IMG/VR virus record: IMGVR_UViG_3300006752_000009
Source of the DNA: a virus
Taxonomy: Duplodnaviria; Caudoviricetes
Length of the DNA: 64,000 nt
Direction: 5' to 3' (one strand)
Shown here: one piece after another, positions 1 to 64,000 of the stretch
Position numbering within the stretch: the stretch's first letter is position 1
Layout: every line of letters begins with the position of its first letter
Position numbers and translations under genes: made by a program
Notes under the pieces: model-generated
What the model was told of the DNA's origin: nothing
The model's input: the letters and a program-made list of their open reading frames with translations, nothing else
Database searches by the model: none

Positions 1-352
1 CCTTTTCAAAGACACTACTCTCTTTTGAAAAAGGGTTTTCAGCACCATAACGCTTGAGGTTAGTCTGTTTACGCTTCTCTACCGACTCTTTGTTGTGAGC
101 AGGGTTCTCAACCCCATAACGCTTGAGGTAAGTATTCTTCCTCCTCGCATTAGCGATAGCTTTTTTATCCCGACCTTGCCATACCTCACACCCACTCTTA
201 TGTCTTTTCATCTGTGTGCTTGATGTAGCTTGATGTCCACAGATACATGGTGAGATTGGTTCGGGTTTCCAATCTGGCCAACAAACCTTGCGATGCCGAC
301 CACTAATTGTTGCTGTTTTGAACACTCTTTTACAATGAGGGCAAGTAGCCAT
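1..352 (-). CDS. Partial ORF (runs off window start): Cys/His zinc-finger N-terminus followed by KRYG(V/A)ENP repeats, a repeat type usually found in phage homing-endonuclease-like proteins
   Basis: Manual translation: MATCPHCKRVF...CICGH...KNTYLKRYGVENPAHNKESVEKRKQTNLKRYGAENPFSK; AAAGGA SD upstream; explains the direct repeat ccataacgcttgaggt at 45-60 and 113-128; absent from ORF track because no stop lies in the window. Confidence 0.75.
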   Translation of the reverse strand, partial: MATCPHCKRVFKTATISGRHRKVCWPDWKPEPISPCICGHQATSSTQMKRHKSGCEVWQGRDKKAIANARRKNTYLKRYGVENPAHNKESVEKRKQTNLKRYGAENPFSKESSVFEK

Positions 353-482
353 AAGTTAATCCTTTCTGCTTGAGTTGGGATTAACTTACACCACAGCCTA
401 CATTAAGTCCAAATGTTTTTTGGGCTTTTACTAACACCAACCCCCCATACTTTCGCTGTTTGAGGGAGGTATTTGAGGGTTC

Positions 483-1448
483 TCAGATGACCCCTTGAGC
501 CACATTCAAAAAGCTCGAAATCATCTCGTAACTACCTATAAATAAAGGCAAAACCAGAAAGTTTCTGGGTGCGAGAACGCCCCGACCAACATGAGGTCCG
601 AAGGCACTCCTTATCCCCACACCATACTTGGGTTGTTTTAATCCACGCATATACTTTGTAGTTCTTGCTTTAGCTTCAACAGACATCGACCACATCTGCT
701 CGGCAGAGGATTTGAGTCCTTCATACTTGCCTGACCTGTCAATGTTAAGAGAAATACCTCCAATGGAGTAATCGAACTCATCAACAATCCAATTTGCTTG
801 TAGAGCCATAGCCGCAAACTGTATTGCACCTTGAAGAATAGGAGTTCTCCAAGCAGGTTTCTGATTTACGAGTGAATCTAGGTTTTGTAGTTCTTCGGTT
901 TCGGGTGGTTGCATATTCCACCAATCTAAAGCTCTTTCAAGATACTCTAGGAACTCCTCGTCCTCCCACACTTGACCGAAGACTCTGTTGTACGAACCAA
1001 TGTTAGCTTCATGCTCTGGTGGTCTAAAGTGATAATACTTGTCTGGATTTTGATCTCTAAGGAGCATACGCAACTTGTAGATCATAGACTTCTGACCCTC
1101 TGTAAGTTGTAGTCCAAGTACAGCGTTCTCTGCGACTACCCCAAACTCTTGAACGACAGTTTGGGGTTGGCTGTTGACTAGCTCTTTGAGAGTCCATCTG
1201 ATCCGATAGCGACCATAGGTAGCTGTGGTAGGTATACGAACAGAGGCATAGTATTCACCGACCGATGGGTTTTCGGGTATGCGAGCAGGATCACCGATGA
1301 GTACATCAGTTTCGGGTGGACCAGGATCGACATAATATAGTGCGTAAGTGATCTCAGCGGCGTTTGCGACATTTCCATTTGAGTTTGTGAGGAAGATGTC
1401 AAGATCGCCACGAGAGAGGATCTGATTTCTTTTAAATGCTACAGCCAT
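483..1448 (-). CDS. Putative virion head-tail connector/neck protein
   Basis: 321-aa ORF, SD AAGGAGG, class I promoter-like motif upstream; Ig-like N-terminus and C-terminal DYSIGGISLNIDRSGKY segment reminiscent of adaptor proteins (inference). Confidence 0.45.
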   Translation of the reverse strand: MAVAFKRNQILSRGDLDIFLTNSNGNVANAAEITYALYYVDPGPPETDVLIGDPARIPENPSVGEYYASVRIPTTATYGRYRIRWTLKELVNSQPQTVVQEFGVVAENAVLGLQLTEGQKSMIYKLRMLLRDQNPDKYYHFRPPEHEANIGSYNRVFGQVWEDEEFLEYLERALDWWNMQPPETEELQNLDSLVNQKPAWRTPILQGAIQFAAMALQANWIVDEFDYSIGGISLNIDRSGKYEGLKSSAEQMWSMSVEAKARTTKYMRGLKQPKYGVGIRSAFGPHVGRGVLAPRNFLVLPLFIGSYEMISSFLNVAQGVI

Positions 1449-1535
1449 AGTGTGAGCCTCCTTTATATAGAGTGGGGATATAAACGACTTAATACTTTTT
1501 TTATACTCATGTAGGTAAACGAAGGAGAATGACTT

Positions 1536-2915
1536 ATGAAAATACTTGTAGGAGGAGATGTCAGCTTTGGGAGAATCTATGAAGGTCAGAGGATTTCTTA
1601 TTCAGCACCTTTGTGTTTAGCTTCCATAGGTGAGTTAGAGCGAGATTATTGTATCTTTAACCTTGAGAGCCTTTTTTGCGATGATTGGAAAGCAAATAAA
1701 AGGGATGTGGATGATAAGTGGGGTACGAGTTACACTCATGCTAATCCAGAAGATGTGAAGCATCTCATTGAGTGTGATGTAGATCATGTTTCCCTAGCTA
1801 ACAACCACACACTTGATTGGGGCGATGTAGGGGTCGAACAGACCTGTAAAGTCCTCAACGAGTTTGGTATTTCACATTCGGGGTGTGGTTCTGATGATAG
1901 GACGCATATAGATAAAGAGAAGAAATTAATTGTATTTTCGATAGATACGGTTGAGTGCCACTACAAAAAAGAAGATCCATTAAACTGCAAAGAGGACATT
2001 AAAGACTTCTTTAAAGAGGTTAAAGAGTTTAGAGCAAAGTATGATGACTACCTTCTGATCTGTTGTGTTCATTGGGGTCGATTTAGGGTGAGTCCGAACA
2101 AAGGTCAGAAATCTATGGGTCGGAAGCTCATCGACTGTGGCATTGATGTTGTTTTAGGTAATCACTCACATAAGGTTCAATACTTCGAGATGTATAAGGG
2201 TAGACCTTTATTTTACTCGTTAGGGAACTTGTACTTTACTCACAGAAATCCCGAATATAATAAACTCCCAAATGTTCATTACGCTTACCTTTCAACTCTT
2301 ATCTTTGAGGGGCGAGACTTTAAGGGTGTAGATCACCATCAAACTTGGTGTGATGATAAAAAGGTGATTCTTAAAGATGAGAAGGCTTCTCATCTTGGTT
2401 TAGAAGCGTTGAGATTTGCTCGGAGCTATATTGGATTCGGTGAGTCAGAGCATACAACTAATGTTGGTTGGTTTATGAAGCACATAGACGCTCCCAATGT
2501 AGAGACAGCGGCCTGGTGTGCAAGGTTTGTATTTTTCTGTATCAAGAAAGCCTGTGAGGAGAATGGCATTGATCCTGTTTTGAAGAAGAATGAAGGAACA
2601 GGATACGCTAAAGAGATTTATAAGCAGATTGCAGAGATCGGGTATGTGTCTTTAAACCCGATGGCAGGAGACATTATTGTTTGGGATAGGAAAGAGGAAG
2701 GAAACAAGAATGGACACATTGGGATAATAGAGTATGTAGAGGGAGATAAGATCACAGTGATTGAAGGAAATAGAGCACCAAATCCTGGTTCAAAGGTTGA
2801 TCGCTTTACTTACTCTTTGAATGATCTTTTAAACTACAAAAATTGGGACACAAGCGATCCACACTTCCATCTCTTTGAAGGGTTTGCTCGGTTGCCTCAT
2901 ATAAAGGGTTTCTAG
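1536..2915 (+). CDS. CapA/PGA_cap metallophosphoesterase domain fused to C-terminal CHAP amidase/peptidase domain
   Basis: CapA motifs GGDVSFGR, NLES, SLANNHTLDWG, HWG, GNHSH, YSLGN; CHAP motifs WCARFV, GHIGII, IEGN. Confidence 0.8.
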   Translation: MKILVGGDVSFGRIYEGQRISYSAPLCLASIGELERDYCIFNLESLFCDDWKANKRDVDDKWGTSYTHANPEDVKHLIECDVDHVSLANNHTLDWGDVGVEQTCKVLNEFGISHSGCGSDDRTHIDKEKKLIVFSIDTVECHYKKEDPLNCKEDIKDFFKEVKEFRAKYDDYLLICCVHWGRFRVSPNKGQKSMGRKLIDCGIDVVLGNHSHKVQYFEMYKGRPLFYSLGNLYFTHRNPEYNKLPNVHYAYLSTLIFEGRDFKGVDHHQTWCDDKKVILKDEKASHLGLEALRFARSYIGFGESEHTTNVGWFMKHIDAPNVETAAWCARFVFFCIKKACEENGIDPVLKKNEGTGYAKEIYKQIAEIGYVSLNPMAGDIIVWDRKEEGNKNGHIGIIEYVEGDKITVIEGNRAPNPGSKVDRFTYSLNDLLNYKNWDTSDPHFHLFEGFARLPHIKGF

Positions 2916-3024
2916 TATGTGGCTTTTGCCCTTAATAATAGCTTTGACCTTTTTCTTACCTGTTCCTGTGGAAGATCCAGACGATAAAAGGGAGCGTTGG
3001 TATAACAAGTATTAAGGAGTTTAT

Positions 3025-3252
3025 ATGAGTAAAAAGCAAAAGTTTGAGAAAGTAGACCACCCCGACCATTATCAAGCAACGGGGATGGAAGCGATTGATG
3101 TGATCGAGGCTTATAACCTCAACTTTTCGCTCGGATCAGCGATTAAGTATATTTTACGAGCAGGTAAAAAGCCTGGTGAGAGTTCTATTGAGGATCTCAA
3201 TAAAGCGATTTGGTATCTTCAACGAGAGGTAGAGAGAAACGCAGAGGGATGA
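3025..3252 (+). CDS. DUF3310 family (T7 gp1.7-like nucleotide kinase-related) protein
   Basis: VDHPDHY...EAIDVI...FSLGSAIKYILRAGKK...EDLNKAIWYL. Confidence 0.8.
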   Translation: MSKKQKFEKVDHPDHYQATGMEAIDVIEAYNLNFSLGSAIKYILRAGKKPGESSIEDLNKAIWYLQREVERNAEG

Positions 3253-3286
3253 TTTCATATAAGGGGTTATTATCTGACCTCTTTTT

Positions 3287-3754
3287 ATGAAAGGACTGCT
3301 CATGTCTAATATGGAGACATCTCGTGAAGCACTTGAGTCTATTGAGCCTCAAATCACAAACATAACAGATCGGGTCTACCGACACATACTCTCTAAAGGC
3401 GAACAAGGTATTACAGACGATGAAGGATTTAGATCTTTGGGTATGAATCCAAACACATATCGCCCTTGTCGTATCAACCTTATGGATAAGGGTCTTGTCC
3501 TTAATACCAATACAAAGGGCATTACCGATTCTGGTCGTAAAGCATGGAGATGGAGGGCTGTTCCTGCATCAGAAGCTATTCCACCAAAGCGTGTTAAGAA
3601 GAGGCAAAGAAAGACGCTACCCTCAGTTGATCCTATACCTTTACCCGAAGGATATAACATCAGTCTTAGAGATGCGAGGGATCGTATGTTAGCTAAATTA
3701 AATGAGGTAGATGAGTGTCGTTGTCCATGTTGTGGAGTGAGCGTCACCAAATAA
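3287..3754 (+). CDS. Hypothetical, probable winged-helix DNA-binding protein
   Basis: 155-aa ORF; GITDDE...NTYRPCRINLMDKGLV pattern; C-terminal CPCC. Confidence 0.5.
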   Translation: MKGLLMSNMETSREALESIEPQITNITDRVYRHILSKGEQGITDDEGFRSLGMNPNTYRPCRINLMDKGLVLNTNTKGITDSGRKAWRWRAVPASEAIPPKRVKKRQRKTLPSVDPIPLPEGYNISLRDARDRMLAKLNEVDECRCPCCGVSVTK

Positions 3755-3763
3755 GGATCACAA

Positions 3764-3937
3764 ATGAACCATAAGCTCTATTGTTCTTTAGTTAGCCTCG
3801 CCTGTTTTTTCTACGCTAGGTATCTGAACTCTTTACCTAAAAAAGATCTCACAGAAGATGAGCTTAGGGGTAGGGTGAATGACATTACATTCTATTCCCT
3901 GTTTGGGGTCACTGCTTTGTTAATGAGCTACTTTTAA
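3764..3937 (+). CDS. Small hypothetical membrane protein (57 aa)
   Basis: Manual translation MNHKLYCSLVSLACFFYARYL...FYSLFGVTALLMSYF; AAGGA SD. Confidence 0.45.
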   Translation: MNHKLYCSLVSLACFFYARYLNSLPKKDLTEDELRGRVNDITFYSLFGVTALLMSYF

Positions 3938-4677
3938 GGTAGGGGTGGGATCTTGCCATGCTTCACAAAGTTAGCGTGAGCTAGGGGCCAGAGCTTTTGG
4001 ATTTGCCTAGAAATCTCACGAGCGAGTAGTTTAATCTCCCACTGAGCATCGGGATGATCTCGCTTTGCGATGAAGCTATTGATCCAGTTATGTAGAGAAC
4101 CTGTAGCCCAATAAGTGGTATAAAGGTTCTGTGGGAGAACCATACGAGCTTGATCCCTTGCTACCCCTTTTTCGACTAACTCATTGTAGAGTCGGATAGA
4201 GTCTGTAGCGTGGCTCTTGATGGCAGATACTGCATCGAGTTTGATGTGTTTAGGGAAGTCAGTTGGGTCGAACTCAACTACGGGGTTGAAAGTATCATCA
4301 AGACTAGCTTGTCGGTTCTTGGTGTCCTGCTTACGCATTTCGCTTGGGAAATAAAACTCAATGTCAGAGCTTGTGTATCTTCGAGAAATCTCATTGTAAG
4401 AGAATGTCCTGTGCCTCATCTGCTGTCTAGCTACGAACAGAGGTGCTTTGATCCAAAATGATACGACATTGTGTTCTGTGGTAGAGGTATGTCCTTCTTT
4501 GATGAGGAAGTTGCAGAGTCGTTCCTCTCGCTCTCCCATCTCAGTGCTGACTTGCCCTAGACTCGCTCTAGCACTGTTGACGATAGTAAGGTCATCGCCC
4601 ATAGCTTGAATGAGGGCTACCCCTCCGATACCATCCTCATAAATACTGACCATCTCAGATCTAAAGTCATTCGTCAT
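3934..4677 (-). CDS. thyX: FAD-dependent thymidylate synthase ThyX
   Basis: ThyX signature RHRTFSYNEISRRY; ARMVLP; HPDAQWEI. Confidence 0.95.
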   Translation of the reverse strand: MTNDFRSEMVSIYEDGIGGVALIQAMGDDLTIVNSARASLGQVSTEMGEREERLCNFLIKEGHTSTTEHNVVSFWIKAPLFVARQQMRHRTFSYNEISRRYTSSDIEFYFPSEMRKQDTKNRQASLDDTFNPVVEFDPTDFPKHIKLDAVSAIKSHATDSIRLYNELVEKGVARDQARMVLPQNLYTTYWATGSLHNWINSFIAKRDHPDAQWEIKLLAREISRQIQKLWPLAHANFVKHGKIPPLP

Positions 4678-4860
4678 AAGTCCACGATCCTTTCGCTATT
4701 TGTGGTATTCTTATCTATACCGACAGACCATAAAAAGGAAAGTGAATAATGCCTTGTTTTTATCCAGACTTAGACAAACGAAATATAGATCTTAAATGTA
4801 AAAGATGTAAGTCGCCTTTGCCTTTAAAGGGAGACTTTGCTATTTGCCAAGAGAGTGGGT

Positions 4861-5118
4861 TTACAGTTCCTTGTTTGTCTCGTTGTAATCGAACACATCA
4901 GAAGGAAACGCAGGTTGAGTCGGTTTGAGGATGCTCTTGACAGCCGACAGTCTTTTTTCATAGAGCTTCTTGAACTGAACCTTTGATAGAGGTACAGGTG
5001 TCTTCCTCTCACAATCAGTTGGAGAACATTCAATGCAAATGTTTTCTTTAAAATCTTGAACCAAGTAGTACAATCTGCAAGACGCACAACGCTCATAACC
5101 AAACATATATAACTCCAA
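4861..5118 (-). CDS. Hypothetical Cys-containing protein
   Basis: 85-aa ORF with CASC and CIEC pairs. Confidence 0.4.
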   Translation of the reverse strand: MELYMFGYERCASCRLYYLVQDFKENICIECSPTDCERKTPVPLSKVQFKKLYEKRLSAVKSILKPTQPAFPSDVFDYNETNKEL

Positions 5119-5125
5119 AGGACAA

Positions 5126-5707
5126 ATGATGCGAAGAGATGGAACAGGGAAGTGTCCTGTAAAGTGGTATATAGATGATCTAGGGAAAAAGAGGTGGGTG
5201 TGCTTTGTCCACCTTGCCCCTTACACAAAACATATTGAAACATCGGAGCAGTGTTGGTACACAAACTGTCCAGGTAGGAGCATGGTCGGATACCCTTTGA
5301 CCGACCAAGAGATTGAGGATCAAAAAGCAGAGCAAGCCCGAAAGACCATCAAAGAGGTCGAAGAGGTCATTCAGATTGATGACCTTAAGAAATCGACTAA
5401 GGAGTGTGCTAACTATGGATGCACAAACGAGGTCGCTTTAGGACGCAAGAGGTACTGTTCGGACAAATGTCGTATGCAAAAGGCTCGTGCTGACTATGAG
5501 GCACGAAACCCTAAGCGAACTCGCAAAGTGAAGACATCAGAGAAGAAGCAAACTCCGATCACTCCACCCCGACCTGTTGCACCAGAGCCGAGTAATATAT
5601 GTACCTCGATCACTTGCTCGAACGAAGTACCTAAGAACCGAAAGGCTTATTGCTCAGATCCATGTAGGAAGAGAGCATATGTGCAGAGGAAGAGAGGACT
5701 ACTTTAA
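5126..5707 (+). CDS. Cys-rich zinc-binding repeat protein
   Basis: Two CxxxxC...RKxYCSDxCR modules plus an N-terminal Cys/His cluster. Confidence 0.6.
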   Translation: MMRRDGTGKCPVKWYIDDLGKKRWVCFVHLAPYTKHIETSEQCWYTNCPGRSMVGYPLTDQEIEDQKAEQARKTIKEVEEVIQIDDLKKSTKECANYGCTNEVALGRKRYCSDKCRMQKARADYEARNPKRTRKVKTSEKKQTPITPPRPVAPEPSNICTSITCSNEVPKNRKAYCSDPCRKRAYVQRKRGLL

Positions 5708-5905
5708 CCAAGGTTTGGGTCTTTGAGACTCATCTCCCCTCTTATATGCTTTATATGCTTCTATAAAGTAAACTGAATAGATGAAGACGGTACAAGTGAT
5801 AGCAATAACTGTCATTTTAAGCTCCTTTGATGTATTTAAGGGAGCGTATATACCACTGACAGTACCCCCTAGCAAAAAAAAAGTTAGGTTTGAACTATGC
5901 TTCAT
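5699..5905 (-). CDS. Small hypothetical membrane protein
   Basis: 68-aa ORF with hydrophobic stretch, fills gap between genes. Confidence 0.35.
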   Translation of the reverse strand: MKHSSNLTFFLLGGTVSGIYAPLNTSKELKMTVIAITCTVFIYSVYFIEAYKAYKRGDESQRPKPWLK

Positions 5906-6778
5906 CTTTTAGATCCCATTACAGCTCATAAAATAGCTATTTCTTTACTAAAAAGACCTTTTCCGTACCCGAAAATCTTCGACCCACATAAGGTCTTTGG
6001 GTTAGAATTCCCAAACCGATTAGGTATTAGTGCTGGCTTCGATAAAGACGCTGTTGCTTTGAGGGGTCTAAAATCCTTTGGCTTCGGTCATGTAGAGGTC
6101 GGCACAGTGACTCTTGCTATGCAGAGAGGGCATAACCCTCAGTACATAGAGAGACAACCTAACGCTCTCGTCAACAAGCTAGGACTCCCTAATGTCGGAG
6201 TAAATCAGATGGTTCGGAACATCAAAAGATACCGACCTAAAGGATTAGTTCTTGGAGGCTCTATCGCTTATGGGGATATGGGAAATCCAAGCTATTGTCT
6301 CACCGAGATATATGAGACATTTGTCCGCTTGCGTAAGAGTGTAGATTACATCGTTCTAAATGGATCTTGCCCAAATGTAGAGACACCAGAGAACATCTAT
6401 AAATGCTTAAACCTTATAGAGCATACCGATACACCTGTTCTTGTTAAGCTCCACATCATGGAGGACAAGATGAAGTTGAAGTCCACTCTAAGTGTTCTCA
6501 AGGAGAGTGGAGTTAAGGGGGTAATCTGTAGCAACACCTTACCTACAGCCAAAGGGGGGTTGTCGGGCAAGCCTCTTACACATATAGGGCATCAGCAGTT
6601 AGAGTGGGTTAAAGAGAATAGCGACTATCCTGTGATTTCTAGTGGGGGTGTGATGACTCCTCAAGATGCTGTTGATCGTATTCGACTTGGAGCAGACTTA
6701 GTTCAAGTGTACACAGGGTTTGTGTACGGTGGGATTACCTTCCCTTATCGAGTGGCTAAGGCGATGAGGGGTTTGTAG
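5897..6778 (+). CDS. pyrD: Dihydroorotate dehydrogenase (class 2, quinone type)
   Basis: GLEFPNRLGISAGFDKDA, GFGHVEVGTVT, NGSCPNV, GGLSGKPL, SSGGV, ADLVQVYTGFVYGG. Confidence 0.92.
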   Translation: MLHLLDPITAHKIAISLLKRPFPYPKIFDPHKVFGLEFPNRLGISAGFDKDAVALRGLKSFGFGHVEVGTVTLAMQRGHNPQYIERQPNALVNKLGLPNVGVNQMVRNIKRYRPKGLVLGGSIAYGDMGNPSYCLTEIYETFVRLRKSVDYIVLNGSCPNVETPENIYKCLNLIEHTDTPVLVKLHIMEDKMKLKSTLSVLKESGVKGVICSNTLPTAKGGLSGKPLTHIGHQQLEWVKENSDYPVISSGGVMTPQDAVDRIRLGADLVQVYTGFVYGGITFPYRVAKAMRGL

Positions 6779-6898
6779 TTCGTTTATAGCCACTCATAAG
6801 TGATCTCTTTAACCCTAGACCCGAATGGAGAACCTGTAATGAGAAGATCAGCTAGTGAAATAATCAGAAATCTTGAGATGAGGGTTGCTCGCCTTGAA
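6776..6898 (+). promoter_or_regulatory. Leader cassette A: class I motif TAGTTCGTTTAT + conserved 5'UTR ATAAGTGATCTCTTTAACC...AATGGAGAA + MRRSASEIIRNLEMRVARLE codons
   Basis: Aligns with six other copies in the window. Confidence 0.85.
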
Positions 6899-7657
6899 AA
6901 GTCAGCGGCAAAGTACAATCCAAATGACACCTTTGAGATTGAGGAAGGCAAAGGATATATTCGTTTCTACCTTGGTGGAAAATTCAACACGAGAGAAATG
7001 TCTGGAGACATCAAGAGTGTTTTCTTTAAAGAATTTTATCTTTCCTTTATTGATGAGAACTCACTTCCAGAATATGGTGTGGTCGGAGAATGTCTTGAAG
7101 ATGCTTTTGATAAAACAAAGATGGTTGAAGAATTAAGTCGCACTCGTAAAGGTGAAAAAGCTATTCAAGTCAACCTCTTCAAAAAGGATGAGTTCGTCAA
7201 AAACTTTATTGAAGAGCTTGAGAGCGACATGGAAGGTCTTGAAATGTATGACCAAGAATACATTCTTGATTGGTCTGATGCGTATGAAGCAGAAAAAGCC
7301 TGCACAGATGGTGTGAAAGCACTCATGGATAAATATGGTAAATTAAGGTCAAATAGGATTGACCCTCGCACTTATCGCCTAGCTTCTACTCGTAAAGTTG
7401 CAGGACACATCCTCCTCGCAGGCACTGTAAGTGTTCGTCAGCTTAGGAGGGATCTTGAGGACACCTTCGGCATTGAGGACATCGAGGTTGAAGACGGTGT
7501 TGTTACTTTCCTTATGTCATCAATGGACAATAAAGAGGTAGAGAAACAGGTTAAATCTCTCGCTCAAAAGCATGATGTGAAGTTTGAAAAGGGAGAGTTT
7601 ACCGATGGTCTTGGGATGATCTACACCAAGCGAGCTTCACGCAGAAATCGCTATTAA
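6839..7657 (+). CDS. Leader-bearing hypothetical protein A (acidic; putative internal virion/cargo protein)
   Basis: Start reassigned to ATG 6839 (GGAG SD); begins with MRRSAS leader; internal RLAS/KVAG and C-terminal KRAS motifs. Confidence 0.75.
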   Translation: MRRSASEIIRNLEMRVARLEKSAAKYNPNDTFEIEEGKGYIRFYLGGKFNTREMSGDIKSVFFKEFYLSFIDENSLPEYGVVGECLEDAFDKTKMVEELSRTRKGEKAIQVNLFKKDEFVKNFIEELESDMEGLEMYDQEYILDWSDAYEAEKACTDGVKALMDKYGKLRSNRIDPRTYRLASTRKVAGHILLAGTVSVRQLRRDLEDTFGIEDIEVEDGVVTFLMSSMDNKEVEKQVKSLAQKHDVKFEKGEFTDGLGMIYTKRASRRNRY

Positions 7658-8031
7658 ACACCAACAGTGATCTTGAGGGTATTTGAACCCTCAACTGTCA
7701 CTTGGTGGACACGCTTCCCCCCGACCACATTTAACTGAGTAAACCCTGTGTACTCTAAGAGGCTTACGATAGAGTTTATCTGAATGTGGTCTTGCATTAT
7801 ATATGTTCCATATATACGGATCTGTAGGACATTACCCTCATATAGTGTCTCTACATCTATATTGGTTGGGGGCTGTATGACTACTCTAATCGTTAAGATG
7901 TCTTTGGTACGCTCTACACGAGCTGACTCTACTTTTGAGTAGTCAGCGTCAATACACCCGATCTGAGCGTGTGAGACCAGAGGTGTTAAGAGTAGGCTAA
8001 GTAAGATTACTTTCTTTTTTATATCTAGCAT
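7654..8031 (-). CDS. Hypothetical secreted protein
   Basis: Signal-peptide-like N-terminus MLDIKKKVILLSLLLTPLVSHA. Confidence 0.55.
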   Translation of the reverse strand: MLDIKKKVILLSLLLTPLVSHAQIGCIDADYSKVESARVERTKDILTIRVVIQPPTNIDVETLYEGNVLQIRIYGTYIMQDHIQINSIVSLLEYTGFTQLNVVGGKRVHQVTVEGSNTLKITVGV

Positions 8032-8629
8032 ATCGCTTCCTTACAGAACTCTCTGTTCGATTTAGTTTATTGGCAATGCTCTTATATGACATACCTATTA
8101 AACGACTATTATGGATGAACTTTAATTCTGTCGTTTTCCATTCTTTCTTTAGCTCTAAAGTTAGACCAAGCTCACTTGCTTTTTTTCGACAAGAGTGTGG
8201 TGATCTACCCACTACCTTAGAAATGTTATCCCAAGATAGATGGGGAGAAGGTGGGTTATGGATAGTCTTTTGAACTTGTCGGAGGAGTAGGTCTATCTCA
8301 CCTTCCGACCATAGTCTGTTCTTATGGACTCTTAAACTGACACCTAAACGAGATGCCTTTAGTCTTAAAACCGTTCTTGAGACACCTAGTTTCTTAGCTA
8401 TTGATTTGGGGCTTTGCTGACCTGCCCTACTTTTCAAGAATGTTTCCATCTCTTTTGTCCATGTCTTGTTTTGGTAGATGTTCTTCTTCTTGATCCTTAG
8501 TGTTTGTAATCGAGCCTTAACGCTCCCTACACTTCTCCCAAGCCTTTCAGCTAACTGTTCGCAGGACTCTTGATCGCACCACACCCTAAGCGTAGAGTCC
8601 TCAACATGATCCCATGTTTTTCCACCCAT
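7997..8629 (-). CDS. Myb/SANT-like HTH repeat DNA-binding protein
   Basis: Four W-anchored repeats (TWDHVED, TWTKEME, LWSEGEI, EWKTTEL) each followed by IAxxLGRSxxSV-like helices. Confidence 0.7.
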   Translation of the reverse strand: MGGKTWDHVEDSTLRVWCDQESCEQLAERLGRSVGSVKARLQTLRIKKKNIYQNKTWTKEMETFLKSRAGQQSPKSIAKKLGVSRTVLRLKASRLGVSLRVHKNRLWSEGEIDLLLRQVQKTIHNPPSPHLSWDNISKVVGRSPHSCRKKASELGLTLELKKEWKTTELKFIHNSRLIGMSYKSIANKLNRTESSVRKRYARYKKESNLT

Positions 8630-8686
8630 GTTTTTCTCCTAATCATATAATCTCGATTACTTTATATGATCAGAGGGAGATAAGAT

Positions 8687-9217
8687 ATGCACTATGCAGG
8701 GATAGGTAATAGAAAGACACCACAAGCCTGTCTTGACTTTATGATTAAGGTAGGTCGGGTATGCACTAAAAAAGACCTCACCCTACGATCTGGAGGGGCA
8801 GTCGGGGCTGACCAAGCCTTTGAGAGAGGGTGTGATCTTGAAGGTGGTAAAAAAGAAATATGGACACCTAAGAGTCAATACCTCGTAGAACATGAATGGG
8901 CGATTGAGAAAGCTAAGGCTGTGTGTTGGGAATACCCCTTACACAAGATGAAGCCTTACACACGCTCACTCATCATACGCAATATGTATCAAATCTTTGG
9001 TGATGACCCCGAAAACCTTAAGCCTGTTAAGTTTGTGGTTTTCTACTGTGAGGGCGATCCACTTATGCAAGGCAAGTTATCGGGAGGTACGAGGTACGCT
9101 GTGAGGGCGGCACATAACTACAACATCCCTCATTACAACCTACGCACCCATCAAGTACACTTTGCGAATGTGCTTAAAGCGTTCCCCGATGTTTGGGATG
9201 ACCCTAATCCTTTTTAG
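8687..9217 (+). CDS. SLOG/DprA-Smf-like nucleotide-binding protein
   Basis: YAGIGNRKTP, LRSGGAVGADQAFE, SGGTRYAV. Confidence 0.75.
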   Translation: MHYAGIGNRKTPQACLDFMIKVGRVCTKKDLTLRSGGAVGADQAFERGCDLEGGKKEIWTPKSQYLVEHEWAIEKAKAVCWEYPLHKMKPYTRSLIIRNMYQIFGDDPENLKPVKFVVFYCEGDPLMQGKLSGGTRYAVRAAHNYNIPHYNLRTHQVHFANVLKAFPDVWDDPNPF

Positions 9218-9795
9218 TAGGTGTAGTTTCCACCAGTAGGGTGAACTTCGTTGGTGTCTACATTCACCTCGTAAGTCGATGTGTATTTCCCACCCTCAGA
9301 TACGATCATCTCGACCTCAAAGGTGATTACATCACCTTCTATTCCCTTGTACTTTGTACGACCTATTTTCTGTTCACCATCCCACCACTCGTTTCTCTCT
9401 GCCCATTCACCAAGGTATTGATCAAGTAAAGCCTTTGCCTTTTGGATGGTTGCATTACGAGCTTCATTTGGGTTCGGCTGAGACTTAAGGAGTCTACGAA
9501 CCTCATCTTCAAACTTCACACCAGCAGGTAGTGGAGGCACTGCGTGGTTGTAATCACGATGTCTCTTGAAGATGATCTTACGAAGGGTACGAGCTTGTTT
9601 CTCGCTCAACGCTGTAGCAGGTTCGATACCTGTGCGTCTGTTGAGTAAAGCACCCATTTTGTCTACGAACATACGCTCAAAGTCATTAAGGGTGGTGCTG
9701 TTGTCTAGGATGATCCTCAAAAGGTGAGAGATCTTTCCTTGTCTGTCCGATGCCTTCTCATTGCGTGGAGGCCACTGTGTTGCTCTTCTTCTCAT
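9214..9795 (-). CDS. Hypothetical protein
   Basis: 193-aa ORF with AGGAG SD and class II motif upstream; starts MRRRAT. Confidence 0.6.
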   Translation of the reverse strand: MRRRATQWPPRNEKASDRQGKISHLLRIILDNSTTLNDFERMFVDKMGALLNRRTGIEPATALSEKQARTLRKIIFKRHRDYNHAVPPLPAGVKFEDEVRRLLKSQPNPNEARNATIQKAKALLDQYLGEWAERNEWWDGEQKIGRTKYKGIEGDVITFEVEMIVSEGGKYTSTYEVNVDTNEVHPTGGNYTY

Positions 9796-9818
9796 GTCAT
9801 TTCTCCTAACATGATGTC

Positions 9819-9834
9819 ATAAATAAGGGGTTAC
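9819..9834 (-). promoter_or_regulatory. Class II repeated motif GTAACCCCTTATTTAT
   Basis: One of 11 copies, each upstream of a co-oriented ORF. Confidence 0.75.
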
Positions 9835-9867
9835 ACTAGGTCGCCTATAAATAACCTATAAATCTTT

Positions 9868-10101
9868 TCATTTGAGGTTTTCTACAAGCACATCACAGGG
9901 GTAAGAGAGTATTCGGTCAGCGTATGACTGAGAGCAACTAACGAAAGGTGCGACTCTAACCTTTTTTCGCTCGTAAGCACATTCGGAGATATACCTGTGT
10001 GCTAGGTCGCATGAGTCTTTCCTTATGCGTTCTAATTTTTCCTCTTTCGTTTCAAACTTACAACCACTAAACAGAATGGTAATAATAAGCAATACTCTCA
10101 T
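9868..10101 (-). CDS. Putative lipoprotein
   Basis: Lipobox-like MRVLLIITILFSGC. Confidence 0.55.
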   Translation of the reverse strand: MRVLLIITILFSGCKFETKEEKLERIRKDSCDLAHRYISECAYERKKVRVAPFVSCSQSYADRILSYPCDVLVENLK

Positions 10102-10124
10102 GTTAAACTCCTCAAGGGACTACA

Positions 10125-11306
10125 ATGTTTTTTAAAAGATTAAAGTCATTAGCTAGATTAAAGAAATCTAGCCTCTGTGTGGGTCTTGATGACCCGAATG
10201 AAGATCAAAGGGTAGAGAGGGTTTGTTCTATTATAAATCAGACTGAACCTTATGTGGTCTGCTATAAGTTAAATCCAGCTTTCTATCATGGTAATGCAGA
10301 ACATATAAAAGCTATTACAGATTACATGAACCAAAAAGGTCTACTGTGGATCTACGATGGGAAGCTCGGAGATGTGCCTCATACAAACACCGAGTATGCT
10401 AAGTATGTTTATGATGTATTAGGGGCGAGTGCGATGACAGCTCACCCTTATTGTGGCTACGATTCACTTACTCATCTCATTCGTAAAGATAAGGGTCTAT
10501 TCGTCTTAGCTAGGACAACCAACCCCTATGCGTATAAGATACAGAGTCGTGTTCAAGATCACCTCTATGATTGGTGTGGTCGATCTAAAGAGATGGGTCT
10601 TGTCGTAGCAGGGAATAAAGAGGCTTTCCTACATGAGATGAGAAAGCACCTTCCTAACACTTGGTTCTTATCACCAGGTATCGGAGCACAAGGAGGGGGG
10701 ATTAGATATGCTGTCCCAAACACTCTGTACTCAATGAGTCGGACGATCCTAAACGCATCTGACCCTGCTGAAGTAGCAAAGGAATACGGTAGACAGTCCT
10801 ACTTTGATTTAGAGATTGAGCTTGAACACCATGAACTCATCAAGAGGGGCGATTTTACTTTAGCGAGTGGTCAGAAATCCAACCTCTACATTGACCTCAA
10901 GGGAGTGAGTGGGATGCCCGAACTATTTGATCGCATCGTACACGAGCTGATTGAGTTATATACCCAACCATATCAGATCGTGGGGATGGCTACAGCAGGT
11001 ATCTCTTTCGCTTCGGTGATGGCTTCACATCTGAAGCAATCTTTTGGGTATGCGAGATCAGAGATTAAGACACATGGAACAGGGAAGATCCTTGAGGGGA
11101 ATATAAACAAAGGACTGCCGATTGTCCTCATTGAAGATGTGGTTTCGACAGGAGGTTCATTGATTAAGGCTATCCTTGCCCTAAGAGAGCAAGGATATGT
11201 CGTTGATCAAGCGATTTCTGTAGTGGATAGGGGTATGGGTGGGTCAGAAGCATTAAAGGCTATAGGGGTTGATTTAAAGAGTCTTCTTAGTATGCCCGAT
11301 GTTTAA
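10125..11306 (+). CDS. pyrF-pyrE: Bifunctional OMP decarboxylase - orotate phosphoribosyltransferase (UMP synthase, PyrF-PyrE order)
   Basis: OMPDC DxKxxD motif YDGKLGDVPHT and PGIGAQGG; OPRT FTLASGQKS, YARSEIKTHGT, PRPP motif VLIEDVVSTGGS. Confidence 0.92.
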   Translation: MFFKRLKSLARLKKSSLCVGLDDPNEDQRVERVCSIINQTEPYVVCYKLNPAFYHGNAEHIKAITDYMNQKGLLWIYDGKLGDVPHTNTEYAKYVYDVLGASAMTAHPYCGYDSLTHLIRKDKGLFVLARTTNPYAYKIQSRVQDHLYDWCGRSKEMGLVVAGNKEAFLHEMRKHLPNTWFLSPGIGAQGGGIRYAVPNTLYSMSRTILNASDPAEVAKEYGRQSYFDLEIELEHHELIKRGDFTLASGQKSNLYIDLKGVSGMPELFDRIVHELIELYTQPYQIVGMATAGISFASVMASHLKQSFGYARSEIKTHGTGKILEGNINKGLPIVLIEDVVSTGGSLIKAILALREQGYVVDQAISVVDRGMGGSEALKAIGVDLKSLLSMPDV

Positions 11307-14300
11307 GTTCGTAATGTAAATACACTGTCGCATCTGAAACGAACTGAATACCATTGGTATTATTATTAGTAAATACAAGAGTTAAGTAAGGGTCTGATGC
11401 ATTTCCGTTTGTCAAAGTAGTATTTATATTAACATTTAATACATGGTCGTTAAAGTGTTGAAAGTTAATAGCATCTGCATCCACGACAGTCAAAGAAACG
11501 CTAAGGCTTAGGTTAGTCCCTAAGTTATTTACCCCATCAATATGTGTTATCCACGAATAAAGTAGGTTTCCATTCCAAACATCTACACCAGAATAGTTCT
11601 CTATAATCGTAGTGTAGCTTTCATCAGTTGAGTGAATATCCAGATCAATCTCTTGTGATGGTATTCCAAACTGAGTCTGTGGGTTTGTAGTTTGAGCCTT
11701 AAAGAACAATGGGAGAAAAGAGATCTCCTTACCAGTCTTTCCTTGTATTTCAATTTTCCCATACCCAAGAGTTTGAATGTTGAGAGAGGTTAGTAAACCG
11801 TCATTATTCAAACCTACAAACCTGTTGTATGTTTCTGGTGAAGAAATGATGGGTGCTGACTTAGAGGCGATTACTATTTCACCTCGACTTTGAGTTCCTC
11901 CGGGATTTGAGAGGATGTTTCCTGCATCTTCTTGCCCATAACCCGACACACCCGATTGTCTGACTTGACCTGTCTTTATGATAACATTCCCACCCGATAT
12001 GGTGTTAGCATTTGGGGATGAGTTAAACTCAAGTTTAGCATCTCCACCTTCTAAGAATAAGTCTGTTCCACCAACAGTTCCAGCTCCTGCCATATTTCCT
12101 GTGGAGAACCTTGTTTCTTTAGGTTGTACTAAGAGTCGTGCAAAAGCTGGGTCAGACACACCAGCAGGGTCAGTAGCGATTCCTGTTCGCAACATCACAG
12201 ATCCTACATCTCCACCTGTCGTGTTTCCTGTAGAGAGCATTAAAGCACCTGTGTTGGTGTTTCCTGTGGAATCTCCTGTGCTTACTAGGATCGGACCTGT
12301 ACCATAACTACCACTTGCAGAGCCACCTGTGGTCATCATTACAAGACCCGAATCACCAGTTGTAGATGATCCACTAGAGATCGCCACCGTACCCGATGAG
12401 CCATCTGTGGACACACCACTTACGACTTGAACAGAACCCGATGTTCCTGTTGAAGTCGTACCTGTTAAGATCTGTACTAAACCAGAGTCGCTACCTGCAT
12501 CTAATGCTGAACCTGTATTGATTAATACATACCCCGAATTTTCATCGTAAGTATTTCCTGTTCTAAGGGTTATATTACCACTCCCTGCTTCGTCAGCGAC
12601 AGTCGCATCGGTTGGGTTTCCCGAACCATCTTCAGCTCCACCTGTGGCTATAACAATCGCACCACTGTCTTTAGTGTTTTTCGGGGTGTACCCTGTCTTG
12701 ATAGAAATCGCACCACTATTTTCTTCTGTTGCATTTCCTGTTTTTAGATCAAGATTTCCACTTACTCCTCCAGTAGCATTACCCGACTTGAGGTAAGCAT
12801 TACCACTAGCTCCACCTGTTGTATTTCCACTATTGAAACCAATCTCACCAGAACCCGAACTAGCATCTGAGTTTCCTGTACTTACATAGATAGGTCCACT
12901 AGCACCTGTAGCCCCTGTACTCTGTCCTGTGTAGATCATTACTTCTCCACTAGATCCAGTGCTTGTATCTGATGTGTAGACCCCAATGTTCCCACTGTTT
13001 CCATTTGTTGGTGCATTTGTGTAAATAGAAATCCCACCTGTCCCTGTAGTCCCTGTACCACTTTTAATCAAAAGACTCCCACTACCTCCACCTGCGTTAT
13101 TCCCTGTTGCTATGGTAATAATGCCACTATTGCCACCATCTGTAGTACCTGTTTGTAAAAATACCTCACCACTTGGTCCAGAGCTTCCACTCACACCTGT
13201 ATTATTTCCTGTATTTAAATAAAGATCGCCCGATTGAGTGTTACTTGTTCCTGTTTTAAGCGTAGCATCACCACTTGCTCCTCCAGTTGCATTACCCGAA
13301 TATAAACTAGCACCACCTGTAGCACCACTTGTCGTAGTGCCAGAGTAGAAATCAAGAACACCCGATGTAGTGTGTCCTTGACCACTATAGATAGAAATCG
13401 CACCACTCGAATAAGTAGCGTTATTGGCTGTGCCTGTGTAGAGGTTAATCACTCCACTATTCCCATTGATAGTTGAGATGCCTGTTCTTATCTCAAGAGC
13501 ACCTGTATTTGCTCCTGCGTTTGAGGAGAATAAATACACAGAACCACTATCTAATGTTGCTGAAGAACCAGACTTTATAAAGACTGACCCACTACTACCT
13601 GTTGACGCTTGCCCCGACTCTAACTTTACAGTTCCACTTGAACCACTACCTTGTGGTAGACCACTCTTTACGGTTACAGCACCACTATTTCCGTCATTAG
13701 GTTCACCACTTTGGATCGTGATAGCACCACTAGTTCCATCCTCTGTAGTTCCCGACCCTATTGTGATAGCACCACTGTTTCCTGTATCTGTATTACCTGT
13801 GAGTATGTTCATCAGTCCAGAGTTGGCACTAGATGTATTCCCAGTGATTAGCTCAATTTTACCCGACTCGTTAGTTCCCCCTTGCCCTGTCTTAACATCG
13901 ACATCCCCTGTGCTTCCTGCGTTTGCAGTTGAGCTTGTGCTACCACTCTCTATGGTTATATCCCCACTTGCTGAACTCGTGTGGTTGTGAGGATTGCCAG
14001 ATTTGATTGTGATTGGACCAGACTCTGTGTTTTGAGCAGAGACATCGCCTGTTTGTATGCTAATCAATCCTGTTGTTGTTGTGCTTGTGCTTGTTGTAAG
14101 GATGTTCTCTTTATCAACTCCCCCTGTTGAAAGGTAAATTCCCCCAAAGGTACTTAAGGGAGGTTCGGTTAAGTTTGATCCCCCAAAGATATAGACATTA
14201 CCTGCATAAAGTCCATCACCAGAGTTGATGGTAACATCTCCACCCATTCTTCCATGACCACTATCTCCTGCTTCAACAGTCACAGATCCCGAATAGGCTC

Positions 14301-14445
14301 CTGTTGTTCCGTTAGAGCCAGAGATTAGAACACCGACTTCTTTCTCATCGACTAGAGATGTGTCGGCAGAGTTCGGCTCAACTTTGATAGCTTTTGCTTT
14401 GTTTTGAGCTTCTATAGTTTTTTGTATCGCAGTAAGTGTAGACAT
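11287..14445 (-). CDS. Gly/Ser/Thr-rich repeat protein, putative tail fibre or surface structural protein
   Basis: 1052 aa with dozens of ~15-aa SGxIxIxTGxxxxxx units. Confidence 0.6.
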   Translation of the reverse strand: MSTLTAIQKTIEAQNKAKAIKVEPNSADTSLVDEKEVGVLISGSNGTTGAYSGSVTVEAGDSGHGRMGGDVTINSGDGLYAGNVYIFGGSNLTEPPLSTFGGIYLSTGGVDKENILTTSTSTTTTGLISIQTGDVSAQNTESGPITIKSGNPHNHTSSASGDITIESGSTSSTANAGSTGDVDVKTGQGGTNESGKIELITGNTSSANSGLMNILTGNTDTGNSGAITIGSGTTEDGTSGAITIQSGEPNDGNSGAVTVKSGLPQGSGSSGTVKLESGQASTGSSGSVFIKSGSSATLDSGSVYLFSSNAGANTGALEIRTGISTINGNSGVINLYTGTANNATYSSGAISIYSGQGHTTSGVLDFYSGTTTSGATGGASLYSGNATGGASGDATLKTGTSNTQSGDLYLNTGNNTGVSGSSGPSGEVFLQTGTTDGGNSGIITIATGNNAGGGSGSLLIKSGTGTTGTGGISIYTNAPTNGNSGNIGVYTSDTSTGSSGEVMIYTGQSTGATGASGPIYVSTGNSDASSGSGEIGFNSGNTTGGASGNAYLKSGNATGGVSGNLDLKTGNATEENSGAISIKTGYTPKNTKDSGAIVIATGGAEDGSGNPTDATVADEAGSGNITLRTGNTYDENSGYVLINTGSALDAGSDSGLVQILTGTTSTGTSGSVQVVSGVSTDGSSGTVAISSGSSTTGDSGLVMMTTGGSASGSYGTGPILVSTGDSTGNTNTGALMLSTGNTTGGDVGSVMLRTGIATDPAGVSDPAFARLLVQPKETRFSTGNMAGAGTVGGTDLFLEGGDAKLEFNSSPNANTISGGNVIIKTGQVRQSGVSGYGQEDAGNILSNPGGTQSRGEIVIASKSAPIISSPETYNRFVGLNNDGLLTSLNIQTLGYGKIEIQGKTGKEISFLPLFFKAQTTNPQTQFGIPSQEIDLDIHSTDESYTTIIENYSGVDVWNGNLLYSWITHIDGVNNLGTNLSLSVSLTVVDADAINFQHFNDHVLNVNINTTLTNGNASDPYLTLVFTNNNTNGIQFVSDATVYLHYELKHRAY

Positions 14446-14496
14446 GATGCGTTCTCCTTAAAGGTGATCTTTACATCATACTACACAATAAAAGAT

Positions 14497-14799
14497 TTAT
14501 GAGAGAACTGCCTCTATGATTTCTTCTGTAACTTGAGACACATTCTTTCTTCTACCTTTTTCGATAAAGACTTTGCGTTTGTTGACTTGGACGACCCACA
14601 CATCTTTTTTGATAGCGTAGCTATAGGAAACTTCAATCAGACCTTTGTTGAGTTGAACCTTAAATGATCTGTTAGAGGATCTTTGGAAAGTATCTCTCTC
14701 TGGTCTATTCTTAAAGAACACCATGATTTCGTGAGAGATAAGGGAGTGGATCTCGCCCAACCCTTCAAGGATATATTCGTTTAGGCTAACATTGTTCAT
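14497..14799 (-). CDS. Hypothetical protein
   Basis: 100-aa ORF abutting neighbours. Confidence 0.5.
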   Translation of the reverse strand: MNNVSLNEYILEGLGEIHSLISHEIMVFFKNRPERDTFQRSSNRSFKVQLNKGLIEVSYSYAIKKDVWVVQVNKRKVFIEKGRRKNVSQVTEEIIEAVLS

Positions 14800-15366
14800 T
14801 TATACACCGTCTATAGGATGCCGAAAGTCGTATTCTTTTAGCATCTCATATTCCATAAAGGCCATGATGATCTTCACGACATCACCATGAGTCCAAGAAA
14901 TGCCCTCATTAGATTCTACAGGGTCTAACTCGGTTTCTTCATCGGGAGGTGGGATGTTGGTGATGATCTTTGCTTTTATTGTTTTCTTGCTTTGAGCGAG
15001 AGCTTTTACTGTTCTGTGAGTGCCATCAATGATCTCACCATCCCATATTAGAATGGGGTATGATAGGTCGGCCTCTAAGCAACGCTCGATATGTTCCGAA
15101 GGGTGTGTTTGACCCCAATACCAATCTTCTTGAAACGAGGCAGGTATTTCCCAATCGACAGGCTCTAAAGACTCAACTTCGAGCCATAACTTCTCTATAT
15201 CCCAAGCGTACCTTATATCTCCAATAACTGTACTGAACTGCTGACCCATATCTTCTTTATATCCTATGAGATCTAATGCTTTGTCTCCATAAATAGTTAC
15301 GGGCTTCGGCATGATTAAAAAGTTGTAAACATATACGCTTATGATACCGAGAAGATATGAGAACAT
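14800..15366 (-). CDS. ParB/Srx-like N-terminal domain protein
   Basis: ADLSYPILIWDGEIIDGTHRTVKA. Confidence 0.65.
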   Translation of the reverse strand: MFSYLLGIISVYVYNFLIMPKPVTIYGDKALDLIGYKEDMGQQFSTVIGDIRYAWDIEKLWLEVESLEPVDWEIPASFQEDWYWGQTHPSEHIERCLEADLSYPILIWDGEIIDGTHRTVKALAQSKKTIKAKIITNIPPPDEETELDPVESNEGISWTHGDVVKIIMAFMEYEMLKEYDFRHPIDGV

Positions 15367-15368
15367 AA

Positions 15369-16802
15369 TCAGACCCTTATTTTGTAGTGTTTGATGAGAT
15401 CTTCCCTAATCTTAGTCACATAAGCATCATCGCAGGTTTCATTGATAAGTGCGTTTCTTAGATTTCTAAGGTACTTAACTACTCTATCGTCCTCGTGATT
15501 TTTACTAAGCTCTTTTAAAAGTGCAGGATGATCCCATTCACCTGTGTATTTCTTGCTCTCTTCATTTGTAAGATAAACGACACATAAGACTCCATAAGGT
15601 GCATTTTTGTCTGAGTAGACTCGCATAACCCTTCTTATGTATGTGTTTTCTTCGTTAGATCTGTCATGCTTGTATCCCTCTCGTTCATCCAATGTCTTTA
15701 GGACTTTTTCAAGGGACTCTACAGGGTACTCAAGCACTAAACCTTGCATAGACCCACCTGGTTTAGTGCCTATGATTAAGTGTCCATGTCTATTTTCGGA
15801 CATGACATTGAAAGACCTAGAGATTGAGTTAATATGACCTTTCCAACTGTTCGTGATCAGATCTTCGTGTTCTGGTTCGCTCATAAGCGTTCCGTAAGCA
15901 AAGACCCTAAATACTTTTTCATTCGGGGGAGGTGCTTCTACCACTTCCTCTTTGACTTCAATCTCTTCAATGACGACTTTGTTTTCCTTGTTCGAGGTGA
16001 CTCGTTTTACTTCGAGCTTGCATCGTGAAGGCTTCTTGAAGTGTTTTTCATACCCAACGAACTCGGAGTCTTGATCGACTAAGTACATAGTCATCGTTCG
16101 TGTTTTTGCATCGAACAGGAACTGATTTGATGTAAACATACCATCTGGTACTTTACGGACAACATTGTTAGGGTTTGGTACATCTTTGAGTCTAAGAGCA
16201 AAGAGCTTTTTGATGATGTCCTCTGATTTCTTGGGTTTGCTTTCAAGGACTCCCATCATGGTTTCATATCGTGTTTCGGAGGACTCACGATCATCACCAG
16301 AGACATATCCTGCATCTGAGTAGTAGATCCCATGATTTGTACGAACAAAGTTCTTTTCAAGGATCTCATCTACTTTAGCATCATGTTTTGAGGTTTGTTC
16401 TATAACGAAAGCGTGTCTCTCGTCCGAGATCATTGTATGTCCTTTAACACCGGTCTTGAGGTGTGTGAGGATATGCAATGCTTGTAGGAGAGAAGTACAT
16501 TCTAAAGCTGATATGATCCGATGGGCATCTTGAGAAAATCGTATTGCTTTAGATTTCTTTTTTGTACCCTCTTTTTCATCTTCGAGAACCATTAGAGCCG
16601 CGTTAGAGACAACAATCCCATGCTCGTTAATGCCTTCGACCCAACCTGTACGCTCATCTTTGAAATACAGGATTTCAACTCCATTGTCAGAGATGATGTG
16701 GTGGACTCGAATGTCGGGGATATAGTTTCTGTCTCTATTTTTAAAGACCCACTTTTTATCGCCAATATGGGTGATAGCGATTACACAGGATTGCTTTATC
16801 AT
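15369..16802 (-). CDS. Ntn-hydrolase (C45/NAAA-like) domain fused to ChaC/GGCT-like gamma-glutamylcyclotransferase domain
   Basis: N-terminal SCVIA...FKNRDRNY...GINEHGI, VRTNHG; C-terminal VFAYGTLM...LDEREGY...YLRNL. Confidence 0.65.
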   Translation of the reverse strand: MIKQSCVIAITHIGDKKWVFKNRDRNYIPDIRVHHIISDNGVEILYFKDERTGWVEGINEHGIVVSNAALMVLEDEKEGTKKKSKAIRFSQDAHRIISALECTSLLQALHILTHLKTGVKGHTMISDERHAFVIEQTSKHDAKVDEILEKNFVRTNHGIYYSDAGYVSGDDRESSETRYETMMGVLESKPKKSEDIIKKLFALRLKDVPNPNNVVRKVPDGMFTSNQFLFDAKTRTMTMYLVDQDSEFVGYEKHFKKPSRCKLEVKRVTSNKENKVVIEEIEVKEEVVEAPPPNEKVFRVFAYGTLMSEPEHEDLITNSWKGHINSISRSFNVMSENRHGHLIIGTKPGGSMQGLVLEYPVESLEKVLKTLDEREGYKHDRSNEENTYIRRVMRVYSDKNAPYGVLCVVYLTNEESKKYTGEWDHPALLKELSKNHEDDRVVKYLRNLRNALINETCDDAYVTKIREDLIKHYKIRV

Positions 16803-16814
16803 AACTAAACCTCT

Positions 16815-18260
16815 TTAGACATGAGCGAGCGAATATGCTCGCCTAAATCTACTATTTTCACGAAGCATTTGATGGATCTGTCGTACAGCCGCTCTCCTAA
16901 AGATCTTCTTGAAGAGTGATTTCCCACCTTCCCATATACTCTTTGCGACCCCTCCTAAGAACTTGAAGCTCCGAGCGAGGTCTTTAAATATAGCAGGGGC
17001 AAGTGCGGCTGCCGAAACACCTAGCTTACGCACAATCTGTGCTGTTGCCTTTGTGTCTGTGAGAATGCAGATCAGTAAGATTACAGCGAGGATTTTAACG
17101 ATCCCTACACCGACTACAGCGAGTCCTGTTTTCATTAACAGGGCAATGGCGGCCGTTTTAAGGATAAACATACCCACATAAACTACGATCAACTTATGGT
17201 CGGGCATATCTTTGAATGTAGACTTATTAAAGTCTTCCCATTTAGTCATCGCCCAATTTTTAAGCGTAATGTCTTTAGGGTTTATACCTAAAGAGTTTCT
17301 TATTTCATCAGTGCCAATACCTGCCACCTCTGAAACTTGGTGTGGAGTTCTAGCAGAGATGAGTTTACCCATCATTTTAAGGGTTGCACTGAAGTTCCCT
17401 GCCTTTTGTAGTCGGTCAGCAATCAAACGCTCATATTCGGTCTTAGGCTTAGTATTTGCGTCTACTAAGGTGTGTAGTTTCTTAGTTAGACCTTTAGCTT
17501 TAAGGACATTTGCAATGAGGGTGAACTCACCTTTATGTAGACCAAAGAGCTTAGTCTTGAAGTTATTGATGATTTCAGAGAAGTAGCTCAAACCGACTTG
17601 GTTTTTGACCTGTGGATCATCGAGTTGATCCATCATATCATCCATTGTTCCAGCATACGCTGTCTTTGAGTCGCTAAGGATCGCAGAGTAAACTCTACGC
17701 ATACGCTCAAACTCTCTAGCGTTCCCTGTGGCTAAGATAGCCCTACGGATCATTTGGTTTTGCTGATGTGCTACTAACACATTATGGATGCTTGCTTGAC
17801 GATTTCTCATGCGAGAACCTTCTTTCTTTTTGGTGTGCTTATTATTCCAAGCCTTCCACTTAGCGTGTTGAGGGCTGGATTTGAGTGAGGGATCATGCCC
17901 CCAATTTTTGAGACTAATCTCCCATTTGGACATACCCGACCCTCCAATTATTTCTCCAGGCTTTCCTCCGAGCATACGAGAGTTGAAGCCATTTTCTTGA
18001 GAAGCATTGTCGAAATCTTGAGCTGACCAATCCTCGAACTTTTTCTCTTTTCGCCTTTTGATACGATGGAATGAGTCATACCCCGACTGTATCCCACCTT
18101 CTTCTTTTGCTTTGCTACGGTTAATAGAAGCTAGAAGTCTGTGGTCATTAACAGCCCATTCGTCAAGTGCCTTCTGACTCATATTAATGAGCTTATGCCA
18201 CTTGTCGTATATCTCTTTTTTTTCCTCGTCCGAGCGAGGTTTTGCGTATCTATAAGGCAT
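16815..18260 (-). CDS. DUF3140-like N-terminal domain plus C-terminal hydrophobic helices; putative virion protein
   Basis: INMSQKALDEW...SGYDS...KWEISLKNWGHDP; RQAS/KTAY internal motifs; class I motif upstream. Confidence 0.55.
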   Translation of the reverse strand: MPYRYAKPRSDEEKKEIYDKWHKLINMSQKALDEWAVNDHRLLASINRSKAKEEGGIQSGYDSFHRIKRRKEKKFEDWSAQDFDNASQENGFNSRMLGGKPGEIIGGSGMSKWEISLKNWGHDPSLKSSPQHAKWKAWNNKHTKKKEGSRMRNRQASIHNVLVAHQQNQMIRRAILATGNAREFERMRRVYSAILSDSKTAYAGTMDDMMDQLDDPQVKNQVGLSYFSEIINNFKTKLFGLHKGEFTLIANVLKAKGLTKKLHTLVDANTKPKTEYERLIADRLQKAGNFSATLKMMGKLISARTPHQVSEVAGIGTDEIRNSLGINPKDITLKNWAMTKWEDFNKSTFKDMPDHKLIVVYVGMFILKTAAIALLMKTGLAVVGVGIVKILAVILLICILTDTKATAQIVRKLGVSAAALAPAIFKDLARSFKFLGGVAKSIWEGGKSLFKKIFRRAAVRQIHQMLRENSRFRRAYSLAHV

Positions 18261-18295
18261 TACGATAACTCCTGTTCTTTCATATAGTTTGGTCT

Positions 18296-18307
18296 ATAAA
18301 TAAACTA
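18296..18307 (-). promoter_or_regulatory. Class I repeated motif TAGTTTATTTAT
   Basis: About 35 nt upstream of the 18260 start; back-to-back with a class II copy. Confidence 0.7.
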
Positions 18308-18320
18308 CAACAGAGTGAGC

Positions 18321-18336
18321 GTAACCCCTTATCTAT
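18321..18336 (+). promoter_or_regulatory. Class II repeated motif GTAACCCCTTATCTAT
   Basis: Repeat copy upstream of the 18387 start. Confidence 0.75.
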
Positions 18337-18386
18337 GGATTAGTGTCGATAAGACTATTCCCCCCACTCTAACAAGGAGAAAAACT

Positions 18387-18881
18387 ATGAGCTTTGCTTT
18401 TAAAACAACAAACAAGAACGCAAAAGGCTACTATCAACAAGCCTATACTGATCGCATCTTTTCGATCAAAGACCTCGTGTCTCACTCTGTTTCAGAAGCA
18501 GGTTATGACCTGCAAACAGAGGGCTTTTATCTAGGTCGTATTGACCTTGATAAAGGTCAAGTGGTCAGTGTTGACTTCGCAGTATCTTCAAGACGAGAGG
18601 GTACAGAAACGAGTGGTGTATCTCTAGGTGGTGGATCAATCGGGAAAGGTATATGGGGCAATCAATGGGTTGTCTCCATGTCATCTTTGACCATGAACGG
18701 TGAGAGACAGCAAGTGAAGCAGTTCTTGTTCACTCAACCGATGTTGAGTCGATACTCCGATAGCTTATCAGACCTTACTGTAAAGCGTAATCATACTAAG
18801 TTGGTTAAAGACCACTTAGAGCGATCAACCACAGACATGATCAGCTTCCTCAAACACTATCTGAAAAGAGTGCAAGGTTAG
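18387..18881 (+). CDS. Hypothetical protein
   Basis: Start reassigned to MSFAFK (AAGGAG SD). Confidence 0.65.
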   Translation: MSFAFKTTNKNAKGYYQQAYTDRIFSIKDLVSHSVSEAGYDLQTEGFYLGRIDLDKGQVVSVDFAVSSRREGTETSGVSLGGGSIGKGIWGNQWVVSMSSLTMNGERQQVKQFLFTQPMLSRYSDSLSDLTVKRNHTKLVKDHLERSTTDMISFLKHYLKRVQG

Positions 18882-18884
18882 AGT

Positions 18885-18900
18885 GTAACCCCTTATCTAT
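18885..18900 (+). promoter_or_regulatory. Class II repeated motif GTAACCCCTTATCTAT
   Basis: Repeat copy upstream of the 18942 start. Confidence 0.75.
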
Positions 18901-18941
18901 AGACCTATGTAATCAACTTCCACTTCGACAAGGAGAACACT

Positions 18942-19169
18942 ATGTCTCGTACACATAATCATCGTAAACCAGCATATGAGGGTGGAGAGCCTAAGTCTTG
19001 GCACTCTCGTTGGTCATCACCTGCTTCACAGTCTGCTAATCGCAGACGAGATCAGAACAAGACTCGCTCTATCTGGAAAGTTGCTCTTGAGCAACTCCCT
19101 ACTGAGGCTTGGGAAGATGGAGTGTCTCTTCGGTTCGGTAGAAGCCACTTTTTAGGTCATATACACTAA
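18942..19169 (+). CDS. Small basic hypothetical protein
   Basis: 75 aa, AAGGAG SD. Confidence 0.6.
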   Translation: MSRTHNHRKPAYEGGEPKSWHSRWSSPASQSANRRRDQNKTRSIWKVALEQLPTEAWEDGVSLRFGRSHFLGHIH

Positions 19170-19190
19170 ATACCTAGAAAGGGGTCAATA

Positions 19191-19397
19191 ATGAAAACCT
19201 GTGATCGCTGTGGAGTCCAAACTAAGACATACACGATGAGTATGTTCAACACGCAGGAGATTTGTCCAGTGTGTAAAGAAGAGGAGCGTAAGCACCCTCG
19301 CTACCAAGAGGCTTGCGAAGCTGACAGGGAAGCCATTGTGCGTGGCGACTATAACTTTAAGGGAATAGGCTGGACAGCCCTACACTCAAGTAAGTAA
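19191..19397 (+). CDS. Small zinc-finger protein
   Basis: CDRC...MSMFNTQEICPVCKEEERKHP...NFKGIG. Confidence 0.65.
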   Translation: MKTCDRCGVQTKTYTMSMFNTQEICPVCKEEERKHPRYQEACEADREAIVRGDYNFKGIGWTALHSSK

Positions 19398-19401
19398 GTA
19401 A

Positions 19402-20421
19402 ATGACAGATAGACTAAAAATACCTATGGATAAAGTTATCGCTGATTATCAGCGAGGGATGAACACAGAAGCACTTGCTGAAAAGTATGGTGGTTCGGGT
19501 CGGACAATCCAAAGAAGGCTGAAAAAAGCAGGTGTGTGGGAAGCCTACAAGAACCCGAATAGTCTTTTTTATGAGGACGATCCTACAGAGCCTCCTGTGG
19601 ACTATGAATCAAGGTGTGTCGAACTTGAAGAAACTCTTGATCTCCTTGTAAAACAGATCAGTGGTGGACATATCTATCACCCTCAAGACTCAACCCTTGC
19701 AAGAGTCTTAGAGTCCAAATGTGAGTCTGATATAGCATCGGCTATCGAGATCAGCCTCAGACAACACTATCTTGAGGAAGCAATCGCCTTACGGTTTAAA
19801 GACTTGCGTAGAGCGAATGTTAGCTTAGATGGCATCTGGTTAACCCTTTCGGAAGGGTATGCTCTACCTGTGTCCAAAGTGAAGCGTGTAGTCTCTAATC
19901 AACTTGGTGATGTATCTTCGAGGTATGAACTCTTTAAGAGTGAGATCATTGAGGCATACCTCAATGGTGCTTCTACTAGAGACTTGGGTTTTCAATGGGA
20001 TACCTCAACCGATGTGATGAGGAGACAACTTAGAGTATGGGGTGTATCTGACTCAAATAGAGTGAAGAAGAAACGCATCAGACATGACCACAGAGACCAA
20101 CTACCTATGCAAGACATCATCAAAGACTACAAGGCTAATATGCCGATGACTAGGTTGGAACAGAAATACTATGTATCAGCATCTTTCATCGAAAAGTGTT
20201 TGAGAAAGATGGGTGTGCCTAAGCGACCACCTCTCCCGACAGGGGCGAAACCAAAACAAGTGGAGTCTACAACCTTAAGCCTACTTGTCTCTGACTATAA
20301 TGCAGGGTCTGGCGTGAGCTTCTTGAGTAGAAAGTACAACTTGAGTCGGTCTTCAATCAAACGGTCTTTAGAGCAAGCAGGTGTTGAGTTGAGGCGAAAA
20401 GGGCGATCAAAGAAAGTGTAA
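19402..20421 (+). CDS. Multi-HTH repeat DNA-binding protein
   Basis: Repeated DYxxGxxxxxLxxKYxxSxxxIxRxLxxAGV units (4-5 copies). Confidence 0.7.
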   Translation: MTDRLKIPMDKVIADYQRGMNTEALAEKYGGSGRTIQRRLKKAGVWEAYKNPNSLFYEDDPTEPPVDYESRCVELEETLDLLVKQISGGHIYHPQDSTLARVLESKCESDIASAIEISLRQHYLEEAIALRFKDLRRANVSLDGIWLTLSEGYALPVSKVKRVVSNQLGDVSSRYELFKSEIIEAYLNGASTRDLGFQWDTSTDVMRRQLRVWGVSDSNRVKKKRIRHDHRDQLPMQDIIKDYKANMPMTRLEQKYYVSASFIEKCLRKMGVPKRPPLPTGAKPKQVESTTLSLLVSDYNAGSGVSFLSRKYNLSRSSIKRSLEQAGVELRRKGRSKKV

Positions 20422-20433
20422 CCCCTCATTTAT
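20418..20433 (+). promoter_or_regulatory. Class II repeated motif GTAACCCCTCATTTAT (its TAA is the stop of the upstream CDS)
   Basis: Overlaps stop 20419-20421. Confidence 0.75.
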
Positions 20434-20471
20434 AGGATCACATAAGCCGAAACTCTTGAAAGGAGAATGAC

Positions 20472-20879
20472 ATGGCATACGACTTTGAAACAATCAAACA
20501 ACTCCACAATAAAACCCTTGAGCGTGTGGAAAAAAGTGGCGATGAACAACTGTGGTTCTACACCACAGACAACAAAGCTATAAAAATGTACCACTCACAA
20601 GACTGTTCTGAGAGCGTCTACATTGAAGACATCGCAGGTGATCTCAATGATCTTGTAGGCAACCCAATCCTTCGTGCAGAGGTTCGTACAGAGGACGGAC
20701 AGTCATCTTATGGTGATCTCACCTATACCTACTATGAGATTGCTACCATCAAGGGTAGCGTGACGATCCGATGGTATGGGTCAAGTAATGGCTACTACTC
20801 TACGAGTGTCTATCTTGCTTCATACGATGTCGATGACGAGGGAGATGTTGTTTGGTCTAGTGAAGATATAGACTGGTAA
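20472..20879 (+). CDS. Conserved phage hypothetical protein
   Basis: MYHSQDCSESVYIEDIAGDLNDLVGNPIL...TIRWYGSSNGYYS pattern familiar from phage genomes. Confidence 0.65.
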   Translation: MAYDFETIKQLHNKTLERVEKSGDEQLWFYTTDNKAIKMYHSQDCSESVYIEDIAGDLNDLVGNPILRAEVRTEDGQSSYGDLTYTYYEIATIKGSVTIRWYGSSNGYYSTSVYLASYDVDDEGDVVWSSEDIDW

Positions 20880-20883
20880 TACT

Positions 20884-22863
20884 ATGGCATACAATACAAA
20901 ACATCCAGATAATGCAAGTAAGCGTTCTTTACAAAGACACATCCTCAATCGGATGATGAAGCACCCACACAAGACTCAACCGTATACCATTGTCTGTCTG
21001 CCAGGTCGGAAGTGTTGGGAGGTCGAATACCTACTGCCCTACAAACACGATACTTATGAGGGAGTCGGACCAGGTGTAGAAAAGATTATCGCACTTGAGC
21101 AAGACCAAGAGGTTTTTGAGATTATCCAAGACAAGTACAAAGATAACGATATGGTTGAGGTGTTAAACACTAGCACAACTGAGTTTCTTTACACTTATGA
21201 GGATCAAGTCGATTTAATCTACTTTGACTACTACTCGTACTTTTCATCAAAAGTGAAGCAAGACATTGAGATCATGTTTGAGCGTAAGGTGTTATCTGAG
21301 GGTGGTAAGTTCATTGTCAACTTTTTAGCTACTAGGGAGTCTGTACCCAATCAGATCATGCAAGACCGACTCGTTAGAAAGTTCTGTGAGATTGGCAAGT
21401 ATGAGCTTGATGTGGATAGTCTTGATGAGGATCGCAAGAGGTGTGTTGCGTTTAATGGTTTGATAGGTCGTTATAGGTCAAAGTCTATTAATGATAGGAC
21501 TTACTCTCAAGGTAATAACTATGTTGCTACTACAGCACCTTTATGGCACAGATACAAAACCTTAGCTGGTCATTCGATGTTGACAGGTTATTTCACACTC
21601 AACTCTTACCCCTCCAAGCAAAGCAGAGGAGCACTCTATTATGCTGAGGAAGTGTGGACAACCGATCCTGTTCGTTGGGGTATAACAGACTGGAACACAG
21701 AAGTAAGCGTTAAACCTCAGCAAAACTACGACATTTGGAAAACGCGGGTTGAGGACTTTTATGCGAAAAACCACTACACACCATCAAGTTTAGACTTAGG
21801 TCGTACATCAATCAATTGTTTAACTCAGATCATTCGTGATCTTGGTTTGTGCCCTAGACATGATAGGACTGTAGAGGACATTAAAGGTGAGATTGATCGC
21901 ATTTATCAGAGGGTGGGTGTGGTTTGCCCCTTTACAGTGGCTCAAGCGAAGCTCGGACTCAAATCGGGTAAGAATGAGAAGATGAATGTACGCATGATTA
22001 TTGATTATTGCGAGGAAAAGGGTTATCCACATCGCCTCCTTTTAAATCCAATCAAAACGAACATCAATCAGTTAAATACTGTTAAGGAATACCTCGACCA
22101 CCTTCAAGCAGATAAGCCACCATCAAGTTTCCCTAAGTATCGCAACCTGTATTTTACGATCTTGGGTAGAGACTGTTCTTTTAAGAACGCTCATAACACT
22201 AAGTTAGCTTTAGAGGAGTCTCTGATGCGTGTCGGGTTGACTAAAGATGGTGAGATGACTGTTCAATACACAGATCAGCAGTTGATTGATATGTACTATA
22301 AGAAAGACATTACGATTAACGCTCTAGCTTCTTTGAGATTAATGTCTCGCCCTTTGATGATTGAATACCTAAAAGGGCTAGGGGTTGATGTGAGGCATAA
22401 AAATGATCGCAATAAAGACAAGATCACTCCCGAAAAGGTGCTTCGGGAGTTTAAGAAGAATGAGTCAATCATTGAGGTCGCTGTCAAGTTTGGTGTCAGC
22501 ACCAAGTATATCAAAGACATCTTAGATGAGTTAGGTGTAGCACCAGCTAAAACAGGTGGGTATATCAACCTTGATGAACAGGCTTTAATCTCTGATTACA
22601 AGTCGGGTATGACTTGTCCTCAAATCGCTAAAAAGTATGGTGTTCAAATATGGGTCGTTCATAGCAGACTCAAAAGTGCAGGGATAAAAGTTAAAGAGAG
22701 GGGAGGTGGGGTGCGTATCAATCTCCCAAAGGAAGAGATCATTGCTGACTATCAGTCGGGGCTAAGTATGGCTAAGATTGGACGCAAGCAATTTGTGAGT
22801 GGTGGTACGATTAGTAAGCGTTTGAAAGAGTGGGGTGTGGCTAAATCATATAATAGACCCTAA
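20884..22863 (+). CDS. Class I SAM-methyltransferase-like N-terminal domain fused to HTH repeats
   Basis: IVCLPG...IIALEQD...VDLIYFDY...LSEGGKFIVNF; C-terminal DYxSGxxxxxIAxKYGV repeats. Confidence 0.5.
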   Translation: MAYNTKHPDNASKRSLQRHILNRMMKHPHKTQPYTIVCLPGRKCWEVEYLLPYKHDTYEGVGPGVEKIIALEQDQEVFEIIQDKYKDNDMVEVLNTSTTEFLYTYEDQVDLIYFDYYSYFSSKVKQDIEIMFERKVLSEGGKFIVNFLATRESVPNQIMQDRLVRKFCEIGKYELDVDSLDEDRKRCVAFNGLIGRYRSKSINDRTYSQGNNYVATTAPLWHRYKTLAGHSMLTGYFTLNSYPSKQSRGALYYAEEVWTTDPVRWGITDWNTEVSVKPQQNYDIWKTRVEDFYAKNHYTPSSLDLGRTSINCLTQIIRDLGLCPRHDRTVEDIKGEIDRIYQRVGVVCPFTVAQAKLGLKSGKNEKMNVRMIIDYCEEKGYPHRLLLNPIKTNINQLNTVKEYLDHLQADKPPSSFPKYRNLYFTILGRDCSFKNAHNTKLALEESLMRVGLTKDGEMTVQYTDQQLIDMYYKKDITINALASLRLMSRPLMIEYLKGLGVDVRHKNDRNKDKITPEKVLREFKKNESIIEVAVKFGVSTKYIKDILDELGVAPAKTGGYINLDEQALISDYKSGMTCPQIAKKYGVQIWVVHSRLKSAGIKVKERGGGVRINLPKEEIIADYQSGLSMAKIGRKQFVSGGTISKRLKEWGVAKSYNRP

Positions 22864-22885
22864 CCCACTAAGGTTAGGAGAACCT

Positions 22886-23284
22886 ATGAAAATACCATTA
22901 TGGAGAGATGCCCTTCATCAGTTTTTTAACTCAACCGAAGAGCGAGAGGCTTATTCTACAATCTTTAACTCTGAGCTTGGTCTTAGGGTTGATCTGTCTC
23001 ACCCTTTAAAGGGAGTGACTTCTATCAAGTTTGAAGGTTCGGTTGAGAGCATTGAAAAGATTGATGGAGTCTGCGATGCCATTAAAAACTATGTTCGAGT
23101 TTACACGATCACAAATCGAGGGAGAAATCTTTTAGATACCATGCCTATTTATGATTTCGATAACATCACCTGCGATAAGGACTCCTTTAAGGCTTTCATC
23201 GCTAAAAACAAAACAAGATACCCTAACTACAATAACATCGTAGATTTTCATAAGACCATTCATTCTGGCCTCAAAGGCTACTAA
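22886..23284 (+). CDS. Hypothetical protein
   Basis: Start reassigned to MKIPLW (AGGAG SD). Confidence 0.55.
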   Translation: MKIPLWRDALHQFFNSTEEREAYSTIFNSELGLRVDLSHPLKGVTSIKFEGSVESIEKIDGVCDAIKNYVRVYTITNRGRNLLDTMPIYDFDNITCDKDSFKAFIAKNKTRYPNYNNIVDFHKTIHSGLKGY

Positions 23285-23285
23285 G

Positions 23286-23636
23286 ATGTATACAGCAGAC
23301 AAATGTGTCGAAAACGAGGTTTACTGCAATGTCAGTATGCTCATGGCAGAAATCTTAAAGAACCCCGATGCTGTAGACTCCGAGTGGTATGAGGAGCTTT
23401 TCTATGTAGCCGAACAGACAGAGGAAGATTTTAGAGAGAATGGGGGATACTACATTCAACCATTGAGCTTTTGGGCGATCTCTGAGCGTCTAGCTACCTT
23501 TTTGAAACTAGAGGGTCATCCTGTCACGAACTACTTTGGCACATGGATTTGGGGTCGCCCGACTTATGGACAGATGATTAAGTGCGATGGTGTGATTGAG
23601 AACTTTGTAGAGGAGGTCAACAACGCTTCTCTGTAG
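23286..23636 (+). CDS. Hypothetical phage protein
   Basis: 116-aa ORF, WIWGRPTYGQ motif. Confidence 0.55.
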   Translation: MYTADKCVENEVYCNVSMLMAEILKNPDAVDSEWYEELFYVAEQTEEDFRENGGYYIQPLSFWAISERLATFLKLEGHPVTNYFGTWIWGRPTYGQMIKCDGVIENFVEEVNNASL

Positions 23637-23639
23637 GGT

Positions 23640-24128
23640 CTACCTAAGCCATGAGGGGATACGCTTAGTGTACTTGTCTGCTAACTTAGAAGCACACCAA
23701 GCGTTTGGTTTGACCTCTACGCTATCGTAGCCATACCCTCGCACTATAGCGACCAAAGAGCGTGAAAAGCGACCTGTCCTGTGACTTGTGTTCTCATGGC
23801 TAACATCTAGGTGGATAGAGATGTTAGCATGGGGTATGGTTTCTCTTATGTTACAGGCTAAGTCGATAGTGGTTTGTGTTTCACAGAAGATACGCTCATA
23901 AAGGTTGTGGTGTCGTGGTCTAGTTCTGTGTTCGAGATAAAAGTATCGGCAGTGGTATTCTTTATCATCGCAGAGGACTGCGATTACAGAGACTAGAAAA
24001 GTTCCTGTGTTGAAGGGCTGGCTGTCAGTCCCTAAAACGATCTCATGTCCGTATCGAGATGCTTCGTTTAGGAACTGGATGATACAGTCATACTCGATGA
24101 TCTTTTTAGTGCCTGTTTTCCACATCAC
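23640..24128 (-). CDS. RNase H-like YkuK/DUF458 family protein
   Basis: IVLGTDSQ, IHLDV, VKPNAWCASKLADKY. Confidence 0.75.
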   Translation of the reverse strand: MMWKTGTKKIIEYDCIIQFLNEASRYGHEIVLGTDSQPFNTGTFLVSVIAVLCDDKEYHCRYFYLEHRTRPRHHNLYERIFCETQTTIDLACNIRETIPHANISIHLDVSHENTSHRTGRFSRSLVAIVRGYGYDSVEVKPNAWCASKLADKYTKRIPSWLR

Positions 24129-24183
24129 CCTGCCTTTCGATTATTTATTTATAGTTAACCATACCATATAAGGAGGGCTAAAT

Positions 24184-25290
24184 ATGTTTCATCACTTAAC
24201 CTTAGCTGTAAGAGACAGAATGATCAAAGAGCTACAAGAGTATTGGCAGGATCACCCCCGATACAAGACTCTAGCTCAAAACATACAAGGGAAATATGCT
24301 TTCGAGGAGCGTCCTCAGTTCGGCATGATAGTCAAAACAGGTGGGGCAAGTAATGTTGTGTTAAGTCCAGATAACTTTATAGCCACCGTCAAAGGTTCAG
24401 TTGTTTTAGCAAGTGTGCTTGGCAAGAAAAGCGTAGCGATTGAGTGGGTGAGGGAGTCTTCCTTTGAGACACCGAGAAAAGGGGTGTACCACTTTAAGTT
24501 TGCTAAAGCACAAAGCACAGATCCTAATAAATATGTCATCACACAGGATATATATCAGTACCAAAAAGAAGATGTGCTGATTTTCACTGACCCTACAACG
24601 ATAGAGCTACTTGAAGAACCTGTTGCTAACTCGTTTAGGTTGATTGAAAATCCTTCGGGTAGATTGCTAGAGTCAACAGAGTATGTTCGTAATGGTACGA
24701 CTGTTACTTTGACCGAAGAAGTACCTAGAGGGTTAAGTCTAAGAGCACAATACACATATAAAGAGGCTGATGCTCCCGACCCTTACACAGTATATCCCGA
24801 CCAAGTGTACCGAGAAATCATCCCTGGTTGTCTTATAGCGATTGGGAGATGGATTGAAGATGGGGATGAGCAGATCATCGTGGTAGAGGAAGACCAACAA
24901 GCCACTTATCATGAATATGGTGGTCGTTGGGACATAAGCGTAGACATTGATCTTGTGACTAGGGATGTTCATTCACAGGCCGATATAGCCGACAGAACTG
25001 TTGTATGGCTTTGGTCGGCTTTAAGACCTAAGCTCGCCAATCTTGGTCTTGAAGTTTCGGATGTGAGCTTGGGTGGTGAGGGAGAAGAAGTATATGACGA
25101 TAACGCTGATGATTATTTTTTCACAGCGAGCATGAGCTTATCTATCCAAGCAGATTGGTTCGTCCATTTCCCACTTATCATACCTTTGTTGAGGTATAAC
25201 TTAGAGGGGGTTGTGCCTGTTAAAGAGATTATCACCTCGCCACTGGCAGGTATTGGATCTGATACCGATTTCTTACAGAGGCTTCTTTAA
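24184..25290 (+). CDS. Putative tail completion/terminator-like structural protein
   Basis: 368 aa, class I motif upstream, two genes before the tail sheath; C-terminal DIDLVTRD...SLSIQADW. Confidence 0.45.
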   Translation: MFHHLTLAVRDRMIKELQEYWQDHPRYKTLAQNIQGKYAFEERPQFGMIVKTGGASNVVLSPDNFIATVKGSVVLASVLGKKSVAIEWVRESSFETPRKGVYHFKFAKAQSTDPNKYVITQDIYQYQKEDVLIFTDPTTIELLEEPVANSFRLIENPSGRLLESTEYVRNGTTVTLTEEVPRGLSLRAQYTYKEADAPDPYTVYPDQVYREIIPGCLIAIGRWIEDGDEQIIVVEEDQQATYHEYGGRWDISVDIDLVTRDVHSQADIADRTVVWLWSALRPKLANLGLEVSDVSLGGEGEEVYDDNADDYFFTASMSLSIQADWFVHFPLIIPLLRYNLEGVVPVKEIITSPLAGIGSDTDFLQRLL

Positions 25291-25334
25291 TAGTTTATTT
25301 ATGAAACAACTTATACAAGAGAAAGGGTCTATCT

Positions 25335-25769
25335 ATGCCTATCCTAAAGTTTCAATGCACGAGTTGTGGTTTTTCACAACGCAAAAGAGTCTCACGAGGA
25401 ACGGACAGTATCTCATGTTCTTCCTGTGGGGAAAGTGCGTTTGCTGAAGGTTCTCCTAATCTCACAGTCGGTTTTCAAGCTGATGTCTCTCAATCTATGC
25501 GAGTTCAAGACTCTGGTATAGAGTCTTTCGACATGGATTATGATCGAGTGATTGGCGAGGACGCTCAAGCGAAGTGGGATATAGTCTATAGGAGAAATCG
25601 GGATAAATGGGACATCTTACATTCTACGGGTGATACTGGGAATGACATAATGAGGTTACCCGATGGCTCATACGACTCTTTGCCCGACCCTGCAAAGGTG
25701 TTTCGTGAGACTCGTCTGACTGGAATGAATAAATTAGAACAACAAAGATCATCCTCAACTAAGGAGTAA
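25335..25769 (+). CDS. FmdB-family zinc-ribbon protein
   Basis: MPILKFQCTSCG...CSSCG. Confidence 0.75.
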   Translation: MPILKFQCTSCGFSQRKRVSRGTDSISCSSCGESAFAEGSPNLTVGFQADVSQSMRVQDSGIESFDMDYDRVIGEDAQAKWDIVYRRNRDKWDILHSTGDTGNDIMRLPDGSYDSLPDPAKVFRETRLTGMNKLEQQRSSSTKE

Positions 25770-25774
25770 AACTC

Positions 25775-28700
25775 ATGGCTATTGAAGGCGGATACGCACC
25801 ACCTGGTGTATATACCAGAACAATTTTTGAAGATACCAATACTAATCTTGCACAGTTACAAGGTAAAGTACCGACCATCGTAGGTGTAGGTAAACAAACC
25901 TTTCAAGTGAATGGTAGTGAGTTAGTAAGAGGATCTTCTTCAACTATAGATCAACGCATAGTTGAAGAAGATCCGACAGGACGCATGATTGCAGACACGA
26001 ACCCCGATGGGTCTTTTGTGTTGTCGGATTTTAATGGTGTCTTGACAGAAGTATATGTCAGACATTTCCCCATCGTAACTGGAGAAGGGTCGGGAACAAC
26101 CTCAAATACCCCTAGCTCTGTATCAGCTACTATCAATGGCAACGCTACTGTTATCATTGAGGTGGATGGTGCGAACGGAAAAATTCGTCTTGCAGAAGCA
26201 CCAAGTCAAGGTGACGATGTTAGGATTTCTTACTTCTTCAATCGTACAGATACCTTTGTTGAAGATGAGGTCTTGTCATCGCAGGTTAGCGATTTCCAAA
26301 CAGAGATCAGAGGTTCAGCTTCTAGCTTTGTTATTACTGCCGAGACTAATACCCTCATCATCACTTGTGATGGTGAGACTCAAGTTTTGACTTTAGGTGT
26401 TGATGCTGTTCGTGCAGACTCACTTAATAAAGTACAGAACGCTATTAACGGAGCAGAGATCGGATCTTTAACTGCAACCACATATGTAGACCAAAATGGC
26501 TCTGAGAACCTCCTCCTCTCTGCTGATGGCGAAATCATCGTAGGTGCAGGTACAGCTAACACAGCTCTTGGTGTTTACGCTAGTCAGCGTGGTACAGACA
26601 GAAATCGTATCTTCTTCACTGCGAATGGACCGATTGTTGATGGTTCAAATGGTGGTGTCATCACTACTGATGTTAGCCTCATTACTGTTAAGATAGATAA
26701 CGCTGTCGTTCAAGCTGAGTCTGTTGACGGTGCTAATGGATCGTTTACCCTTTCGAGTCCTCCAAAGGTCGGTTCGACTGTGAGCGTTTCTTATCATCAC
26801 AATACTTTCCAAGATAAGTTCGATTACATCCCTGGTCGAGATGTCAAATCAATTGATCGTGTTTCAATTGTTGCTAGTGGTGGTGGAGAAGCCGCTCAGT
26901 TTATTCAAGATGTAGACTTTGTTTTAAGTGATGACAGGATCGTTTGGGGAACTGCTTCAATCGTATCTCAAGGCGGTACTCAAACAGGTAATACAGCTTT
27001 TGGAACTGCTCAAGTTTCAGCACTCCTTCGTGATGAGCGTGGGTATCTCTTAGAGTGTTCTCCTGTTGTAATCACTAGCGTGACTCCTAGTAGAATTCTT
27101 GCGAAGACCTTTAAACTCCCTTATCAGCCAGTAGACGGTACAGGTTCGGGTATCCCTACTTCTAACCCTGCTTTGATCCAAGTTCGTACAGGTGTTTCAT
27201 TTGCTGACGCTCTTGAGAACTCTGTAGCGACTGTGACGAGGGTTGATCCTGCTACTTCTCAAATCACCCTTGCGACAGAACCTCCTACAAACCACAAGGT
27301 CTTTGCTACATTCTTCTATAGCATCCTTCAAGACAAGTTTGATCTTAATGCTTACAATGTAGCTGTGGAGACTGTTGGAGCGAGTGGGCTTGGTACTTAT
27401 ACTCTTACTTCGGGTACTACATCATTCTTCGGTGCAGAGCTTACTGCTAAGGGGAATGACCTCAGTGAGACTGTCATTGAGTTCCCAAGTGGATCAGAGG
27501 CATTAACAGGTATTCGCTTCTCTAGTGGTGTTCCAGTTGAAGAAATCATCACCCTTCAGTTCGGCAACTTTGACGAAACACCTGCTACCTTCTTTGTCGA
27601 GGGATCTGCCCCTTATTATCTTGTTGATGGTCAAAGCGATACCTTAGCGATCACCGTTGATCAACAGGCTGTAAGTGTCGATTTCTCTGCTCCTACCGAT
27701 GGTACTCGTCTTGGTAACATCACTCATCATGTAGGGGGAGTTCTTCCTTACACCGCTGAGTCGGACAACTCTAATCTAGGTGATGGCATCTCAACCTCTA
27801 TCACACTAAAAGTGGATGGGTTAGATTTACCCCCTTGTACCGTTGCAGGTGATGATAAGAAAGTTGCTGATCTTGTCACCGAGATCAACACTCAATCTCT
27901 AACTGTTAAACCAACCTATACTGCAATGTCTGTTATGGGTGCATGGAGTGCTAAGAACAATACCTATAAGGTGTTCAAGTTCTCATATCGTGGGTCTACT
28001 ACAGCAGAGTCAGAGGTCGAGTGTACGATTGATGAAGCAGATTACTTAACTGCCGAAGCTCTAGCAGGAGACTCAACGATCTTAGGTGATCAAGCCGACA
28101 CAGGTGTGAATAAAGCACTTGTTGCTGGTATTCTTGCTGAACCTGCTTTAGCTGGACTTCAAATCACCTGTTCTTCAGTTGGTGGTCGTTTAGTATTTAC
28201 ACTAGATGCAATCCCTGGTGCAGACACCTACGGTTATATTGAGTTCATCACCGATGCCGATCCCGATACCTCTTTCTTGAGTGTTGCTGGTATTGATGGT
28301 CATCAAAATACAGGCTCGGCAGGTGGTACGCAGACTAAGTGGGGCTTCATGCCTGTAGCCGCACTAGCGTCTGTGGACATTCTTGGTAATGGTGTTCTGA
28401 CAGAACCTCATAGAGATCGTTTGGTCTTGAAGAACCGTACTTTGATCGGTAATACCTATTACCCACCATCAAGTATAGATCTTGGTTTGAGCGTTTCTAC
28501 AGGAACGAACCTTAACCTTATGGGTATCACTCCTTCTTTAAGTTTGGTTGCTTCAAGAACTTCTGTGATTGATAAACCATCTATCCTCTTGAATGTGGGT
28601 TGGGATGAGGTCGATGCTGTTTCTGGTATTCCTGCCAAGACCATGTATGATGGAACAGATGCAGAAGATCAGAACGATACTTTGGTGCTTGTCCTTAGTG

Positions 28701-30625
28701 GATTCACTGTATCAGTTACCTTTACTTCAAGTGGTGCAGGAACAGAGCGAGACATCAGTGAGCTGATTGCTACTCTTAATACTGCTTTGGCTACACATGG
28801 GTCTGCTCACGCAGAGGGTCAAAACATTCGAGTAGTGAGTGCTTATGGTGATACTAATGCTTACATTCGTGTAGGTGCAGGTGTTGGCAATACAGCATTT
28901 AACTTGATTGAAGGAGATACTGCTTCAGCTAAGGGTGTGAGTGCAAGTGCTTTGGTTTCTGCTCTCATGTCTCATTCAGAGGCACAGGCAGACATTGCCG
29001 ATTTCTTAGTCTCTGATACTGAGACTAAAATAGATGATGGTGCGGCAGATAAGTATGCGACCAATGCAGTTTCATTTATCCACACTGACGCTGTGGGTAA
29101 GCAATACATTGGTTTTGAGTCGCTTTCTGTAGGTGTCGCAAGTATCCTCGATGTGACAGCTCAAGGTAATGTTGCTACCACTAAGGGAACAGGTCTAAAG
29201 CTCACCACAAGTTCGGGAGCTGTGGGAGAAGCGTCTACACAAGGCTTCTTCTTAACCTCTAACAACCCTAATGGTACAGGATCAGCTAACACTTCTTCGA
29301 TCAATGATGGAACAGGTGCAGACGGTCGTATCAGTCAGACTTATGTTGACTCTGTGACAGGTTTCACCATCACTATTCTCCCACGAGAAGGTGGTATTGC
29401 TTACCCGACAGGTGCAGATTCGACTTTGACTTTTAATGTAAGCACTAGCATCAAGACTAATGCGAACATCCCACAGTATGCCATTCCTGGTGTTTCATTG
29501 GTTGTTTCTAACACCCTTGATACAGCGATTGGTGATAATGCTCTTGTAGAGACTTTCTACAAAGGTGGGAAAGAGCCTACTATCGGTCAGACTTATTACA
29601 TCGACTTCACTAGAGATCGTTCGAGCTTCAACACTCGTACCTTCACTAACCTTGCCGATGTGGTTCGTACTTATGGTGAGATTTCTCTTGAGAACACCTT
29701 ATCAATGGGTGCGTTCCTTGCGTTCTCGAATGGGGCTACAGCACTTGCTTGTAAGCAGATTCAGCTCGATACAGGAGTTGTTGAGCCTTCCGAAGATCAG
29801 ATGGTGACAGCACTCCAAGAGATTGAGGGCGAGATTGTGCCAGGTCTTTCACCAAGTGTGATCGTACCTCTCATGCCTGCTTCGACAGCACTTCTTTCAG
29901 CGATTTCTAATCACTGTGATGTTCAGTCATCACTCCGTTATCGTTCAGAGCGTAGGGCTGTTCTTGGTTGTGCTGTAGGTACTCAACCTCGTGATGCTCA
30001 AGCACTTGCTCAAGCGACAGGGAACTCTCGTATATGTTTGATTTATCCAGACATTGCTAACATTCGTTTCACTGACTCTCAAGGGGTGGCACAGAGCTAC
30101 TTCGTAGGTGGTGAGATGATCGCAGTTGCTGTTGCGATGGCTACTTCTAACCCTGCAATCGACTCGGCCACCCCTTGGACTAACCGATCTGTTAATGGCT
30201 TCACTGATCTTGGTCGTATCCTTGATGATGTTGATGCTAATACCACAGCGAATGCAGGTATCACTGTCCTCAAGCAGACTCCACAAGGCATCCAAGTTCG
30301 TCATGGTCTGACCACCAATATGACTTCTGTGCTGACCAAGACTCCGACTGTTGTTCAGATCGCAGACGATGTTCACTTGCGAGTACGCAATCTCTGTAAT
30401 CGTTATATCGGTACTAAGTTTGTTCCGAATACGATTTCTCAGATTGAAGGTCGTGTGAATGGACTCTTTAAGCAGTTGGTTCGAGATCAAATCATCTCGA
30501 CTTACACAGGTCTTACTGTAGCGACTGACCCGAATGACCCAACAGGTCTTTTGGTAGATGTGTTCTACAAGCCTGTATTCCCTCTCCTTTACATTCAGTT
30601 CACCTTTACGGTTCAAGGTAGCTGA
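25775..30625 (+). CDS. Contractile tail sheath protein (very large, multiple inserted domains)
   Basis: N-terminal YAPPGVYTRT; C-terminal sheath domain GITVL...VRHGLTT...TPTVVQIADDV...YKPVFPLLYIQFTF. Confidence 0.88.
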   Translation: MAIEGGYAPPGVYTRTIFEDTNTNLAQLQGKVPTIVGVGKQTFQVNGSELVRGSSSTIDQRIVEEDPTGRMIADTNPDGSFVLSDFNGVLTEVYVRHFPIVTGEGSGTTSNTPSSVSATINGNATVIIEVDGANGKIRLAEAPSQGDDVRISYFFNRTDTFVEDEVLSSQVSDFQTEIRGSASSFVITAETNTLIITCDGETQVLTLGVDAVRADSLNKVQNAINGAEIGSLTATTYVDQNGSENLLLSADGEIIVGAGTANTALGVYASQRGTDRNRIFFTANGPIVDGSNGGVITTDVSLITVKIDNAVVQAESVDGANGSFTLSSPPKVGSTVSVSYHHNTFQDKFDYIPGRDVKSIDRVSIVASGGGEAAQFIQDVDFVLSDDRIVWGTASIVSQGGTQTGNTAFGTAQVSALLRDERGYLLECSPVVITSVTPSRILAKTFKLPYQPVDGTGSGIPTSNPALIQVRTGVSFADALENSVATVTRVDPATSQITLATEPPTNHKVFATFFYSILQDKFDLNAYNVAVETVGASGLGTYTLTSGTTSFFGAELTAKGNDLSETVIEFPSGSEALTGIRFSSGVPVEEIITLQFGNFDETPATFFVEGSAPYYLVDGQSDTLAITVDQQAVSVDFSAPTDGTRLGNITHHVGGVLPYTAESDNSNLGDGISTSITLKVDGLDLPPCTVAGDDKKVADLVTEINTQSLTVKPTYTAMSVMGAWSAKNNTYKVFKFSYRGSTTAESEVECTIDEADYLTAEALAGDSTILGDQADTGVNKALVAGILAEPALAGLQITCSSVGGRLVFTLDAIPGADTYGYIEFITDADPDTSFLSVAGIDGHQNTGSAGGTQTKWGFMPVAALASVDILGNGVLTEPHRDRLVLKNRTLIGNTYYPPSSIDLGLSVSTGTNLNLMGITPSLSLVASRTSVIDKPSILLNVGWDEVDAVSGIPAKTMYDGTDAEDQNDTLVLVLSGFTVSVTFTSSGAGTERDISELIATLNTALATHGSAHAEGQNIRVVSAYGDTNAYIRVGAGVGNTAFNLIEGDTASAKGVSASALVSALMSHSEAQADIADFLVSDTETKIDDGAADKYATNAVSFIHTDAVGKQYIGFESLSVGVASILDVTAQGNVATTKGTGLKLTTSSGAVGEASTQGFFLTSNNPNGTGSANTSSINDGTGADGRISQTYVDSVTGFTITILPREGGIAYPTGADSTLTFNVSTSIKTNANIPQYAIPGVSLVVSNTLDTAIGDNALVETFYKGGKEPTIGQTYYIDFTRDRSSFNTRTFTNLADVVRTYGEISLENTLSMGAFLAFSNGATALACKQIQLDTGVVEPSEDQMVTALQEIEGEIVPGLSPSVIVPLMPASTALLSAISNHCDVQSSLRYRSERRAVLGCAVGTQPRDAQALAQATGNSRICLIYPDIANIRFTDSQGVAQSYFVGGEMIAVAVAMATSNPAIDSATPWTNRSVNGFTDLGRILDDVDANTTANAGITVLKQTPQGIQVRHGLTTNMTSVLTKTPTVVQIADDVHLRVRNLCNRYIGTKFVPNTISQIEGRVNGLFKQLVRDQIISTYTGLTVATDPNDPTGLLVDVFYKPVFPLLYIQFTFTVQGS

Positions 30626-30635
30626 TTAAAGGAAA

Positions 30636-30675
30636 GTCCTCTCTAAGAGCCATTTAAGCAACTCTTAGAGAGGAC
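30636..30675. terminator. 14-bp hairpin between convergent genes (probable bidirectional terminator)
   Basis: gtcctctctaagag-N12-ctcttagagaggac perfect inverted repeat after the sheath stop. Confidence 0.7.
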
Positions 30676-30707
30676 TGACCGACCATGCTTGGTTTACTGA
30701 CCGATCA

Positions 30708-30938
30708 TTATCGGTCTTCATCTTCGATGTCCTCTAGGGCATTGGGCACATCTTCCCAATCCCCATGTTCCCAAAGCTCACCGAACTCAATGGACTCGCT
30801 GTCAGTCCAATAGCTGAAACTTAGGCTGTCGGGTCGCTTGGTATCTTCTTCTTCATCAAGACCATCAAGGTCAAGTTCCCACTCATGTCCATTGACTCGT
30901 AGGAAACAGTATTTTACGCTGACCTCCCACTCTCGCAC
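30708..30938 (-). CDS. Small acidic hypothetical protein
   Basis: 76-aa ORF. Confidence 0.5.
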   Translation of the reverse strand: MREWEVSVKYCFLRVNGHEWELDLDGLDEEEDTKRPDSLSFSYWTDSESIEFGELWEHGDWEDVPNALEDIEDEDR

Positions 30939-30944
30939 TTTACT

Positions 30945-31139
30945 TCAGTCATGGTATTCATCGAGTTCGATGAGGTCGATCTCAAAGTCAACGACCTCTC
31001 CATCATGGTACTCATAGGTGAGTTCCAAAGTGGCTTGGGGAGTCTCGATAGACCATGTAGAGTTCTCTAGGTCATCCCTAGAGAGTAGTCCAACATTGAT
31101 TTTTGCAACGATCTCATCGGGGGGTGGTGATTGATCCAT
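30945..31139 (-). CDS. Small acidic hypothetical protein (true start may be 31161 via frameshift)
   Basis: 64-aa ORF lacking its own SD; see finding. Confidence 0.45.
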   Translation of the reverse strand: MDQSPPPDEIVAKINVGLLSRDDLENSTWSIETPQATLELTYEYHDGEVVDFEIDLIELDEYHD

Positions 31140-31220
31140 TTATTGCGATGATGGTATTCATGTTTGTTCTTCTTTCGGGGGAGTGGGTTTCGTGAGTTCC
31201 TCTGCTCCTCACACTAGGGT

Positions 31221-31236
31221 ATAGATAAGGGATTAC
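31221..31236 (-). promoter_or_regulatory. Class II motif variant GTAATCCCTTATCTAT
   Basis: Divergent partner of the 31290 copy. Confidence 0.7.
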
Positions 31237-31289
31237 GGTTCGCTTAAAGTCTTGCTTTTGTTGAGCTTTTCGATAAGTATGCCGATCTC

Positions 31290-31305
31290 GTAACCCCTTA
31301 TCTAT
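31290..31305 (+). promoter_or_regulatory. Class II repeated motif GTAACCCCTTATCTAT
   Basis: Upstream of ACTCTTGAAAGGAGAA RBS and the 31347 start. Confidence 0.75.
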
Positions 31306-31346
31306 AGTGATTGTGTAGCCCGACACACTCTTGAAAGGAGAACACA

Positions 31347-31520
31347 ATGGCTCGCAAGAACAAAACCCAAGACAGCAACAAGGCTCAGAAAGCCGCCATG
31401 CGTAAGGCTCACTTCGCAAATGGTGGGTCAACCAGTGTGTGGTGTGGTAAATCTAACGCACACTCGGATCTTAAGAAGGCTCGCAACAAGTCGTCTTGCC
31501 GAAAGAAGGTTCAGTGGTGA
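31347..31520 (+). CDS. Small basic protein (57 aa)
   Basis: Manual translation MARKNKTQDSNKAQKAAMRKAHFANGG...CRKKVQW; AAAGGAG SD. Confidence 0.6.
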   Translation: MARKNKTQDSNKAQKAAMRKAHFANGGSTSVWCGKSNAHSDLKKARNKSSCRKKVQW

Positions 31521-31684
31521 TGAACATACTAAGACAAATGATAGCTCTCATTGAGAGCAGAACAGATCCTAGCATGACACGCATGGAAGCGTGGAACGCT
31601 GTCGAAGATGACCTCAGAAACCTCAACCCTCGTATGAGGTGGGAGTCTTTCAAAAGACTGTGGGCTGAGTGCCACAAGTCGTAA
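31520..31684 (+). CDS. Small hypothetical protein
   Basis: TGATG-coupled start MNILRQ; stop lies within class II motif. Confidence 0.55.
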   Translation: MNILRQMIALIESRTDPSMTRMEAWNAVEDDLRNLNPRMRWESFKRLWAECHKS

Positions 31685-31696
31685 CCCCTTATTTAT
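31681..31696 (+). promoter_or_regulatory. Class II repeated motif GTAACCCCTTATTTAT (supplies upstream stop)
   Basis: TAA 31682-31684. Confidence 0.75.
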
Positions 31697-31741
31697 ACCT
31701 TTATGTCATCAACACTTACTCTCTGAAAGGAGAACAACACT

Positions 31742-32689
31742 ATGCCAAAGGCAATCAATCTAACTTCATCATGTGGAACATATGACTTTCTTCGCCCTCA
31801 GTTGGCTAAGGGCAGTCATAAGGGCAAGAATGTCTTGGAGAACATCGCAGGGTCAGCTTCTTGGGTGGGCGAGATGAAACTCGATGGGCATCGTATGCTC
31901 GTATCGTCTACCTGTGCTTGGTCAAGGATCGGCAAGGACATCGCTCGTATGGATCATATCCAAAACGAGTGTCCTGTGGGAACTTTGCTAGATGGTGAGA
32001 TCCTCCCTAAGAGTGGAGCAGAGGGTTCAGATCGTGTATCGAACCTTCGGGCTGATGACCCTACAGCTCTTGGGTTCGTGGCTTTCGACATCTTGTATCA
32101 TGAAGGTCAGTATGTCGGTGATCTATCTTGGGACAAGCGTAGAGTTATCCTTGAGTCTGTCATCGAGGACAGCATGGAGCATATCAGCTTGAGTCAACTC
32201 TACTACATGAACGAGTGGAGTACAGAACAACTCATGGAGATCGCTTCTGATCGAGAGCATGAGGGTATCATGCTCAAGAAGGTAAACGCTCCATACAAGG
32301 CAAACTCACGCTCTGCATGGGTGAAGCATAAGTTCACCGACACCCATGATGTGGTGATCGTGGACGCAAACGCAAAGCCTAGTGAGTGGCGAGTCCGACC
32401 AGGTGAGGTCTATCGTCAAGATGGAAAGCTCTATCCCGAAGGTCTGCATACCGACCCTTGGATCAAGGGGTATGTCGGGCTTAACTATGGCTTCTATGAC
32501 CAACAGGGAACGCTCCGTATCGTAGGCTCACTTGGTGAGACTGGTCCTCGTGAAGATATGGAACAATATGTGGGTCGGGTAGCCGAGATCAAGGCTTATG
32601 GACAGTACCCTACAGGAGCGTTGCGACACCCTGTCCTTGAGCGTTGGCGAGAGGATAAACTACCAGAGGACTGTACCTTTGACTTTTAA
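31742..32689 (+). CDS. lig: ATP-dependent DNA ligase (minimal adenylation + OB domains)
   Basis: Motif I EMKLDGHR, LLDGEI, FVAFDIL, EGIMLK, WVKHK, LRHPV. Confidence 0.88.
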   Translation: MPKAINLTSSCGTYDFLRPQLAKGSHKGKNVLENIAGSASWVGEMKLDGHRMLVSSTCAWSRIGKDIARMDHIQNECPVGTLLDGEILPKSGAEGSDRVSNLRADDPTALGFVAFDILYHEGQYVGDLSWDKRRVILESVIEDSMEHISLSQLYYMNEWSTEQLMEIASDREHEGIMLKKVNAPYKANSRSAWVKHKFTDTHDVVIVDANAKPSEWRVRPGEVYRQDGKLYPEGLHTDPWIKGYVGLNYGFYDQQGTLRIVGSLGETGPREDMEQYVGRVAEIKAYGQYPTGALRHPVLERWREDKLPEDCTFDF

Positions 32690-32702
32690 GGAGAATAACA
32701 AC

Positions 32703-32999
32703 ATGAAGAAACCAAGTTTACTGATCGTGAAAAGCCGAGTAAAGATTGACCCTACCTTTGAGAACCATATCGGGTATATCGACTTCAGCTTTGCTAACCG
32801 AGAGTACAAAAAGTTTGAGGGCATCTATCTCAAGTCTTTTGATAGTCGTAAAAACTCTCCTAGATTTAGATCGGGTCTGACCCAAAGTCAGACCAAGCTC
32901 ACAAACACGATCTCGATGAACTTAGTTGACTATAAAGGTCTTGATGTAGGCTCATTTCTTGAGAGCTTACAGTCAGTTTTCAATGTGGTCGAGGGATGA
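32703..32999 (+). CDS. Hypothetical protein
   Basis: Start reassigned to MKKPSL (AAGGAG SD). Confidence 0.55.
   Translation: MKKPSLLIVKSRVKIDPTFENHIGYIDFSFANREYKKFEGIYLKSFDSRKNSPRFRSGLTQSQTKLTNTISMNLVDYKGLDVGSFLESLQSVFNVVEG
32979..32999 (+). repeat. 21-bp direct repeat, left copy (ttcaatgtggtcgagggatga)
   Basis: Identical to 33588-33608; partial 13-nt copy at 33061-33073. Confidence 0.9.
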
Positions 33000-33078
33000 A
33001 CAGGCACAAGATAAAAGCCAAAGTCTCAATGTCTTGGGTTTCTTGGAGATCTTAAGATCAGTCTTCAATGTGGCTCAA

Positions 33079-33199
33079 TAGTTTATTTATACCTACACAT
33101 AAGTGATCTCAATCAACCTTAAACAATGGAGAAATCGTTATGAGAAGATCTGCCAGTGAAGTAATCCGTAATCTTGAGAGTCGTATTGCACAACTTGAA
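33079..33199 (+). promoter_or_regulatory. Leader cassette B (class I motif + 5'UTR + MRRSASEVIRNLESRIAQLE)
   Basis: Aligns with the other copies. Confidence 0.85.
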
Positions 33200-33568
33200 A
33201 AATCTGCAAAGTCTACTCCGATTACATTGGAGTCTCCAGGTAGTCAGATGAGGGGTACTGTAAATACTCAGACTGTAAACGGTTTGAAAGAAATGCTCAA
33301 ATCCGTACAAGAAATGTACGACATGGGTACATATATTGAAGACCCTAAAGATGAGTTTGAAGAGATTAATGTTTCTTGGGACTATAAAGGTTGGATTGAT
33401 CTCGGAAACAGTATTCAGTTCCAGGTCAATCACGAAATCAACTACGATGGTAACCCTTACCTTGAGGTATCTAAAGAGGAACTTTGTAGAGCCATGTGTG
33501 CAGAGGGTCTTTGCGATGACCTTATCAAGAAGTTCTTAAAGAGAAACTTAAAGAACCATTCTATGTAG
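33140..33568 (+). CDS. Leader-bearing hypothetical protein B
   Basis: 142 aa, MRRSAS leader, acidic body. Confidence 0.75.
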   Translation: MRRSASEVIRNLESRIAQLEKSAKSTPITLESPGSQMRGTVNTQTVNGLKEMLKSVQEMYDMGTYIEDPKDEFEEINVSWDYKGWIDLGNSIQFQVNHEINYDGNPYLEVSKEELCRAMCAEGLCDDLIKKFLKRNLKNHSM

Positions 33569-33575
33569 GATTCTT

Positions 33576-33845
33576 TTATCCCTCGTCTTCAATGTGGTCG
33601 AGGGATGATTTAGAGACATAGACAGGAGTGTGCTCTCCCCAATATGCACCGAGTACATTAAACTCGTACCACTCCCAAGCCATTTCATAGGCTCTTTCCT
33701 CATCAGTTTCTTCATCTTGAAACTCATTTTTCCAATGAGAAATCATCCTGTCGAGGTCATACACAAGAGCGTAAGGCTTTGAAGCTACACCTATAATCAT
33801 GCTGTCAAATACTGATCTCGGTTCAAGGTAAACAAGATTTTCCAT
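33576..33845 (-). CDS. Hypothetical phage protein
   Basis: Start reassigned to MENLVY (GGAG SD); AWEWYEFNVLGAYWGEHTPVYV. Confidence 0.6.
   Translation of the reverse strand: MENLVYLEPRSVFDSMIIGVASKPYALVYDLDRMISHWKNEFQDEETDEERAYEMAWEWYEFNVLGAYWGEHTPVYVSKSSLDHIEDEG
33588..33608 (+). repeat. 21-bp direct repeat, right copy
   Basis: Identical to 32979-32999. Confidence 0.9.
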
Positions 33846-33939
33846 TTTTTTGCTCCTTTTGAGGTTAGTTTTGTATAATACCAATGTGAGTGTTATTGAA
33901 CGCTCCGATGATCTTTGAAAACTTGTTGAACTTAACTTG

Positions 33940-34008
33940 AACACCTATGCTCTTTGGTAAGAGCGTCAGATGACTGACGATGACAGGTTCGACTCCTGTT
34001 AGGTGTTT
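33940..34008 (+). ncRNA. tRNA-like element with shrunken (4-6 nt) anticodon loop
   Basis: Acceptor aacacct/aggtgtt, D gctc-N8-gagc, gtcag-atga-ctgac, T acagg-ttcgact-cctgt. Confidence 0.7.
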
Positions 34009-34088
34009 TAGGTTATCCTCCCCTTTAGTTTTTTCACACTTTAAGTTTGAGAGTACCAAGGTTTAGGCAATGGGGGGATAACCTTTAA

Positions 34089-34160
34089 GCATTAGTAGCT
34101 CAGTGGAAGAGCAACACTTTCCTAAAGTGTAGGTCGTAGGTTCGATCCCTACCTAGTGTA
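34089..34160 (+). tRNA. trnR: tRNA-Arg(CCT)
   Basis: Cloverleaf; anticodon arm acact-ttCCTaa-agtgt; T-loop ttcgatc. Confidence 0.88.
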
Positions 34161-34239
34161 CTAGACCCTCCTTTTCATCTTTTTACAAAAAATATCTAGG
34201 GGTAGATAGTGGGTAGATGTGGAAGGGTCTTTTTTTATC

Positions 34240-34293
34240 ATGTCAGACCTCAATGGTGAGGTTGAGAAATAGGGTTCGATCCCCTCTGATGTG
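34240..34293 (+). ncRNA. Anticodon-armless tRNA-like RNA 1
   Basis: Acceptor atgtcag/ctgatgt, D cctc-aatggt-gagg, 9-nt linker, T aggg-ttcgatc-ccct. Confidence 0.65.
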
Positions 34294-34530
34294 TTAGACT
34301 CCCCCTACTTTCTTTTATTTTCTTGTCTTGGATAAAAGAGGAGTAGGGTAGGGGTGGGTCTATTAGGCGATTTACCGAGACAAGAAGAAAAAATGCTGTG
34401 CCTAAGCCAGTATACCTACGAAAGCCCGTATGCGTGGGAGACTGTAGACAAGAGAAAGCGGTGGGTCAACCTCTCAGACCTAAGCCCTCACTACACTTGA
34501 GAGATAACATTAACCTTTAGGAGTTTGATT

Positions 34531-34608
34531 ATGAGTAATCCAAACTATCCATCTAAGACTGGAAACCCATCGGGTGGAGGTCGAGGAAACACACCTAAAT
34601 CTAAATAA
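34531..34608 (+). CDS. 25-aa Gly/Pro/Asn-rich micropeptide MSNPNYPSKTGNPSGGGRGNTPKSK
   Basis: AGGAG SD at optimal spacing; lies between the two armless tRNA-like elements. Confidence 0.6.
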   Translation: MSNPNYPSKTGNPSGGGRGNTPKSK

Positions 34609-34711
34609 GGATTTAGATGAAATCCACACTCTGTAAAAGTGATCTTCTTCCCTTTTACTCATAAACACTATCTGTTGTTCCTAGATAGGTGGTAAAAAAG
34701 GAACACCTAAC

Positions 34712-34762
34712 ATATCTGACTCCTCTTGGTGGAGCTTGTCGGGTTCGACTCCCACAGATATG
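34712..34762 (+). ncRNA. Anticodon-armless tRNA-like RNA 2
   Basis: Acceptor atatctg/cagatat, D ctcc-tcttggt-ggag, short linker, T ggg-ttcgact-ccc. Confidence 0.65.
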
Positions 34763-34825
34763 CTAGACCCTCTTTTTATTGTTCATTTTGAACGGTGTGT
34801 GATAATCTTCGAGGGTCTAAACTTT

Positions 34826-34897
34826 GCACTTGTAGCTCAGTGGAAGAGCAGGGGCCTTCTAAGCCCAAGGTCGTAGGTTCGACCCCTACCAGGTGCG
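34826..34897 (+). tRNA. trnR: tRNA-Arg(TCT)
   Basis: Cloverleaf; gggc-ctTCTaa-gccc; acceptor gcacttg/caggtgc. Confidence 0.88.
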
Positions 34898-34899
34898 TT

Positions 34900-34998
34900 C
34901 GCTTGATTGGCATAAGACCTCTTATTGGAGATTTCTCTAATAGGGTTAGTTCTCCTTTAAGAGATCAAACTTTGGTTCGATTCCAAATCGAGCGACCA
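34900..34998 (+). ncRNA. tRNA-like RNA with encoded CCA, weak D-arm and greatly extended anticodon arm
   Basis: Acceptor cgcttga/tcgagcg + A + CCA; T tttgg-ttcgatt-ccaaa; ~45-nt hairpin in place of the anticodon arm. Confidence 0.6.
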
Positions 34999-35319
34999 CA
35001 CTCTGTTCCTTTATAGGAACTCTTCAAACAGACGCATAGAGAGTAGTGGAAAAACAGATAAGCGTTTGCTCTGGCTTATTTGGGGTCTGTTTACGCTTCT
35101 TATTGCCACCGTTAAAGAAGATGCAAGCTCTTGGAGAACTATGGCTTTCGCACCATAACCTACCTAAGAGGGAAGCAGACCAAAAATGTCAAATGGTGAA
35201 GCGAGGGCATTACGCTAATGCGAATAAGGCATCGAGGGAGTCTGCTCATTCCTCTCGTTCATATCTCCTTTGCTCTTGGTAAAAGGGATATGAGCCAATT
35301 TTGTTGTGAGGTAGAAATC

Positions 35320-35589
35320 ATGGGTTCTGATAAAGTCGAAAGTTTAAGGGTGTTAGTCAATCAAAAAATGAAGCTCGAAAAGTTCCTTAGTATTTGCGAG
35401 GGGCTTCACAGTGTGAGCTTCATCATGTTGATCTTCTATGTGGTAACATATAAACACAGTGATACCCTTTATGTTATCGCTTGGTCTTTTTTAGCGGTAG
35501 TAGGTTGGCTTATTACCTACCTCTTAGAGAAGAAGATTTTACTCGTAAAGAAATCCATCGCTGATGAACTCTTTGAAAGAGAAGAGTAA
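35320..35589 (+). CDS. Small two-TM membrane protein
   Basis: Start reassigned to MGSDKV; two hydrophobic segments. Confidence 0.55.
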   Translation: MGSDKVESLRVLVNQKMKLEKFLSICEGLHSVSFIMLIFYVVTYKHSDTLYVIAWSFLAVVGWLITYLLEKKILLVKKSIADELFEREE

Positions 35590-35592
35590 TAT

Positions 35593-35664
35593 GCTCACTT
35601 AGCTCAGTGGTAGAGCAATCGGCTGTTAACCGATCGGTCCAAGGTTCAAATCCTTGAGTGAGCG
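35593..35664 (+). tRNA. trnN: tRNA-Asn(GTT)
   Basis: atcgg-ctGTTaa-ccgat; canonical D and T arms. Confidence 0.92.
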
Positions 35665-35773
35665 ATACCTCCTTTGGTTGGTGGTTAAGAGCAACCATGA
35701 CCCCTCATGTAAATGGGTTGTGCAAAGATAGCTTCTAGGTTGTTGGTCGCTTCTTTGTTTAGGGGTCGCTTAT

Positions 35774-35845
35774 GTACCTGTAGCTCAACGAACAGAGCCT
35801 CATCGTTGTAGGTGAGAGGTCTAGGTGTAAGTCCTAGTGGGTGCA
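35774..35845 (+). pseudogene. Degenerate tRNA-like element (6/8-nt anticodon loop, non-canonical T-loop tgtaagt)
   Basis: Weak acceptor gtacctg/tgggtgc; D gctc/gagc; ctcat/gtgag; ctagg/cctag. Confidence 0.55.
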
Positions 35846-35849
35846 AATT

Positions 35850-36240
35850 GGAGTTAAGTATATGTCCGCTGTCGGAGGTTCGTTAACATTTCCCTTCCGA
35901 TGGAAGTTGCCCTCTCTACTACGCTAGTCGAAATCCACTACAGAGGAAGCGTAAATGACAGACCACTTAACTTGAGTAGTGATAGTCGCTTACTCGATTG
36001 AAACATATCGGGTAGGTAGAACCTCTACCCTTACAGGATTACTCCTGTGAGCTATACTAATACAGAAAATGTTAACGCTGTGGCTTTACGCTGATTGTGG
36101 TATGTACTTGGAGGACTTAAGCCCATCCTACCCTAAGACTCGTTCAACTCTTATTCGTTTAAGGGGAATGGGCTTATAGTAGAATGACTAGCTTGGTCTA
36201 GGATTTCCCTAGACCATACTACTAAGGGTAGGGAAACTTA
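35850..36240 (+). ncRNA. Candidate large structured non-coding RNA
   Basis: No credible ORF; many stems incl. gggtagg-GAAA-cttaccc, tggtctagg/cctagacca, taagcccat/atgggctta. Confidence 0.45.
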
Positions 36241-36248
36241 CCCACTTT

Positions 36249-36331
36249 GGACAGGTGGTCGAGTGGTTAAAGACATCAGACTGTAAATCTGACCTCTTAG
36301 GAGTACGCAGGTTCAAATCCTGCCCTGTCCA
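36249..36331 (+). tRNA. trnY: tRNA-Tyr(GTA)
   Basis: tcaga-ctGTAaa-tctga; long variable arm. Confidence 0.92.
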
Positions 36332-36347
36332 TTAAAGGATAAAACAC

Positions 36348-36584
36348 ATGAGTACAAAAGCGACAATCGCACATGGAGATGAGTTCCATGTGTACCAAGA
36401 GATGTTTGAGGGGGATGCCGTCTATCTCCAAATAGATAAGCATGGTGGGTTCGTTCAGATCATGGGCGATAGGATTACTGTAAGCCTACCTCCTAGTCTT
36501 TTAGACAAGATCGCAAAGGGTTGGCTAGATAATCGTGGAAAGTTCGATACAGAGCCAAATAAAGAGCTTAATCTTGAGGGTTAA
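36348..36584 (+). CDS. Hypothetical protein
   Basis: 78 aa, AAGGA SD. Confidence 0.55.
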   Translation: MSTKATIAHGDEFHVYQEMFEGDAVYLQIDKHGGFVQIMGDRITVSLPPSLLDKIAKGWLDNRGKFDTEPNKELNLEG

Positions 36585-36594
36585 AGAAAGAGTC

Positions 36595-36610
36595 GTAACC
36601 CCTTATCTAT
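36595..36610 (+). promoter_or_regulatory. Class II repeated motif
   Basis: GTAACCCCTTATCTAT upstream of 36645. Confidence 0.75.
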
Positions 36611-36644
36611 AGCCTAGTGTATCAACAACCACTAGGAGTCAAAT

Positions 36645-36728
36645 ATGAGCTTTTTTATCATGTCGGTCATCTTTGCAGTTGTGTTCGCACCTGCGTTTGA
36701 TGTCCACCTCTACTTGAAGAAGGTGTAA
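36645..36728 (+). CDS. 27-aa hydrophobic micropeptide MSFFIMSVIFAVVFAPAFDVHLYLKKV
   Basis: AGGAG SD; bounded by two class II motifs, stop inside the second. Confidence 0.5.
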   Translation: MSFFIMSVIFAVVFAPAFDVHLYLKKV

Positions 36729-36740
36729 CCCCTTATTTAT
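36725..36740 (+). promoter_or_regulatory. Class II repeated motif (supplies upstream stop)
   Basis: GTAACCCCTTATTTAT. Confidence 0.75.
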
Positions 36741-36764
36741 TAACTCTTGAAAGGAGAACCAACT

Positions 36765-37004
36765 ATGTCAGATCACATCAGCCCAATCGTTTGGTCTAAG
36801 CCTGTAGGCAAGGCCGCTGATACTAACGCATCTCGTATCGCTCGCATCAAGTCATACCGAGATGAACATACCACCGTCCTCGCAAACGGTGTCCGTCCGA
36901 TCCCTAAGATCGAAACTATCCTCAACATCCTCAACTGCCACGATATGTTTGAGGGTCGGTTTGAAGCTCGCCTCATTGTTGAGATGGACGACTTCCGAGT
37001 GTAA
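36765..37004 (+). CDS. Hypothetical protein
   Basis: Start reassigned to MSDHIS; stop inside class II motif. Confidence 0.6.
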   Translation: MSDHISPIVWSKPVGKAADTNASRIARIKSYRDEHTTVLANGVRPIPKIETILNILNCHDMFEGRFEARLIVEMDDFRV

Positions 37005-37017
37005 CCCCTTATTGTAT
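37001..37017 (+). promoter_or_regulatory. Class II motif variant GTAACCCCTTATTGTAT (supplies upstream stop)
   Basis: TAA 37002-37004. Confidence 0.7.
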
Positions 37018-37056
37018 CCTTAAACATCAACCCCTACTCCCCAATGGAGAACAGAT

Positions 37057-37425
37057 ATGCCATACGACTTAAACTACAATCACTTCAACTATGTTCGGAG
37101 CTTCGAGAGTGAGATCAAGTCTCACCTTGAGAAGCCCGACCTCCCCTACCTTGCTCGGCAGTTCGCCATGATGGGCTGTGGGAGAAACTTCCTCGATGGA
37201 ACTCTCGTGTGGCCTCACGAGAGTCTTGATCAGCAGTTCAATGAGATGGTTCACCATCTCCTCAAAGAGTACAAGCTCTTAGACACCCTTCGGGGCTACT
37301 TTGAGTTTGACTGCACTCTTGATGAGGATAATCCTAACAAGGTTCTCGTTAAGGGTTCAGACAAGGATATAGTATCGTTCCTTGTGGATGATCCCGATCC
37401 CCGATACTTCACCCTTTCCGACTAA
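37057..37425 (+). CDS. Hypothetical protein
   Basis: 122 aa, GGAG SD. Confidence 0.6.
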   Translation: MPYDLNYNHFNYVRSFESEIKSHLEKPDLPYLARQFAMMGCGRNFLDGTLVWPHESLDQQFNEMVHHLLKEYKLLDTLRGYFEFDCTLDEDNPNKVLVKGSDKDIVSFLVDDPDPRYFTLSD

Positions 37426-37470
37426 AAAAAGACTTGCATAGGGGTGTTCAGATCAGATAAAAGACTCACC
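37422..37470 (+). promoter_or_regulatory. Sigma70-like promoter upstream of tRNA-Glu
   Basis: A-tract + TTGCAT-N18-TAAAAG; shares actaaaaaaaga-N-ttg with the 38172 copy. Confidence 0.45.
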
Positions 37471-37487
37471 AACTACCTTCTATTCAA

Positions 37488-37560
37488 GGTCCATTCGTCT
37501 AGGGGTCTAGGACACTGGCCTTTCACGCCAGGAACACGAGTTCAAATCTCGTATGGATCA
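37488..37560 (+). tRNA. trnE: tRNA-Glu(TTC)
   Basis: ctggc-ctTTCac-gccag; acceptor ggtccat/atggatc. Confidence 0.92.
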
Positions 37561-37595
37561 TTAGGTGTTAAGCACCCATCGTTGCGAGTCATGTC

Positions 37596-37811
37596 ATGAA
37601 AAAAGTTAAGTTCACCAAGAAAGACGGAAAGAAGTCGTACATCGAGGTCGATCAGTCTTTACTTAAAAACAAAATCCTCTCCCTCTATGGAGACAATAAT
37701 CCTTACTCACTACAGAGCTTTTTGAACAACCCCCTTTCTTTCTCAGTAGATCGTGTAAACTATCAGAGGTTCAACTACTCTGATGGGAGCTTTGAGTATA
37801 AGGAGATGTAG
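37596..37811 (+). CDS. Hypothetical protein
   Basis: 71-aa ORF. Confidence 0.5.
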   Translation: MKKVKFTKKDGKKSYIEVDQSLLKNKILSLYGDNNPYSLQSFLNNPLSFSVDRVNYQRFNYSDGSFEYKEM

Positions 37812-38017
37812 TGGGTTATCAATCTAAGTGGGCTAAAGACAGGTCTAAGAGTAAGATAAACAAGATAGCTTCTCTGAAGCACCTTGCGAACAAGGTGTCA
37901 GACCCAACAGACAAAGCTAAAATTGAAGAGTTGATCTCTGTCTACCTAGACGCTCATGACTTTACAACAAGAGTAGGGTTAGAGATTGCAAAGTATGGAG
38001 ACAAGTACACAGAGTAA
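37811..38017 (+). CDS. Hypothetical protein
   Basis: 68-aa ORF, GTG start coupled to upstream stop. Confidence 0.5.
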   Translation: MGYQSKWAKDRSKSKINKIASLKHLANKVSDPTDKAKIEELISVYLDAHDFTTRVGLEIAKYGDKYTE

Positions 38018-38059
38018 TCATATAATGTGATCTAAACTGATTGCTTTAAGGATTATCCT

Positions 38060-38200
38060 ATGTACGACAACAAGAGTATATACTGCGAGAGATGCAAAAA
38101 AGACCGATGGGTAGGGGCGACCTGCTCGGCTTCAAAGAAGAATGAAAAGTGTGTCGATAAAATCTTTTTCACTAAAAAAAGAGTTGAAAAGAGTCTCTAA
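38060..38200 (+). CDS. Small Cys-containing protein (46 aa)
   Basis: MYDNKSIYCERCKK...; AAGGA SD. Confidence 0.35.
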   Translation: MYDNKSIYCERCKKDRWVGATCSASKKNEKCVDKIFFTKKRVEKSL

Positions 38201-38220
38201 AGAGGGGTAGAAGATCACTC
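38172..38220 (+). promoter_or_regulatory. Sigma70-like promoter upstream of tRNA-Lys
   Basis: A-tract + TTGAAA-N18-TAGAAG. Confidence 0.45.
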
Positions 38221-38242
38221 CAATCATATAAGTATTACATGA

Positions 38243-38315
38243 GGGTTGTTAGCTCAATTGGTAGAGCAACGGACTTTTAATCCGCAGGTTCTGGGTTCGA
38301 GTCCCAGACGACCCA
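38243..38315 (+). tRNA. trnK: tRNA-Lys(TTT)
   Basis: cgga-ctTTTaa-tccg; acceptor gggttgt/acgaccc. Confidence 0.92.
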
Positions 38316-38331
38316 TCTGTTAAATGCTTAT

Positions 38332-39414
38332 ATGATTGGAGATGCAGTGCAGGAGATCAAGAAATACTCTTTTGAACAAGAGATACATGGAACGACCGTT
38401 CGTGTCGAACTACCCGACTACAAGATTAGAGAAATCAGCGAGTCCGAGGGGAAGAACTTTGATCAGTTCTTAAAAGACACGAACGCTAAAATTGTCGGAA
38501 CTATCTATCCCGATACTTTCCCAAAAGGAGCAGAACCTTTTACGACTCATCTTTTGGATGTGCGTACAAAAAATACCGATTTCAGTTATTATCACGCTAG
38601 CTATGATAAGAACGCTAAAAGAGACTATGCGTATCACATGAAACTCATTCCATCGGGTGAGTTTGAAGCCGTAAGGTCACCGAATCAATCTAACTGCGAA
38701 CGAGACAATCCTCATAAGTATCTTGATACTATGCCTAAAGAGGGTTCAATCAAGGTTAAGATCACTCGCCCCTTTTGGATTGGCACTCACATGGTAAGTG
38801 GGAATCTCATCTCACATTATGTTCGGAAGTCTGCAACGAGAAAACCATCAAGAGATTGGAGCTTTGAAAGTACCGCTAGGTATGAGCATCTTTGTAATGA
38901 ACTCTCCGAAGCAATCGGTTTAGAACCTTGTTATTTCAATAACGAAGTAGACATCACTAAGAATGGCTTCAGATTGCCCACAGAAGCTGAGTGGTATTAT
39001 GTCGCCAAAGCTAATGAAGATTTCGTCTATTCGGGTTCAGACAATATAAATTCAGTTGCCCATTGGAGAGGTGGTCATGGTCTTAAATGGTACAACTATA
39101 ACCAAGTAGGGAAACTAAAGCCTAACGCTTGGGGTATGTATGACATGAGTGGCAACGGAAATGAACTTGTCCATAACTCATTTGGTACGCTCAAAGGTAG
39201 ATACTCTAGCAACAAAGAATGCCCTATGGGTGAGCTAGATGGAGAGGGTTATCTTGTAGACCCTATTTCAGAGATACGCACTAACTATTTGGTGGCTAAA
39301 GGAGGTTCACATGAACCTTACGAAAATGACTGGTCGGCAACAACTTGTCGTATCGACTTTAGAAACACTTATGCCCATCACCCTATGTTTAGACTTGTAA
39401 GGAACGCACTATGA
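38332..39414 (+). CDS. Formylglycine-generating-enzyme (SUMF1/CLec-fold) domain protein
   Basis: GFRLPTEAEWYY, KPNAWGMYDMSGN, KGGS, terminal FRLVR. Confidence 0.8.
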   Translation: MIGDAVQEIKKYSFEQEIHGTTVRVELPDYKIREISESEGKNFDQFLKDTNAKIVGTIYPDTFPKGAEPFTTHLLDVRTKNTDFSYYHASYDKNAKRDYAYHMKLIPSGEFEAVRSPNQSNCERDNPHKYLDTMPKEGSIKVKITRPFWIGTHMVSGNLISHYVRKSATRKPSRDWSFESTARYEHLCNELSEAIGLEPCYFNNEVDITKNGFRLPTEAEWYYVAKANEDFVYSGSDNINSVAHWRGGHGLKWYNYNQVGKLKPNAWGMYDMSGNGNELVHNSFGTLKGRYSSNKECPMGELDGEGYLVDPISEIRTNYLVAKGGSHEPYENDWSATTCRIDFRNTYAHHPMFRLVRNAL

Positions 39415-40226
39415 AGAAACTAAGTATCAAAAAAAATGTGACAAAAGAGATCACTTTCACCACAGTAAAAAAAGGTAAAGCCGACCTCAAAAAAGACGGT
39501 GGTACTGTCAGAGGGAGACATATAGTCAGAGTTACTATGATGGTAGGGAATGACTATAAAACTATCGCTGGTCTTGATCTAAACAAGATGAAATCAAGTT
39601 CTTACATTGATCATTATGAGAGTGTGAAAGAAAAAACGGGTCTCGACTTCAGCACCCTTGATTTTGGGTTTGCTTGGAGGAGTCGCAGTCTTCTTGAGGG
39701 TTTGGAACAATCAAGCCAAGGTGAGAACGATTATAGCACTCATTTAAAGACATACAATCCACACCCAAGTGGAGTTCGTGGAGTCTTGGTACATAAAGAG
39801 ACTGGAAACCTCTACATCATGGGTGTGGTTGTGGAGGAAAAAATCATTCAACATGACCCTAAAGGTAATGCTCGTAAGACAAAGGGATCTACGAGAGGAG
39901 CTATCGTAAAAGGCATACAAGAAGAACTTGGACTCCATAGTGGTAAGTGGAGAATGTATCAGTTAGCCAAAGACACAACGATTAATGGTCTTGGTGTTGA
40001 AGATAAGATCGAAGAACCTAAAGAAGATAAGATCGAAGATACTAAATATGTTCGCATCTACACAATCTTAAACAAAGACAATGAGGTAGTGAAGACTTCT
40101 AAGGGTAGATACTATTTCACTAGAGAGATTGCCCGACAAGCTCGTAAAGAGGTAGCTCTTAAGCAAAAGAAAGTTAGGATTGCTGAGAGTTGGTTTACAT
40201 CAAGCGAATGGAAGACTGCAAAATGA
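39411..40226 (+). CDS. Hypothetical protein
   Basis: 271 aa, overlaps neighbours by 4 nt. Confidence 0.6.
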   Translation: MKKLSIKKNVTKEITFTTVKKGKADLKKDGGTVRGRHIVRVTMMVGNDYKTIAGLDLNKMKSSSYIDHYESVKEKTGLDFSTLDFGFAWRSRSLLEGLEQSSQGENDYSTHLKTYNPHPSGVRGVLVHKETGNLYIMGVVVEEKIIQHDPKGNARKTKGSTRGAIVKGIQEELGLHSGKWRMYQLAKDTTINGLGVEDKIEEPKEDKIEDTKYVRIYTILNKDNEVVKTSKGRYYFTREIARQARKEVALKQKKVRIAESWFTSSEWKTAK

Positions 40227-40564
40227 GTACGATTGATCGAGTCGAAAAAAGTCTGAGGAATAATTACTTCGCATCCTCTCAGTTTGAAACCGTAGGGTCT
40301 TTCTTTATTCATCTATGCTACAAGTATGAAGCGGAGAAAGCAGGAGCTATATGTGAATGGGCAGTGTCTCATCTTGCAGACGATGGCTATGTAAACAAAG
40401 GATCGCTTCAAACACTTGATAAAATACTCTCTAACGACACTTTGTCCGATATAGATAGGGAGTATGCAGAGATCGTAAGAAAAGCGATTGGTGGTTGTGA
40501 TTTTGGACTCTCACGAACACCTAAACATTGGCATAAGACAGGACTGAAAGGACTAAGCAGATGA
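40223..40564 (+). CDS. Paralog family X, copy 1
   Basis: SQFETVGSFF...EWAV...DREYAEIV...DFGLSRTPKHW. Confidence 0.65.
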   Translation: MSTIDRVEKSLRNNYFASSQFETVGSFFIHLCYKYEAEKAGAICEWAVSHLADDGYVNKGSLQTLDKILSNDTLSDIDREYAEIVRKAIGGCDFGLSRTPKHWHKTGLKGLSR

Positions 40565-40680
40565 GTGAACCATTTGAAGGTTGGGAGCAACTGGTGTCAT
40601 GTAGATCCAACCGAAACAGAAGACGATTTTTTAGACGATGATGATGTTATCATATAACTTTACGATTGGGAGACTACAAA

Positions 40681-40995
40681 ATGAAAAGAACTACTGCTTG
40701 GGGTTGTGATAAAGAGTGTTTGGCTATGGGTCGATTTTACAACTATCTGTCTCAACATTTGAGTCTTGAAGCAGAAAAGGTGGGTCGGGTCATGGCTTGG
40801 GCAGAGGAAGTCTTTGAACAAGATCAGCTTTATACTAAAGAGATGAAGATCACTGTTAAGATTCTCTTAACTTCGGGTACTGAGGAGGACAAAGAGTTCG
40901 CTCAGTATGCTCAAGATGCTATTGAGGAAGTCAACTTTGGTATGATTAGGATGCCTAGAGATCATCAGATGCGTTATCGGAAAGAGATTCGTTGA
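40681..40995 (+). CDS. Paralog family X, copy 2 (divergent)
   Basis: LAMGRFY...AWAEE...DKEFAQY...NFGMIRMPRDH. Confidence 0.6.
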   Translation: MKRTTAWGCDKECLAMGRFYNYLSQHLSLEAEKVGRVMAWAEEVFEQDQLYTKEMKITVKILLTSGTEEDKEFAQYAQDAIEEVNFGMIRMPRDHQMRYRKEIR

Positions 40996-41130
40996 AGCGT
41001 TTGGTTGATCTACAACATTTCCTAACAAGCCTATCTCTTTTTGAGATAAGTGTTTATCATTCGCTTATGATAAAGGGCTATGGAAAAACTTAAAATGTTG
41101 TGCAAGGTAAGAAACACCTTACTCTAGGAT

Positions 41131-41457
41131 CTAGCAAGATCGAAAGGCTGAATGGGCCTCTCTTCTGTTTGTTGTGATCTCCTCAACACGACAATCATCT
41201 GCTCTAAGAGAGCATTTTACGACTGCAAATACTTCTCCTACGGACACGAGGAAAACGCTGTTGCTCCCACTCATCTTAGCATCGAGATCTACGATCTCCT
41301 TCGCTTCGTAGGCCATATCCATTTCTTCATAGATTTCGTCAAGAAGCTGACCCTCGGCAAAGGAAGGCATCTGACTAGCCGTTTTTCTCGTTGCACTTTC
41401 AAGTCTTGCAATTCTCATCTCAAGGTTACGAATGATTTCACTAGCAGATCTTCTCAT
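41131..41457 (-). CDS. Leader-bearing hypothetical protein C
   Basis: MRRSASEIIRNLEMRIARLE; body paralogous to protein D (LLDEIYEEMD). Confidence 0.75.
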   Translation of the reverse strand: MRRSASEIIRNLEMRIARLESATRKTASQMPSFAEGQLLDEIYEEMDMAYEAKEIVDLDAKMSGSNSVFLVSVGEVFAVVKCSLRADDCRVEEITTNRREAHSAFRSC

Positions 41458-41517
41458 AATGGTTCTCCATTGGTTAAGGTTAAAGAGATCACTTATTGGT
41501 GAGTGATAAAGAAACTA
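41398..41517 (-). promoter_or_regulatory. Leader cassette C
   Basis: TAGTTTCTTTAT + conserved UTR; 52 nt (41447-41498) identical to 42303-42354. Confidence 0.85.
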
Positions 41518-41541
41518 CAAATCATATAAGAGAGGCATGAG

Positions 41542-41612
41542 GGCAGTTAGCTCAATCGGTAGAGCAGTAGACTTTAATCTATTGGTTCTGAGTTCGAGTT
41601 CCAGACGACCCA
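41542..41612 (+). pseudogene. tRNA-Lys-derived pseudogene (6-nt anticodon loop, mismatched acceptor and T stems)
   Basis: Flanks resemble those of tRNA-Lys 38243; 5' end gggcagttagc matches tRNA-Met 42539. Confidence 0.7.
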
Positions 41613-41646
41613 CTCTGTAAATGCTCTTATATGATTGGAGACAATA

Positions 41647-41958
41647 ATGAGCCTAGAACGCAAAGAGCTTCAGAAGCATCTCTTTTGCAATACTCAGTAC
41701 GAGACTGTTGGACTATTCTTTTTCGATTTGATCCATCAGTATCAAGGGGATAAGGCAGGGTCTATTCTTGAATGGACAGTCTGTACACTTGCCGACACCG
41801 GCTATGTGAGAAAGGGTATGCTCACACATCTCAAGAAGCTCTTAAAGGATGAGTCTTTATCTGACCAAGATCGGGAGTATGCTGAGATTGTCTATAAGAG
41901 CGTAGACGACTACGACTTTGGTCTACAGCGAACCCCTAAAAACTGGATGCAGAGATAA
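41647..41958 (+). CDS. Paralog family X, copy 3
   Basis: TQYETVGLFF...EWTV...DREYAEIV...DFGLQRTPKNW. Confidence 0.65.
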   Translation: MSLERKELQKHLFCNTQYETVGLFFFDLIHQYQGDKAGSILEWTVCTLADTGYVRKGMLTHLKKLLKDESLSDQDREYAEIVYKSVDDYDFGLQRTPKNWMQR

Positions 41959-41962
41959 GATC

Positions 41963-42313
41963 TTATCTTGCAGTTCTGAATGTGTTAATGGCACTTCTTT
42001 GGGAGTTAGCGATTTCAAGCACATCACAACTGAAGCTATTAGGCTCGTCCATTTCGCATTTGACAACTGCGAAGATACCTGGGAGTAAGTTGCCAACTTC
42101 CACAAGGAAAATACTGCTTCCGGTAACAGACTTAGAGTCGATAACTCTAATGTCAGATTCATCAAATCCAAGATCCATCTCTTCATAAATCTCATCAAGG
42201 AGCAGGGTTTCGGCTTCAAAGGGCATCGAACTTGCCTTCTTCATGGTTGATCTTTCAAGCCGAGCGATCCTACGCTCAAGGTTACGAATGATTTCACTTG
42301 CTGATCTTCTCAT
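41963..42313 (-). CDS. Leader-bearing hypothetical protein D
   Basis: MRRSASEIIRNLERRIARLE; paralog of C. Confidence 0.75.
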   Translation of the reverse strand: MRRSASEIIRNLERRIARLERSTMKKASSMPFEAETLLLDEIYEEMDLGFDESDIRVIDSKSVTGSSIFLVEVGNLLPGIFAVVKCEMDEPNSFSCDVLEIANSQRSAINTFRTAR

Positions 42314-42373
42314 AATGGTTCTCCATTGGTTAAGGTTAAAGAGATCACTTATTGATAGGGTATAAATAAACTA
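42254..42373 (-). promoter_or_regulatory. Leader cassette D
   Basis: TAGTTTATTTAT + conserved UTR + leader codons. Confidence 0.85.
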
Positions 42374-42380
42374 CAAATCA

Positions 42381-42408
42381 TCTGAGTTCGAGTTCCAGAC
42401 GACCCACT
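42381..42408 (+). pseudogene. tRNA 3'-half fragment
   Basis: 28 nt identical to 41587-41614. Confidence 0.75.
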
Positions 42409-42451
42409 ATACATCTTGGTGGTGATACTTTGTGTGGTATCATTACCACAC

Positions 42452-42533
42452 GCCTAGATGGTGGAATTGGTAGACACAGGAGACTTAAAATCTCCCGACT
42501 TCGGTCGTGTGGGTTCGATCCCCACTCTAGGCA
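42452..42533 (+). tRNA. trnL: tRNA-Leu(TAA)
   Basis: ggaga-ctTAAaa-tctcc; variable arm cgacttcggtcg. Confidence 0.92.
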
Positions 42534-42538
42534 TATAA

Positions 42539-42612
42539 GGGCAGTTAGCCAAGTTGGTCAAGGCATCCGTCTCATAAACGGAAGATCCTGGGTTCAATCC
42601 CCAGACTGCCCA
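42539..42612 (+). tRNA. tRNA-Met/Ile2 (CAT anticodon)
   Basis: tccgt-ctCATaa-acgga; elongator Met vs lysidine-Ile cannot be settled from sequence. Confidence 0.88.
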
Positions 42613-42668
42613 TTATTTATATTTTTCTATAATCATATAAGGCTAGGTATACATAAGAAAGGAACACT

Positions 42669-42851
42669 ATGAGAACATTCGTATCAAAGCTAGGTCGCTT
42701 TAACTACACAATCCACAACCTTATCGCTCACCCCTTAATGGAAATCCTACATCTCGTAGGTCTTACGGAGTGGGGCGATAAGGTACATGACGCTACCTTA
42801 CCCTTACGACATGATGAACATCATGCTGAGGAGGAGTCCATTATCTCCTAG
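42669..42851 (+). CDS. Small conserved phage protein
   Basis: NYTIHNLIAHPLMEILHLVG...VHDATLP; AAAGGA SD. Confidence 0.6.
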   Translation: MRTFVSKLGRFNYTIHNLIAHPLMEILHLVGLTEWGDKVHDATLPLRHDEHHAEEESIIS

Positions 42852-42884
42852 AAGCAAGGCGATAAGAGGACTTTCTCATAATGA

Positions 42885-43892
42885 TTACCTTCTCTCTGCT
42901 CTGTAGACTGCATTGATCAAGGCACGAGCGATTACACGATCCTTTTCTTTCTCACCCTCAGATAAAGAGCGATAAGATGCGTCTGCAAGTGCGATACGAT
43001 TTGCCTTTTTTTCGGGCTGTGTTTGATAACGAGGGTCATCAACATTGTATGCCGCATAACTCCAACCATCGTGAACAGCATCAGCCACGATTTCTACGAC
43101 TTTCTTGTCTTTCGGGTTTGACAATACAGTTTCGAGATTGTCCATAATTGCATCAAGAGCATAGAGACTTGAATACTTGTTTGCTTTTCTCCCAAAGCTT
43201 CCAGGTGTACTCAAACCATATCCGTACTCTTTATCTAGGGCTTTGTCCGAAATGTGGGTCGCTCTTTTGATGTCCACAAGGCTTCGGTTCTGAGGAGGTT
43301 TAGGGATAGACCGAGCATATTTGTTACGACTTGCGAACTTCTTTCCATAAAACTTTTCATTCGCCCATTCAATAGCAGATCTAAAGTTCCTACCCATTAC
43401 TACTTTTGAAACTTTTCCGTCCTCTGTAGTTACAACAGTACCAGCAATCCCATTAAGTTCGTCTTTGTAGCCAAGATAAATTCTATCTTTAACAAGAATA
43501 AAAGGAAACTCATAGGGGCTTCCTTCTAGCGTGAAAGATACTTTTCCCTCTCCCTCAGCCTTTAGAGGCCATGAAGCAGGCTCATCGGGGTTTGCTTTGC
43601 CATAAGGGTTAATGAACTCGCCAACAATTCTTGATGATGGCTCAAAACTCACCTTGATGCCTCTTGCTCCTTCGCTTTTAAGTGCTCTTTCGATCTGCTT
43701 ATTAAAGGTGCGACCTAAAAGGCGATCAAATAAAGAAGTTGCTTTCAACTTGTTCTTGCGATCATCAACAGGAAAGTAGCCTCCTGGAGAATGCTCTCCT
43801 CTTGTTACAACTTTATATCCAGATGCTTGCTTCTCAAGCCGAGCTAGTCTCATCTCAAGATTTCTGATTACTTCTGATGCTGATCTTCTCAT
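42885..43892 (-). CDS. Leader-bearing hypothetical protein E (multi-segment)
   Basis: MRRSASEVIRNLEMRLARLEKQAS; internal KKFASRNKYARS; C-terminal DAVHDGW...EKEKDR resembles the RyR-repeat-like HxxW motif (tentative). Confidence 0.7.
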   Translation of the reverse strand: MRRSASEVIRNLEMRLARLEKQASGYKVVTRGEHSPGGYFPVDDRKNKLKATSLFDRLLGRTFNKQIERALKSEGARGIKVSFEPSSRIVGEFINPYGKANPDEPASWPLKAEGEGKVSFTLEGSPYEFPFILVKDRIYLGYKDELNGIAGTVVTTEDGKVSKVVMGRNFRSAIEWANEKFYGKKFASRNKYARSIPKPPQNRSLVDIKRATHISDKALDKEYGYGLSTPGSFGRKANKYSSLYALDAIMDNLETVLSNPKDKKVVEIVADAVHDGWSYAAYNVDDPRYQTQPEKKANRIALADASYRSLSEGEKEKDRVIARALINAVYRAERR

Positions 43893-43954
43893 GGTTTATT
43901 CTCCATTAGGTTTGAGGTTAATGAGATCACTTATGAGAAGCTATAAATAAACTA
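43833..43954 (-). promoter_or_regulatory. Leader cassette E
   Basis: 60 of 62 nt (43831-43892) identical to cassette G (57385-57446). Confidence 0.85.
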
Positions 43955-44227
43955 TTAAATACATACGAGATTGAAGGTTGGTAGCTCTTCGTCTTTGGGA
44001 ATGGGGAGGTAGGGGATCACCACTTTGTCTTCGTATAATCTCCAGGGATCGTCAGAGAGTAAGATTTCTAATGGGTCATTTGAAGGTTTGATTTCAAATT
44101 TACATAGTGGTGTTGAGTAGGCTTTAACTGTCTTACAGTCCAAAGAGTCACATGGCAACTTCTGTGGGTTTATACCACAGGATGCGAGGGCGAGATTTAA
44201 AATTGAAAAGGCAATAATTTTTTGCAT
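43955..44227 (-). CDS. Putative lipoprotein
   Basis: Lipobox LALASC; class I variant TAGTTCCTTTAT at 44273-44284. Confidence 0.6.
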   Translation of the reverse strand: MQKIIAFSILNLALASCGINPQKLPCDSLDCKTVKAYSTPLCKFEIKPSNDPLEILLSDDPWRLYEDKVVIPYLPIPKDEELPTFNLVCI

Positions 44228-44286
44228 GACATTTCCTTTATTGTAGTATCTACTGTTTACACAGAATAGATTATAAAGGAACTACA

Positions 44287-44556
44287 ATGGATCCAGATTA
44301 CGGTTATGGAGACATCTTAATAAAGCGAGTAGCTAACGGATGGCTTGTTGTATCTGGTTCTGAACATGAAGAAGGTCAAGTAAGGGTCTTTGTCTATGAG
44401 GACAAAGAGAACCCTAATTGGATAGCTGAGTCTCTTTATAATCTCTTACTCGATCAGTTTGCCCCTTATATGCAATCAAAGAGGTCGGCTGGTATTAAAA
44501 TGAGCTTTTCGCATAAAACGAAGGAGGAAGAAGATGGAGATCAAGAGACAAGTTGA
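44287..44556 (+). CDS. Hypothetical protein
   Basis: 89 aa, AAAGGA SD. Confidence 0.55.
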   Translation: MDPDYGYGDILIKRVANGWLVVSGSEHEEGQVRVFVYEDKENPNWIAESLYNLLLDQFAPYMQSKRSAGIKMSFSHKTKEEEDGDQETS

Positions 44557-44788
44557 AGAGTTTGAGGCTGTTCAATACATAGGTGATAACGCAGATGAGG
44601 TAATCACCTTTATCGGTCTTGAAGCTGAAGTTAATGACAACAGCATTACAGTCATTGACTCTACAGGGGAATGGTCAGTTTTTGTTGACCAATGGGTTTT
44701 GAGGACTCTTGACCAAGAAATCTTAGGAACTGTAGACAAAGATCATTTTTGGGATAGCTTTGCCACAATAGATGAAGATTTAGATTAG
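44534..44788 (+). CDS. Hypothetical phage protein
   Basis: VEEFEAVQY...GEW...DQWV pattern common in small phage proteins. Confidence 0.55.
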   Translation: MEIKRQVEEFEAVQYIGDNADEVITFIGLEAEVNDNSITVIDSTGEWSVFVDQWVLRTLDQEILGTVDKDHFWDSFATIDEDLD

Positions 44789-44791
44789 ACT

Positions 44792-45511
44792 TTATATTCG
44801 GTATTGCAAACGCAGTGCGTTATAGGTGCGTTGCTCTTGTCGAGATGGAGCGATACCATCACGAGCTTTTAAACCTAGTTCTTTGATTTTTTCCATGTCC
44901 TCACGATTGCCCTCAGACCGAGCCTTGCGATAGAGATCACGCAATCTCTCTACATCGAGAACAGCGTAGCGTGTGGAGGTAGATCGAGTACGATTAGCCT
45001 TGACAGCTTCAAGGATATAACGCTCTTGGTTAGCCCATAGAACGCTACCACTTTCAAGGGTATCTCGGCTTTTGATGATCTCCCTATCAGAACCACCATT
45101 CGGGAGAGAGTCGATCATTCCGATCCATTTGTCTTTATACCCTTTACGATCTGCTATTTTCTCGTAAAACTCGTCTTTCTCCTCATAGATTGAGATCCAA
45201 TGATCGACACCTTTTTTCCAAGTCACTTTCCAGTTCTTAGTGCGTTGGAAGTATTTGCGATCACGAGCTTTACGGTTCAATAAAGTACCATCTACACGAG
45301 ACACAAGACTAAGGTTCATTGAAGCATTACCTTTAGATACTGATCCTCCAGTATTTTTTTGGGTCGATGAGAGCTTCACAGCTACACGATCTGACAGGTG
45401 GATAAGGTATACACCTGCTTTGCCTGCAACTTGATTCCATGACCCAAAGTTAGATGAGAGCCAACCCTCAAGGTCGCTTCTTGCGATGTTTACATAGTCT
45501 TGCCGAGCCAT
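44792..45511 (-). CDS. Hypothetical protein
   Basis: 239 aa, AGGAG SD, class II motif upstream. Confidence 0.65.
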   Translation of the reverse strand: MARQDYVNIARSDLEGWLSSNFGSWNQVAGKAGVYLIHLSDRVAVKLSSTQKNTGGSVSKGNASMNLSLVSRVDGTLLNRKARDRKYFQRTKNWKVTWKKGVDHWISIYEEKDEFYEKIADRKGYKDKWIGMIDSLPNGGSDREIIKSRDTLESGSVLWANQERYILEAVKANRTRSTSTRYAVLDVERLRDLYRKARSEGNREDMEKIKELGLKARDGIAPSRQEQRTYNALRLQYRI

Positions 45512-45552
45512 TTCATACTCCTAAGTTTTGTTTTGTTTGGTGGGACTAGCTA

Positions 45553-45568
45553 ATAGATAAGGGGTTAC
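45553..45568 (-). promoter_or_regulatory. Class II repeated motif GTAACCCCTTATCTAT
   Basis: Upstream of the 45511 start. Confidence 0.75.
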
Positions 45569-45642
45569 GCTTATCTTCTAAGTATAAATAAGTTATTAAA
45601 AAAACTATTGGGGGGTAGAGTGAGGGCTGTAGAAGTCATATA

Positions 45643-46374
45643 ATGTATGCAGTTCAATCTTTTACGGAGCTACTTATGGTTCACTACTTGTTTTCTTTTA
45701 TCTTCCTTTTAACGAGCCTTTCGGCCTATGCACTTGAGTGTGTCGAAGATGCCGAAGTGTTAAAGGTCATTTCACCTTGTCAGACCTCGTACTATAAATA
45801 CGCACCTTTTTGTAGGTTTGGAGATGGTCTTTGTCTCTCCCTTATTCTTCAAGGTCTTGTTTCCAAAGACCTCTTTGATTATCGACCCGATATACGAAGG
45901 GTCTACAACACACCTTTGAAAAGAAAAGTTTTCTCAAGGACGGAGGAGTACAAAAGGCTTTACCGAGCGATGATTTCTGACTTGAGAGAGGCATCCTCAG
46001 CCGAGTTTTGCTCAACGATGAATACTTATTGGCTTTATGATGTGAACTTTGAAGGGTTTACATTTTTACCGAATACGCTCATCCCTAAAGGTAGGCTTTA
46101 TCGGTTAACTAACATCTCGAAAGTGGCGAGCTATGATCTCATTCAGACATCGGAGTCCTCTGCAACGGACATAGAGTCTTGGGAAACACAGGCATCAATG
46201 AAGATGGCTTTCTTTAAGCTCGCTAAACAAGGGAGTGGTTATGTTGATGTTGCTTTAACCCACTTTGTATGGTTCATGCCTATGGTGTCTTATGACCATG
46301 AGGGATCGCCACAGATCGCTTATGATGAGGGTTGTAGATCACCTTCTCACTATTTTTATAAGGTCGTTCAATGA
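45643..46374 (+). CDS. Hypothetical secreted protein
   Basis: Signal-like hydrophobic N-terminal region (likely start MVHYLF). Confidence 0.55.
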   Translation: MYAVQSFTELLMVHYLFSFIFLLTSLSAYALECVEDAEVLKVISPCQTSYYKYAPFCRFGDGLCLSLILQGLVSKDLFDYRPDIRRVYNTPLKRKVFSRTEEYKRLYRAMISDLREASSAEFCSTMNTYWLYDVNFEGFTFLPNTLIPKGRLYRLTNISKVASYDLIQTSESSATDIESWETQASMKMAFFKLAKQGSGYVDVALTHFVWFMPMVSYDHEGSPQIAYDEGCRSPSHYFYKVVQ

Positions 46375-46772
46375 AGAATCAAAATGCTATCTTTGCTGTA
46401 ATGATGATTGCTCTCATGACAATGATGTATTTACATACGAGTTTTAGTAATCCTAAACCTAGAGTTAGAGCGATTTTTTGGAACATACCTTTGTCAAAAG
46501 GTTGTGTGTGGCCAGTAAGAGAGGTCAAGTATACCAAGACCGAGATCAAGCACATTGTGCCTGTAGCTCAAGTTTATAAATGTACCTATGACAAGAACCA
46601 TCGCTTAGTAAAGGTTAGTACCTTCAACTTTGAGCGAGGTTATCAAATGGAGATCCCAACAGAGGAAGTCTTATATGAGTGGATTGGTGTCCGACTTACA
46701 CGCTATTCTGTTCGTAAGGCTTCTCATGGAAATGGGGAGATAGATGTGGAAATCTACACCCTCCATCGCTAG
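46371..46772 (+). CDS. Hypothetical membrane-anchored protein
   Basis: N-terminal TM segment. Confidence 0.55.
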   Translation: MKNQNAIFAVMMIALMTMMYLHTSFSNPKPRVRAIFWNIPLSKGCVWPVREVKYTKTEIKHIVPVAQVYKCTYDKNHRLVKVSTFNFERGYQMEIPTEEVLYEWIGVRLTRYSVRKASHGNGEIDVEIYTLHR

Positions 46773-46776
46773 ATGA

Positions 46777-47256
46777 CTATTTTTTATTTTTGCGAGCTTC
46801 CTCACAGTTGAAAGAACCACCATTACCGTCTGGACAGGTGGTGCGATCTTTGTGCTTCTTATTGCTCACAAACTCATCATAGAGTTCGTTATACTCTTTC
46901 TTTTTAGCTTTGTTCTTCCACCATTTAGGTCCTAGTTTCTCGACCATTTCACCGTATTCGTGGTGGAGTCTATAGCAAGTACCACCACCTGGATTATCTT
47001 GTCCACCACCATCTTCATTATAGCAGTTTGTATTTCCAAAAGCCCACTCTTGTGAATAGTCGTAATTCTTCTTGGGGTCGAGAGGGTCATATTGACGAGC
47101 CGCTTCAAGTTCATCAGCCATTACCATCCCTGCGTCAATGTCAGCTTGGAGTTCAGCTAAGAACGGATCTGCATAACGATTTGATGATGACTGGTTTTCG
47201 AGGCGAGCAACACGAGCTTCAAGCTCACGAATAACTTCTGATGCTAATCTTTTCAT
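46777..47256 (-). CDS. Leader-variant protein H (MKRLASEVIRELEARVARLE)
   Basis: Start reassigned (AAGGAG SD); peptide matches leader but 5'UTR does not; class I variant at 47297-47308. Confidence 0.7.
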   Translation of the reverse strand: MKRLASEVIRELEARVARLENQSSSNRYADPFLAELQADIDAGMVMADELEAARQYDPLDPKKNYDYSQEWAFGNTNCYNEDGGGQDNPGGGTCYRLHHEYGEMVEKLGPKWWKNKAKKKEYNELYDEFVSNKKHKDRTTCPDGNGGSFNCEEARKNKK

Positions 47257-47308
47257 AGCGATCTCCTTTGTGAATATGAACACAATAAGATTAGCTATAA
47301 ATAATTTA

Positions 47309-47569
47309 TTAAAAATCTTCTTTAGCCATGTAAGTTAAAGACTTCATGGATCTGATCTCATCAACAAAGGTAAGTGCAGGTACTCTTGAGGTACGATTAA
47401 AGTATTCTCTTTTGAGGTCTTTAAAGGAGTGGTGCTTTTCAAAGACAAAGATTACTTTGCGACCCTCAAGCTCTGTTTTTAATAGCTCCATACCTGTGGT
47501 CTTTAAGTACGCCGCAAAGTATAGATCAGAGGTTTTATATAGAGGCTCTGGTTTTATTTCATTGCTCAT
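47309..47569 (-). CDS. DUF5659-like small protein
   Basis: YKTSDLYFAAYLKTTGMEL...GRKVIFVF. Confidence 0.6.
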   Translation of the reverse strand: MSNEIKPEPLYKTSDLYFAAYLKTTGMELLKTELEGRKVIFVFEKHHSFKDLKREYFNRTSRVPALTFVDEIRSMKSLTYMAKEDF

Positions 47570-47617
47570 AGGGTAGCCTTTGCCATTAAGGATTATGCAA
47601 CCCTATGATACCAAAGA

Positions 47618-47839
47618 CTACTCTAAAAGAGAGGATAAAGCTGTTTGTGCTTTACGGACACCCTTATCACTAGATTGGATTTGAACGAGCTTATCCTTCT
47701 TATCCCATTTAGCGATAAGGGGTCGCTCACCCCATGTGCCTCTTAGCTCATCACCATCTGTGGTTAGAACTCTCCCCTCGAAAGAGGAACGCTTTAAGAA
47801 AGCACCAAGAACTTTTTTGTCTGAAAGGGCGATTTTCAC
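47618..47839 (-). CDS. Hypothetical protein
   Basis: 73 aa, AGGAG SD. Confidence 0.55.
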   Translation of the reverse strand: MKIALSDKKVLGAFLKRSSFEGRVLTTDGDELRGTWGERPLIAKWDKKDKLVQIQSSDKGVRKAQTALSSLLE

Positions 47840-47865
47840 CTATATCTCTCCTATAGAGTTTATGA

Positions 47866-48522
47866 TTACTGTGCAGTACCTGCACCGTCATATACTACCA
47901 CAAAGTCTGCCGATTTCATTCCACTAAGATCTCCCTGTGCAAGAGAAATCCAAAAGCTAGAGTCCTCTTCAACGATTGGGTTGAAGAAAGAACCTAGTTT
48001 AGCGAGCTGTCCTGCTTCATCGAGGAACACTTTGTTTCCGTTCTCATCTTCAAGGTCATAACCTGCTTCCACAGTAAAGGTAGCCCCACTAAGGATTTGG
48101 AGGATGTTATTTACTGTAGTAGATGAGTTACCAAGACCAATACCTGTAGCATTTAAGTTAGGGTTATCAGCCGCTTGGATCACACCGTTGATTAGAGCTT
48201 GGGTTAGATCGTTGCCTGCTCTCATCTCAGTGATAAGGTCAAGAGATACCTCAACAGCCTGTGCAGGAGAGATATGGTCATCACCAGCTTGAAGATCAAG
48301 GGTAACAAGTAAGTAAGAAGCAAGACCACTTACGGTGCGAGAAACTACAGTACCGTTAAGTACAGGCAGGGTAGGTGTCTCTACAACACGAAGGTAGCGA
48401 GGACCTTGTGGTGTAGGGTCAACTACAGGGTTTGCCTGTGATCTGTTAGGCCACATATCTTTTACAAGAAGCTGACTATTTTTAATAGAAGCATCACGAA
48501 TACAAATTACTGGACTAGCCAT
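47866..48522 (-). CDS. Structural paralog triplet, copy 3
   Basis: DMWPNRSQ...PQGPRY...GLASYLL...DSSFWIS...VVYDGAG shared with neighbours. Confidence 0.6.
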   Translation of the reverse strand: MASPVICIRDASIKNSQLLVKDMWPNRSQANPVVDPTPQGPRYLRVVETPTLPVLNGTVVSRTVSGLASYLLVTLDLQAGDDHISPAQAVEVSLDLITEMRAGNDLTQALINGVIQAADNPNLNATGIGLGNSSTTVNNILQILSGATFTVEAGYDLEDENGNKVFLDEAGQLAKLGSFFNPIVEEDSSFWISLAQGDLSGMKSADFVVVYDGAGTAQ

Positions 48523-48534
48523 GAGTTAATCTCC

Positions 48535-49212
48535 TTATTGAATGAGTGAGCCATCGTCTGCATAGCAAACAACAGTGTTAGCAGTCTGAGCCTTCTTCAA
48601 CTGACCTTTACGAGCTGAGATGTAGAAAGAGTCAGAGAAGGTAGTGACGAGTTTACCGATGTCTGATGGGTCGGAGAACCCAGCAGGAACAGCTACCTCT
48701 AAAGCGGCATTATCAAAGTCTACACCAAGTTGGATGATCGTACCTTGAGCGAGTGAGAACACCTTATATCCCGATGCGATTTGCAAGATTTCTAGTACAG
48801 TTCCAAAAGAGTCTCCTCCTGTAAGACTTGCACCTGCTTCATTCGCATCAATGATTGTATCAATGTCATCAGAAGTGAGACTTTCACCACTAAGAGTTCG
48901 ACCAAGGATAACATTAGCAATACCATTAGCCGTAGCAGGTAGCATAGCTCCACCAGCCGCTGTTTCGATTGTAGCTAGGAGATAAGTCGCAAGACCTGCG
49001 TAATCATCATCTAGTTCAAGATTACCAAGATTAAGAGCTGTTGCAGGTAGCTCGCTCACATCACGACCATGAGCATAAAGATACTGAGGTCCTTGAAAGT
49101 TAGGAGTGTAAACAGCACTTGATTGGGTCTTGTGTGGGAATAGATCAGTGATCTGAACAGCAACACGACCTTCGGTAGAATTGAGAACATTATTAGCAAT
49201 AATAAATGGCAT
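48535..49212 (-). CDS. Structural paralog triplet, copy 2
   Basis: QITDLFPHKTQ...FQGPQY...GLATYLL...DSFYIS...VCYADDG. Confidence 0.6.
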   Translation of the reverse strand: MPFIIANNVLNSTEGRVAVQITDLFPHKTQSSAVYTPNFQGPQYLYAHGRDVSELPATALNLGNLELDDDYAGLATYLLATIETAAGGAMLPATANGIANVILGRTLSGESLTSDDIDTIIDANEAGASLTGGDSFGTVLEILQIASGYKVFSLAQGTIIQLGVDFDNAALEVAVPAGFSDPSDIGKLVTTFSDSFYISARKGQLKKAQTANTVVCYADDGSLIQ

Positions 49213-49225
49213 GGTTTATCTCCTA

Positions 49226-49936
49226 TTATCCTGCGTAGATTGTACCGTCATCATTGTAGACGGTGAGTAGTGGGGTAGCAGACTTAACACCTGCAAATGC
49301 TCGGTTTACATCTTGATCACCAGTAAGACCACCGAGTACACCCTCAGAGAAAGAAATCTTCCAAGAGCTATCTTGTGGAACGAGAGTCCTCATGGTTGTC
49401 CCAAGAGTACCAGGAGCGATAACAGGAGCAAAGTTATCACCGTTATCTTGGATTGGAACACCTGCATTAACGATGTAATCTTCACCTGCGAGAATAGCAA
49501 GAACCTCTGCTACAGATCCGGTTGAGTTACCTTGGTCAAGACCCGAACCACCACTCACAGCATTACAAACACCATTGATTTCTGCGAGTCTTAGGATCTG
49601 ACCTGCACGAACTCTAGCAAGTAGACCTTGAGCGATTTCTTCAGCTTCGGGTACAGTAAGTGCGTCTGCATCACCACCTGGATCAGCTTCAACATTTGCG
49701 ATGAGGTAAGCAACAAGACCATTACACCGAGTAAGGAACTCAAGAGATCCATCTGTGTTAGTCTTGATGAAAGGACGAGTTCTACCTGTTGCTCCAATGT
49801 TTGAAACACGAACATAGAAAGGCCCTTGTGGGCGAGGGTCAATACCAGGATTTGACTGCGTGGCATTAGGGAAAAGGTCAGTGATCTGAATAGATCCGTT
49901 TTGGATCTCTGATCTTCGTGCGAGAATGAAAGGCAT
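49226..49936 (-). CDS. Structural paralog triplet, copy 1
   Basis: QITDLFPNATQ...PQGPFY...GLVAYLI...DSSWKIS...VYNDDG; class I motif at 49983-49994. Confidence 0.6.
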   Translation of the reverse strand: MPFILARRSEIQNGSIQITDLFPNATQSNPGIDPRPQGPFYVRVSNIGATGRTRPFIKTNTDGSLEFLTRCNGLVAYLIANVEADPGGDADALTVPEAEEIAQGLLARVRAGQILRLAEINGVCNAVSGGSGLDQGNSTGSVAEVLAILAGEDYIVNAGVPIQDNGDNFAPVIAPGTLGTTMRTLVPQDSSWKISFSEGVLGGLTGDQDVNRAFAGVKSATPLLTVYNDDGTIYAG

Positions 49937-50014
49937 TGTCTTTCTCCTTAATAGTTAGGGTTCACCTATATATGGGTGAAATATAAATAGACTATTAAAG
50001 AGTCGGACTACTAT

Positions 50015-50743
50015 TTAACCTCTATTGACGACAGAACACCGAATAGTGAACAAAGGTGTACCTGTTTGACCTGCTAAGAAGAATTCTCCTACAGCACCCG
50101 ATGTTAAAGTCAATGACTCTCCTGGCCTCAAGATCGAGGGCGACATACCTGGATTAAATGAGATAAAAAGGTTAGATCCACCTTGAGGGTTATCTAGGTT
50201 TTGGATGTTGAGGGTCTGACTGAAGCTAGGGAGGTGAAAGTTTATTGATCCTGTGCTAAGAACATCTGGAATGCCATTACCTGTATCTAAATTCGGAGCG
50301 TTCCCGATAGTCGTGAAGATCGGTGCTGTTAGTGAGAAGAAATCGTAAGGAACTACACCCACTACTGGCCCAAAGTCTGTGGTTTCTTGTGTAGCACGAA
50401 CTCGACCTCTGACTCTCAGATAGAGCATTTGATCATCCGTTGGCACACGAGGTGTGTTTGGTTTGAATGTAGTTGAATACTCATTGGGGTTGAATAAAAA
50501 CCGAGTTTGATCTCTCTGCGACTCTTCAACACCTAGTTTTGCCTGTGTGATGAACTTGCTTCTAAAAGTCTTATCATAAGGTACAGAAAACATCTCAACA
50601 GGGTTGTTGTGTGCGTCATTGAGGTTAGAAGCACCAAACACAGTAATTTGATCCATACCTCTAAGATTTGCGTTGTGTACTACCATATCTATAAGACCTT
50701 TTGATCTATAGATAAGGCTTGGGATTAAGCGACCTCTACTCAT
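50015..50743 (-). CDS. Hypothetical, probable structural protein
   Basis: 242 aa adjacent to the triplet. Confidence 0.45.
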   Translation of the reverse strand: MSRGRLIPSLIYRSKGLIDMVVHNANLRGMDQITVFGASNLNDAHNNPVEMFSVPYDKTFRSKFITQAKLGVEESQRDQTRFLFNPNEYSTTFKPNTPRVPTDDQMLYLRVRGRVRATQETTDFGPVVGVVPYDFFSLTAPIFTTIGNAPNLDTGNGIPDVLSTGSINFHLPSFSQTLNIQNLDNPQGGSNLFISFNPGMSPSILRPGESLTLTSGAVGEFFLAGQTGTPLFTIRCSVVNRG

Positions 50744-51144
50744 TTCTTACTCTCTTTCTCTTTAGTTATATGGGGTTCATATGACTCGGTGTTCTTACCT
50801 TTAGACTTAGCAAGTTTTTGAGCGTCAGCCCAAGAGTCAACTCGTTCACCATCTACATTGGGAGCAAGGGCTACATTGGGAGCATCACGCTTCATCTCGT
50901 TTGTCCGAGCGTCTAGCCTCTTGTTTTTTTCACGCATCTGATTCTTGATGCGATGGTTCTTACCTGCCCATCCATCTCCTTTGAGTATGAAATTAGTAGT
51001 GGGTCTAAAAACTTTTTTGTGTTCATCACCACACTCTGGACAAGGTTGTGGGATGTCATGGTTATCCATAGATAATCGACAACTGTATTCCTCATCGAAT
51101 TTTTTGCAGTCTTTGTTTCTGCAAAGGTAGGTGTAAAAAGGCAT
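50740..51144 (-). CDS. FmdB-family zinc-ribbon protein
   Basis: MPFYTYLC...C...CPECG...FILKGDGWAG; start reassigned. Confidence 0.8.
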   Translation of the reverse strand: MPFYTYLCRNKDCKKFDEEYSCRLSMDNHDIPQPCPECGDEHKKVFRPTTNFILKGDGWAGKNHRIKNQMREKNKRLDARTNEMKRDAPNVALAPNVDGERVDSWADAQKLAKSKGKNTESYEPHITKEKESKK

Positions 51145-51149
51145 AATAG

Positions 51150-51524
51150 TTAAGCTCCAAAGAAATCTCTTAAGACCGCATAGGCGTGTTTGCATATCTT
51201 GTGCGTACCATTAGGGTCTTTCTTAGTGGGTTGTTCTGCTGTACCTCTCACTTTACCGAACAAGTAGTCGTTTTGGACTGCGTGATACTCTGGCCCTTGA
51301 TACTGCCAATAGTTGCAAGTGCAAGTAAGGTGGAGATCGGGGTCTGATCTATCACCTTTAGCTTCAACAGTAACTACATAATCACCTACCTCAAACTCGA
51401 TAGGCTCTTTAAGTACCTTTTCTTCAAAGCCATTTACGACAGCTTTGATTGAAGAAGCGTTCGACTTAACTTTTGAGTCGAGTCCGTTTGTAATTTGATT
51501 AAGATATGCTGATGATCTACGCAT
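51150..51524 (-). CDS. SWIM-type zinc-finger protein
   Basis: LTCTCNYW...ICKHAYAV; starts MRRSSA; class I variant upstream. Confidence 0.7.
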   Translation of the reverse strand: MRRSSAYLNQITNGLDSKVKSNASSIKAVVNGFEEKVLKEPIEFEVGDYVVTVEAKGDRSDPDLHLTCTCNYWQYQGPEYHAVQNDYLFGKVRGTAEQPTKKDPNGTHKICKHAYAVLRDFFGA

Positions 51525-51576
51525 GATGTCTAGCCTCTCTATTGTTGCTAAGAGAGGCTAGATCATAAATAGATTA

Positions 51577-51876
51577 TTACTTAATAGCGATAAACTTAAC
51601 CTTGTCTCCAACTCGTTCCATCTTGAAGTTTCCAGGAAACTTGAATGTCTTACCTTTAAGGTCAACCAGAGCCACCTCTGTGATTGTCTCCTCCACAATC
51701 GCAGATCCTTCTGGAAGTACCTCTTGCTTTAATGAGAAATCTTTAACTTTGTTCTTGAAGTTAAACTCACCCCAAACAAGGTTCTCTTGTTCTACTAGGG
51801 GCTTTCTCTCCCATTCTTTAGGGGTAGGGTTGAGAATCGCATCTACCATGTCTTTTATTTTAACCTCATCACTCAT
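51577..51876 (-). CDS. Hypothetical protein
   Basis: 99 aa, AAGGAG SD. Confidence 0.55.
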   Translation of the reverse strand: MSDEVKIKDMVDAILNPTPKEWERKPLVEQENLVWGEFNFKNKVKDFSLKQEVLPEGSAIVEETITEVALVDLKGKTFKFPGNFKMERVGDKVKFIAIK

Positions 51877-51967
51877 GTTAAGTCTCCTTTTATTCGTGTG
51901 TTGCCATCATACCATGTCACCCCTTAGTTATTTACTTACTGAGATTAACCTTAACTAAGGAGAAAGT

Positions 51968-52237
51968 ATGAATCTGAAAAAACAACTTGATGATGTCATC
52001 GTTCGCACTATGCGACCTCGTAAGGGTCAACTGATCCTCGTCAATGTGTTCTATGGGAGTAAAGATGATTTTACCCCCGATATGCCGACCTGTGAAAAGT
52101 TCGAGTTAGATTGGGTTGACCCCGATCTCTACAAGGAAGGGATGGTCTTTGACGCTCTGCTCTATGATGTCTTTGATGGTGGAAACGACAAAGAGCTTAA
52201 TGACTCAAGACGCTTCACCATAGATGACCTCAACTAA
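51968..52237 (+). CDS. Small acidic hypothetical protein
   Basis: 89 aa; UTR ttaaccttaactaaggagaa resembles cassette UTR. Confidence 0.55.
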   Translation: MNLKKQLDDVIVRTMRPRKGQLILVNVFYGSKDDFTPDMPTCEKFELDWVDPDLYKEGMVFDALLYDVFDGGNDKELNDSRRFTIDDLN

Positions 52238-52241
52238 GAAC

Positions 52242-52670
52242 TTAGAAGCGAATGTAAAGTCCTGTACCCTCTTCAAAGCGATCTTTGATGTCCTCTGCAT
52301 AGACATCGTTGAACTCTTTAACAACCTTTACGCTACGACCATGAGTACGAATGAACTCCATGTCATATAAGTCCATGCCATTAAGAGTAATGCGTACTCG
52401 GTTCACTGCACCAGCGTGTTTTGGTTTTGGGAATACAAGGGTGACACCCAAAGGCTCATTGATAAGTTGTTTGAGTCCAATGAACATCTGCAACTTGCGT
52501 CCTCCACCGAGCTGTTGGACGATGGTAGCCGCAATCGCATTGGCACTCTTACTCTCTTGTGCTTGTCTTTTGCAAGTACAATGTGAGCAACCACAACCAC
52601 TAGACTGCTTCTCTAGTCGTGCGACCCTGTTCTCTAGGTTTCTTAGCATTTCACTAGCTGATCTTCTCAT
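52242..52670 (-). CDS. Leader-bearing hypothetical protein F
   Basis: MRRSASEMLRNLENRVARLE; body ATIVQQLGG...VRITLNGMDLYDMEF...DVYAEDI resembles a widespread small phage protein family. Confidence 0.75.
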   Translation of the reverse strand: MRRSASEMLRNLENRVARLEKQSSGCGCSHCTCKRQAQESKSANAIAATIVQQLGGGRKLQMFIGLKQLINEPLGVTLVFPKPKHAGAVNRVRITLNGMDLYDMEFIRTHGRSVKVVKEFNDVYAEDIKDRFEEGTGLYIRF

Positions 52671-52730
52671 AAGGTTCTCCATTTGGTTAAGGTTAAAGAG
52701 ATTACCTATGGAGAACCGATAAAGAGACTA
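52611..52730 (-). promoter_or_regulatory. Leader cassette F
   Basis: TAGTCTCTTTAT + ATAGGTAATCTCTTTAACCTTAACCAAATGGAGAA. Confidence 0.85.
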
Positions 52731-52734
52731 CAAA

Positions 52735-53736
52735 TTAATCCTCGTCATACTCTTGTTGAGCGAGGATTAACATACCCTTAGAGACAGCATGGAGTGGATC
52801 AGAAGCATGACGAACCTCTGAAATCTCAATAGGGAAACGCTTACGCTTAGTCTCAAAGACCTCTCTAAAGAAATCCATGAACCCACCTGCTAGACTTGTG
52901 CCACCACCCACTACGATTGGAATGGGCTTGTTAAGGGTGAGGTGTCCACCTTTCATCACAAACTGTTGTGCGATGTTATCCAAAGCGTGTTCAATAAGAG
53001 CCTTATAATAGAACGAGATCGCTTCTTCTTCTCTATTCTTAGGGTCTTTAAGGTTAATGCCTTTCTCTTTAACAGAACACATCTTAGAGGCTGTAGCACC
53101 TACAGAGCGAGACGCACCTTGATCAATCCAATCACCCCCACGAGCAACTGAGAATGAAAGACCCTCAATGGTGTTGATAGCGAGGGCAATGTTGGTCATA
53201 CCCGAACCAAAAGAGATGCCGATACCACTAAATCCTTCTTTAGATGTTTCGGCAAAGACAATAGCCATAGCTTCGTTAGCTGGATGAGCTGTATAACCAC
53301 ATTCTTGAACGATGCGTGTAAAGACACCCTTGTGATAAACAACATCCATGTTAGCGTCTACAGGAGCGGCAGGGATTGAGAAATAACAATGCTCTCCCTC
53401 ATGGCTTGGTTCACCGAGTACATCTTTAACCATGTGTCCAAGAACAGTAAGGGAGTCGATCTCATCGGCAGAAATCAGACCTGCTTTTAGAGGTCTACGA
53501 CCTTCACGACCAAACATATTGGCAACTTCCATAGCCTCATCACCGAGTACAAGAAGGTTATCATCAGCTTCGATGTAAGAAACCGATCCGAGTTTGAGCA
53601 TCTTTTTTGCTGATTGTGGGAGGTCGATAAATAGATCACGCATTCTTCTAAGAGTGACCTCGTTTTTCTTAGCACCACTCATACGAGCGGAGACTAAGTT
53701 CATAGTTCCAATGTCAAGTCCTACACCTTTACTCAT
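52735..53736 (-). CDS. Actin-fold ATPase (MreB/FtsA/ParM-like)
   Basis: Phosphate-1 GLDIGT, connect-1 NEAMAI, phosphate-2 SFGSGMTN, adenosine VGGGTS, connect-2 AVSKG. Confidence 0.85.
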   Translation of the reverse strand: MSKGVGLDIGTMNLVSARMSGAKKNEVTLRRMRDLFIDLPQSAKKMLKLGSVSYIEADDNLLVLGDEAMEVANMFGREGRRPLKAGLISADEIDSLTVLGHMVKDVLGEPSHEGEHCYFSIPAAPVDANMDVVYHKGVFTRIVQECGYTAHPANEAMAIVFAETSKEGFSGIGISFGSGMTNIALAINTIEGLSFSVARGGDWIDQGASRSVGATASKMCSVKEKGINLKDPKNREEEAISFYYKALIEHALDNIAQQFVMKGGHLTLNKPIPIVVGGGTSLAGGFMDFFREVFETKRKRFPIEISEVRHASDPLHAVSKGMLILAQQEYDED

Positions 53737-54374
53737 TGTTTATTTGCCTTTCTTAATGCTTTCAAAGCAGAGAGTGCGTCCGAGAGTTCATCAGAACCCT
53801 CTGATTTTGTTTCATTCGCCAAAGACTCTGAGGAGGCTATGGTCTTATTAGAGATAATGTTGGATGGGATAAAGGTCAATCCTTCATCTGCTGTTGTGTT
53901 CATATTACCCATAGATGATGTAGTTTGAGCGTTATTATTTACCACCACTTGTTGTGCTGGCATCTGTTTGGCGACAGCTTCGGCTATAGCTTCGGGAGAA
54001 ATCATAGTGCCGAGCTGTTGGATGAGGACATTAGCAAGAGCGTTCATATCGAGCTGAGGTTGCTCTGCTTGTTTCTCTATGATGACCTCTTTTTCAACTT
54101 CAACAATCTTCTCAACCACTACAGGTTTTTCAACAACCTCTTTAACTACCTTTGACTCCCTAACTATTTGAAACCTATTGCTGTGTACTCCTAGTCGAGA
54201 GGGAGGACGATTGCTTTTAATCTTGAGGGCGATCACTCCTGTGTTGACTAGAAACTTCAGTTCTGAGTTTGAGTCGTACTGAGCTTTCGTACAATCAAAG
54301 GTCTGACCTTGTTTGAGTTTGAGTCGGAGGCTCTTAACCTCTATATCTTTAAGACACTGTGCTACATATATCAT
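53733..54374 (-). CDS. Hypothetical protein (VKEVVEK repeats, coiled-coil), coupled to the actin-like gene
   Basis: 213 aa, 4-nt overlap with 53736. Confidence 0.6.
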   Translation of the reverse strand: MIYVAQCLKDIEVKSLRLKLKQGQTFDCTKAQYDSNSELKFLVNTGVIALKIKSNRPPSRLGVHSNRFQIVRESKVVKEVVEKPVVVEKIVEVEKEVIIEKQAEQPQLDMNALANVLIQQLGTMISPEAIAEAVAKQMPAQQVVVNNNAQTTSSMGNMNTTADEGLTFIPSNIISNKTIASSESLANETKSEGSDELSDALSALKALRKANKQ

Positions 54375-54943
54375 GGTTCGCCTTTGCTCATACTTTTAGT
54401 AAGAAAGAAAGTTGCCCTTCGTATGGCTTTCATTCTACCCTTCTCAATCCCTTGCTCAATAAAGTTAAACTTATAGACGGCTGGATGTATCCATTTGTTT
54501 TCCGTTTTAAGGGGGAGATTTCTAAACACGACCTCGCCTGTCTTGGTCTTAATCGGTACGACTTTCTTCTCCATGTTGGATTTACGAGTAAGCCAATTCA
54601 TTTCATAGGGTTCTTTGCGTTCAAGATACTTCTTAACCCACTGCCAATCAGACTTGAGTTTGATTGCTCCACCTTTAGTGATTTCGTAGTAGAACGAATC
54701 TAAGAACTCTTTGGTGCGAGGTATACCTGTACCCAGACCTGCCGCTTTCTTAGCTGACTCTTTAACTGCCTTGACTATTTCTTCACCAAAGATTTCTAAG
54801 ACCTTTTTCGATATGTCTTTGCCTCTTAGGTCTACATTCTGAAACTGATTTTTACGCACTCTGTAAGTACGGAGATCCCAAGGTCGATTTGGATCTCTGT
54901 TTTTGGGTGGGTTTCTTCTTGCTCGTCTTGGGTCAAACTTCAT
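54371..54943 (-). CDS. Basic hypothetical protein, possibly virion morphogenesis
   Basis: Start reassigned to MKFDP (GAGGAGG SD). Confidence 0.55.
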   Translation of the reverse strand: MKFDPRRARRNPPKNRDPNRPWDLRTYRVRKNQFQNVDLRGKDISKKVLEIFGEEIVKAVKESAKKAAGLGTGIPRTKEFLDSFYYEITKGGAIKLKSDWQWVKKYLERKEPYEMNWLTRKSNMEKKVVPIKTKTGEVVFRNLPLKTENKWIHPAVYKFNFIEQGIEKGRMKAIRRATFFLTKSMSKGEP

Positions 54944-55018
54944 ATCTATGCCTCCTCTATTGAGGTTTTGATAAACAAAGTACAAAGCTCAATAGTTTTT
55001 TTATGATTGGTGGATAGT

Positions 55019-55159
55019 GATTGTATCCCCTGTTCCCGATATGTGTATCTCCCATTGGGAGTCCGAAGAAGAAGGGTGTCAGGACATATTGGGGGCAGAA
55101 CTCCTTTGATCTGTTTGGTTTTCACCCTTTCTCAAACAGTTAGGAAACAGGAGGCAATC
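55019..55159 (+). ncRNA. Candidate structured RNA with loop-loop complementarity
   Basis: Nested stems and AAGGGTG/CACCCTT loop pairing; follows class I variant TAGTTTTTTTAT. Confidence 0.5.
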
Positions 55160-55183
55160 GCTTGCTCACACAAGGATTTTTTC

Positions 55184-55471
55184 ATGTCAGATAAAGAACC
55201 AGAAGTAGACCCCATAGAGATTGAGGTCAACCTCTTAAATGAGTTGATCGAGGACAACATTATCATAGTTATTCATCGGAACGGTATGTCTATCATGATG
55301 AATGAGGATGAAGATGATAGATCTCAAGAACAGATGAGGTTATTTTCTCGCCTCTATGTAGCGGCTAACCCTAGCTTTGTTCTTCGGGTGTTTCTGATCT
55401 TAGAGGTGTTTTTGCTCTTAGTTTGGGAGACTTTAGCCGATTTCTACGACTCAAAGATCAAGAAACCGTAA
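55184..55471 (+). CDS. Hypothetical membrane protein
   Basis: Start reassigned to MSDKEP (AAGGA SD). Confidence 0.5.
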   Translation: MSDKEPEVDPIEIEVNLLNELIEDNIIIVIHRNGMSIMMNEDEDDRSQEQMRLFSRLYVAANPSFVLRVFLILEVFLLLVWETLADFYDSKIKKP

Positions 55472-56042
55472 AGTACCCTCTAGTTGGATTGTGGACAGAC
55501 CCGAACTCACTCAGCCGAGACATGAATCTATCTTGGATGGCTACTAAGTATTCCTCAAGTGTCTCAAAGCCATCTTCTCTGCCCCATTCTTCATAGTTTT
55601 CAACAGGGTAGATACTGATTTCAGTCATGCCAGAATACTCAGTGCTTTTTTCTTTAAATGCAGAAACCTCTACACCAAGAACGGAGTGGTGAAGCCAACC
55701 TCGCCCCCTTCGGTTAGATCTGATACCAGAAGCGTGTAGGATGATTTCTTCTTTGGTGTTCTTTCCAACAATGATGTCTGGAAGCTGAAGCTCTTTTGGT
55801 GTTTTAAGTTCAACGGTTAATCCACTATTAGAGATAAAGATGCCGTGATCCCAACCTAGATTATCAATAAAACTCCCGATCTTTAAAGTAAGATCTTCAA
55901 GTTCTCCCATATCATTAAAGTGAAGCCCACTGAATTGAAGGGAAAGTAAGTCTTTTCTGACATGAGTCGTAAGTGATCTTCCTCCTAGTGAACTAAAAAA
56001 ACTTTTAGCATCTAGTGCTATATCATCGTTGATGTTTTTCAT
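55458..56042 (-). CDS. Hypothetical protein
   Basis: 194 aa, AGGAG SD. Confidence 0.6.
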   Translation of the reverse strand: MKNINDDIALDAKSFFSSLGGRSLTTHVRKDLLSLQFSGLHFNDMGELEDLTLKIGSFIDNLGWDHGIFISNSGLTVELKTPKELQLPDIIVGKNTKEEIILHASGIRSNRRGRGWLHHSVLGVEVSAFKEKSTEYSGMTEISIYPVENYEEWGREDGFETLEEYLVAIQDRFMSRLSEFGSVHNPTRGYFTVS

Positions 56043-56138
56043 ATCTTCTACTCCTTTACGATATGGTGGGTCATAAACGGTCTACAAATTGTATAAGGGT
56101 AGTGTTCACATTAACCTTAACCACAATGGAGGTCGCAC

Positions 56139-56606
56139 ATGAGCGATAAGTGGAAAGCAGGACCAGAAGTCCAAGAGCAGATCAATCATCTCATCGGAAA
56201 CGCACACCCTCATCTCGCAGACATCATGGATGACATCGTAGTCATCTTCAAAGAGAAGTGTTCAAGGAAGGGTGGTCGCCCTATTCTCGGTAAGACATCT
56301 AAAGCACCTGGTATTCTTTCAGTTCTTGGAGATCACGCATACGAGTTCGTCATTGAGCTTGGTGCAGACTGTTGGAACAATCTCAATGAGGCACAGCGTT
56401 TAGCTCTCCTCGATCATCTTCTCTGCTTCATTGGTGGTGAGGAGGACGAGAAGTCGGGTGAGATGAAGTATTTCCTCTCTACTCCCGATGTCTTTTACTT
56501 CTCAGAAGAGGTAGAGCGTAATGGTAGCTGGCGTGAGGACATGATGCCCGATGGTGTACCCGAAGAAGAAGGCTCAGACGCACCTTTGTTAGACCCTATC
56601 GGATAA
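56139..56606 (+). CDS. Phage metallopeptidase-like family protein with degenerate HExxH
   Basis: FVIEL..DCW..L..AQRLALLDHLLCFI...PDVFYF. Confidence 0.6.
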   Translation: MSDKWKAGPEVQEQINHLIGNAHPHLADIMDDIVVIFKEKCSRKGGRPILGKTSKAPGILSVLGDHAYEFVIELGADCWNNLNEAQRLALLDHLLCFIGGEEDEKSGEMKYFLSTPDVFYFSEEVERNGSWREDMMPDGVPEEEGSDAPLLDPIG

Positions 56607-56616
56607 GGAGCTTCAC

Positions 56617-57096
56617 ATGAAATACAGACGCATGGAATATGTTGACGGACGAGAGCAAATGATCGTTGCTACAAAGGAAGAGATTGATCGTGAAGCAGGG
56701 CTTCTTCCAGGTCATAACGCTTTCAATGCTGATTTCATTTTAGATGGTTGGGAGGAGTTCTCTGACGAGACATTCAACAACTACCAACAGGCAACAGCAC
56801 AGACTGCCAAGTACCCACCCGACCAAGCTCTTGAGTACCTTTCACTTGGTATTGCAAGTGAAGCAGGTGAGGTCGCAGGTAAGATGAAGAAGTGGATTCG
56901 TGATGGAGACAGCAAGATGACTCGTGAAGAGTGGGTTCAAGCTATGTCATCAGAAATCGGTGATGTGCTTTGGTACTCCGCTCGCCTAGCTGATGAGCTT
57001 GGTCTAAGCCTCTCACAGATTGCAGAGGACAATATGGATAAGCTCTTAGACCGTAAGGCGAGGGGTGTTATCGGAGGTAGTGGAGATAACCGTTAG
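56617..57096 (+). CDS. mazG: MazG-like nucleoside triphosphate pyrophosphohydrolase
   Basis: LGIASEAGEVAGKMKK...SEIGDVLWY...NMDKL. Confidence 0.85.
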   Translation: MKYRRMEYVDGREQMIVATKEEIDREAGLLPGHNAFNADFILDGWEEFSDETFNNYQQATAQTAKYPPDQALEYLSLGIASEAGEVAGKMKKWIRDGDSKMTREEWVQAMSSEIGDVLWYSARLADELGLSLSQIAEDNMDKLLDRKARGVIGGSGDNR

Positions 57097-57446
57097 GCTT
57101 TAGACTCAATAAGCGTGTATGTCTTAGAGAGGTCAGCAAGACAACTTTTTAAGTCTGCACCCTTATCAAAGATGACTTGAGTCGCAACCATAGGGTTAGA
57201 ACCTGTACCGATAGAACCCCTCTGAGTAATTGCAGTTCCCATGTTCATTCTACAAAAGCCCTCGATGTTTTTCAGTTCTGATTTAGGGCAGAATACTTGC
57301 AGTGAAACATCGGAGCTGAAATCTTCATCATAGGAAATTTCTACAAAGACAGGGTTTTTGACTTTCGTGGTTGAGGCTGATCGGTTCTCAAGCCGAGCTA
57401 GTCTCATCTCAAGATTTCTGATTGTTTCTGATGCTGATCTTCTCAT
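57093..57446 (-). CDS. Leader-bearing hypothetical protein G
   Basis: MRRSASETIRNLEMRLARLE. Confidence 0.75.
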   Translation of the reverse strand: MRRSASETIRNLEMRLARLENRSASTTKVKNPVFVEISYDEDFSSDVSLQVFCPKSELKNIEGFCRMNMGTAITQRGSIGTGSNPMVATQVIFDKGADLKSCLADLSKTYTLIESKA

Positions 57447-57508
57447 AGGGAGTTCTCCATTTGGTTTGTAGTTAATGAGATCACTTATTGGTGGGTATAA
57501 ATAAACTA
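57387..57508 (-). promoter_or_regulatory. Leader cassette G
   Basis: TAGTTTATTTAT + conserved UTR + leader codons. Confidence 0.85.
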
Positions 57509-57883
57509 TTAGTCCTCTGCACCAGCCATATCAGCAGACCCTCCTTCAACATCCATATCGGTAGTCTCCTCAACTCCACCCTCTGAACCTGCGTCTACAG
57601 TCATGTCCTCTACACCCATGTCGGTCATGTCTGAACCAGCTTCAACGGTTGCGTCCATTTCCATACCTGCTTCTGTTGAACTAGCGTCAGTAGCACCGCC
57701 CTCTGAACCTGCGTCTGCATCAGCCATATCGCCACCTTCTGATCCTGCATCCATACCTCCCTCAGAACCACCCATCTCCATGCCTGCCATATCGCAAGCT
57801 ACAGGAGTTTCGGTTGTTTCCTTGTCCTTATCGCAAGCGACAAGGGTAAGAGCAATAACTGCAATGGTAAGTAGATTTCTCAT
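57509..57883 (-). CDS. Lipoprotein with acidic low-complexity (DAGSEGG/DM) repeats
   Basis: Lipobox LTLVAC; class I variant TAGTTCCTTTAT at 57924-57935. Confidence 0.7.
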   Translation of the reverse strand: MRNLLTIAVIALTLVACDKDKETTETPVACDMAGMEMGGSEGGMDAGSEGGDMADADAGSEGGATDASSTEAGMEMDATVEAGSDMTDMGVEDMTVDAGSEGGVEETTDMDVEGGSADMAGAED

Positions 57884-58011
57884 GGTATATACCTTTCGTT
57901 GTTAAGTGTTTGAAAGAAGGTATATAAAGGAACTACAAAAGTTATTCAAATTTAACTGATAAAGGTCTATATTTATAGACTCTTTATATTTCTCCTCAGT
58001 AAAAAACTGAG

Positions 58012-58701
58012 GTGATTATGAGACTTGTTTGCATTTCAGACACCCACAATCAGCACGATAAACTTGATTTGCCCGATGGAGATGTCCTAATCCACGCAGG
58101 TGATTGGACAGGCACAGGAACGCAGAAGCAAGTGATCTCATTTATAAGGTGGTTTGCTAGTCAACCCCATAAGCATAAAATACTGATTGCAGGAAACCAT
58201 GAAGTGACTCTCGATAAGTCCTTCTATCAGATCAACTGGCCTAGATTTCATCCGAAGCAACCTCACAGATCACATGACATAACTAACTATGTGTTGAGAG
58301 AGGAAGGCATCTACTATCTTGAGGACACAGAAGTGGTCATCGAGGGTGTCAAGTTTTACGGTAGTCCATGTCAGCCCTCTTTTGGAGGTTGGGCTTTCAA
58401 TGTAGATAGAGGTTTACCAATACGAGCTGTGTGGGGAAATATATCAGAGGACACCGATGTGTTGATAACGCATGGTCCACCCTATGGGTATGGGGATAAG
58501 TTAGCGTGTGGGGAGCGAGTGGGCTGTAAAGACTTACTTGATGAGATTACATCGAGAGTAAAGCCCAAAGTTCATATTTACGGTCATATTCATGAGGGAT
58601 ATGGTACATACGACTTAGAGGGAATTAAGCTCATTAACCCATCGAGCTGTAATGAACACTACAAGATTACTAATAAGCCTATTGTGTACGACTTAGAATA
58701 G
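58012..58701 (+). CDS. Calcineurin-like metallophosphoesterase (MPPED/239FB type)
   Basis: ISDTHNQH, IHAGDW, AGNHE, ITHGPP, GHIHEGYG. Confidence 0.88.
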   Translation: MIMRLVCISDTHNQHDKLDLPDGDVLIHAGDWTGTGTQKQVISFIRWFASQPHKHKILIAGNHEVTLDKSFYQINWPRFHPKQPHRSHDITNYVLREEGIYYLEDTEVVIEGVKFYGSPCQPSFGGWAFNVDRGLPIRAVWGNISEDTDVLITHGPPYGYGDKLACGERVGCKDLLDEITSRVKPKVHIYGHIHEGYGTYDLEGIKLINPSSCNEHYKITNKPIVYDLE

Positions 58702-59553
58702 ATCTTCGGACCAAACGATGTACTTGTCTCGCATGAACTCGATATAGGCTTTTGCTCTAGGGTTTCTAGCTAGTCTAATCGCTTCCTCAAAGTCACCTCC
58801 GAAAAGTGCTTCAAACTTGTCAGAAGCACCGTCATCATACTCTGGATCAATCCTAGACAGCCCATCAATATGATCAAGAATAAAGTCCTCGAACCTCATC
58901 TTAGCTATTCTTTTAGCACTTGCTCTGCGAGTTAGTTCACTGCCTGTAGTTTGACGATCAAAATCAGACCTTGTTCGTCTTTCATCAAGAAGTATTTTTT
59001 CTAGTTGTTGGTCGCCTTCATCATCTTGATAGATAGTCGCCCATTTATTATTTATCTCACAATGCACAAGAGCATAGAGGCTGTTTTTATCTTCACGATC
59101 TTCTTTTACGGACAACACTTTGAGACTACTAAATCCAAAGTCATCGTAAAGTCTGTTTTCAAGCCACTCTGCCACTTCAAAATTTGTTCTTGCTTGTCTA
59201 TTACTACTCTGTTTACTCGTAGAAGGGAAAGGGGTCGGGTTATATTTAGATGCCATATCGACCATCTCTCTATCCTCATGTGTTAGTCGTTGTCTGTACC
59301 AATCGCTACCCATAGAGATTAGTGCATAGTTAGTTCTGTCTAAAGAACGCTCTAACTTGGACAAGTGTCTTGGGAGAGCTTCAAAGTTATCCCCACAACG
59401 CTTGTATATTTCCTCAGCGAGTTGAGGGTTTTCTTTTATGGCCTCGACCATTTGGTTCATGTGTGTACGAACGATGTGAGCTTCCACTCTCGCAGAGGAA
59501 ACCCCTTGAGATAAAATAGACCAAGATGCTTGGCTTGAAGATTTCTTTTTCAT
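58693..59553 (-). CDS. Hypothetical multi-segment protein, putative virion protein
   Basis: 286 aa; RQAR and RRASAKRIAK internal motifs; class I variant upstream. Confidence 0.55.
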   Translation of the reverse strand: MKKKSSSQASWSILSQGVSSARVEAHIVRTHMNQMVEAIKENPQLAEEIYKRCGDNFEALPRHLSKLERSLDRTNYALISMGSDWYRQRLTHEDREMVDMASKYNPTPFPSTSKQSSNRQARTNFEVAEWLENRLYDDFGFSSLKVLSVKEDREDKNSLYALVHCEINNKWATIYQDDEGDQQLEKILLDERRTRSDFDRQTTGSELTRRASAKRIAKMRFEDFILDHIDGLSRIDPEYDDGASDKFEALFGGDFEEAIRLARNPRAKAYIEFMRDKYIVWSEDLF

Positions 59554-59601
59554 TATTATTCTCCTTGTCTCTTGGTCTAAAGCAATATGATAGAAAAACT
59601 A

Positions 59602-60066
59602 TTACTCTAGTTCTTCTGGTATATCGAAGCGTACTGTTCTTCTATACTTATCCCGATACCCAATCTTAGCTTCTACTTGGTGCTTACAAGGGATCATCTT
59701 CCCTGTCTTGATCTTGTGTACTATTAACTCGTAATCCATGATCTCACCAGGTAATGCCATGATGATATATGGGTTCGCCATATCAGTCGGAAGGTCTTTA
59801 GGATCAACAACAAGCACAACTGCTGTTGGAGTAGAAATCCAACCTTTGATATGGATTGTTTGATTGGTAGCGAGTATTGAGGTGTATGGTTTTAAGTCGA
59901 TCACAGATCCGTTCGACCCGAATGATTTAAGAACAGCAACAGACCCTTTTTTGCTCCAATATGATGGGATTGTGGGAGTGTTAGGCTCTCTATTCCACCA
60001 CAAGAACAGTTCTTCTGGTTCTCTGATGCAAGCGACTAAGCTAGAGATTTTTGTGATTAAATCCAT
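59602..60066 (-). CDS. Hypothetical protein
   Basis: 154 aa. Confidence 0.55.
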   Translation of the reverse strand: MDLITKISSLVACIREPEELFLWWNREPNTPTIPSYWSKKGSVAVLKSFGSNGSVIDLKPYTSILATNQTIHIKGWISTPTAVVLVVDPKDLPTDMANPYIIMALPGEIMDYELIVHKIKTGKMIPCKHQVEAKIGYRDKYRRTVRFDIPEELE

Positions 60067-61910
60067 TATCTGATCCTCTTAGGGTGTTTGTACTTAGTTC
60101 TCCAAGAGGGCTGTATAAGTTCCATCTCTTCAATTCCAACTTTACTCAAGATGTTGGGTTCAAAGACGCTACCTAAAGATATTTTAGTCCTGGCTAAAAC
60201 TTTGTGTTTAGGGGGGTGTGCATACCCATTCGACTTATCTACAACTAGGTAGGTGTGAGTAGAGTTCATCTCTTCATTTTGATAGAGGAAGATGATCACA
60301 TTCTTGAGTACCTTTATTGTCATCCCTAAAGCAGATGCGATAGCTCTTGATGCTTCAATAATCGCATCCACATTGCCTTCTGGTGTAGTCGGGATTGTTG
60401 GCTCTGGAGATTGATCCACAACTTCTGTTTGGGGAGGCTCTTGAGTTGGCTCTGTAATAGCGTTCATTGTCCTCCAACGAGGCTTGAGGCTACTCATCCT
60501 CTCATGCCCTACACAGACATCTAAATTATCGTTTGTGATGTTTGAGAGGTTAACATTGAGGTTTGGCTTAGACTTCGTTTTTGGAGCGAACAGATTACCT
60601 GTAGCATAGTCGATGAACATATAAGCGTGTGTCGAACCTACAGCCTGGTTGGTGTAAATGAAGAGTCCGTACTTACGACCCTTTTTAAACAGGAGTCCAA
60701 GTCTGTTTGCCAATGACTCTGAGGTTTGGATCATCTGTTGTTTACTTGGGAGTGTTTCTTCAACCTGTGTGGTAGGCTCAACTTCTTCAGTCTCACTTGA
60801 TACAAAAACCCCTTCAAAGTTTGAACCATCGGGTTCATAAGACACACCATCAACAATGATGCTGTTAAACGCTTCTAATGACTTAGGGTGGAGTTTACCC
60901 ATAGCTTTGTAAGAAATTGCTTCACAGAAGTGTTCTTCGACATCAGTGATTGCATATTTGGTAGGGAAGATACCAGTTTGTGCCTTGATGTAGTCTTTGA
61001 TGTATTTCTTATTATAAGCACCAATCTCGCTACCATCTGGTAATACGAGGTAGACACCTCCTCGTATTATCCTAGAAATCTTTGTAGGAACACCCTCATT
61101 AGGTTTCACCCCTACATAAGTTTTAGTGCGATTTTTTTTAGCATATAGATTAATGTCTATACCTATCCAGTCGGATAGGTTGATACGCTGTGCAAAGTGG
61201 CACTTACTATCGTATCTTTTCCACAGTTGCTTTTTTTCCCTAGAGAGATTATTCTGGTAATACCTGTGTCCAATCTCATGTATGAATGTCTTCATGAACT
61301 CTTCTTTATCTCTATCCATGTACTTCATGGTGATCTCGTCTTTTACCGAGTTGTACCATGCGTACCAGCTTGCTCTACCTAGCTTCTCAACTAATACAAC
61401 ATCACCATAAAGTGCTTGGGTAAAGTTGGGGGCTAATGAGTTAGTGCATCTTCTGAGTGCTTGAGTGCAAGCCTCTTTCATCTCCTCGACTTTATCTTCA
61501 TTGAGGTTGATTGGGTTTTTTAATGTGAAAGGTCCTACATCTACAGCGTTATCGCCTTCTTCTCTTAAAGGGTGTTGGAGCAGAGTAAGCATATCATCAA
61601 TATGTCTTGTCTTGTCAGAGAACCAAGAAAAAGGGTTGTACCTTGAGCGAGGGAGTTTAAGTTTATTCTTAATCGCCCGAACTCTCCTCGACTTATTTTC
61701 GGGGAAATTGATCTTATGGAATAAGAAATCAGCCAAAAGTACACAATAAACCAAAGCCCTCGATCCAAGTAATGAGGGGTCAAACTTTGCATTCTCAAGG
61801 TATTCAATGGCTTCTAAAATAGGGGTGTTATACTCAGTGTTTCTTATGAGTCCTTGCCATGCACCTATTTCACATCTTCTTAAGTGACTGTAGTTTGCGT
61901 ATCTTTTCAT
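60066..61910 (-). CDS. Zincin-like metallopeptidase domain protein with duplicated C-terminal module
   Basis: FIHEIGHRYY and downstream EEHFCEAI; two ~60-aa repeats (..THAYMFIDYATG..PK / ..THTYLVVDKSNG..PK). Confidence 0.6.
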   Translation of the reverse strand: MKRYANYSHLRRCEIGAWQGLIRNTEYNTPILEAIEYLENAKFDPSLLGSRALVYCVLLADFLFHKINFPENKSRRVRAIKNKLKLPRSRYNPFSWFSDKTRHIDDMLTLLQHPLREEGDNAVDVGPFTLKNPINLNEDKVEEMKEACTQALRRCTNSLAPNFTQALYGDVVLVEKLGRASWYAWYNSVKDEITMKYMDRDKEEFMKTFIHEIGHRYYQNNLSREKKQLWKRYDSKCHFAQRINLSDWIGIDINLYAKKNRTKTYVGVKPNEGVPTKISRIIRGGVYLVLPDGSEIGAYNKKYIKDYIKAQTGIFPTKYAITDVEEHFCEAISYKAMGKLHPKSLEAFNSIIVDGVSYEPDGSNFEGVFVSSETEEVEPTTQVEETLPSKQQMIQTSESLANRLGLLFKKGRKYGLFIYTNQAVGSTHAYMFIDYATGNLFAPKTKSKPNLNVNLSNITNDNLDVCVGHERMSSLKPRWRTMNAITEPTQEPPQTEVVDQSPEPTIPTTPEGNVDAIIEASRAIASALGMTIKVLKNVIIFLYQNEEMNSTHTYLVVDKSNGYAHPPKHKVLARTKISLGSVFEPNILSKVGIEEMELIQPSWRTKYKHPKRIR

Positions 61911-61914
61911 TTAT

Positions 61915-62646
61915 TCACCATCTAACTTTGAACTTGATCTTGATCTGCATATCTTCGTTGATAACCTGTTCTGGAGGTCGGGTGTCATAAGCATAGTTAA
62001 GCTCATTGACGAGGGAGAATACTTTATTGATTCTGAACTCAAGAGATCCTGTAGTTAAGATGCGGTAATCTTCGGGGTCAGTGAACAAAGGCTGAAAGTA
62101 AGTAATCAGTTGACCTTTGATACGGTTCTCCCATTCCTTGCCTACACGAATATAGGAGGTCGCTCTAGCATCAAGATTTCCTACCTCAAGAGTTGAGATA
62201 CGCTCATAGTCTGACATCCCACCGATACCTATAGCTAGGTGGTCGTTGAACATGGTGAACCTTAACCCACATCCTGCGAGCTGTCTCAAGGTTAGTAGTT
62301 GGAACTCGGCTGTCTGTACTTGAGTGAATACCTCTGTGCCGACATGATCCCACCACATAGCTGTCCATCTAAGGTGAGCGTAAGACTGATCTTGGAAAGG
62401 CTCTCCATCGCTTTCACCATAAGACATAGACCCAATGATGAGTGAGTGGTGTAGTCCTTTAATGTAGTCTGCTCTTAAGCCGAGTTGGTATTGGAATACT
62501 TGTACATTGCCTCTTTGGAGAGATAATCCAACTTCGTTAGAGCCATGTAGTCCTTGCTTATCCCCACCTCGATCAGACTCAATGTTTACTACTTGCCCCC
62601 AAGCGATGAATGGGAGCATTATAATAAAGATAAGCAAGGCTTTCAT
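61915..62646 (-). CDS. DUF481-like outer-membrane beta-barrel protein
   Basis: Signal peptide, alternating beta strands, YFQPLF.DPEDYR, YDTRPP, C-terminal Trp. Confidence 0.7.
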   Translation of the reverse strand: MKALLIFIIMLPFIAWGQVVNIESDRGGDKQGLHGSNEVGLSLQRGNVQVFQYQLGLRADYIKGLHHSLIIGSMSYGESDGEPFQDQSYAHLRWTAMWWDHVGTEVFTQVQTAEFQLLTLRQLAGCGLRFTMFNDHLAIGIGGMSDYERISTLEVGNLDARATSYIRVGKEWENRIKGQLITYFQPLFTDPEDYRILTTGSLEFRINKVFSLVNELNYAYDTRPPEQVINEDMQIKIKFKVRW

Positions 62647-63653
62647 TACAGGATCTCCACAGGATAATTCTCAAGTAGGAGTCTTGTAAGAGGACAACGC
62701 TTATTCTTTGCATGAGTCTCTAAATAAGGCACATGATTTCTACTCTTTGAGTGGAGACTGTGAGCTACTTCACCCGAATAGAGAATGAGATCAGTGATCG
62801 CCTTGTGAGAAGCTCTTGCACAGCTAGGTTTAAATCCTAGAGGACCAGCTACCATACGCTTAGGCTTCTGATTGAGTAAGCAAGCACCACCAAGAGCCTT
62901 ACTTGCATTACAGTTTAAACCTTGACAGCGTGTACTGAAATAAGACCCTGCTTCTGGATGCTTGTTCTCTACCATACGAGCTAGGCTATTAACCTTTTTC
63001 TCTAGTTTACGGAGAGCGACTTCAACATCATTTTGAACAGCTTTGGTGTAGCCATAGTTCCCACTAGCCGCTGTCTTGGTGCTTGCCATTCGACTCATGC
63101 CTCTATAGATCTTCATCGCCATAGCGTTGTTGGAAGCGGCGTATTCAAAGAGCTTTTCTGCGTCTTGATCTACCAATTCTTCTTCGATCTCACGAACAGA
63201 AACACCATAGTGGTCTGCTATATGCTTTAGGATCTTTAACTTCTCTTGTGGAGAAATGCTGTTCAGATACCTTGCGTTCTCAGCACCAGACCCTGCTGTC
63301 TTGCTCATGTATGCGTTAGCAACTCTACTTGCTTGACGCAACACAGACCTAGATTTAGATACCAAGTCCTCAACTTCTTTTTTAAGCCTGTTGATGTTCT
63401 TGTCGGCTTTTTCCATCGCCCTGTAGTAGTGGTCGAAACTAGGGTTATAAAAATCACTACCATGTGTATCTACTAGGTCTTGCTCGTTTTCTTCAGCTTC
63501 AATCCAGTTCTGATAGACCCTTCGGTCAATCATGCCGAGATCGAAAAGACCTTTGATGTCCATGTCATCAATGCACTTTTCAGCTTTGTCTATTTGAGAT
63601 TGGATCTCTAAGGAGTTTTCAATCAGACTTTCGGATACTTCGTGCCTACTCAT
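62646..63653 (-). CDS. Hypothetical multi-segment protein, putative virion protein
   Basis: Start reassigned to MSRHEV; RQASRVANAYMSKTAG and RMASTKTAAS linkers. Confidence 0.55.
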   Translation of the reverse strand: MSRHEVSESLIENSLEIQSQIDKAEKCIDDMDIKGLFDLGMIDRRVYQNWIEAEENEQDLVDTHGSDFYNPSFDHYYRAMEKADKNINRLKKEVEDLVSKSRSVLRQASRVANAYMSKTAGSGAENARYLNSISPQEKLKILKHIADHYGVSVREIEEELVDQDAEKLFEYAASNNAMAMKIYRGMSRMASTKTAASGNYGYTKAVQNDVEVALRKLEKKVNSLARMVENKHPEAGSYFSTRCQGLNCNASKALGGACLLNQKPKRMVAGPLGFKPSCARASHKAITDLILYSGEVAHSLHSKSRNHVPYLETHAKNKRCPLTRLLLENYPVEIL

Positions 63654-63654
63654 T

Positions 63655-64000
63655 TCACCACTCCAAGTCGTCAATGATGTCGTAATGGGCGAGGCGATCA
63701 AGTGCTGTCATGCCAGATGGTTTACCTTTTGATCCTCCTCCCTCATTCTTTTTGACCCTTGCTGGATCTAAGCCTTTAGGACCCATTGCACCCTCGTATT
63801 TCTCCCAATCTTTCCCAAAGTTCTTTTTTTGTTCCTCATAAGAGTCTTTAACATCTTTTGGGCTATGGTGTTTATGGCTCTTGACTCTTGATTCTTTATC
63901 GAAGTCTGCCATGATGCCCATGTCATCAATGATTTCGTCATCAATGTCATCAATGATTTCGTCATCAAGATCATCAATGATTTCGTCATCAAGATCATCA
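63655..64000 (-). CDS. Partial ORF (start beyond window end) with acidic DDLDDEII repeats
   Basis: Open frame continues upstream of the MGIMADF given in the ORF track. Confidence 0.65.
   Translation of the reverse strand, partial: DDLDDEIIDDLDDEIIDDIDDEIIDDMGIMADFDKESRVKSHKHHSPKDVKDSYEEQKKNFGKDWEKYEGAMGPKGLDPARVKKNEGGGSKGKPSGMTALDRLAHYDIIDDLEW
63921..64000. repeat. 24-bp tandem repeat (at least 3.3 copies) encoding DD(L/I)DDEII on the minus strand
   Basis: Units 63921-63944, 63945-63968, 63969-63992, partial to window end. Confidence 0.9.

Follow-up and report, generated by a model that had tools for sequence, protein, structure and literature searches.

The 64,000-nucleotide stretch of DNA analysed in this study (hereafter the window) belongs to a marine huge phage, uncultured and ~348 kb in size, and contains eight leader-bearing small proteins, which are mostly unrelated to one another; ~30 such proteins occur per genome. 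Seven of the eight ORFs have a ~120-nt module in common, consisting of a late-type promoter box, a conserved 5'UTR and the leader MRRSASEIIRNLEMRIARLE-[KR]xA[SG]. The cassettes and the box copies in the window are as follows:

6776..7657, plus strand: cassette A, with box 6776-6787, UTR core 6796-6814, leader codons 6839-6910 and CDS 6839-7657 (272 aa)
18296-18307, minus strand: further box copy without the cassette UTR
25291..30625, plus strand: context operon, with a box lacking the cassette UTR at 25291-25302, a 144-aa gene and a 1616-aa tail sheath (25775-30625)
33079..33568, plus strand: cassette B, with box 33079-33090, UTR from 33099 and CDS 33140-33568 (142 aa)
41131..41517, minus strand: cassette C, with box 41506-41517 and CDS 41131-41457 (108 aa)
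41963..42373, minus strand: cassette D, with box 42362-42373 and CDS 41963-42313 (116 aa)
42885..43954, minus strand: cassette E, with box 43943-43954 and CDS 42885-43892 (335 aa)
44273-44284, minus strand: further box copy
46777..47308, minus strand: cassette H (variant), with box TAAATTATTTAT at 47297-47308, a different UTR and CDS 46777-47256 (159 aa)
49983-49994, minus strand: further box copy
52242..52730, minus strand: cassette F, with box 52719-52730 and CDS 52242-52670 (142 aa)
57093..57508, minus strand: cassette G, with box 57497-57508 and CDS 57093-57446 (117 aa)
57924-57935, minus strand: further box copy

The UTR core ATAAGTGATCTCWTTAACC occurs seven times, against a chance expectation of 0.02 at three or fewer mismatches, and the promoter box TAGTYNNTTTAT occurs 13 times in the window against 0.5 expected, with seven of the 13 copies lying directly upstream of cassettes. 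In a multiple alignment of the cassettes, the similarity starts at the promoter box and stops at leader codon 20 (..CTTGAR), and no sequence upstream or downstream of this span is common to them. The motif counts and the alignment confirmed an earlier sequence-only reading of this DNA, which had described seven ORFs with a common module at these starts, and its description of an eighth ORF (47256, minus strand) having the peptide without the shared UTR was also correct, the leader of this variant cassette being MKRLASEVIRELEARVARLE. The leader HMM, searched against all six-frame ORFs of the window, matched these eight ORFs and no others.

The coding part of the module behaves differently from its untranslated part. 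Across the seven copies compared, 40% of 333 same-residue codon pairs differ, with Ser6 encoded by AGT or TCA and Arg10, Arg15 and Arg18 by AGA, CGT, AGG, CGG, CGC or CGA, and the peptide is 86% identical, whereas the UTR core blocks are 95-100% identical, so that synonymous variation in the leader alongside nucleotide conservation of the UTR, as proposed earlier, is borne out. Codon differences of this extent at such residue identity indicate that the leader peptide is under selection. The contrary explanation, that the module is kept mainly as a DNA or RNA element (promoter, translation start or recombination patch) with the peptide as a by-product, is very improbable. It would account for the nucleotide conservation of the UTR cores and of leader codons 1-3 (ATG AGA AGA), which are invariant across copies, for the recombination breakpoints within the module, and for the capacity of the mRNA 5' end to pair with the AUG region. 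The predicted 5' end forms a mean of 5.3 of 8 pairs with this region in register, versus 2.2-4.2 out of register, with a few compensatory changes, and a weaker pairing of this kind is possible; a strong conserved 5'-end hairpin was rejected, as MFE folding was no more stable than that of shuffled sequences (mean z -0.24). However, codons 4-20 vary synonymously while their residues are kept, the eighth ORF and many copies in a related genome (G001) retain the peptide but have another UTR or lack one, and copies located inside longer proteins retain it in the absence of promoter and UTR. The explanation as a nucleic acid element is largely refuted by the synonymous-site pattern.

The promoter box provides the expression context. 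The box TAGTTTATTTAT is common to cassettes and structural operons: in the window it heads the operon of the 144-aa gene and the tail sheath, and in G001 it stands before the head operon (344-aa protein, 1171-aa protein, protease and scaffold-like protein), likewise before the operons of the capsid and of the sheath, and before a virion-protein homologue. Since the box is found at the sheath operon, it marks the structural (late) promoter class. Sigma-70-like sites were not enriched (19 versus 31.9 expected), and terminator-like sites or hairpins showed no excess (13 versus 13.1 expected). The earlier suggestion that the cargo is expressed late and loaded into the head is therefore supported in its first part by a box common to head, capsid and sheath operons, while we infer the second part from the evidence given below.

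The scan with a leader HMM that the sequence-only reading had proposed was run on the window, on G001 and on public proteins, and leader genes were found widely. G001, a complete collinear relative of 375 kb, has 31 leader ORFs, a 107-kb fragment has ~13 (15 matches), and the leader is present in 38 of 40 IMG/VR matches to the UTR word. Among 1.84 billion public representatives, the leader profile found 1,111 protein clusters, almost none with a known domain. In the best 149 of these 1,111 clusters, the leader is N-terminal in 143, and the cargos, whose median length is 136 aa, fall into 123 unrelated groups, approximately one third being basic (pI >9) and half acidic. Pfam and PHROG scans of the cargos were almost empty, with a solid Pfam domain (WGR) in one of the 39 cargos of the two genomes and one of the 149 representatives. 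A word-indexed search with the leader region, which is too short for such indexing, returned five proteins only. In 50,697 phage records, tblastn with the 26-aa leader gave no match, and no cultured clade member, RNA-seq run containing this DNA or proteome turned up. The leader profile likewise had no match in LR745208.1 and Tunturi_5, two more distant relatives that carry a homologous protease, an absence that speaks against the main interpretation given below.

The cargos themselves turn over rapidly between close relatives. The window is collinear with G001, and flanking proteins are 80-97% identical, yet five of the eight window cargos have no G001 homologue; the leader genes occupy hypervariable loci flanked by conserved genes, and the comparison mapped cases in which cassettes had been inserted, replaced or fused. 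Within the window, BLASTP agrees with the earlier statement that the cargo bodies are unrelated save for one pair, as cassettes C and D are paralogues with 44% identical cargos and otherwise no mutual similarity was detected among the eight. Cassette C is flanked by plus-strand tRNA genes, and its cargo has no homologue in G001. Cassette B lies within a 585-nt segment (33000-33584) that is missing in G001 (blastn blocks end at 32999 and resume at 33585), and the locus of cassette E (42804-44027) is replaced. Cassette A encodes a two-module mosaic joined at RLAS-TR-KVAG; its N-terminal part shares 49% identity with G001 145303, and its last 92 aa share 91% with G001 145958. The cargo of cassette H is 43-47% identical to that of its positional orthologue G001 185540, against 75-95% for flanking proteins. 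In two cassettes, the homology breaks precisely at the leader end (codon ~20). In cassette F, the cargo of which is a phrog_9437 domain, the breakpoint at 52610 coincides with the leader end, and the G001 orthologue has an additional domain and an internal half leader (VARLERQAN); the same domain occurs without the leader in KVP40, phiN3, RSP15 and others, among many cultured phages. In cassette G, the upstream flank and leader are homologous to G001 197314-197862, while the cargo differs from the breakpoint at 57385. Cargo exchange between near-identical genomes with breakpoints at the leader end upholds the earlier claim that the module is swappable by recombination, and supports its being a discrete portable unit.

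Concerning the leader itself, the conserved peptide reaches approximately residue 24, ends in [KR]-x-[AS]-[SG] and opens with the same motif (R-S-A-S). The earlier description, a 20-aa leader followed by (K/R)x(A/S)S, thus stands with respect to the motif, but the conserved extent is greater and the motif is present at both ends. Likewise, the leader is N-terminal in all eight window ORFs, as had been described, but in longer, polyprotein-like relatives full or half leaders also sit at domain junctions; it is not strictly an N-terminal label. These 24 residues are basic and amphipathic, with a heptad I3-L6-I10-L13 and a predicted helix. In the AF2 model of cassette E, the leader is a helix standing apart from the rest, after which come a disordered linker, an alpha/beta domain, a second linker (..ASRNKYARSIPKPP..) and a helical RyR-repeat-like domain. 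Foldseek of this model against the PDB gave nothing significant (the best probability, 0.72, was for the bacterial RyR repeat 6uhi), and the ESM Atlas gave no usable match to the cargo.

An amphipathic heptad pattern in a predicted helix would also suit a functional peptide unrelated to the capsid, such as an oligomerising coiled-coil, a tag directing proteins to a different part of the virion or a site in the cell, or a chaperone, kinase or degradation tag, and RRxS-like sequences resemble basophilic kinase sites, with a kinase-like protein encoded at 38332-39414. We regard such a role as unlikely. The motif often ends in Gly, which is not phosphorylatable, recurrence as an inter-domain linker suits a processing site better than an oligomerisation domain, and the proteins in which the flanking motif clusters are of the protease, scaffold-like and ejection types, not tail proteins, as described next.

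G001 encodes a gp21-like head maturation protease at 52134-53582, outside the window, identified through its homology to Tunturi_5 gp331 and through PHROGs (phrog_18299 match, E 4.9e-14); the Pfam S77 and S78 protease models had no match in G001. Its gene lies between a large head protein and scaffold-like/capsid genes, and the catalytic domain of its model (pLDDT 57) matches T4 gp21 (5jbl) weakly (Z 5.1, rmsd 3.5, 128/165 residues). G001 contains 208 copies of the [KR]xA[SG] motif where 119 would be expected, and these are concentrated in the leader proteins, the protease (5 versus 0.54), the scaffold-like protein (4 versus 0.9) and an 870-aa protein (9 versus 1.4). In the cultured, leaderless Tunturi_5, the only proteins enriched in the motif are the 'DNA ejection protein' (8 versus 1.6) and the scaffold-like gp332 (6 versus 1.1). 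A comparison of 36 protease homologues shows conservation, within otherwise variable linkers, of R25-x-A27-S and of a K-x-A that follows the catalytic domain. The presence of a gp21-like protease and the concentration of the motif in protease, scaffold-like and ejection-type proteins indirectly support head loading of the leader proteins, although the enrichment could reflect a linker preference instead of a cleavage site. The bond that would be cut is a guess; besides the flanking motif, A-S-E at residues 5-7 or L-E at 19-20 are alternative candidates. The phiKZ and SPN3US cleavage motif ends in Glu (small residue, any residue, Glu), and the nearly invariant A5-S6-E7, located at the leader start, would be its sole fit. 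The leader does not resemble the T4 capsid-targeting sequence (CTS). Compared with the gp21 site (L/I)-x-E, its end, ..A-R-L-E, has Leu at P2, not P3, and in the x-L-E sites further inside, P3 is Asn or Arg. ARLE-type motifs outside leaders were too rare to inform. A complex prediction for the G001 capsid protein, the scaffold-like protein and a 108-aa leader protein scored 0.00, with a partner pLDDT of 32, and bears on binding neither way.

Based on this evidence, the leader is a putative analogue of the T4 CTS that the head protease would cut out, an interpretation that we hold to be somewhat probable. The module would be a portable expression and address cassette of a marine huge-phage clade, in which the late (virion-class) promoter and conserved 5'UTR would drive strong late synthesis, and the 24-residue helix, bracketed by two [KR]-x-A-[S/G] sites, would dock the attached protein into the assembling prohead core. 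The gp21-like protease would then excise the helix to leave free cargo in the capsid. This cargo may be injected and may, as the sequence-only reading suggested, serve in anti-defence or takeover. Longer proteins whose domains are separated by the motif and by full or half leaders would enter as polyproteins through one tag and then be cut up. At ~30 copies per genome, the ~120-nt module would further act as a homology patch for the insertion, replacement, fusion and splitting of cargo genes. In its broadest form, which we propose tentatively and deem rather less certain, the leader bracketed by [KR]xA and [S/G], with the cut between them, may be a sequence-readable code for all the proteins that this widespread clade packages in its heads, releases by protease and probably injects, spanning >1,000 unrelated families, including polyproteins cut to effectors, with the tag DNA as a recombination site.

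The head-association evidence, namely the box at head operons and the [KR]xA[SG] distribution, fits equally if the leader proteins are packaged as structural or DNA-condensing head-internal proteins (inner-body or core-like, with a shared propeptide) rather than as injected effectors, their diversity reflecting relaxed constraint on filler. The small size of the cargos, approximately one third of them basic like the DNA-binding T4 internal proteins (PMC3012670), and the ~30 genes per genome under strong late signals would agree with such a role. It is nevertheless improbable, as about half of the cargos are acidic, as well-folded, conserved and independently shuffled domains occur among them (WGR, RyR-like and phrog_9437, of which phrog_9437 is common in phages as a protein on its own), and as presence/absence turnover between near-identical genomes looks like that of accessory or arms-race genes. 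If the leader does indeed direct loading into the head, sequence alone would suffice to list what uncultured, abundant marine huge phages package and inject, the ~30 proteins per genome and >1,000 families would be a defined pool for the discovery of anti-defence and host-takeover proteins, and the leader could serve as a tool to load foreign proteins into large capsids.

The T4 precedent cited in the sequence-only reading is real: T-even internal proteins have only an N-terminal packaging signal in common, lie in hyperplastic loci and are injected anti-restriction proteins (PMC3012670, PMC12373910, PMC2839356). As with the CTS of IPI-III and Alt, a short common N-terminal peptide is found on unrelated small proteins (PMC3012670, PMC12373910), there is a gp21-type head protease, numerous fast-turning genes occupy variable loci, and a cleavable tag is proposed here. 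The two peptides nevertheless have no sequence similarity; the present leader is a basic amphipathic helix of 24 residues versus ~10, lacks a terminal (L/I)-x-E, is bracketed on both sides by [KR]xA[SG], occurs between domains as well and is accompanied by the conserved 5'UTR and late promoter box. Its ~30 genome-wide copies compare with three T4 genes in two loci (>30 variants across T-even phages), and the phage is not T4-like, with a capsid protein in phrog_2522 and a sheath of 1616 aa. If the interpretation is true, the T4 strategy of a single address peptide for many cargos arose independently, with a different peptide and cleavage motif and on a far larger scale.

Giant virions with a large protein cargo are also known in phiKZ and SPN3US, where a gp21-like prohead protease recognises a short motif and processes numerous proteins inside the head (PMC5694885, PMC7411985, PMC10052503), but their propeptides are protein-specific, not one portable leader. 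MuF polymorphic toxins of temperate phages similarly combine a constant head-associated N-terminal part with variable C-terminal cargo domains exchanged by recombination; here, in contrast, a 24-residue peptide takes the place of a folded domain as the constant part, partner genes for immunity were not observed, and Pfam scans of the 8, 149 and 39 leader proteins had no match to the MuF domain. Finally, the PeSL cassettes and T4-type IP-locus elements resemble the present module in that a ~100-nt regulatory repeat before ORFans serves as a homology patch through which close relatives insert, delete and replace genes (PMC2839356, citing Repoila 1994). A PeSL combines an early promoter of the sigma-70 type with a terminator stem-loop and is peptide-less (PMC2839356), whereas the repeat in this phage consists of a late-type box, a UTR and 60-72 coding bases, with crossovers at the coding end of the leader. 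The mapped breakpoints are a concrete example of how phage genomes exchange modules through coding sequence.

The leader peptide is best accounted for as a candidate functional analogue of phage T4's capsid targeting sequence, which is the best-supported account on our analysis. In the T-even phages, an N-terminal packaging signal is the only part common to the internal proteins, which are injected and inhibit type IV restriction enzymes, and their genes lie in hyperplastic loci that have repeated regulatory elements of their own (PMC3012670, PMC12373910, PMC2839356). The present leader system differs from the T4 capsid targeting sequence in its peptide, length, flanking motif, number, dispersal, internal use and conserved UTR, and by sequence criteria it falls outside the T4 family.

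All eight leader ORFs named by the sequence-only reading (cassettes A to G, with promoter box, UTR and leader, and H, with the peptide behind a different UTR) start where it placed them and carry the leader, and a leader HMM run over all six-frame ORFs of the window recovered the same eight and no further ones. In the window, the UTR core word occurs seven times at ≤3 mismatches (0.02 expected) and the promoter box TAGTYNNTTTAT 13 times (0.5 expected). When the modules were aligned together with their flanks (160 nt upstream, 120 nt downstream), similarity ran from the box through leader codon 20, and the flanks outside had no common sequence. The conserved peptide reaches to about residue 24, and not 20 as proposed, with R-S-A-S at its start and [KR]-x-[AS]-[SG] at its end. 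The cargo bodies proved mutually unrelated by BLASTP, as had been described, with the C/D pair (44%) as the sole exception.

The seven full cassettes differ in codon at 40% of same-residue codon pairs, and peptide identity is 86%, with leader codons 1–3 invariant; the UTR is conserved as nucleotides, its cores ATAAGTGATCTC and ATGGAGAA being 95–100% identical. Both patterns had been described, and they imply that the peptide and the UTR are each conserved independently. The conserved UTR block begins 8–9 nt past the box, close to where the transcript is expected to start. Predicted UTR folds showed no unusual stability (mean z −0.24). In the seven cassettes, the first 8 nt of the predicted mRNA 5' end (UCAUAAGU) can base-pair with the nucleotides surrounding the AUG (ACUUAUGA), with a mean of 5.3 of 8 pairs in register versus 2.2–4.2 out of register and a few compensatory changes (e.g., AUAGG with CCUAU); this pairing is suggestive only. 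UGAUCU can also pair with codons 3–4 (AGAUCA). Either pairing might allow translation control.

Beyond the window, 31 leader ORFs were found in G001, a related 375,691-bp contig rated 100% complete; another relative, a 107-kb fragment, holds approximately 13 from 15 matches. An exact search of IMG/VR with the UTR word returned 40 loci, G001 among them, 38 of which combine box, UTR and leader on varied cargos. A 32-column leader profile, built from 35 leaders and run on 1.84 billion representative proteins, matched 1,111 clusters at E ≤ 0.001 and 143 at E ≤ 1e-10. In the best 149 representatives (median length 136 aa), the leader lies at residue 1 in 143, and the cargos form 123 similarity groups. 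Pfam recognised one WGR domain in these 149 and one in the 39 leader proteins of the window and G001, and a PHROGs search of leader proteins added little to this. A leader profile found no leader in either LR745208.1, an uncultured 485-kb phage, or Tunturi_5, a cultured Tunturiibacter phage; therefore, the leader is restricted to a narrower clade.

Genes in the window include those for a 1616-aa tail sheath, a lysozyme-type protein and ten tRNAs. No near match to the window was found among 50,697 phage records, and its sheath shares 38% identity with that of LR745208.1 and 30% with that of Tunturi_5. A window protein is encoded on a 347,814-bp contig, and window DNA was found in marine metagenome runs only, with no RNA runs among them. 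The window is collinear with G001 at 134–204 kb, with core proteins 80–97% identical. The following features were observed along this stretch, of which the HNH/D5-like and kinase-like loci are further variable spots within otherwise conserved sequence:

20884-22863(+), HNH/D5-like protein of 659 aa, only 32% identical to its positional G001 counterpart
25775-30625(+), tail sheath of 1616 aa, 79% identical to the G001 sheath, with only its last ~330 residues matching ordinary sheath families
34089-42612, cluster of ten tRNA genes, with cassettes C and D between tRNA genes on the opposite strand
34900-34998, long tRNA in this cluster, called Pyl, anticodon CTA
38332-39414(+), kinase-like protein (phrog_18508) without a G001 counterpart
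41541-41613, tRNA in this cluster with an unreadable anticodon loop

Comparison of the window with G001 revealed five kinds of exchange event. Four of these were as follows:

Cassette A, one G001 leader gene's body (49% identity) fused to the final 92 residues of the following one (91% identity)
Cassette B, within a 585-nt segment (33000-33584) absent from G001
Cassette E, within a segment (42804-44027) that replaces an unrelated 592-nt G001 segment
Cassette G, upstream gene, promoter, UTR and leader homologous to G001 197314-197862, with different cargos

The joint in cassette A falls at the linker RLAS-TR-KVAG. Similarity between cassette G and G001 ends at 57385, ~60 nt inside the CDS, and, as the fifth event, the homology of cassette F ends in the same manner at 52610; the G001 counterpart of F has an additional domain between the leader and its phrog_9437 domain, and keeps a half leader (VARLERQAN) before the latter. 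No cargo homologue of cassettes C and D was found in G001. In the reverse case, G001 carries leader genes at sites without one in the window (e.g., 195282-195608). Grafting of the leader onto cargos, as had been proposed, predicts leaderless cargos, and for the phrog_9437 domain of cassette F these were found as free-standing proteins of ~95–117 aa in KVP40, phiN3, phiM12, RSP15, PA5oct-like phages and LR745208.1, that of KVP40 beginning directly at the domain.

The leader is also found between domains. In relatives of cargo E, a conserved helical C-terminal domain follows at least six different N-terminal parts, and the junction consists of a full leader minus Met (..DKSASGLIRNLENRIARLEKTPRTAG.., ..RRTRRASDVINDLENRIARLERRSS..), a half leader (..RFARLEKSSG..) or KxAS plus KYARSIPRPP; no leader at all is present in two relatives. 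An extra internal half leader occurs in 12 of the 149 top representatives, two G001 ORFs have a complete leader, at residue 303 in one and 167 in the other, and one cassette A relative has a new domain between two KVAG-linker copies. The AF2 model of cargo E presents the leader as a separate helix (residues 5–24), followed by ~30 disordered residues, an alpha/beta domain, a disordered linker and, modelled with confidence, a helical domain. For the latter, the only fold hint is a weak match to a bacterial RyR repeat, along with a Pfam RyR match below threshold. That the module is mainly a nucleic-acid element is countered both by these internal copies, which lack a promoter, and by the synonymous-site pattern, and we regard it as highly improbable.

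A copy of the box that lacks the cassette UTR stands at the head of the window operon containing the sheath gene. G001 holds 59 box copies, which head the following:

An operon that encodes proteins of 344 and 1171 aa, the head maturation protease and an acidic scaffold-like protein
An operon whose last gene is that of the major capsid protein
The sheath operon
The gene of a homologue of a Tunturi_5 virion protein
Approximately 20 leader genes

From the genes it heads, we infer that the box represents a late promoter class. A reading in which the leader proteins are packaged as structural components and not as effectors appears unlikely. Directly upstream of cassettes E and G, small lipoprotein genes were observed (43955-44227(-) and 57509-57883(-)), which are mutually unrelated (lipoboxes LASC and LVAC), have their own late box each and end exactly 62 nt before the leader ATG.

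Concerning processing, a 482-aa G001 protein with invariant His130 and Ser181 hits phrog_18299 (head maturation protease) and has Tunturi_5 gp331 as a homologue, and its gene adjoins those of the capsid protein and of the acidic scaffold-like protein with the EF-hand. The catalytic part of its model matched T4 gp21 (5jbl) weakly (Z 5.1, rmsd 3.5 Å, 128 of 165 residues; model pLDDT 57). The [KR]xA[SG] motif occurs 208 times in G001 proteins versus 119 expected from shuffling, and outside the leaders the excess falls on the protease (5 vs 0.54 expected), the scaffold-like protein (4 vs 0.9), an 870-aa repeat protein beside the terminase (9 vs 1.4) and a few others. Among 36 protease homologues (46–92% identity), R25-x-A27-S and a K-x-A just past the catalytic domain are conserved within otherwise variable, disordered linkers, which is where one would expect self-processing sites. 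Within Tunturi_5, enrichment of the motif was seen in two proteins, namely the one annotated as a DNA ejection protein (8 vs 1.6, P = 2e-4) and the scaffold-like gp332 (6 vs 1.1, P = 1e-3), and not in the others tested (protease, 1 vs 0.41; capsid; tail, connector and unnamed proteins). The small residues at the end of the motif recall the Ala|Ser sites of herpesvirus assemblin, a likeness that does not amount to a test, and any cut position would be a guess. That the leader is a peptide tag for a target other than the capsid seems doubtful, and we consider head loading and processing of the leader proteins somewhat probable.

Several minor features of G001 were also observed. The scaffold-like protein, encoded between the protease and capsid genes at 50555-52096(-) (L043:10555-12096, a piece of G001), has an EF-hand calcium-binding loop of canonical type (Pfam EF-hand_5, E 1e-7), and ARVARLADNAVQVGT, which resembles the second half of the leader, occurs in it twice. 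A second short motif, RVA(S/x)RYMK, has no copy in the window and occurs in nine G001 proteins (pieces L041–L059) at N-termini, C-termini or junctions (e.g., 15198-16274(-), 261617-262156(-) and 53586-57101(-)), often beside a [KR]xA[SG] site. The 1361-aa terminase-like ORF at 3255-7340(-) (L041) has, as judged by eye from sequence alone, apparent intein-like or homing-endonuclease-like interruptions.

Follow-up and report, generated by a model that had tools for sequence, protein, structure and literature searches.

The window analysed here, a 64,000-nucleotide stretch of an uncultured marine giant phage, carries a small gene cassette between two convergent genes, bracketed by a 21-bp direct repeat. 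We consider it probable that this is a moron-like cassette which entered a hot-spot junction and reached its present arrangement through two recombination steps. This reading draws on the repeat itself, on empty sites and a donor-type allele in relatives, on a remnant of a second copy of the upstream gene (X'), on a switch of nearest relatives across the locus, and on variable repeats and ends around related cassettes elsewhere. We infer that the enzymology was general phage recombination with illegitimate joining, without a transposase specific to the element. The features of the locus are as follows.

31742-32689: ATP-dependent DNA ligase gene, first in the local gene order, before gene X.
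32703-32999, plus strand: gene X, complete, 98 aa, of no known family, C-terminus ...SVFNVVEG*.
32976-32999: left (outer) repeat copy, exact over the 21 nt at 32979-32999, with GTT where the right copy has GTC.
33000-33081, plus strand: X' remnant, 82 nt, the degenerate 3'-terminal part of a second X gene of divergent sequence; old frame QAQDKSQSLNVLGFLEILRSVFNVAQ*.
33061-33073: inner repeat copy GTCTTCAATGTGG, 13 nt, identical to 33585-33597.
33074-33139, plus strand: cassette 5' module, with the box TAGTTTATTTATA (33079-33091), a 5' UTR and the ribosome site GGAGAA (33128-33133).
33140-33568, plus strand: payload ORF142, an N-terminal MRRSASEVIRNLESRIAQLEK leader followed by an alpha/beta domain; stop codon TAG.
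33569-33584: cassette 3' tail GATTCTTTTATCCCTC, 16 nt, homologous to the tail in contigs L017, L052 and L048.
33576-33608, plus strand: hairpin, with one arm in the tail (ATCCCTCG, 33578-33585) and one in the right repeat (CGAGGGAT, 33599-33606).
33576-33845, minus strand: gene Y, 89 aa, phrog_13182, function unknown.
33585-33608: right repeat copy, comprising the inner 13 nt and the outer 21 nt and here forming the end of Y.
From 34089: tRNA cluster, past gene Y.

The closest complete relative in IMG/VR, G001 (375,691 bp; the record that holds contig L001), is syntenic with the window at 81-92% nucleotide identity. Gene X has its nearest relatives in L037 (91% amino acid identity) and L001, and the body of gene Y is closest to the lineages of L050 and L038 (87-89% nucleotide identity), in which the junction is empty. 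Nearly all of the 33 clusters of X homologues end in ...FNVVEG. The C-termini of Y vary widely among 20 clusters, and in the window this terminus is altered to ...SSLDHIEDEG*. A blastn search of the GenBank phage collection with the locus gave no match, and an IMG/VR search with Y returned no contigs beyond those already found with X. Elsewhere in the window, a 360-aa ORF at 38332-39414 carries an FGE-sulfatase domain (PF03781, E 7.8e-13).

The repeat that the sequence-only reading had seen around the 588-bp segment is exact. TTCAATGTGGTCGAGGGATGA occurs at 32979-32999 and 33588-33608 and nowhere else in the window, even with three mismatches allowed, and no such 21-mer is expected there by chance (100 shuffles). 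With one mismatch it extends to 24 nt (32976-32999 and 33585-33608, 96% identity). The 13-nt partial copy reported at 33061-33073 is real, and the coding assignment was correct, the left copy specifying the end of X (FNVVEG*) and the right copy the SSLDHIE of Y. The left copy corresponds to the conserved X/Y overlap, here forming the end of X.

An assembly artefact had been named as one way in which the repeat could be spurious. Four other assemblies (L011, from JGI 3300010149, and L012-L014, from three Logan runs) reproduce the filled structure with 100% identity across 1362-1501 nt, and the left joint is spanned at 32884-33034 by an error-free contig of a further study (run X6); the structure is real. 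IMG/VR yielded no sequence matching the left junction, and none of the contigs of four sequencing runs linked sequence across the insert or around it. Neither the left- nor the right-junction pattern turned up in metagenome scans of a collection that evidently lacks the L011 contig. We also observed that TCATT(T/C)CTTGA can pair with TCGAGGGATGA at window positions 32950-32999 and at L001:3785-3833. The overlap patch may thus already have been the 3' arm of a weak hairpin before any insertion, with z-scores (-0.9 and -1.3) that are not significant.

Alignment with related phages, proposed as a check on the reading, returned an empty allele in four lineages comprising 14 contigs (L001-L003, L004-L009, L038/L039/L041 and L049-L051). 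Each has a single repeat copy, and X (...FNVVEG*) overlaps Y (...SSLDHIEN* or a variant) by 27-36 nt, the overlap being 33-36 nt in the last three lineages. The pre-insertion state that had been predicted, with one copy and Y ending in SSLDHIEN*, exists in L001-L003, which read ...GTTTTCAATGTGGTCGAGGGATGACTTAGAGAC... with X ending in FNVVEG*. Amino acid identity of X to that of the window is 79-80% in L004-L009 and 70% in L038/L039/L041, and L049-L051 carry the closest Y (93%). The tail-to-tail overlap of X and Y was found in every relative readable across the junction except one, which has a different insert. As X and Y overlap directly in four relative lineages, the segment is an insertion, as had been claimed, and it lies between genes that are adjacent in related phages. 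The complete genome of G001 contains no payload homologue anywhere; from this and the four empty lineages, the empty state is ancestral and widespread.

By homology with other copies, the core of the cassette extends from about 33077 to 33581, and homology of its 5' module with other contexts likewise begins at ~33077. The box TAGTTTATTTATA, the UTR, the ribosome site and the leader are common to six other cassettes of the window and to ~20 sites in G001. All seven cassettes in the window share this promoter-leader module, and the box aligns with those of the L017 and L015 cassettes; we regard it as the cassette's own putative promoter. The box, UTR, 20-residue N-terminal leader and variable payload that characterize MRRSAS leader cassettes are all present. 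GC content is slightly lower in the cassette, at 38.0% vs 42.8%, and no inverted repeat pairs its ends.

ORF142 (142 aa) belongs to no known family. It has homologues at 72-82% identity, and IMG/VR yielded no relative. Comparison of its structural model (pLDDT 83.8) with PDB and BFVD gave no meaningful match (TM <=0.36, normalised by model length), and nothing in the fold suggested a nuclease or recombinase. Y owes its new final codons (E G) and its stop to the 3' tail. Across the tail and the right repeat, the hairpin in its 71-nt context as plus-strand RNA folds at -25.1 kcal/mol (z -3.6). Lacking a T-run, it does not qualify as a canonical terminator, and a terminator scan gave none. The stop codon of the ORF142 family is TAG in the window and in L015, L017, L052 and L053. 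Inside the tRNA cluster of the window, ARAGORN predicts a TAG-reading tRNA (anticodon CTA, 99 nt) at 34900-34998.

Between the left repeat copy and the cassette lies the X' remnant, which aligns with the 3' end of X with a score of 16, against 4.2 +/- 1.9 in 2000 shuffles. A donor-type allele is visible in L052, an 824-nt contig that carries the payload homologue P0002 and runs through an intact X', the promoter-leader module, payload, tail, overlap and the start of Y'; sequence upstream of its X' lies outside the contig. This X' is 53% identical to X at the amino acid level and ends in ...SVFNVV*. Window positions 33000-33023 are identical to L052 132-155 (24/24), positions 33029-33635 are 86.6% identical to L052 212-823, and the window lacks 51 nt that L052 has between these two matches. 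Because of these matches and the missing 51 nt, the stretch 33000-33081 is what a later deletion left of the final ~133 nt of an X' like that of L052. With only 86.6% identity to the cassette block of the window, L052 is a relative of the donor and not the donor itself.

The duplication in L052 comprises 14 nt only, GTTTTCAATGTGGT, and there is no outer repeat. L052 represents the earlier state, in which the primary insertion is still visible, and the inner copy at 33061-33073 is a piece of the X'/Y' overlap that this insertion left upstream of the cassette. Occurrence of the cassette at this locus in a relative without the duplication had been named as evidence against arrival with target duplication, and L052 carries it without the 21-nt repeat. 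Two other accounts of the remnant were abandoned. A start at the conserved ...TCGATGAAC... of X, with GATGA as microhomology, was dropped, as L052 places the start ~133 nt before the X' stop, without microhomology. Decay of an in-situ duplicate of the window's own X was rejected because the remnant is only 67% identical to X, against the 24/24 and 86.6% matches to the L052 allele.

The flanks of the cassette have different affinities, as the following nucleotide identities to the window show.

X body, 32703-32975: 80.6% to L001, 70.7% to L038, 72.4% to L050.
Y body, 33609-33845: 77.2% to L001, 87.3% to L038, 88.6% to L050.
Y with its 5' flank, 33556-33921: 77% to L048 (blastn).

The switch between L001 and L038 is significant for both the X and the Y bodies (Fisher p 0.009 and 0.005), and the X and Y trees differ. 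Although the tail|overlap junction of L052 recurs in L048, the Y of L048 matches that of the window at only 77%. Because the nearest relatives switch and the L048 Y is this distant, the locus is a three-way mosaic of an L001/L037-like X, an L052-like remnant with cassette, and an L050/L038-like Y. The exchange on the right probably took place in the conserved overlap patch.

At the left joint (32999|33000), a complete X stands ahead of the remnant, with no visible microhomology and exactly at the X stop codon. As X ends with nearly the same overlap as Y in every lineage, an out-of-register joint here automatically yields a near-perfect direct repeat. The outer 21-nt repeat would therefore be the product of a second, non-homologous joint between two lineages, a conclusion that follows from the X' remnant, from L052 without an outer repeat and from the differing nearest relatives of X and Y. 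The sequence-only reading had proposed that the cassette arrived with target duplication. The empty sites uphold the insertion, and the remnant, L052 and the mosaic flanks argue against the 21-nt repeat as a duplication made in one event.

The X/Y junction itself is a hot spot. The contig with the closest X, L037, carries a different insert right after the X stop (L037:474-1711) and stops before Y. In L048, all that is left of the payload is its last 13 nt, which stand with the tail next to unrelated DNA. Several further observations concern this region. The L037 insert includes a gene for dihydroorotate dehydrogenase (PF01180) and another that is homologous to the 355-aa gene of L024. The unrelated upstream DNA of L048 (reverse strand, 1-230) has a long T-run, and that contig may reflect either a further rearrangement or a chimeric assembly. 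In L005:3430-4270, an additional ORF of ~240 codons, preceded by a TATAAT-like box of its own, lies between Y and the first tRNA; L008:5550-5620 is without it, another gain or loss adjoining the same junction.

That these units move had also been proposed, and the payload family was found in at least six other genome contexts; the cassettes do relocate.

L015: after a deoxynucleoside kinase gene; no flanking repeat found, the contig ending 52 nt past the gene.
L017: in a cassette array, followed by a metallophosphatase gene; 19-nt flanking target-derived repeat.
L021: between ribonucleotide reductase and a 169-aa gene; 23-nt flanking target-derived repeat.
L024: between a 142-aa gene and a 355-aa gene; 31-nt flanking target-derived repeat.
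L026: between a 217-aa gene and a metallophosphatase gene; 59-nt flanking target-derived repeat.
L053: with a gene on the same strand next; the upstream part of the contig is too short to reveal a repeat.

Target-derived repeats thus flank the payload in all five evaluable contexts, at 14 nt (L052, reused in the window), 19, 23, 31 and 59 nt. Across contexts the left copy ends 51-79 nt before the ATG, and the start of the right copy lies anywhere from -3 to +7 nt relative to the stop, or at +16 nt in the case of the X/Y junction. Of the L017, L021, L024 and L026 sites, L021 is the sole one with a verified empty counterpart, present in L027 and in G001 itself (L028), and its left junction falls within 8 nt common to the target and the cassette promoter box. 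An IMG/VR search with the neighbour gene of L026 gave no match. Similar duplications, which had been suggested as something to look for beside other cassettes, accompany this payload at other sites; around the window's six other leader cassettes, by contrast, no repeat reaches 10 nt. Nor do repeats longer than 11 nt flank four further gene-sized indels that separate the window from G001.

Some of these sites preserve traces of earlier events. L017:1830-3470 holds three leader cassettes in tandem, with a 19-nt copy of the downstream metallophosphatase 3' end (TTAATCYTCGACTCGCTCA) after the second and third cassette ORFs and a somewhat shortened one (TAATCCTCGACTCGCTCA) following the first; the pattern looks like successive cassette additions at one gene end. 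In L024:2340-2390, a 22-nt metallophosphatase 3'-end remnant (TTAATCCTCGACTCGCTCAAGA) lies upstream of the cassette and the gene is absent from the locus; it records an earlier neighbourhood, as the X' remnant does in the window. Four independent target duplications (window, L017/L026, L021 and L024) have TCAA in common, as CTTCAAT, GCTCAAG, TGTCAAG and ACTCAAA, a coincidence that may be due to chance.

The earlier statement that no transposase is visible held. Pfam identified none in 10 nearby ORFs, none is present among the 17 window ORFs scanned, and rve, DDE_Tnp_1 and resolvase domains are all absent from the complete relative G001. The sole recombinase-like match in G001 is a weak Phage_integrase hit (PF00589, 25.4 bits; G001:C1:62279-62695) within a 491-aa open frame. 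Tyrosine recombinases make no such target duplications, so this would be the wrong kind of enzyme. Two large window ORFs (19402-20421 and 20884-22863) gave weak helix-turn-helix matches (HTH_58, HTH_28, HTH_23), and the latter a weak methyltransferase-like match too (Cons_hypoth95); only two HTH_58 matches were not below the Pfam cut-offs, and neither ORF has a transposase catalytic domain. The fixed duplication length of IS elements and MITEs is not seen either, the outer repeat of the window (21/24 nt) adding to the range given above, and the cassette ends vary. The variable repeat length, the variable ends, the scraps of former flanks and the lack of inverted termini and transposase families all argue against a transposase.

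We propose the following course of events. In step 1, the cassette would have entered the X'/Y' overlap in a lineage with a divergent X', a stage seen alone in L052, duplicating 13-14 nt of the overlap, shortening X' by two residues and giving Y' an ending from the cassette tail. In step 2, a non-homologous joint would have set a complete L001/L037-like X, through its stop, before the last ~133 nt of X'. X ends with the conserved overlap that also ends Y, and this joint would thereby have made the outer 21-nt repeat. A later 51-nt deletion would have cut the X' remnant to 82 nt. On the right side, the cassette block would have been joined to the Y of a third lineage, most simply by homologous exchange in the overlap patch. 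More generally, two independent joints would connect a cassette to its target. Where convergent genes abut or overlap, selection would keep only joints that spare both ends, which duplicates the stretch between the joints, and an established cassette could then spread among relatives by exchange in conserved flanks. Against this two-step account, the joint between the X stop and X', without microhomology and exactly at the stop codon, requires luck or later trimming. Repeats at all five evaluable payload contexts and at none of the comparison indels and cassettes hint at something specific to the cassette or to convergent junctions.

Insertion of a mini-circle, in the manner of Campbell integration, is an unlikely alternative that nevertheless predicts the exact structure observed, including the left-hand GTT and right-hand GTC. 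A circle of X' end, cassette and patch, excised from an L052-like genome, would enter an empty site by exchange in the 24-nt patch, so that each flank ends up with a copy of it. This patch is nearly invariant among lineages, and PeSL mini-circles with re-insertion on short homology are described for T4-type phages (PMC2839356). However, 24 nt is very short for homologous integration, closure of the circle would still require one illegitimate joint, and X and Y of different lineages are not predicted unless the recipient was already mosaic at the patch. The converse history, with the filled state ancestral and the cassette lost from relatives by deletion between the direct repeats, is extremely unlikely. 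Recombination between the 21-nt repeats would leave exactly the empty site of the relatives, but that site is found in all four relative lineages, down to 70% amino acid identity in X, and G001 has no payload homologue. The X' that is intact in L052 and a remnant in the window fixes the direction of change.

A further alternative is a non-autonomous mobile element, for which an enzyme acting in trans would make long, variable staggered cuts at convergent gene ends and leave genuine target-site duplications. The 14-59 nt target-derived repeats in every evaluable payload context, their lack at other indels of the window and G001, and the location of the insertions at convergent gene junctions would all fit. 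We nonetheless judge this very unlikely, for neither the repeat length nor either end of the cassette is constant, terminal inverted repeats are absent, G001 offers only the weak tyrosine-recombinase match and no transposase families, and the payload has no nuclease or recombinase fold. Moreover, the outer repeat of the window is demonstrably secondary, and the left junction of L021 in the 8-nt identity of target and promoter box is what microhomology joining would give. The broader proposal that ORF142-type cassettes are new non-autonomous mobile units of giant marine phages, with a dedicated trans-acting activity that targets convergent gene ends and makes long variable duplications, is distinctly unlikely, and is entertained because every evaluable site of the payload family has a repeat. 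Were it true, the recombinational history at the X/Y locus would be only later traffic.

Among known systems, the cassette of our preferred two-step reading resembles the morons of lambdoid and other tailed phages, reportedly described by Juhala, Hendrix and colleagues in 2000. Like them it is an accessory extra gene with putative signals of its own, lies between genes adjacent in relatives, has slightly lower GC and brings no mobility gene. Unlike morons, it has neighbours that overlap, so its insertion duplicated the overlap; it also has a family-wide N-terminal leader and recurs at several junctions, each with its own target repeat. With IS elements and MITEs it shares direct repeats of target sequence and the existence of empty-site alleles, but its repeats range from 14 to 59 nt, it has neither defined nor inverted termini and no transposase, and its outer repeat would stem from a second joint.

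T4-type phage recombination needs under 50 bp of homology (PMC2839356), and movement of PeSL is proposed to proceed by general recombination on short homology, possibly through mini-circles (PMC2839356; PMC4122927). PeSL resemble the present cassette in being small ORFan cassettes with their own promoter (putative here) and direct repeats, gained and lost among close relatives of large lytic phages. The PeSL repeats consist of a promoter and stem-loop motif on both sides, whereas the repeats seen here are the coding ends of the neighbours, different at every site, and the promoter-leader module stands on the 5' side only; the window cassette does not carry a promoter-stem-loop motif on both flanks. 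Phage mosaicism by illegitimate and homeologous recombination (PMC2327257) also features joints at gene borders, switches of nearest relative and short conserved patches as exchange points. What differs here is that an out-of-register joint left behind part of the gene of the second parent, and that the intermediate allele persists in nature. New are the anatomy of this junction and an intermediate found in nature.

A direct repeat alone is no mark of transposition. In a packed phage genome, a flanking repeat can be a by-product of joints that keep overlapping genes whole, which calls for caution with mobile-element calls based on repeats. Giant marine phages carry dozens of small accessory genes, the origin and turnover of which are poorly understood. 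This locus offers an unusually complete natural record, with the empty site, the first insertion product and the later out-of-register recombinant, of how a cassette was gained and then passed between lineages.

Follow-up and report, generated by a model that had tools for sequence, protein, structure and literature searches.

Two tRNA-like genes without an anticodon arm in the tRNA array of a marine jumbo phage

The tRNA array of a marine phage was found to carry two genes for tRNA-like RNAs of 52-55 nt which have an acceptor stem, a D arm and a T arm and from which the whole anticodon arm is missing. By direct reading of the DNA these armless mini-tRNA genes, designated C1 and C2, are located at 34239-34293 (+) and 34711-34762 (+) of the window, as we call the whole 64,000-nt stretch of viral DNA analysed here. 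Their fold, their non-random occurrence, their paralogy, the preservation of their base pairs and their gain and loss as cassettes are direct observations; their transcription, processing, CCA addition and action in trans are what we infer. To judge from their sequences, C1 and C2 are probably working, non-decoding look-alikes of tRNA rather than dead tRNA genes.

Results

C1, taken with its unpaired next base 34294, spans 34239..34294 (+). Its acceptor stem of 8 bp, U.G and G.U pairs among them, is formed by 34239-34246 with 34286-34293. A single A connects it to the D stem (34248-34251 with 34258-34261, CCTC/GAGG, loop AATGGT), which is followed by a linker of 9 nt (34262-34270) and by the T arm (34271-34274 with 34282-34285, loop TTCGATC), whose stem consists of three G-C pairs and one A-U. 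C2, the paralog of C1, spans 34711..34763 (+) with its unpaired next base 34763 included. It is built in the same way from an acceptor stem of 8 Watson-Crick pairs (34711-34718 with 34755-34762), a single A as connector, a D stem (34720-34723 with 34731-34734, CTCC/GGAG, loop TCTTGGT), a linker of 5 nt (34735-34739) and a T arm (34740-34754; CGGG, loop TTCGACT, CCCA) with three G-C pairs and a C.A juxtaposition. Between the D and T arms there are thus 5-9 unpaired bases and no space for an anticodon arm. A preliminary description of this DNA had reported two such elements, and its coordinates were right to within 1 nt, as was its account of a 4-bp D arm with TGGT, a TTCGA T arm and a linker of 5-9 nt. 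The acceptor stem of 7 bp that it gave is indeed paired throughout; it lacks the outermost pair of the full 8-bp stem, which covaries from C-G to U-A in relatives.

Since the T stem contains only three to four standard pairs, the two helices are best read as a coaxial stack of 8+4 layers and not of 7+5. The fifth T-stem position would be a U.C mismatch in the 7+5 reading and is otherwise occupied by the eighth acceptor pair. A stack of 8+4 layers has the same length as the 7+5 stack of a tRNA. The bases of the elbow are intact in both elements (D-loop GG, T loop TTCGAYY). Measured against a canonical tRNA, both have the 7 bp of the acceptor stem (7/7 paired, extending to 8), the GG of the D loop and a TTCRANN T loop, and both lack an anticodon arm with a 7-nt loop. 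Their T arms also match the motif GGTTCRANYCC (GGTTCGATCCC in C1, GGTTCGACTCC in C2). The acceptor strand is followed by T and then TAGAC in C1 and by C and then TAGACC in C2. That both elements share this TAGAC with the neighbouring tRNA-Arg(CCT) had been noted before and is correct; in all three places it forms the 5' strand of a long spacer hairpin. The idea that TAGACC marks boundaries throughout the genome was dropped, because its 58 occurrences (32 expected) are mostly intragenic. Hairpins of the form TAGACC...GGTCTA are confined to the array and to 59517.

C1 and C2 are invisible to standard tRNA finders. Neither was called by ARAGORN or detected by the Rfam tRNA model RF00005, and no Rfam match was obtained even at E values up to 10. 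Because standard finders miss them, phage tRNA arrays may hold more non-decoding members than have been annotated. No tmRNA was found at the array either, ARAGORN giving no call, Rfam no tmRNA match and the sequence no tag. C1 and C2 stand outside tRNA, tmRNA and all Rfam families and are filed here as tRNA-like, non-decoding substrates of processing enzymes. No description of phage genes for tRNA-like RNAs without an anticodon arm came up in full-text literature searches.

The armless fold was sought with a custom scan on both strands of the 64-kb window. To be accepted, a site had to measure 45-62 nt in all and to combine 7/7 acceptor pairs with a 4-bp D hairpin whose loop contains GG and with a TTCRANN loop on at least three inner T-stem pairs. 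Exactly two sites passed, C1 and C2, and none lay between the protein-coding genes elsewhere in the window. When the window was shuffled 200 times with its dinucleotides preserved, matches averaged 0.02 per shuffle; four shuffles gave one match and none gave two. The folding energies of C1 and C2 are unremarkable (z of -1.6 to -1.9), as is usual for RNAs of tRNA size. Searches with model R1 covered the window, 17 loci and a 375-kb relative from end to end and yielded only C1 and C2.

Wider searches did not extend the family beyond these phages. A broad pattern (TGGTGRRG, a gap and GGGTTCGANNCCC) hit at least 109 loci in IMG/VR, almost all of them 3' parts of ordinary tRNAs or chance matches. 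They were dropped as family members, since four had 7/7 acceptor pairing where about seven are expected by chance. A specific pattern recovered only the known relatives in IMG/VR and, in addition, three metagenome contigs. The idea that the armless fold is a general class was pursued in about 1.2 Mb of unrelated viral loci, where the matches proved unusable as evidence: one is the anticodon arm of a real tRNA-Thr (L067/L070) and another (L095) sits in a tangle of nested tRNA-like pieces. The family of C1 and C2 is narrow, consisting of copies of these two elements in one marine jumbo-phage clade.

The window is identified as phage DNA by a tail-sheath-like domain, an ATP-dependent ligase and an HNH domain, and the stretch was found in marine and seawater metagenome runs. 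A search with the ligase gave 15 IMG/VR loci, one of them (L001) on a complete contig of 375,691 bp (G001) with 96% protein identity; a second protein anchor (38332-39414) added no contigs. Among GenBank phages, blastn with 33800-36400 picked up only generic tRNA segments and no close cultured relative; the only cultured relatives met with were distant jumbo phages of Chryseobacterium, with 34% identity over half of one protein. In the complete relative all nine tRNAs lie in this array, and an ORF of 948 aa, placed at 258.9-260.6 kb, contains two PolyA_pol domains (CCA-adding family).

The array extends from 33.9 to 42.6 kb on the + strand and comprises 10 genes called by ARAGORN and 10 Rfam tRNA matches. 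Pfam and PHROGs scans revealed no genes for tRNA-related enzymes near it. The first unit is a non-decoding, tRNA-Lys-like cloverleaf with an anticodon loop of just 4 nt (33940..34008 (+), below the 33940 unit). It is followed by a hairpin and by the canonical tRNA-Arg(CCT) (34089..34161 (+), found by ARAGORN and Rfam). The interval between this tRNA and C1 is taken up by spacer hairpin A (34162..34231 (+), stem TAGACCCTCC/GGAAGGGTCT and then a T run), which in the window occurs together with C1. On the 3' side of C1 lies spacer hairpin B (34295..34362 (+), recognised by alignment with relatives), and then comes a structured leader (34363..34530 (+)) with two hairpins that covary among relatives. 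The leader precedes a conserved ORF of 25 codons with an AGGAG ribosome-binding site (34531..34608 (+)), so that this ORF is flanked by C1 and C2. Substitutions in the ORFs of relatives are mostly synonymous, and identity to L001 is 76.9%. A GTTCC/GGAAC hairpin (34677..34704 (+), again from alignment with relatives) stands just 5' of C2, and spacer hairpin C (34764..34819 (+), TAGACCCTC/GAGGGTCTA, z of -3.96 when folded with C2) just 3' of it. The canonical tRNA-Arg(TCT) (34825..34898 (+), ARAGORN and Rfam) is next, with a 100-nt CCA-ending tRNA-like RNA on its 3' side; among the tRNA genes of the array this 100-nt element is the only one with an encoded CCA. C1 has a true tRNA 78 nt away on its upstream side, and C2 has one 63 nt away on its downstream side.

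The order of units varies between genomes. L001-L003 possess C2 and hairpin C and are without C1. L004-L010 have neither C1 nor C2; hairpin C is missing along with C2, and in these loci the ortholog of hairpin B comes immediately after tRNA-Arg(CCT), and tRNA-Arg(TCT) immediately after the GTTCC hairpin. In the three metagenome contigs (L127-L129) C1 is preceded by the GTTCC hairpin motif and the upstream context is otherwise different. Contigs from four SRA runs of four further marine studies cover both C1 and C2. In one of these SRA samples 34168-34319 (hairpin A and C1) is missing from a minor variant, and 33938-34108 (the first unit) from a major form. From this varying presence in relatives and samples it follows that C1 and C2 behave as small accessory cassettes, each moving together with a hairpin.

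For the analysis of covariation five distinct sequences of C1 and C2 could be aligned; they are few and related to each other, which makes the covariation statistics soft. All eight acceptor pairs are standard in all five variants. At the outermost position the window has C-G where L001 and L003 have U-A; at pair 7, A-U in C1 corresponds to U-A in C2; and two further pairs alternate between G.U or U.G and A-U or U-A by wobble. The D stems of C1 and C2 are unlike and fully paired in each. Altogether the acceptor and D stems of C1 and C2 are set apart by three compensatory double changes, and no change between them breaks a pair; all acceptor-stem changes between orthologs preserve pairing. Thus the earlier statement that pairing is retained while the sequence changes is borne out between paralogs as well as between orthologs, by compensatory and wobble changes alike. 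The observed paired fraction was 93.8%; neither it nor the covariation score was matched in any of 500 shuffles, and when the partners were slid by one to three columns pairing fell to 34-65%. Drift that ignores pairing, as expected of a pseudogene and sought at the homologous loci, was not seen in this small sample, in which 100% of the acceptor cells are paired. One awkward change was encountered in C1 in three runs, where 34271 is changed from A to C and 34285 from T to A; it converts an A-U pair into a non-standard C.A, the same C.A as is found in C2.

The C2 orthologs (L001:12305-12357 and L003:6877-6929) allow the conservation of the element to be set against that of its surroundings. 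Between the window and L001 the identity of C2 is 92.5%, as compared with 56% for the segment upstream of it, 49% for hairpin C, 73% for tRNA-Arg(CCT), 83% for tRNA-Arg(TCT) and 86% for tRNA-Asn. The two copies of C2 differ at four positions, all of them in the top part of the acceptor stem and none disrupting a pair; every base of the loops and the linker is identical, though the true tRNAs of the same lineages differ by 14-27%. Hairpin C of L001 has conserved its stem and accumulated many substitutions and indels in its loop, which argues for constraint and not for a recently swapped block. Such a block does exist nearby (35666-35845, 97-98% identical), so recent exchange occurs in the array. 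The C1 copies of L127 and L128 are identical to that of the window despite an upstream flank unrelated to the window's, and the copy of L129 has two substitutions.

C1 and C2 are paralogs, since each scores better with the other than with any of the tRNAs in the window or in L001. No parent stands out among the co-resident tRNAs. A full-length tRNA with either D arm was not found in IMG/VR, where exact searches gave chance matches in coding DNA, and at the homologous loci there is either the element or nothing. Intact tRNAs from which C1 or C2 could have arisen by a recent deletion were therefore met with in neither place. The linkers of 5 and 9 nt are about what remains after removal of tRNA positions 27-43, namely position 26 and the variable loop. 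A remnant of an attP or integration site was rejected, because C1 and C2 retain the 5' acceptor strand and the D arm.

Other units of the array also depart from the canonical tRNA. The 33940 unit is a full cloverleaf in which a 6-bp stem with a 4-nt loop replaces the anticodon loop. In its family the body is conserved and the anticodon loop is free to vary (ATGA, ATTT or TTTTTTC); the ortholog in L127, with loop TTTTTTC, is called tRNA-Lys(ttt) by ARAGORN. The counterpart in L001 (42% identity) has the acceptor stem, a short hairpin with the loop ATTT and the T arm, the shared architecture having been deduced from separate folds because the 5' half is too diverged to align. At 41541-41613 ARAGORN finds a copy of tRNA-Lys with an anticodon loop of 6 nt. 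Together with the 33940 unit it indicates that tRNA bodies without a maintained anticodon recur in the array. Finally, 42381-42408 is a 100% repeat of the last 28 nt of the tRNA at 41541-41613, fused to a duplicated upstream region. It is an undoubted tRNA remnant, and decay is a real process in this array.

Discussion

Without an anticodon arm C1 and C2 would be useless for translation and must therefore serve a reader of tRNA shape, which could be a processing, CCA-adding or modification enzyme or a defence protein. We lean, tentatively, to the explanation that they are real, selected, paralogous mini-tRNA genes whose products act in trans as mimics of the tRNA body. They would be transcribed together with the tRNA array on the + strand, and the RNA would fold as a tRNA body in which the 8-bp acceptor is stacked on the short T stem and the GG of the D loop docks with the T loop. 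What RNase P and the CCA-adding enzyme recognise is the acceptor/T stack with the elbow, and not the anticodon (PMC4919913, PMC4810234), so an RNA of this shape within a tRNA precursor should be excised and tailed. The preliminary description had pointed to the parts read by RNase P, the 3' processing enzymes and the CCA-adding enzyme, and exactly these parts are kept in C1 and C2. The 5' end would be generated by host RNase P, and cleavage next to the spacer hairpin by the tRNA 3'-end machinery would generate the 3' end. CCA, which is not encoded, would then be added; the complete relative has its own gene for a CCA-adding-type nucleotidyltransferase. The released RNA, itself incompetent in decoding, might occupy a factor that reads the acceptor, T arm and D elbow, the most attractive candidate being a defence nuclease of the host that targets tRNAs, or else a tRNA-handling enzyme. 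As a built-in side effect, the transcript would be cut on both sides of the small-ORF cassette.

Mimicry in trans is favoured because sequence is conserved as well as shape, because the genes are accessory and because the adjacent tRNAs make further cleavage signals redundant. The location of C1 and C2 on the tRNA strand within the array, with spacer hairpins downstream like that of tRNA-Arg(CCT), points the same way. Against it stand the close relatives that do without C1, C2 or both, the confinement to one clade, the decay products in the array, the recent exchange and the C.A change in C1.

The same fold could also act purely in cis. As processing punctuation comparable to the t-elements of plant mitochondria, it would recruit RNase P and the 3' tRNA processing enzymes, the excised mini-tRNA would be a by-product, and what matters would be the released small-ORF mRNA, made up of hairpin B, the leader, the 25-codon ORF and the GTTCC hairpin, with ends protected by hairpins. 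The arrangement suits such a role: the conserved cassette has C1 as its immediate upstream neighbour and C2 as its immediate downstream one, relatives lacking them have true tRNAs at the same two positions, and the T arms fit the GGTTCRANYCC motif used to find t-elements (PMC1920247). However, with true tRNAs only 78 and 63 nt away additional cleavage signals look redundant, and in the relatives the tRNAs alone suffice. A cleavage signal needs a shape and not a particular sequence, yet the loop and linker bases of C2 are all identical, and no such elements are placed between protein-coding genes elsewhere in the 64-kb window. Of the rival explanations a purely cis-acting function comes closest; we regard it as possible, if doubtful.

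It might be thought that C1 and C2 are simply hitch-hiking, non-functional remnants of one tRNA gene that lost its anticodon hairpin by slippage, was duplicated and has since been carried along by the frequent shuffling of cassettes. Their apparent conservation would then reflect recent common ancestry or recent exchange, of which the blocks of 97-98% identity are proof. Because the same array holds a genuine tRNA remnant (42381-42408) and a pseudo-tRNA (the tRNA-Lys copy at 41541-41613 with its 6-nt loop), decay is still a live rival. The presence or absence of C1, C2 and the 33940 unit among close relatives, even within one sample, and the narrow distribution would be expected of remnants too. 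What makes this unlikely in our view is that the acceptor and D stems of the paralogs show three double compensatory and no pair-breaking changes, that the acceptor changes of the orthologs preserve pairing, and that C2 has stayed conserved while its two flanks, like the loop of the hairpin next to it, have diverged; moreover, there is no recognisable parent tRNA and the bases for tertiary contacts are all intact. The view taken in the preliminary description that random decay does not account for C1 and C2 is accordingly upheld by the shuffle expectation of 0.02, the retained pairing and a conservation of C2 above that of neighbouring tRNAs, but with decay as a standing competitor. Its further proposal of a distinct RNA class holds in so far as the elements are non-random, paralogous and conserved, but the class is narrow, accessory and restricted to one clade.

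That C1 and C2 are chargeable mini-tRNAs which donate an amino acid off the ribosome, or the tRNA domain of something like tmRNA, is very improbable: acceptor/T minihelices can be charged by some synthetases and a G.U is found near the top of the acceptor in C1 and in the L001 copy of C2, but the window C2 and the C1 of L129 have A-U in its place, the unpaired next base is U in C1 and C in C2 so that there is no shared identity set, ARAGORN found no tmRNA or tag, and no aminoacyl-transferase gene was found near the array. Alanine identity through G3.U70 in particular was rejected, as the G.U is not conserved and is pair 4 of an 8-bp stem and not the G3.U70 that AlaRS reads.

To return to mimicry in trans, phage tRNA clusters are now mainly read as countermeasures to host nucleases that destroy tRNAs. 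Defence nucleases which remove or cut the anticodon arm include P2 OLD (PMC12445682) and Schlafen-type enzymes (PMC13056530, where other anti-phage tRNases are listed). Phage tRNAs evolve resistance to nucleases that attack this arm (PMC12445682, PMC13056530), and a phage tRNA-Thr resistant to P2 OLD has a shortened anticodon stem (PMC12445682). Such nucleases and tRNAs make a mimic that consists of the body only an attractive hypothesis. A more specific version of mimicry, which we offer as speculation and think improbable, is that C1 and C2 are amputated, CCA-tailed tRNA mimics that titrate a defence tRNase or other sensor docking at elbow and acceptor. A nuclease of the OLD, PARIS, Schlafen or PrrC type would find nothing to cut in them. 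If this were true, it would be RNA-based anti-defence of a kind unlike the supply of nuclease-resistant decoding tRNAs, and the tRNA-Lys-like genes with loops of 4 and 6 nt would be milder versions of it. We know of no RNA decoy of such architecture against a tRNase. Provided that the RNA is made and stable, it would offer a handle on which readers of tRNA shape matter during infection.

Among known systems the t-elements of plant mitochondria resemble C1 and C2 in being non-canonical, non-decoding tRNA-like folds that keep an acceptor stem and a GGTTCRANYCC T arm (PMC1920247). They sit beside mRNAs (Forner et al. 2007, PMC1920247; Hanic-Joyce et al. 1990 cited there), are substrates of both RNase P and RNase Z, and acquire C/A that is not encoded (PMC1920247, Forner et al. 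2007). Unlike C1 and C2 they are organellar, usually degenerate cloverleaves of about 70 nt, and defined by mapped transcript ends. C1 and C2, by contrast, are phage-borne and strongly conserved in sequence, have cleanly lost the whole anticodon arm with D arm and elbow intact, and lie inside a tRNA array with the cut sites of real tRNAs.

MascRNA is cut and provided with CCA by tRNA enzymes and keeps a reduced anticodon-like stem. Like C1 and C2, mascRNA (58 nt) and the MEN-beta RNA are compact, L-shaped, non-decoding tRNA-like RNAs of about 55-60 nt derived from a longer transcript (bioRxiv 10.64898/2026.01.19.700226). They differ in originating from eukaryotic nuclear lncRNAs and have no sequence relation to C1 and C2. 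A possible viral parallel is offered by the TMERs of the gammaherpesvirus MHV68, units of a vtRNA and stem-loops in which the vtRNA is not aminoacylated and the stem-loops directly 3' of it are separated from it by tRNase Z. These belong, however, to an animal virus, are transcribed by Pol III and contain pre-miRNA hairpins, and the vtRNAs keep an anticodon stem.

The tRNA-like domain of tmRNA also combines an acceptor stem, a T arm and a reduced D region with the absence of an anticodon arm (PMC3929946). In tmRNA the two halves are joined by a large pseudoknotted mRNA-like domain, alanine identity is given by G3.U70/A73, and SmpB is needed. In C1 and C2 a linker of 5-9 nt joins the halves, and there is neither a conserved G3.U70 nor a tag ORF. 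The phage tRNAs that escape defence resemble C1 and C2 in belonging to phage tRNA clusters and in having their changes concentrated on the anticodon arm. They still decode and rescue translation, whereas C1 and C2, being without an anticodon, could act only as mimics or competitors.

Further tRNA-like elements and non-coding structures in and around the array

Only 1-2 nt beyond tRNA-Arg(TCT) begins a tRNA-like RNA of about 100 nt (34899-34998), which has an acceptor stem of 7 bp and a T arm free of mismatches, encodes its own ACCA and carries one long hairpin in place of the D and anticodon arms. Its folding z-score is -4.1. It was kept in all relatives, including those that possess neither C1 nor C2, the two tRNA-like elements without an anticodon arm, and it is 83.5% identical to its counterpart in L001, the complete relative. 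ARAGORN called this RNA a tRNA-Pyl(cta); the relatives, which have a different loop, do not support the call.

The first unit of the array (33940-34008) is a complete tRNA cloverleaf except that its anticodon loop, ATGA, comprises only 4 nt. The ortholog in L127, a metagenome contig carrying C1 (L127:2304-2372), has the loop TTTTTTC and was called as tRNA-Lys(ttt), and the counterpart in L001 (L001:11594-11657; 42% identity) has the loop ATTT. The unit was absent from L004-L010, the relatives lacking C1 and C2, and from the major form in sequencing run X8.

Upstream of C1 by about 30 nt, within the loop of spacer hairpin A, lies a weak sigma-70-like match (TTTACA, 17 nt, GATAGT; 34182-34210), and a run of T closes the hairpin, which thereby resembles an intrinsic terminator. 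Taken together, the two features suggest that C1 might stand at the head of its own transcription unit, the promoter match being not above chance (6 sites found against 5.2 expected). A conserved ORF of 25 codons with an AGGAG site was found at 34531-34608. It is preceded by a leader of about 170 nt (within 34363-34608) containing two hairpins with covariation among the relatives, for example CTCTCA/TGAGAG versus CTCTTA/TAAGAG.

Duplicated and apparently exchanged segments

A block of about 256 nt was present twice with 75% identity (41275-41614 and 42131-42408), both copies carrying paralogous ORFs on the minus strand. The first copy ends with a tRNA-Lys-like gene whose anticodon loop has 6 nt (41541-41613); at the end of the second, only the last 28 nt of this gene are found, 100% identical (42381-42408), and they are clearly what a deletion has left of it. 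Compared with L001, a 180-nt block (35666-35845) was 97-98% identical in surroundings of 50-85% identity, and it looks like a small cassette exchanged recently. Inside it is a weak tRNA (35774-35845; Rfam, 30 bits) with the T loop TGTAAGT.

Unusual tRNA-like genes in other viral DNA

L095, an unrelated high-GC viral contig of 171 kb, showed nested tRNA-like pieces tangled at 12240-12500, the end of an array of 19 tRNAs. One candidate of 51 nt (L095:12379-12429) consists of acceptor, D hairpin and T arm with a linker of 4 nt.

Relatives (L004:7724-7798; L007:7054-7128; L008 and L010:13073-13147) possess a 75-nt tRNA-Tyr(GTA) gene, not called by ARAGORN, in which the variable arm is repeated in inverted form in place of the D arm. 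This arrangement is predicted to give an 11-bp helix prolonging the anticodon stem. This gene was kept, with differences, in two sub-lineages. The complete relative (here G001) has a single open frame of 948 aa (258906-260561, minus strand; L153, L154) with two PolyA_pol head domains of the CCA-adding/poly(A) polymerase family, which may encode a tandem tRNA nucleotidyltransferase of the phage.

Follow-up and report, generated by a model that had tools for sequence, protein, structure and literature searches.

A kissing-loop RNA related to CyVA-1 in the leader of a giant phage gene

The DNA examined here, a stretch of 64,000 nucleotides referred to as the window, comes from an uncultured marine giant phage, the nearest record to which is an IMG/VR contig of 375,691 bp that is rated 100% complete. 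A Rfam search of the whole window at gathering scores returned tRNAs only (ten genes) and no CyVA-1, the motif to which the element described below is compared. The window also carries a MazG gene and an actin-like gene of the Volactin family. The actin-like gene (52735-53736, minus strand) matches Pfam Volactin with an E value of 1.8e-73 and, among deposited phages, matches only two uncultured phage genomes of 485-595 kb (60% and 31% identity). The element itself sits in a 240-nt divergent spacer that separates a leftward gene for a 190-aa protein (ATG at 54943) from a rightward gene for a 95-aa protein (ATG at 55184; Table 1). The start codon of the 95-aa gene is kept in its homologues, at an aligned ATG, and comparison of the protein with Pfam, PHROG, and Atlas gave no family or lead. 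In the window, this gene forms part of a longer 154-aa ORF (55007-55471) with 59 codons open upstream of the ATG; these are open in the window only, and the in-frame stretch before the ATG is 3-25 codons in five relatives (L001, L008, L009, L010, and L012). As judged from this alignment, the 154-aa frame is not conserved, and the upstream codons are not an N-terminal coding extension of the 95-aa gene. The initial annotation had proposed an intergenic structured RNA ahead of the gene at 55184 and had named translation of the 59 codons, combined with pairings that do not covary, as the outcome that would speak against it. Both parts of that outcome failed to appear, as the frame is open only in the window and the pairings, described below, covary; the RNA is non-coding and lies in the leader of that gene.

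The class I-like motif that had been noted upstream of the element corresponds to a recurrent late-type promoter motif, with 13 matches to the consensus TAGTNNNTTTAT in the window compared with 0.97 expected. The predicted transcript start is at ~55012, about 6 nt before P1, the outermost helix of the element, and all relatives retain the motif ahead of either the element or the gene. In L014, a copy with unrelated flanking genes, a TGCTATAAT box ends 7 nt 5′ of its P1. Rightward transcription from the motif at 54993-55004 would make the element the first ~150 nt of the message from the 95-aa gene, the ATG of which lies 25 nt past the end of the element. Two late-promoter motifs can be seen back to back in the spacer, 10 bp apart (54971-54982, minus strand; 54993-55004, plus strand), the first, TACTTTGTTTAT, serving the leftward gene (190 aa) and the second, TAGTTTTTTTAT, the rightward leader. 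The sequence GATAAACAAAGTACAA (54970-85) was also considered as the promoter of the element and was rejected, because it reads as the late motif on the opposite strand and serves the leftward gene.

Table 1. Coordinates in the window of the leader element, its flanking signals, and the downstream gene
Feature	Position	Strand	Sequence and remarks	Basis
Late-type promoter motif	54993-55004	+	TAGTTTTTTTAT (consensus TAGTNNNTTTAT)	Recurrent motif
P1, 5′ strand	55019-55028	+	GATTGTATCC; partner 55150-55159	RNAalifold and alignment
P2 and P3, 5′ strands (long arm)	55030-55037 and 55038-55044	+		Covariation
P3a side hairpin	55049-55061	+	CTCCC-ATT-GGGAG; stems 55049-55053/55057-55061
GAAG-loop hairpin	55063-55083	+	CC, 17-nt loop GAAGAAGAAGGGTGTCA (55065-55081), GG
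P3 and P2, 3′ strands	55084-55090 and 55091-55098	+		Covariation
Px, 5′ strand	55102-55105	+	TCCT; pairs with AGGA at 55142-55145; encloses the U-loop hairpin	RNAalifold
P4 hairpin	55111-55139	+	CTGTTTG (55111-55117), 15-nt stretch (55118-55132), CAAACAG (55133-55139)
Px, 3′ strand	55142-55145	+	AGGA; within conserved TAGGAAACAGG	RNAalifold
P1, 3′ strand	55150-55159	+	GGAGGCAATC	RNAalifold and alignment
Shine-Dalgarno sequence	55172-55176	+	AAGGA; serves the 95-aa gene; predicted not sequestered by the element
95-aa gene	55184-55471	+	Acidic N-terminal part, one C-terminal hydrophobic helix (membrane protein)

Folding of the window sequence by itself was unremarkable (z = -1.77 for the plus strand and -1.73 for the minus strand), and the case for a structure therefore rests on comparison. 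Relatives were retrieved from IMG/VR and from metagenomes by means of the flanking 190-aa protein, and the full element was found in the window, in the close relatives L001 and L008, and in the diverged relatives L009, L010, and L012. Across these six full copies, 96.5% of the structure cells are paired, compared with 37-53% when the partners are slid by 1-3 columns, and eight pairs have changed on both sides, in a set that amounts to two sub-lineages only. Run unaided, RNAalifold returned identical helices together with an extra short stem, Px. On these comparative grounds, 55019-55159 of the plus strand is a folded RNA, in which a three-way junction closed by P1 carries two arms. Helices P2 and P3 contain changes from G-C to A-U, and they also contain U-G pairs that are readable only on the plus strand; these would be A-C if read on the other strand, which therefore places the RNA on the plus strand.

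The GATTG/CAATC pairing that had been taken to close the element lies in P1, which can be extended in the window by 55016-18 with 55160-62 and which is swapped for AACTCC/GGAGTT in the L009-type copies and for a 14-bp helix in L014. The previously described 10-bp stem (55035-44/55084-93) belongs to the long arm, formed by P2 (CTGTTCCC/GGGGGCAG) and P3, and it covaries. The two short hairpins, CTCCC/GGGAG and CTGTTTG/CAAACAG, reappear as P3a and P4, and both covary: P3a is found as CTCCC/GGGAG, TTTCC/GGAAG, or CCTT/AAGG and is missing in L014, and the P4 stem reads CTGTTTG, CCATTTG, ATATGGG, or GGGCTC while its loop stays. The GAAG-loop hairpin of the long arm is almost unchanged among the relatives, and Px is unchanged among the six full copies, with Px-equivalent helices of other sequence present in L014 and, as CCAGG/CCUGG, in the cyanophage copies. 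All of the sequences quoted in the initial annotation were found in place; of its pairings, that of cccctgttcc with ggaaacagg was given up. This pairing competes with P2, and a G-to-A change in CCCCTGTTCC is compensated in GGGGGCAG, the P2 partner, and not in the invariant GGAAACAGG.

The loops presented by the two arms, GAAGAAGAAGGGUGUCA on the long arm and UUUUCACCCUUUC on the short arm, pair over 7 bases. In the window, AAGGGUG at positions 8-14 of the GAAG loop (55072-78) is matched with CACCCUU (55123-29), part of the conserved 13-nt U-rich loop TTTTCACCCTTTC (55119-31) within the 15-nt stretch of P4, and all 7 of the 7 pairs are Watson-Crick. Because both kissing strands are constant within the megaphage group, wider sampling was needed. 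A search for the two-loop pattern found L014 and L015, the flanking genes of which are unrelated to those of the window's phage. The loops of L014 are identical to those of the window, the sequences of its P1, P2, P3, and P4 are entirely different, and the window's architecture returns in its minimum-free-energy fold (z = -3.57). In L017 and L018, found with a pattern that fixed the loop flanks only, the kiss reads AAGUGCG/CGCACUU and differs from that of the window by two compensated pairs. Two looser patterns gave 56 and 36 loci in viruses. Complementarity is 7/7 in 36 of the 46 distinct raw matches from viral contigs that have the window's order of loops, with a pattern that is blind to complementarity, compared with 2.7% of non-cognate loop pairs; in bacterial and archaeal genomes, the same pattern gave a chance distribution, with a mode of 2-3 of 7 and 7/7 in 1 of 112. 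The collection from viral contigs comes to 53 distinct copies, among which the complementary 7-mers form 16 different pairs. In an alignment (A5) of 14 G-first representatives, chosen among copies whose loops were already fully complementary, pairing of the kissing helix is 100%, with changes on both sides at 4 of its 7 pairs. The covarying pairs across copies bear out the earlier suggestion that AAGGGTG and CACCCTT are complementary loops that kiss: to judge by these sequences, the loop-loop pairing is genuine, and its helix covaries freely. Mimicry of an anti-Shine-Dalgarno sequence, with CACCCUUUCU standing in for the 3′ end of 16S rRNA, was considered and set aside because the kissing bases vary freely.

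Covariation is blind to whether such loops pair within one molecule or between molecules, and a P1-closed junction with two complementary loops, in single copy and behind a late promoter, could by analogy assemble into an RNA ring or chain. The model for such an arrangement is the packaging RNA (pRNA) of phage phi29, which has paired 5′ and 3′ ends and two complementary, covarying loops that pair between molecules over 4 bases, and which is a free early transcript that is essential for packaging. The window RNA resembles pRNA as a phage junction RNA in single copy with paired ends and complementary loops; however, it forms part of an mRNA, in the leader, and is not similar to pRNA in sequence or by Rfam. 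The two hairpins lie side by side in short CyVA-1 forms, which are most simply read as kissing within one molecule, and no connection with portal or terminase genes was apparent. Some relatives of the window's phage dispense with the element altogether, which an essential packaging part would forbid, and intermolecular pairing of the phi29 kind is considered extremely improbable.

Among known RNAs, the closest likeness was found to the CyVA-1 RNA motif, Rfam RF02965 (Weinberg et al. 2017, PMC5737381). A relaxed Rfam search of the region gave a local CyVA-1 match of 18.0 bits, confined to the 5′ arm, and the window copy thus falls short of the gathering score of 41.4; there was no match to the riboswitch and ribozyme classes of Rfam 15, and the other sub-threshold matches (snoR12 and PK-IAV, at E > 5) were noise. 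In the L001 copy, positions 1-77 of the CyVA-1 model align end to end with the 5′ arm (17.5 bits), with P2/P3 corresponding to the closing stem, P3a to hairpin 1, and the GAAG hairpin to hairpin 2. CyVA-1 is characterized by a closing stem around a small hairpin, followed by a C-G-closed hairpin with a 17-nt loop of the form GAAGrAGA-N6-UCA. Both features can be seen in the window, where P2/P3 enclose P3a and the GAAG hairpin (L014 has the same arrangement without P3a) and where 55063-55083 reads CC-GAAGAAGAAGGGUGUCA-GG, with a loop as long as the GAAGGAGAaCGACGUCA of CyVA-1. This loop retains GAAG, AGA, and UCA, and its variable middle falls in the variable part of CyVA-1. Also common to both are a U-rich loop, UUUU-N7-UU(C), in which N7 pairs with positions 8-14 of the GAAG loop in the same register (7/7 Watson-Crick in the window), and occurrence in phages and cyanobacteria. 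In three true CyVA-1 copies (L026, L039, and L077, 43-52 bits), the hairpin 1 loop is gGUUUUaCCGUUuugu and the hairpin 2 loop is GAAGGAGAaCGACGUCA, and the former pairs with positions 8-14 of the GAAG loop, 7/7.

The two RNAs differ in where the U-rich loop is carried. In the CyVA-1 model, it lies in hairpin 1, 5′ of the GAAG loop, whereas the corresponding P3a loop of the window is AUU, which at 3 nt cannot kiss; UUUUCACCCUUUC is instead presented by an extra hairpin, P4, that is 3′ of the GAAG arm, and an outer P1 encloses the arm and P4 together. The window's order is that of 41 of the 53 copies, a majority that holds for a pattern-limited sample, and none of those tested reached the Rfam threshold. 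Two cyanobacterial loci that score 74-81 bits on CyVA-1, L150 (Oscillatoria sp. CS-180; 2030-2165) and L227 (192-320), also have a U-loop hairpin, located 30-35 nt past the 3′ end of the model. In L150, both hairpin 1 and the 3′ hairpin are 7/7 complementary to the GAAG loop, and in L227 the matches are 6/7 from the 3′ hairpin and 5/7 from hairpin 1, with a C-G to U-A change between the two loci that is compensated between the 3′ hairpin and the GAAG loop. From the presence of the 3′ hairpin in these loci, the natural RNA appears to be longer than the Rfam model, which would describe its 5′ domain only. Description of the window element as an "order-swapped permutation" of CyVA-1 was softened, because high-scoring cyanobacterial CyVA-1 loci have the 3′ kissing hairpin as well. 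CyVA-1 goes unmentioned in a published account of natural RNA permutations (PMC10085705), and "cyanophage" was nowhere paired with "kissing loop" in a literature search. From the arm and loops that they share, the window element is a divergent full-length relative of CyVA-1 with an additional outer P1, and it is not a member by the Rfam test; the term "novel" used in the initial annotation was therefore too strong. Its helices are kept by compensation and its loops are invariant in genomes with flanking proteins that are 80-97% identical, which argues for ongoing selection, and it is very probable that the locus encodes a selected, CyVA-1-related kissing-loop RNA.

The element is present as one copy per phage record, including the 375,691-bp record, and several relatives of the window's phage carry only remnants of it or none. 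L004 (2850-2960) and L011 have a decayed 5′ arm only, in which the loop is shortened to GAAGGGUGUCA and the U-loop hairpin is gone; the L002 type (2870-2960) is a stub with only a P3a-like hairpin; and L013 lacks the element and has a 28-nt leader. As the element has decayed or been lost in these close relatives, it is dispensable there. Elsewhere, copies are found in varied contexts. The L014 copy lies between a promoter and an N6/N4-methylase-like gene, and the L017 copy is flanked by a nuclease-like and a MazG-like gene, so that in each of the P1-closed lineages (window type, L014, and L017) a gene on the same strand follows at a distance of 25-60 nt. About 25 copies occur in S-EIV1-like cyanophage contigs (capsid 68% identical to that of S-EIV1), where they start 2-17 nt past the stop codon of a ~196-aa LAGLIDADG_2 ORF. 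These LAGLIDADG-linked copies contain a third covarying hairpin, which is enclosed together with the U-loop hairpin by the CCAGG/CCUGG stem. Examples are L028:7977-8619, with two tandem LAGLIDADG ORFs, and L034:12130-12901. One further copy follows talC-hli and faces convergent genes, and the L027 copy precedes a tRNA gene. A group I intron was considered for the copies behind LAGLIDADG ORFs and was rejected, as L028 has no room for a 5′ exon or intron half and there is no Rfam intron match on the same strand. BLAST searches against cultured phages gave no match for the locus or for two of the cyanophage copies, and the loop pattern is absent from the cultured relative S-EIV1 and from the neighborhood of the actin-like gene of the 485-kb relative LR745208.

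This distribution bears on whether the element is a relic of a mobile RNA or homing-endonuclease cassette, with little or no function now in the megaphage. Its patchy presence among relatives (intact, half-deleted, stub, or absent) is what a relic would leave, the same loops in the unrelated phage of L014 suggest transfer, and many copies abut LAGLIDADG genes. An endonuclease gene is not, however, adjacent to the window copy, and compensatory changes maintain all of its helices around invariant loops; a relic is very unlikely.

A trans-acting small RNA was also weighed, in which the domain would be cut from the leader or the transcript would mostly end after it, with the 95-aa gene sharing its promoter. 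Rfam files CyVA-1 as "Gene; sRNA," and a cyanobacterial metatranscriptome has shown CyVA-1 to be expressed (PMC7002113), both of which agree with such a product, as do the single copy per genome and the copies that adjoin a tRNA gene (L027) or follow hli with convergent genes downstream. Against this, no conserved terminator or processing site was found after P1 in the window lineage, in which the U-run at 55177-82 is missing from L001; among the cyanophage copies, U-runs (read by eye) follow some only. In the window's phage group, the element is always fused to the leader of the same gene, and close relatives have lost it without replacement. On this evidence, a small RNA acting in trans is unlikely.

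Regulation of the 95-aa gene was considered from the predicted accessibility of its ribosome site. Partition-function folding gave a mean P(unpaired) of 0.45-0.72 for this site in all six full leaders, and folding of the same six leaders revealed no expression platform that hides it. By these models, the element is probably not a switch that works by masking the ribosome site. In the leaders of L009, L010, L012, and L002, the predicted 5′ end, UUUGAUC/U, pairs with (G)AUC/UAAA in the spacer from the ribosome site to the AUG, and a C-to-U change in L012 keeps a G-U pair. The leaders of the window, L001, and L008 are without this pairing, and L002, which lacks the full element, has it.

The pairing of the 5′ end with the spacer before the AUG in the L009 type could nevertheless serve a riboswitch-like cis regulator, in which a ligand or protein would stabilize the kissed, P1-closed state and set downstream translation. 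Three independent P1-closed lineages lie 25-60 nt 5′ of a gene, and CUCCU (55101-05) has alternative partners in the AGGA of Px, an AGGAG in the P1 region, and the AAGGA ribosome site. A P1-closed junction with kissing arms also recalls, by analogy, the purine-type aptamers, in which a three-way junction closed by P1 has its arms held parallel through an L2-L3 loop contact. The window RNA has the same combination of P1 with two arms joined by a loop-loop contact in a 5′ leader, but its kiss is a covarying Watson-Crick helix of 7 bp, which should hold without ligand, and its conserved bases are in the loops and not in the junction. It also differs from purine riboswitches in having no expression platform, no consistent class of downstream gene, and no Rfam riboswitch match. 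The downstream genes of the family are unrelated (95-aa membrane protein, N6/N4-methylase-like, and MazG-like), many members are followed by no gene that they could control, folding predicts an open ribosome site, and the alternative pairings do not covary. A riboswitch-like regulator is accordingly regarded as unlikely.

On balance, the locus seems best explained by an extended CyVA-1 family domain that is placed in a late leader and behaves as a self-contained module. The long arm (P2-P3 and P3a) presents GAAGAAGAAGGGUGUCA, the short arm (Px-P4) presents UUUUCACCCUUUC, and the 7-bp AAGGGUG/CACCCUU kiss locks both arms together, an arrangement that would furnish the 95-aa membrane protein's late mRNA with a compact, base-paired 5′ end. 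Members of the family are found in leaders, at gene 3′ ends, in intercistronic spacers, and next to tRNA genes, and their downstream genes are unrelated, so that the function is more likely intrinsic than gene-specific. A role as an autonomous stabilizing or recognition module is put forward tentatively, one in which the base-paired 5′ end and rigid kissing core may protect or mark the transcript that carries them. Alternatively, a factor could be bound through the invariant unpaired bases that flank the kiss (GAAGNAGA, UCA, UUUU, and UUC).

CyVA-1 has been catalogued as an orphan motif, and the conserved loops are here joined by a freely covarying 7-bp helix; the catalogued model misses every tested copy that has the window's order, which gives grounds to rebuild the family model. 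The RNA has the appearance of a travelling module, with copies in cyanobacteria, in a 375-kb megaphage, and in cyanophages, both S-EIV1-like ones (where homing endonucleases adjoin it) and talC/hli-bearing ones. At ~140 nt, it offers a compact experimental target, with natural compensatory-mutation controls for asking what the RNA binds or protects. A broader reading, which taken as a whole is more speculative and unlikely, would make the GAAG-loop/U-loop kissing core the mark of a large superfamily of RNAs from phages and cyanobacteria, most of it uncatalogued. The Rfam CyVA-1 would then be the 5′ half of one arrangement, with the kissing partner on the 5′ side, the 3′ side, or both sides of the GAAG loop; the RNAs would be mobile between unrelated phages, often beside LAGLIDADG genes, and their unpaired loop bases would form a ligand or protein pocket or an intermolecular interface. 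If true, this would amount to a new class of functional RNA and not a passive structure.

Other structured RNAs can be seen on two of the contigs that carry the kissing-loop RNA. A glutamine riboswitch (Rfam, 49 bits) is located at L044:2809-2871, on the same talC/hli-bearing cyanophage contig as one of the copies. At L030:3089-4943 (plus strand), there are five Rfam group I intron matches (62-75 bits) within 2 kb, on the strand opposite to the kissing-loop RNA.
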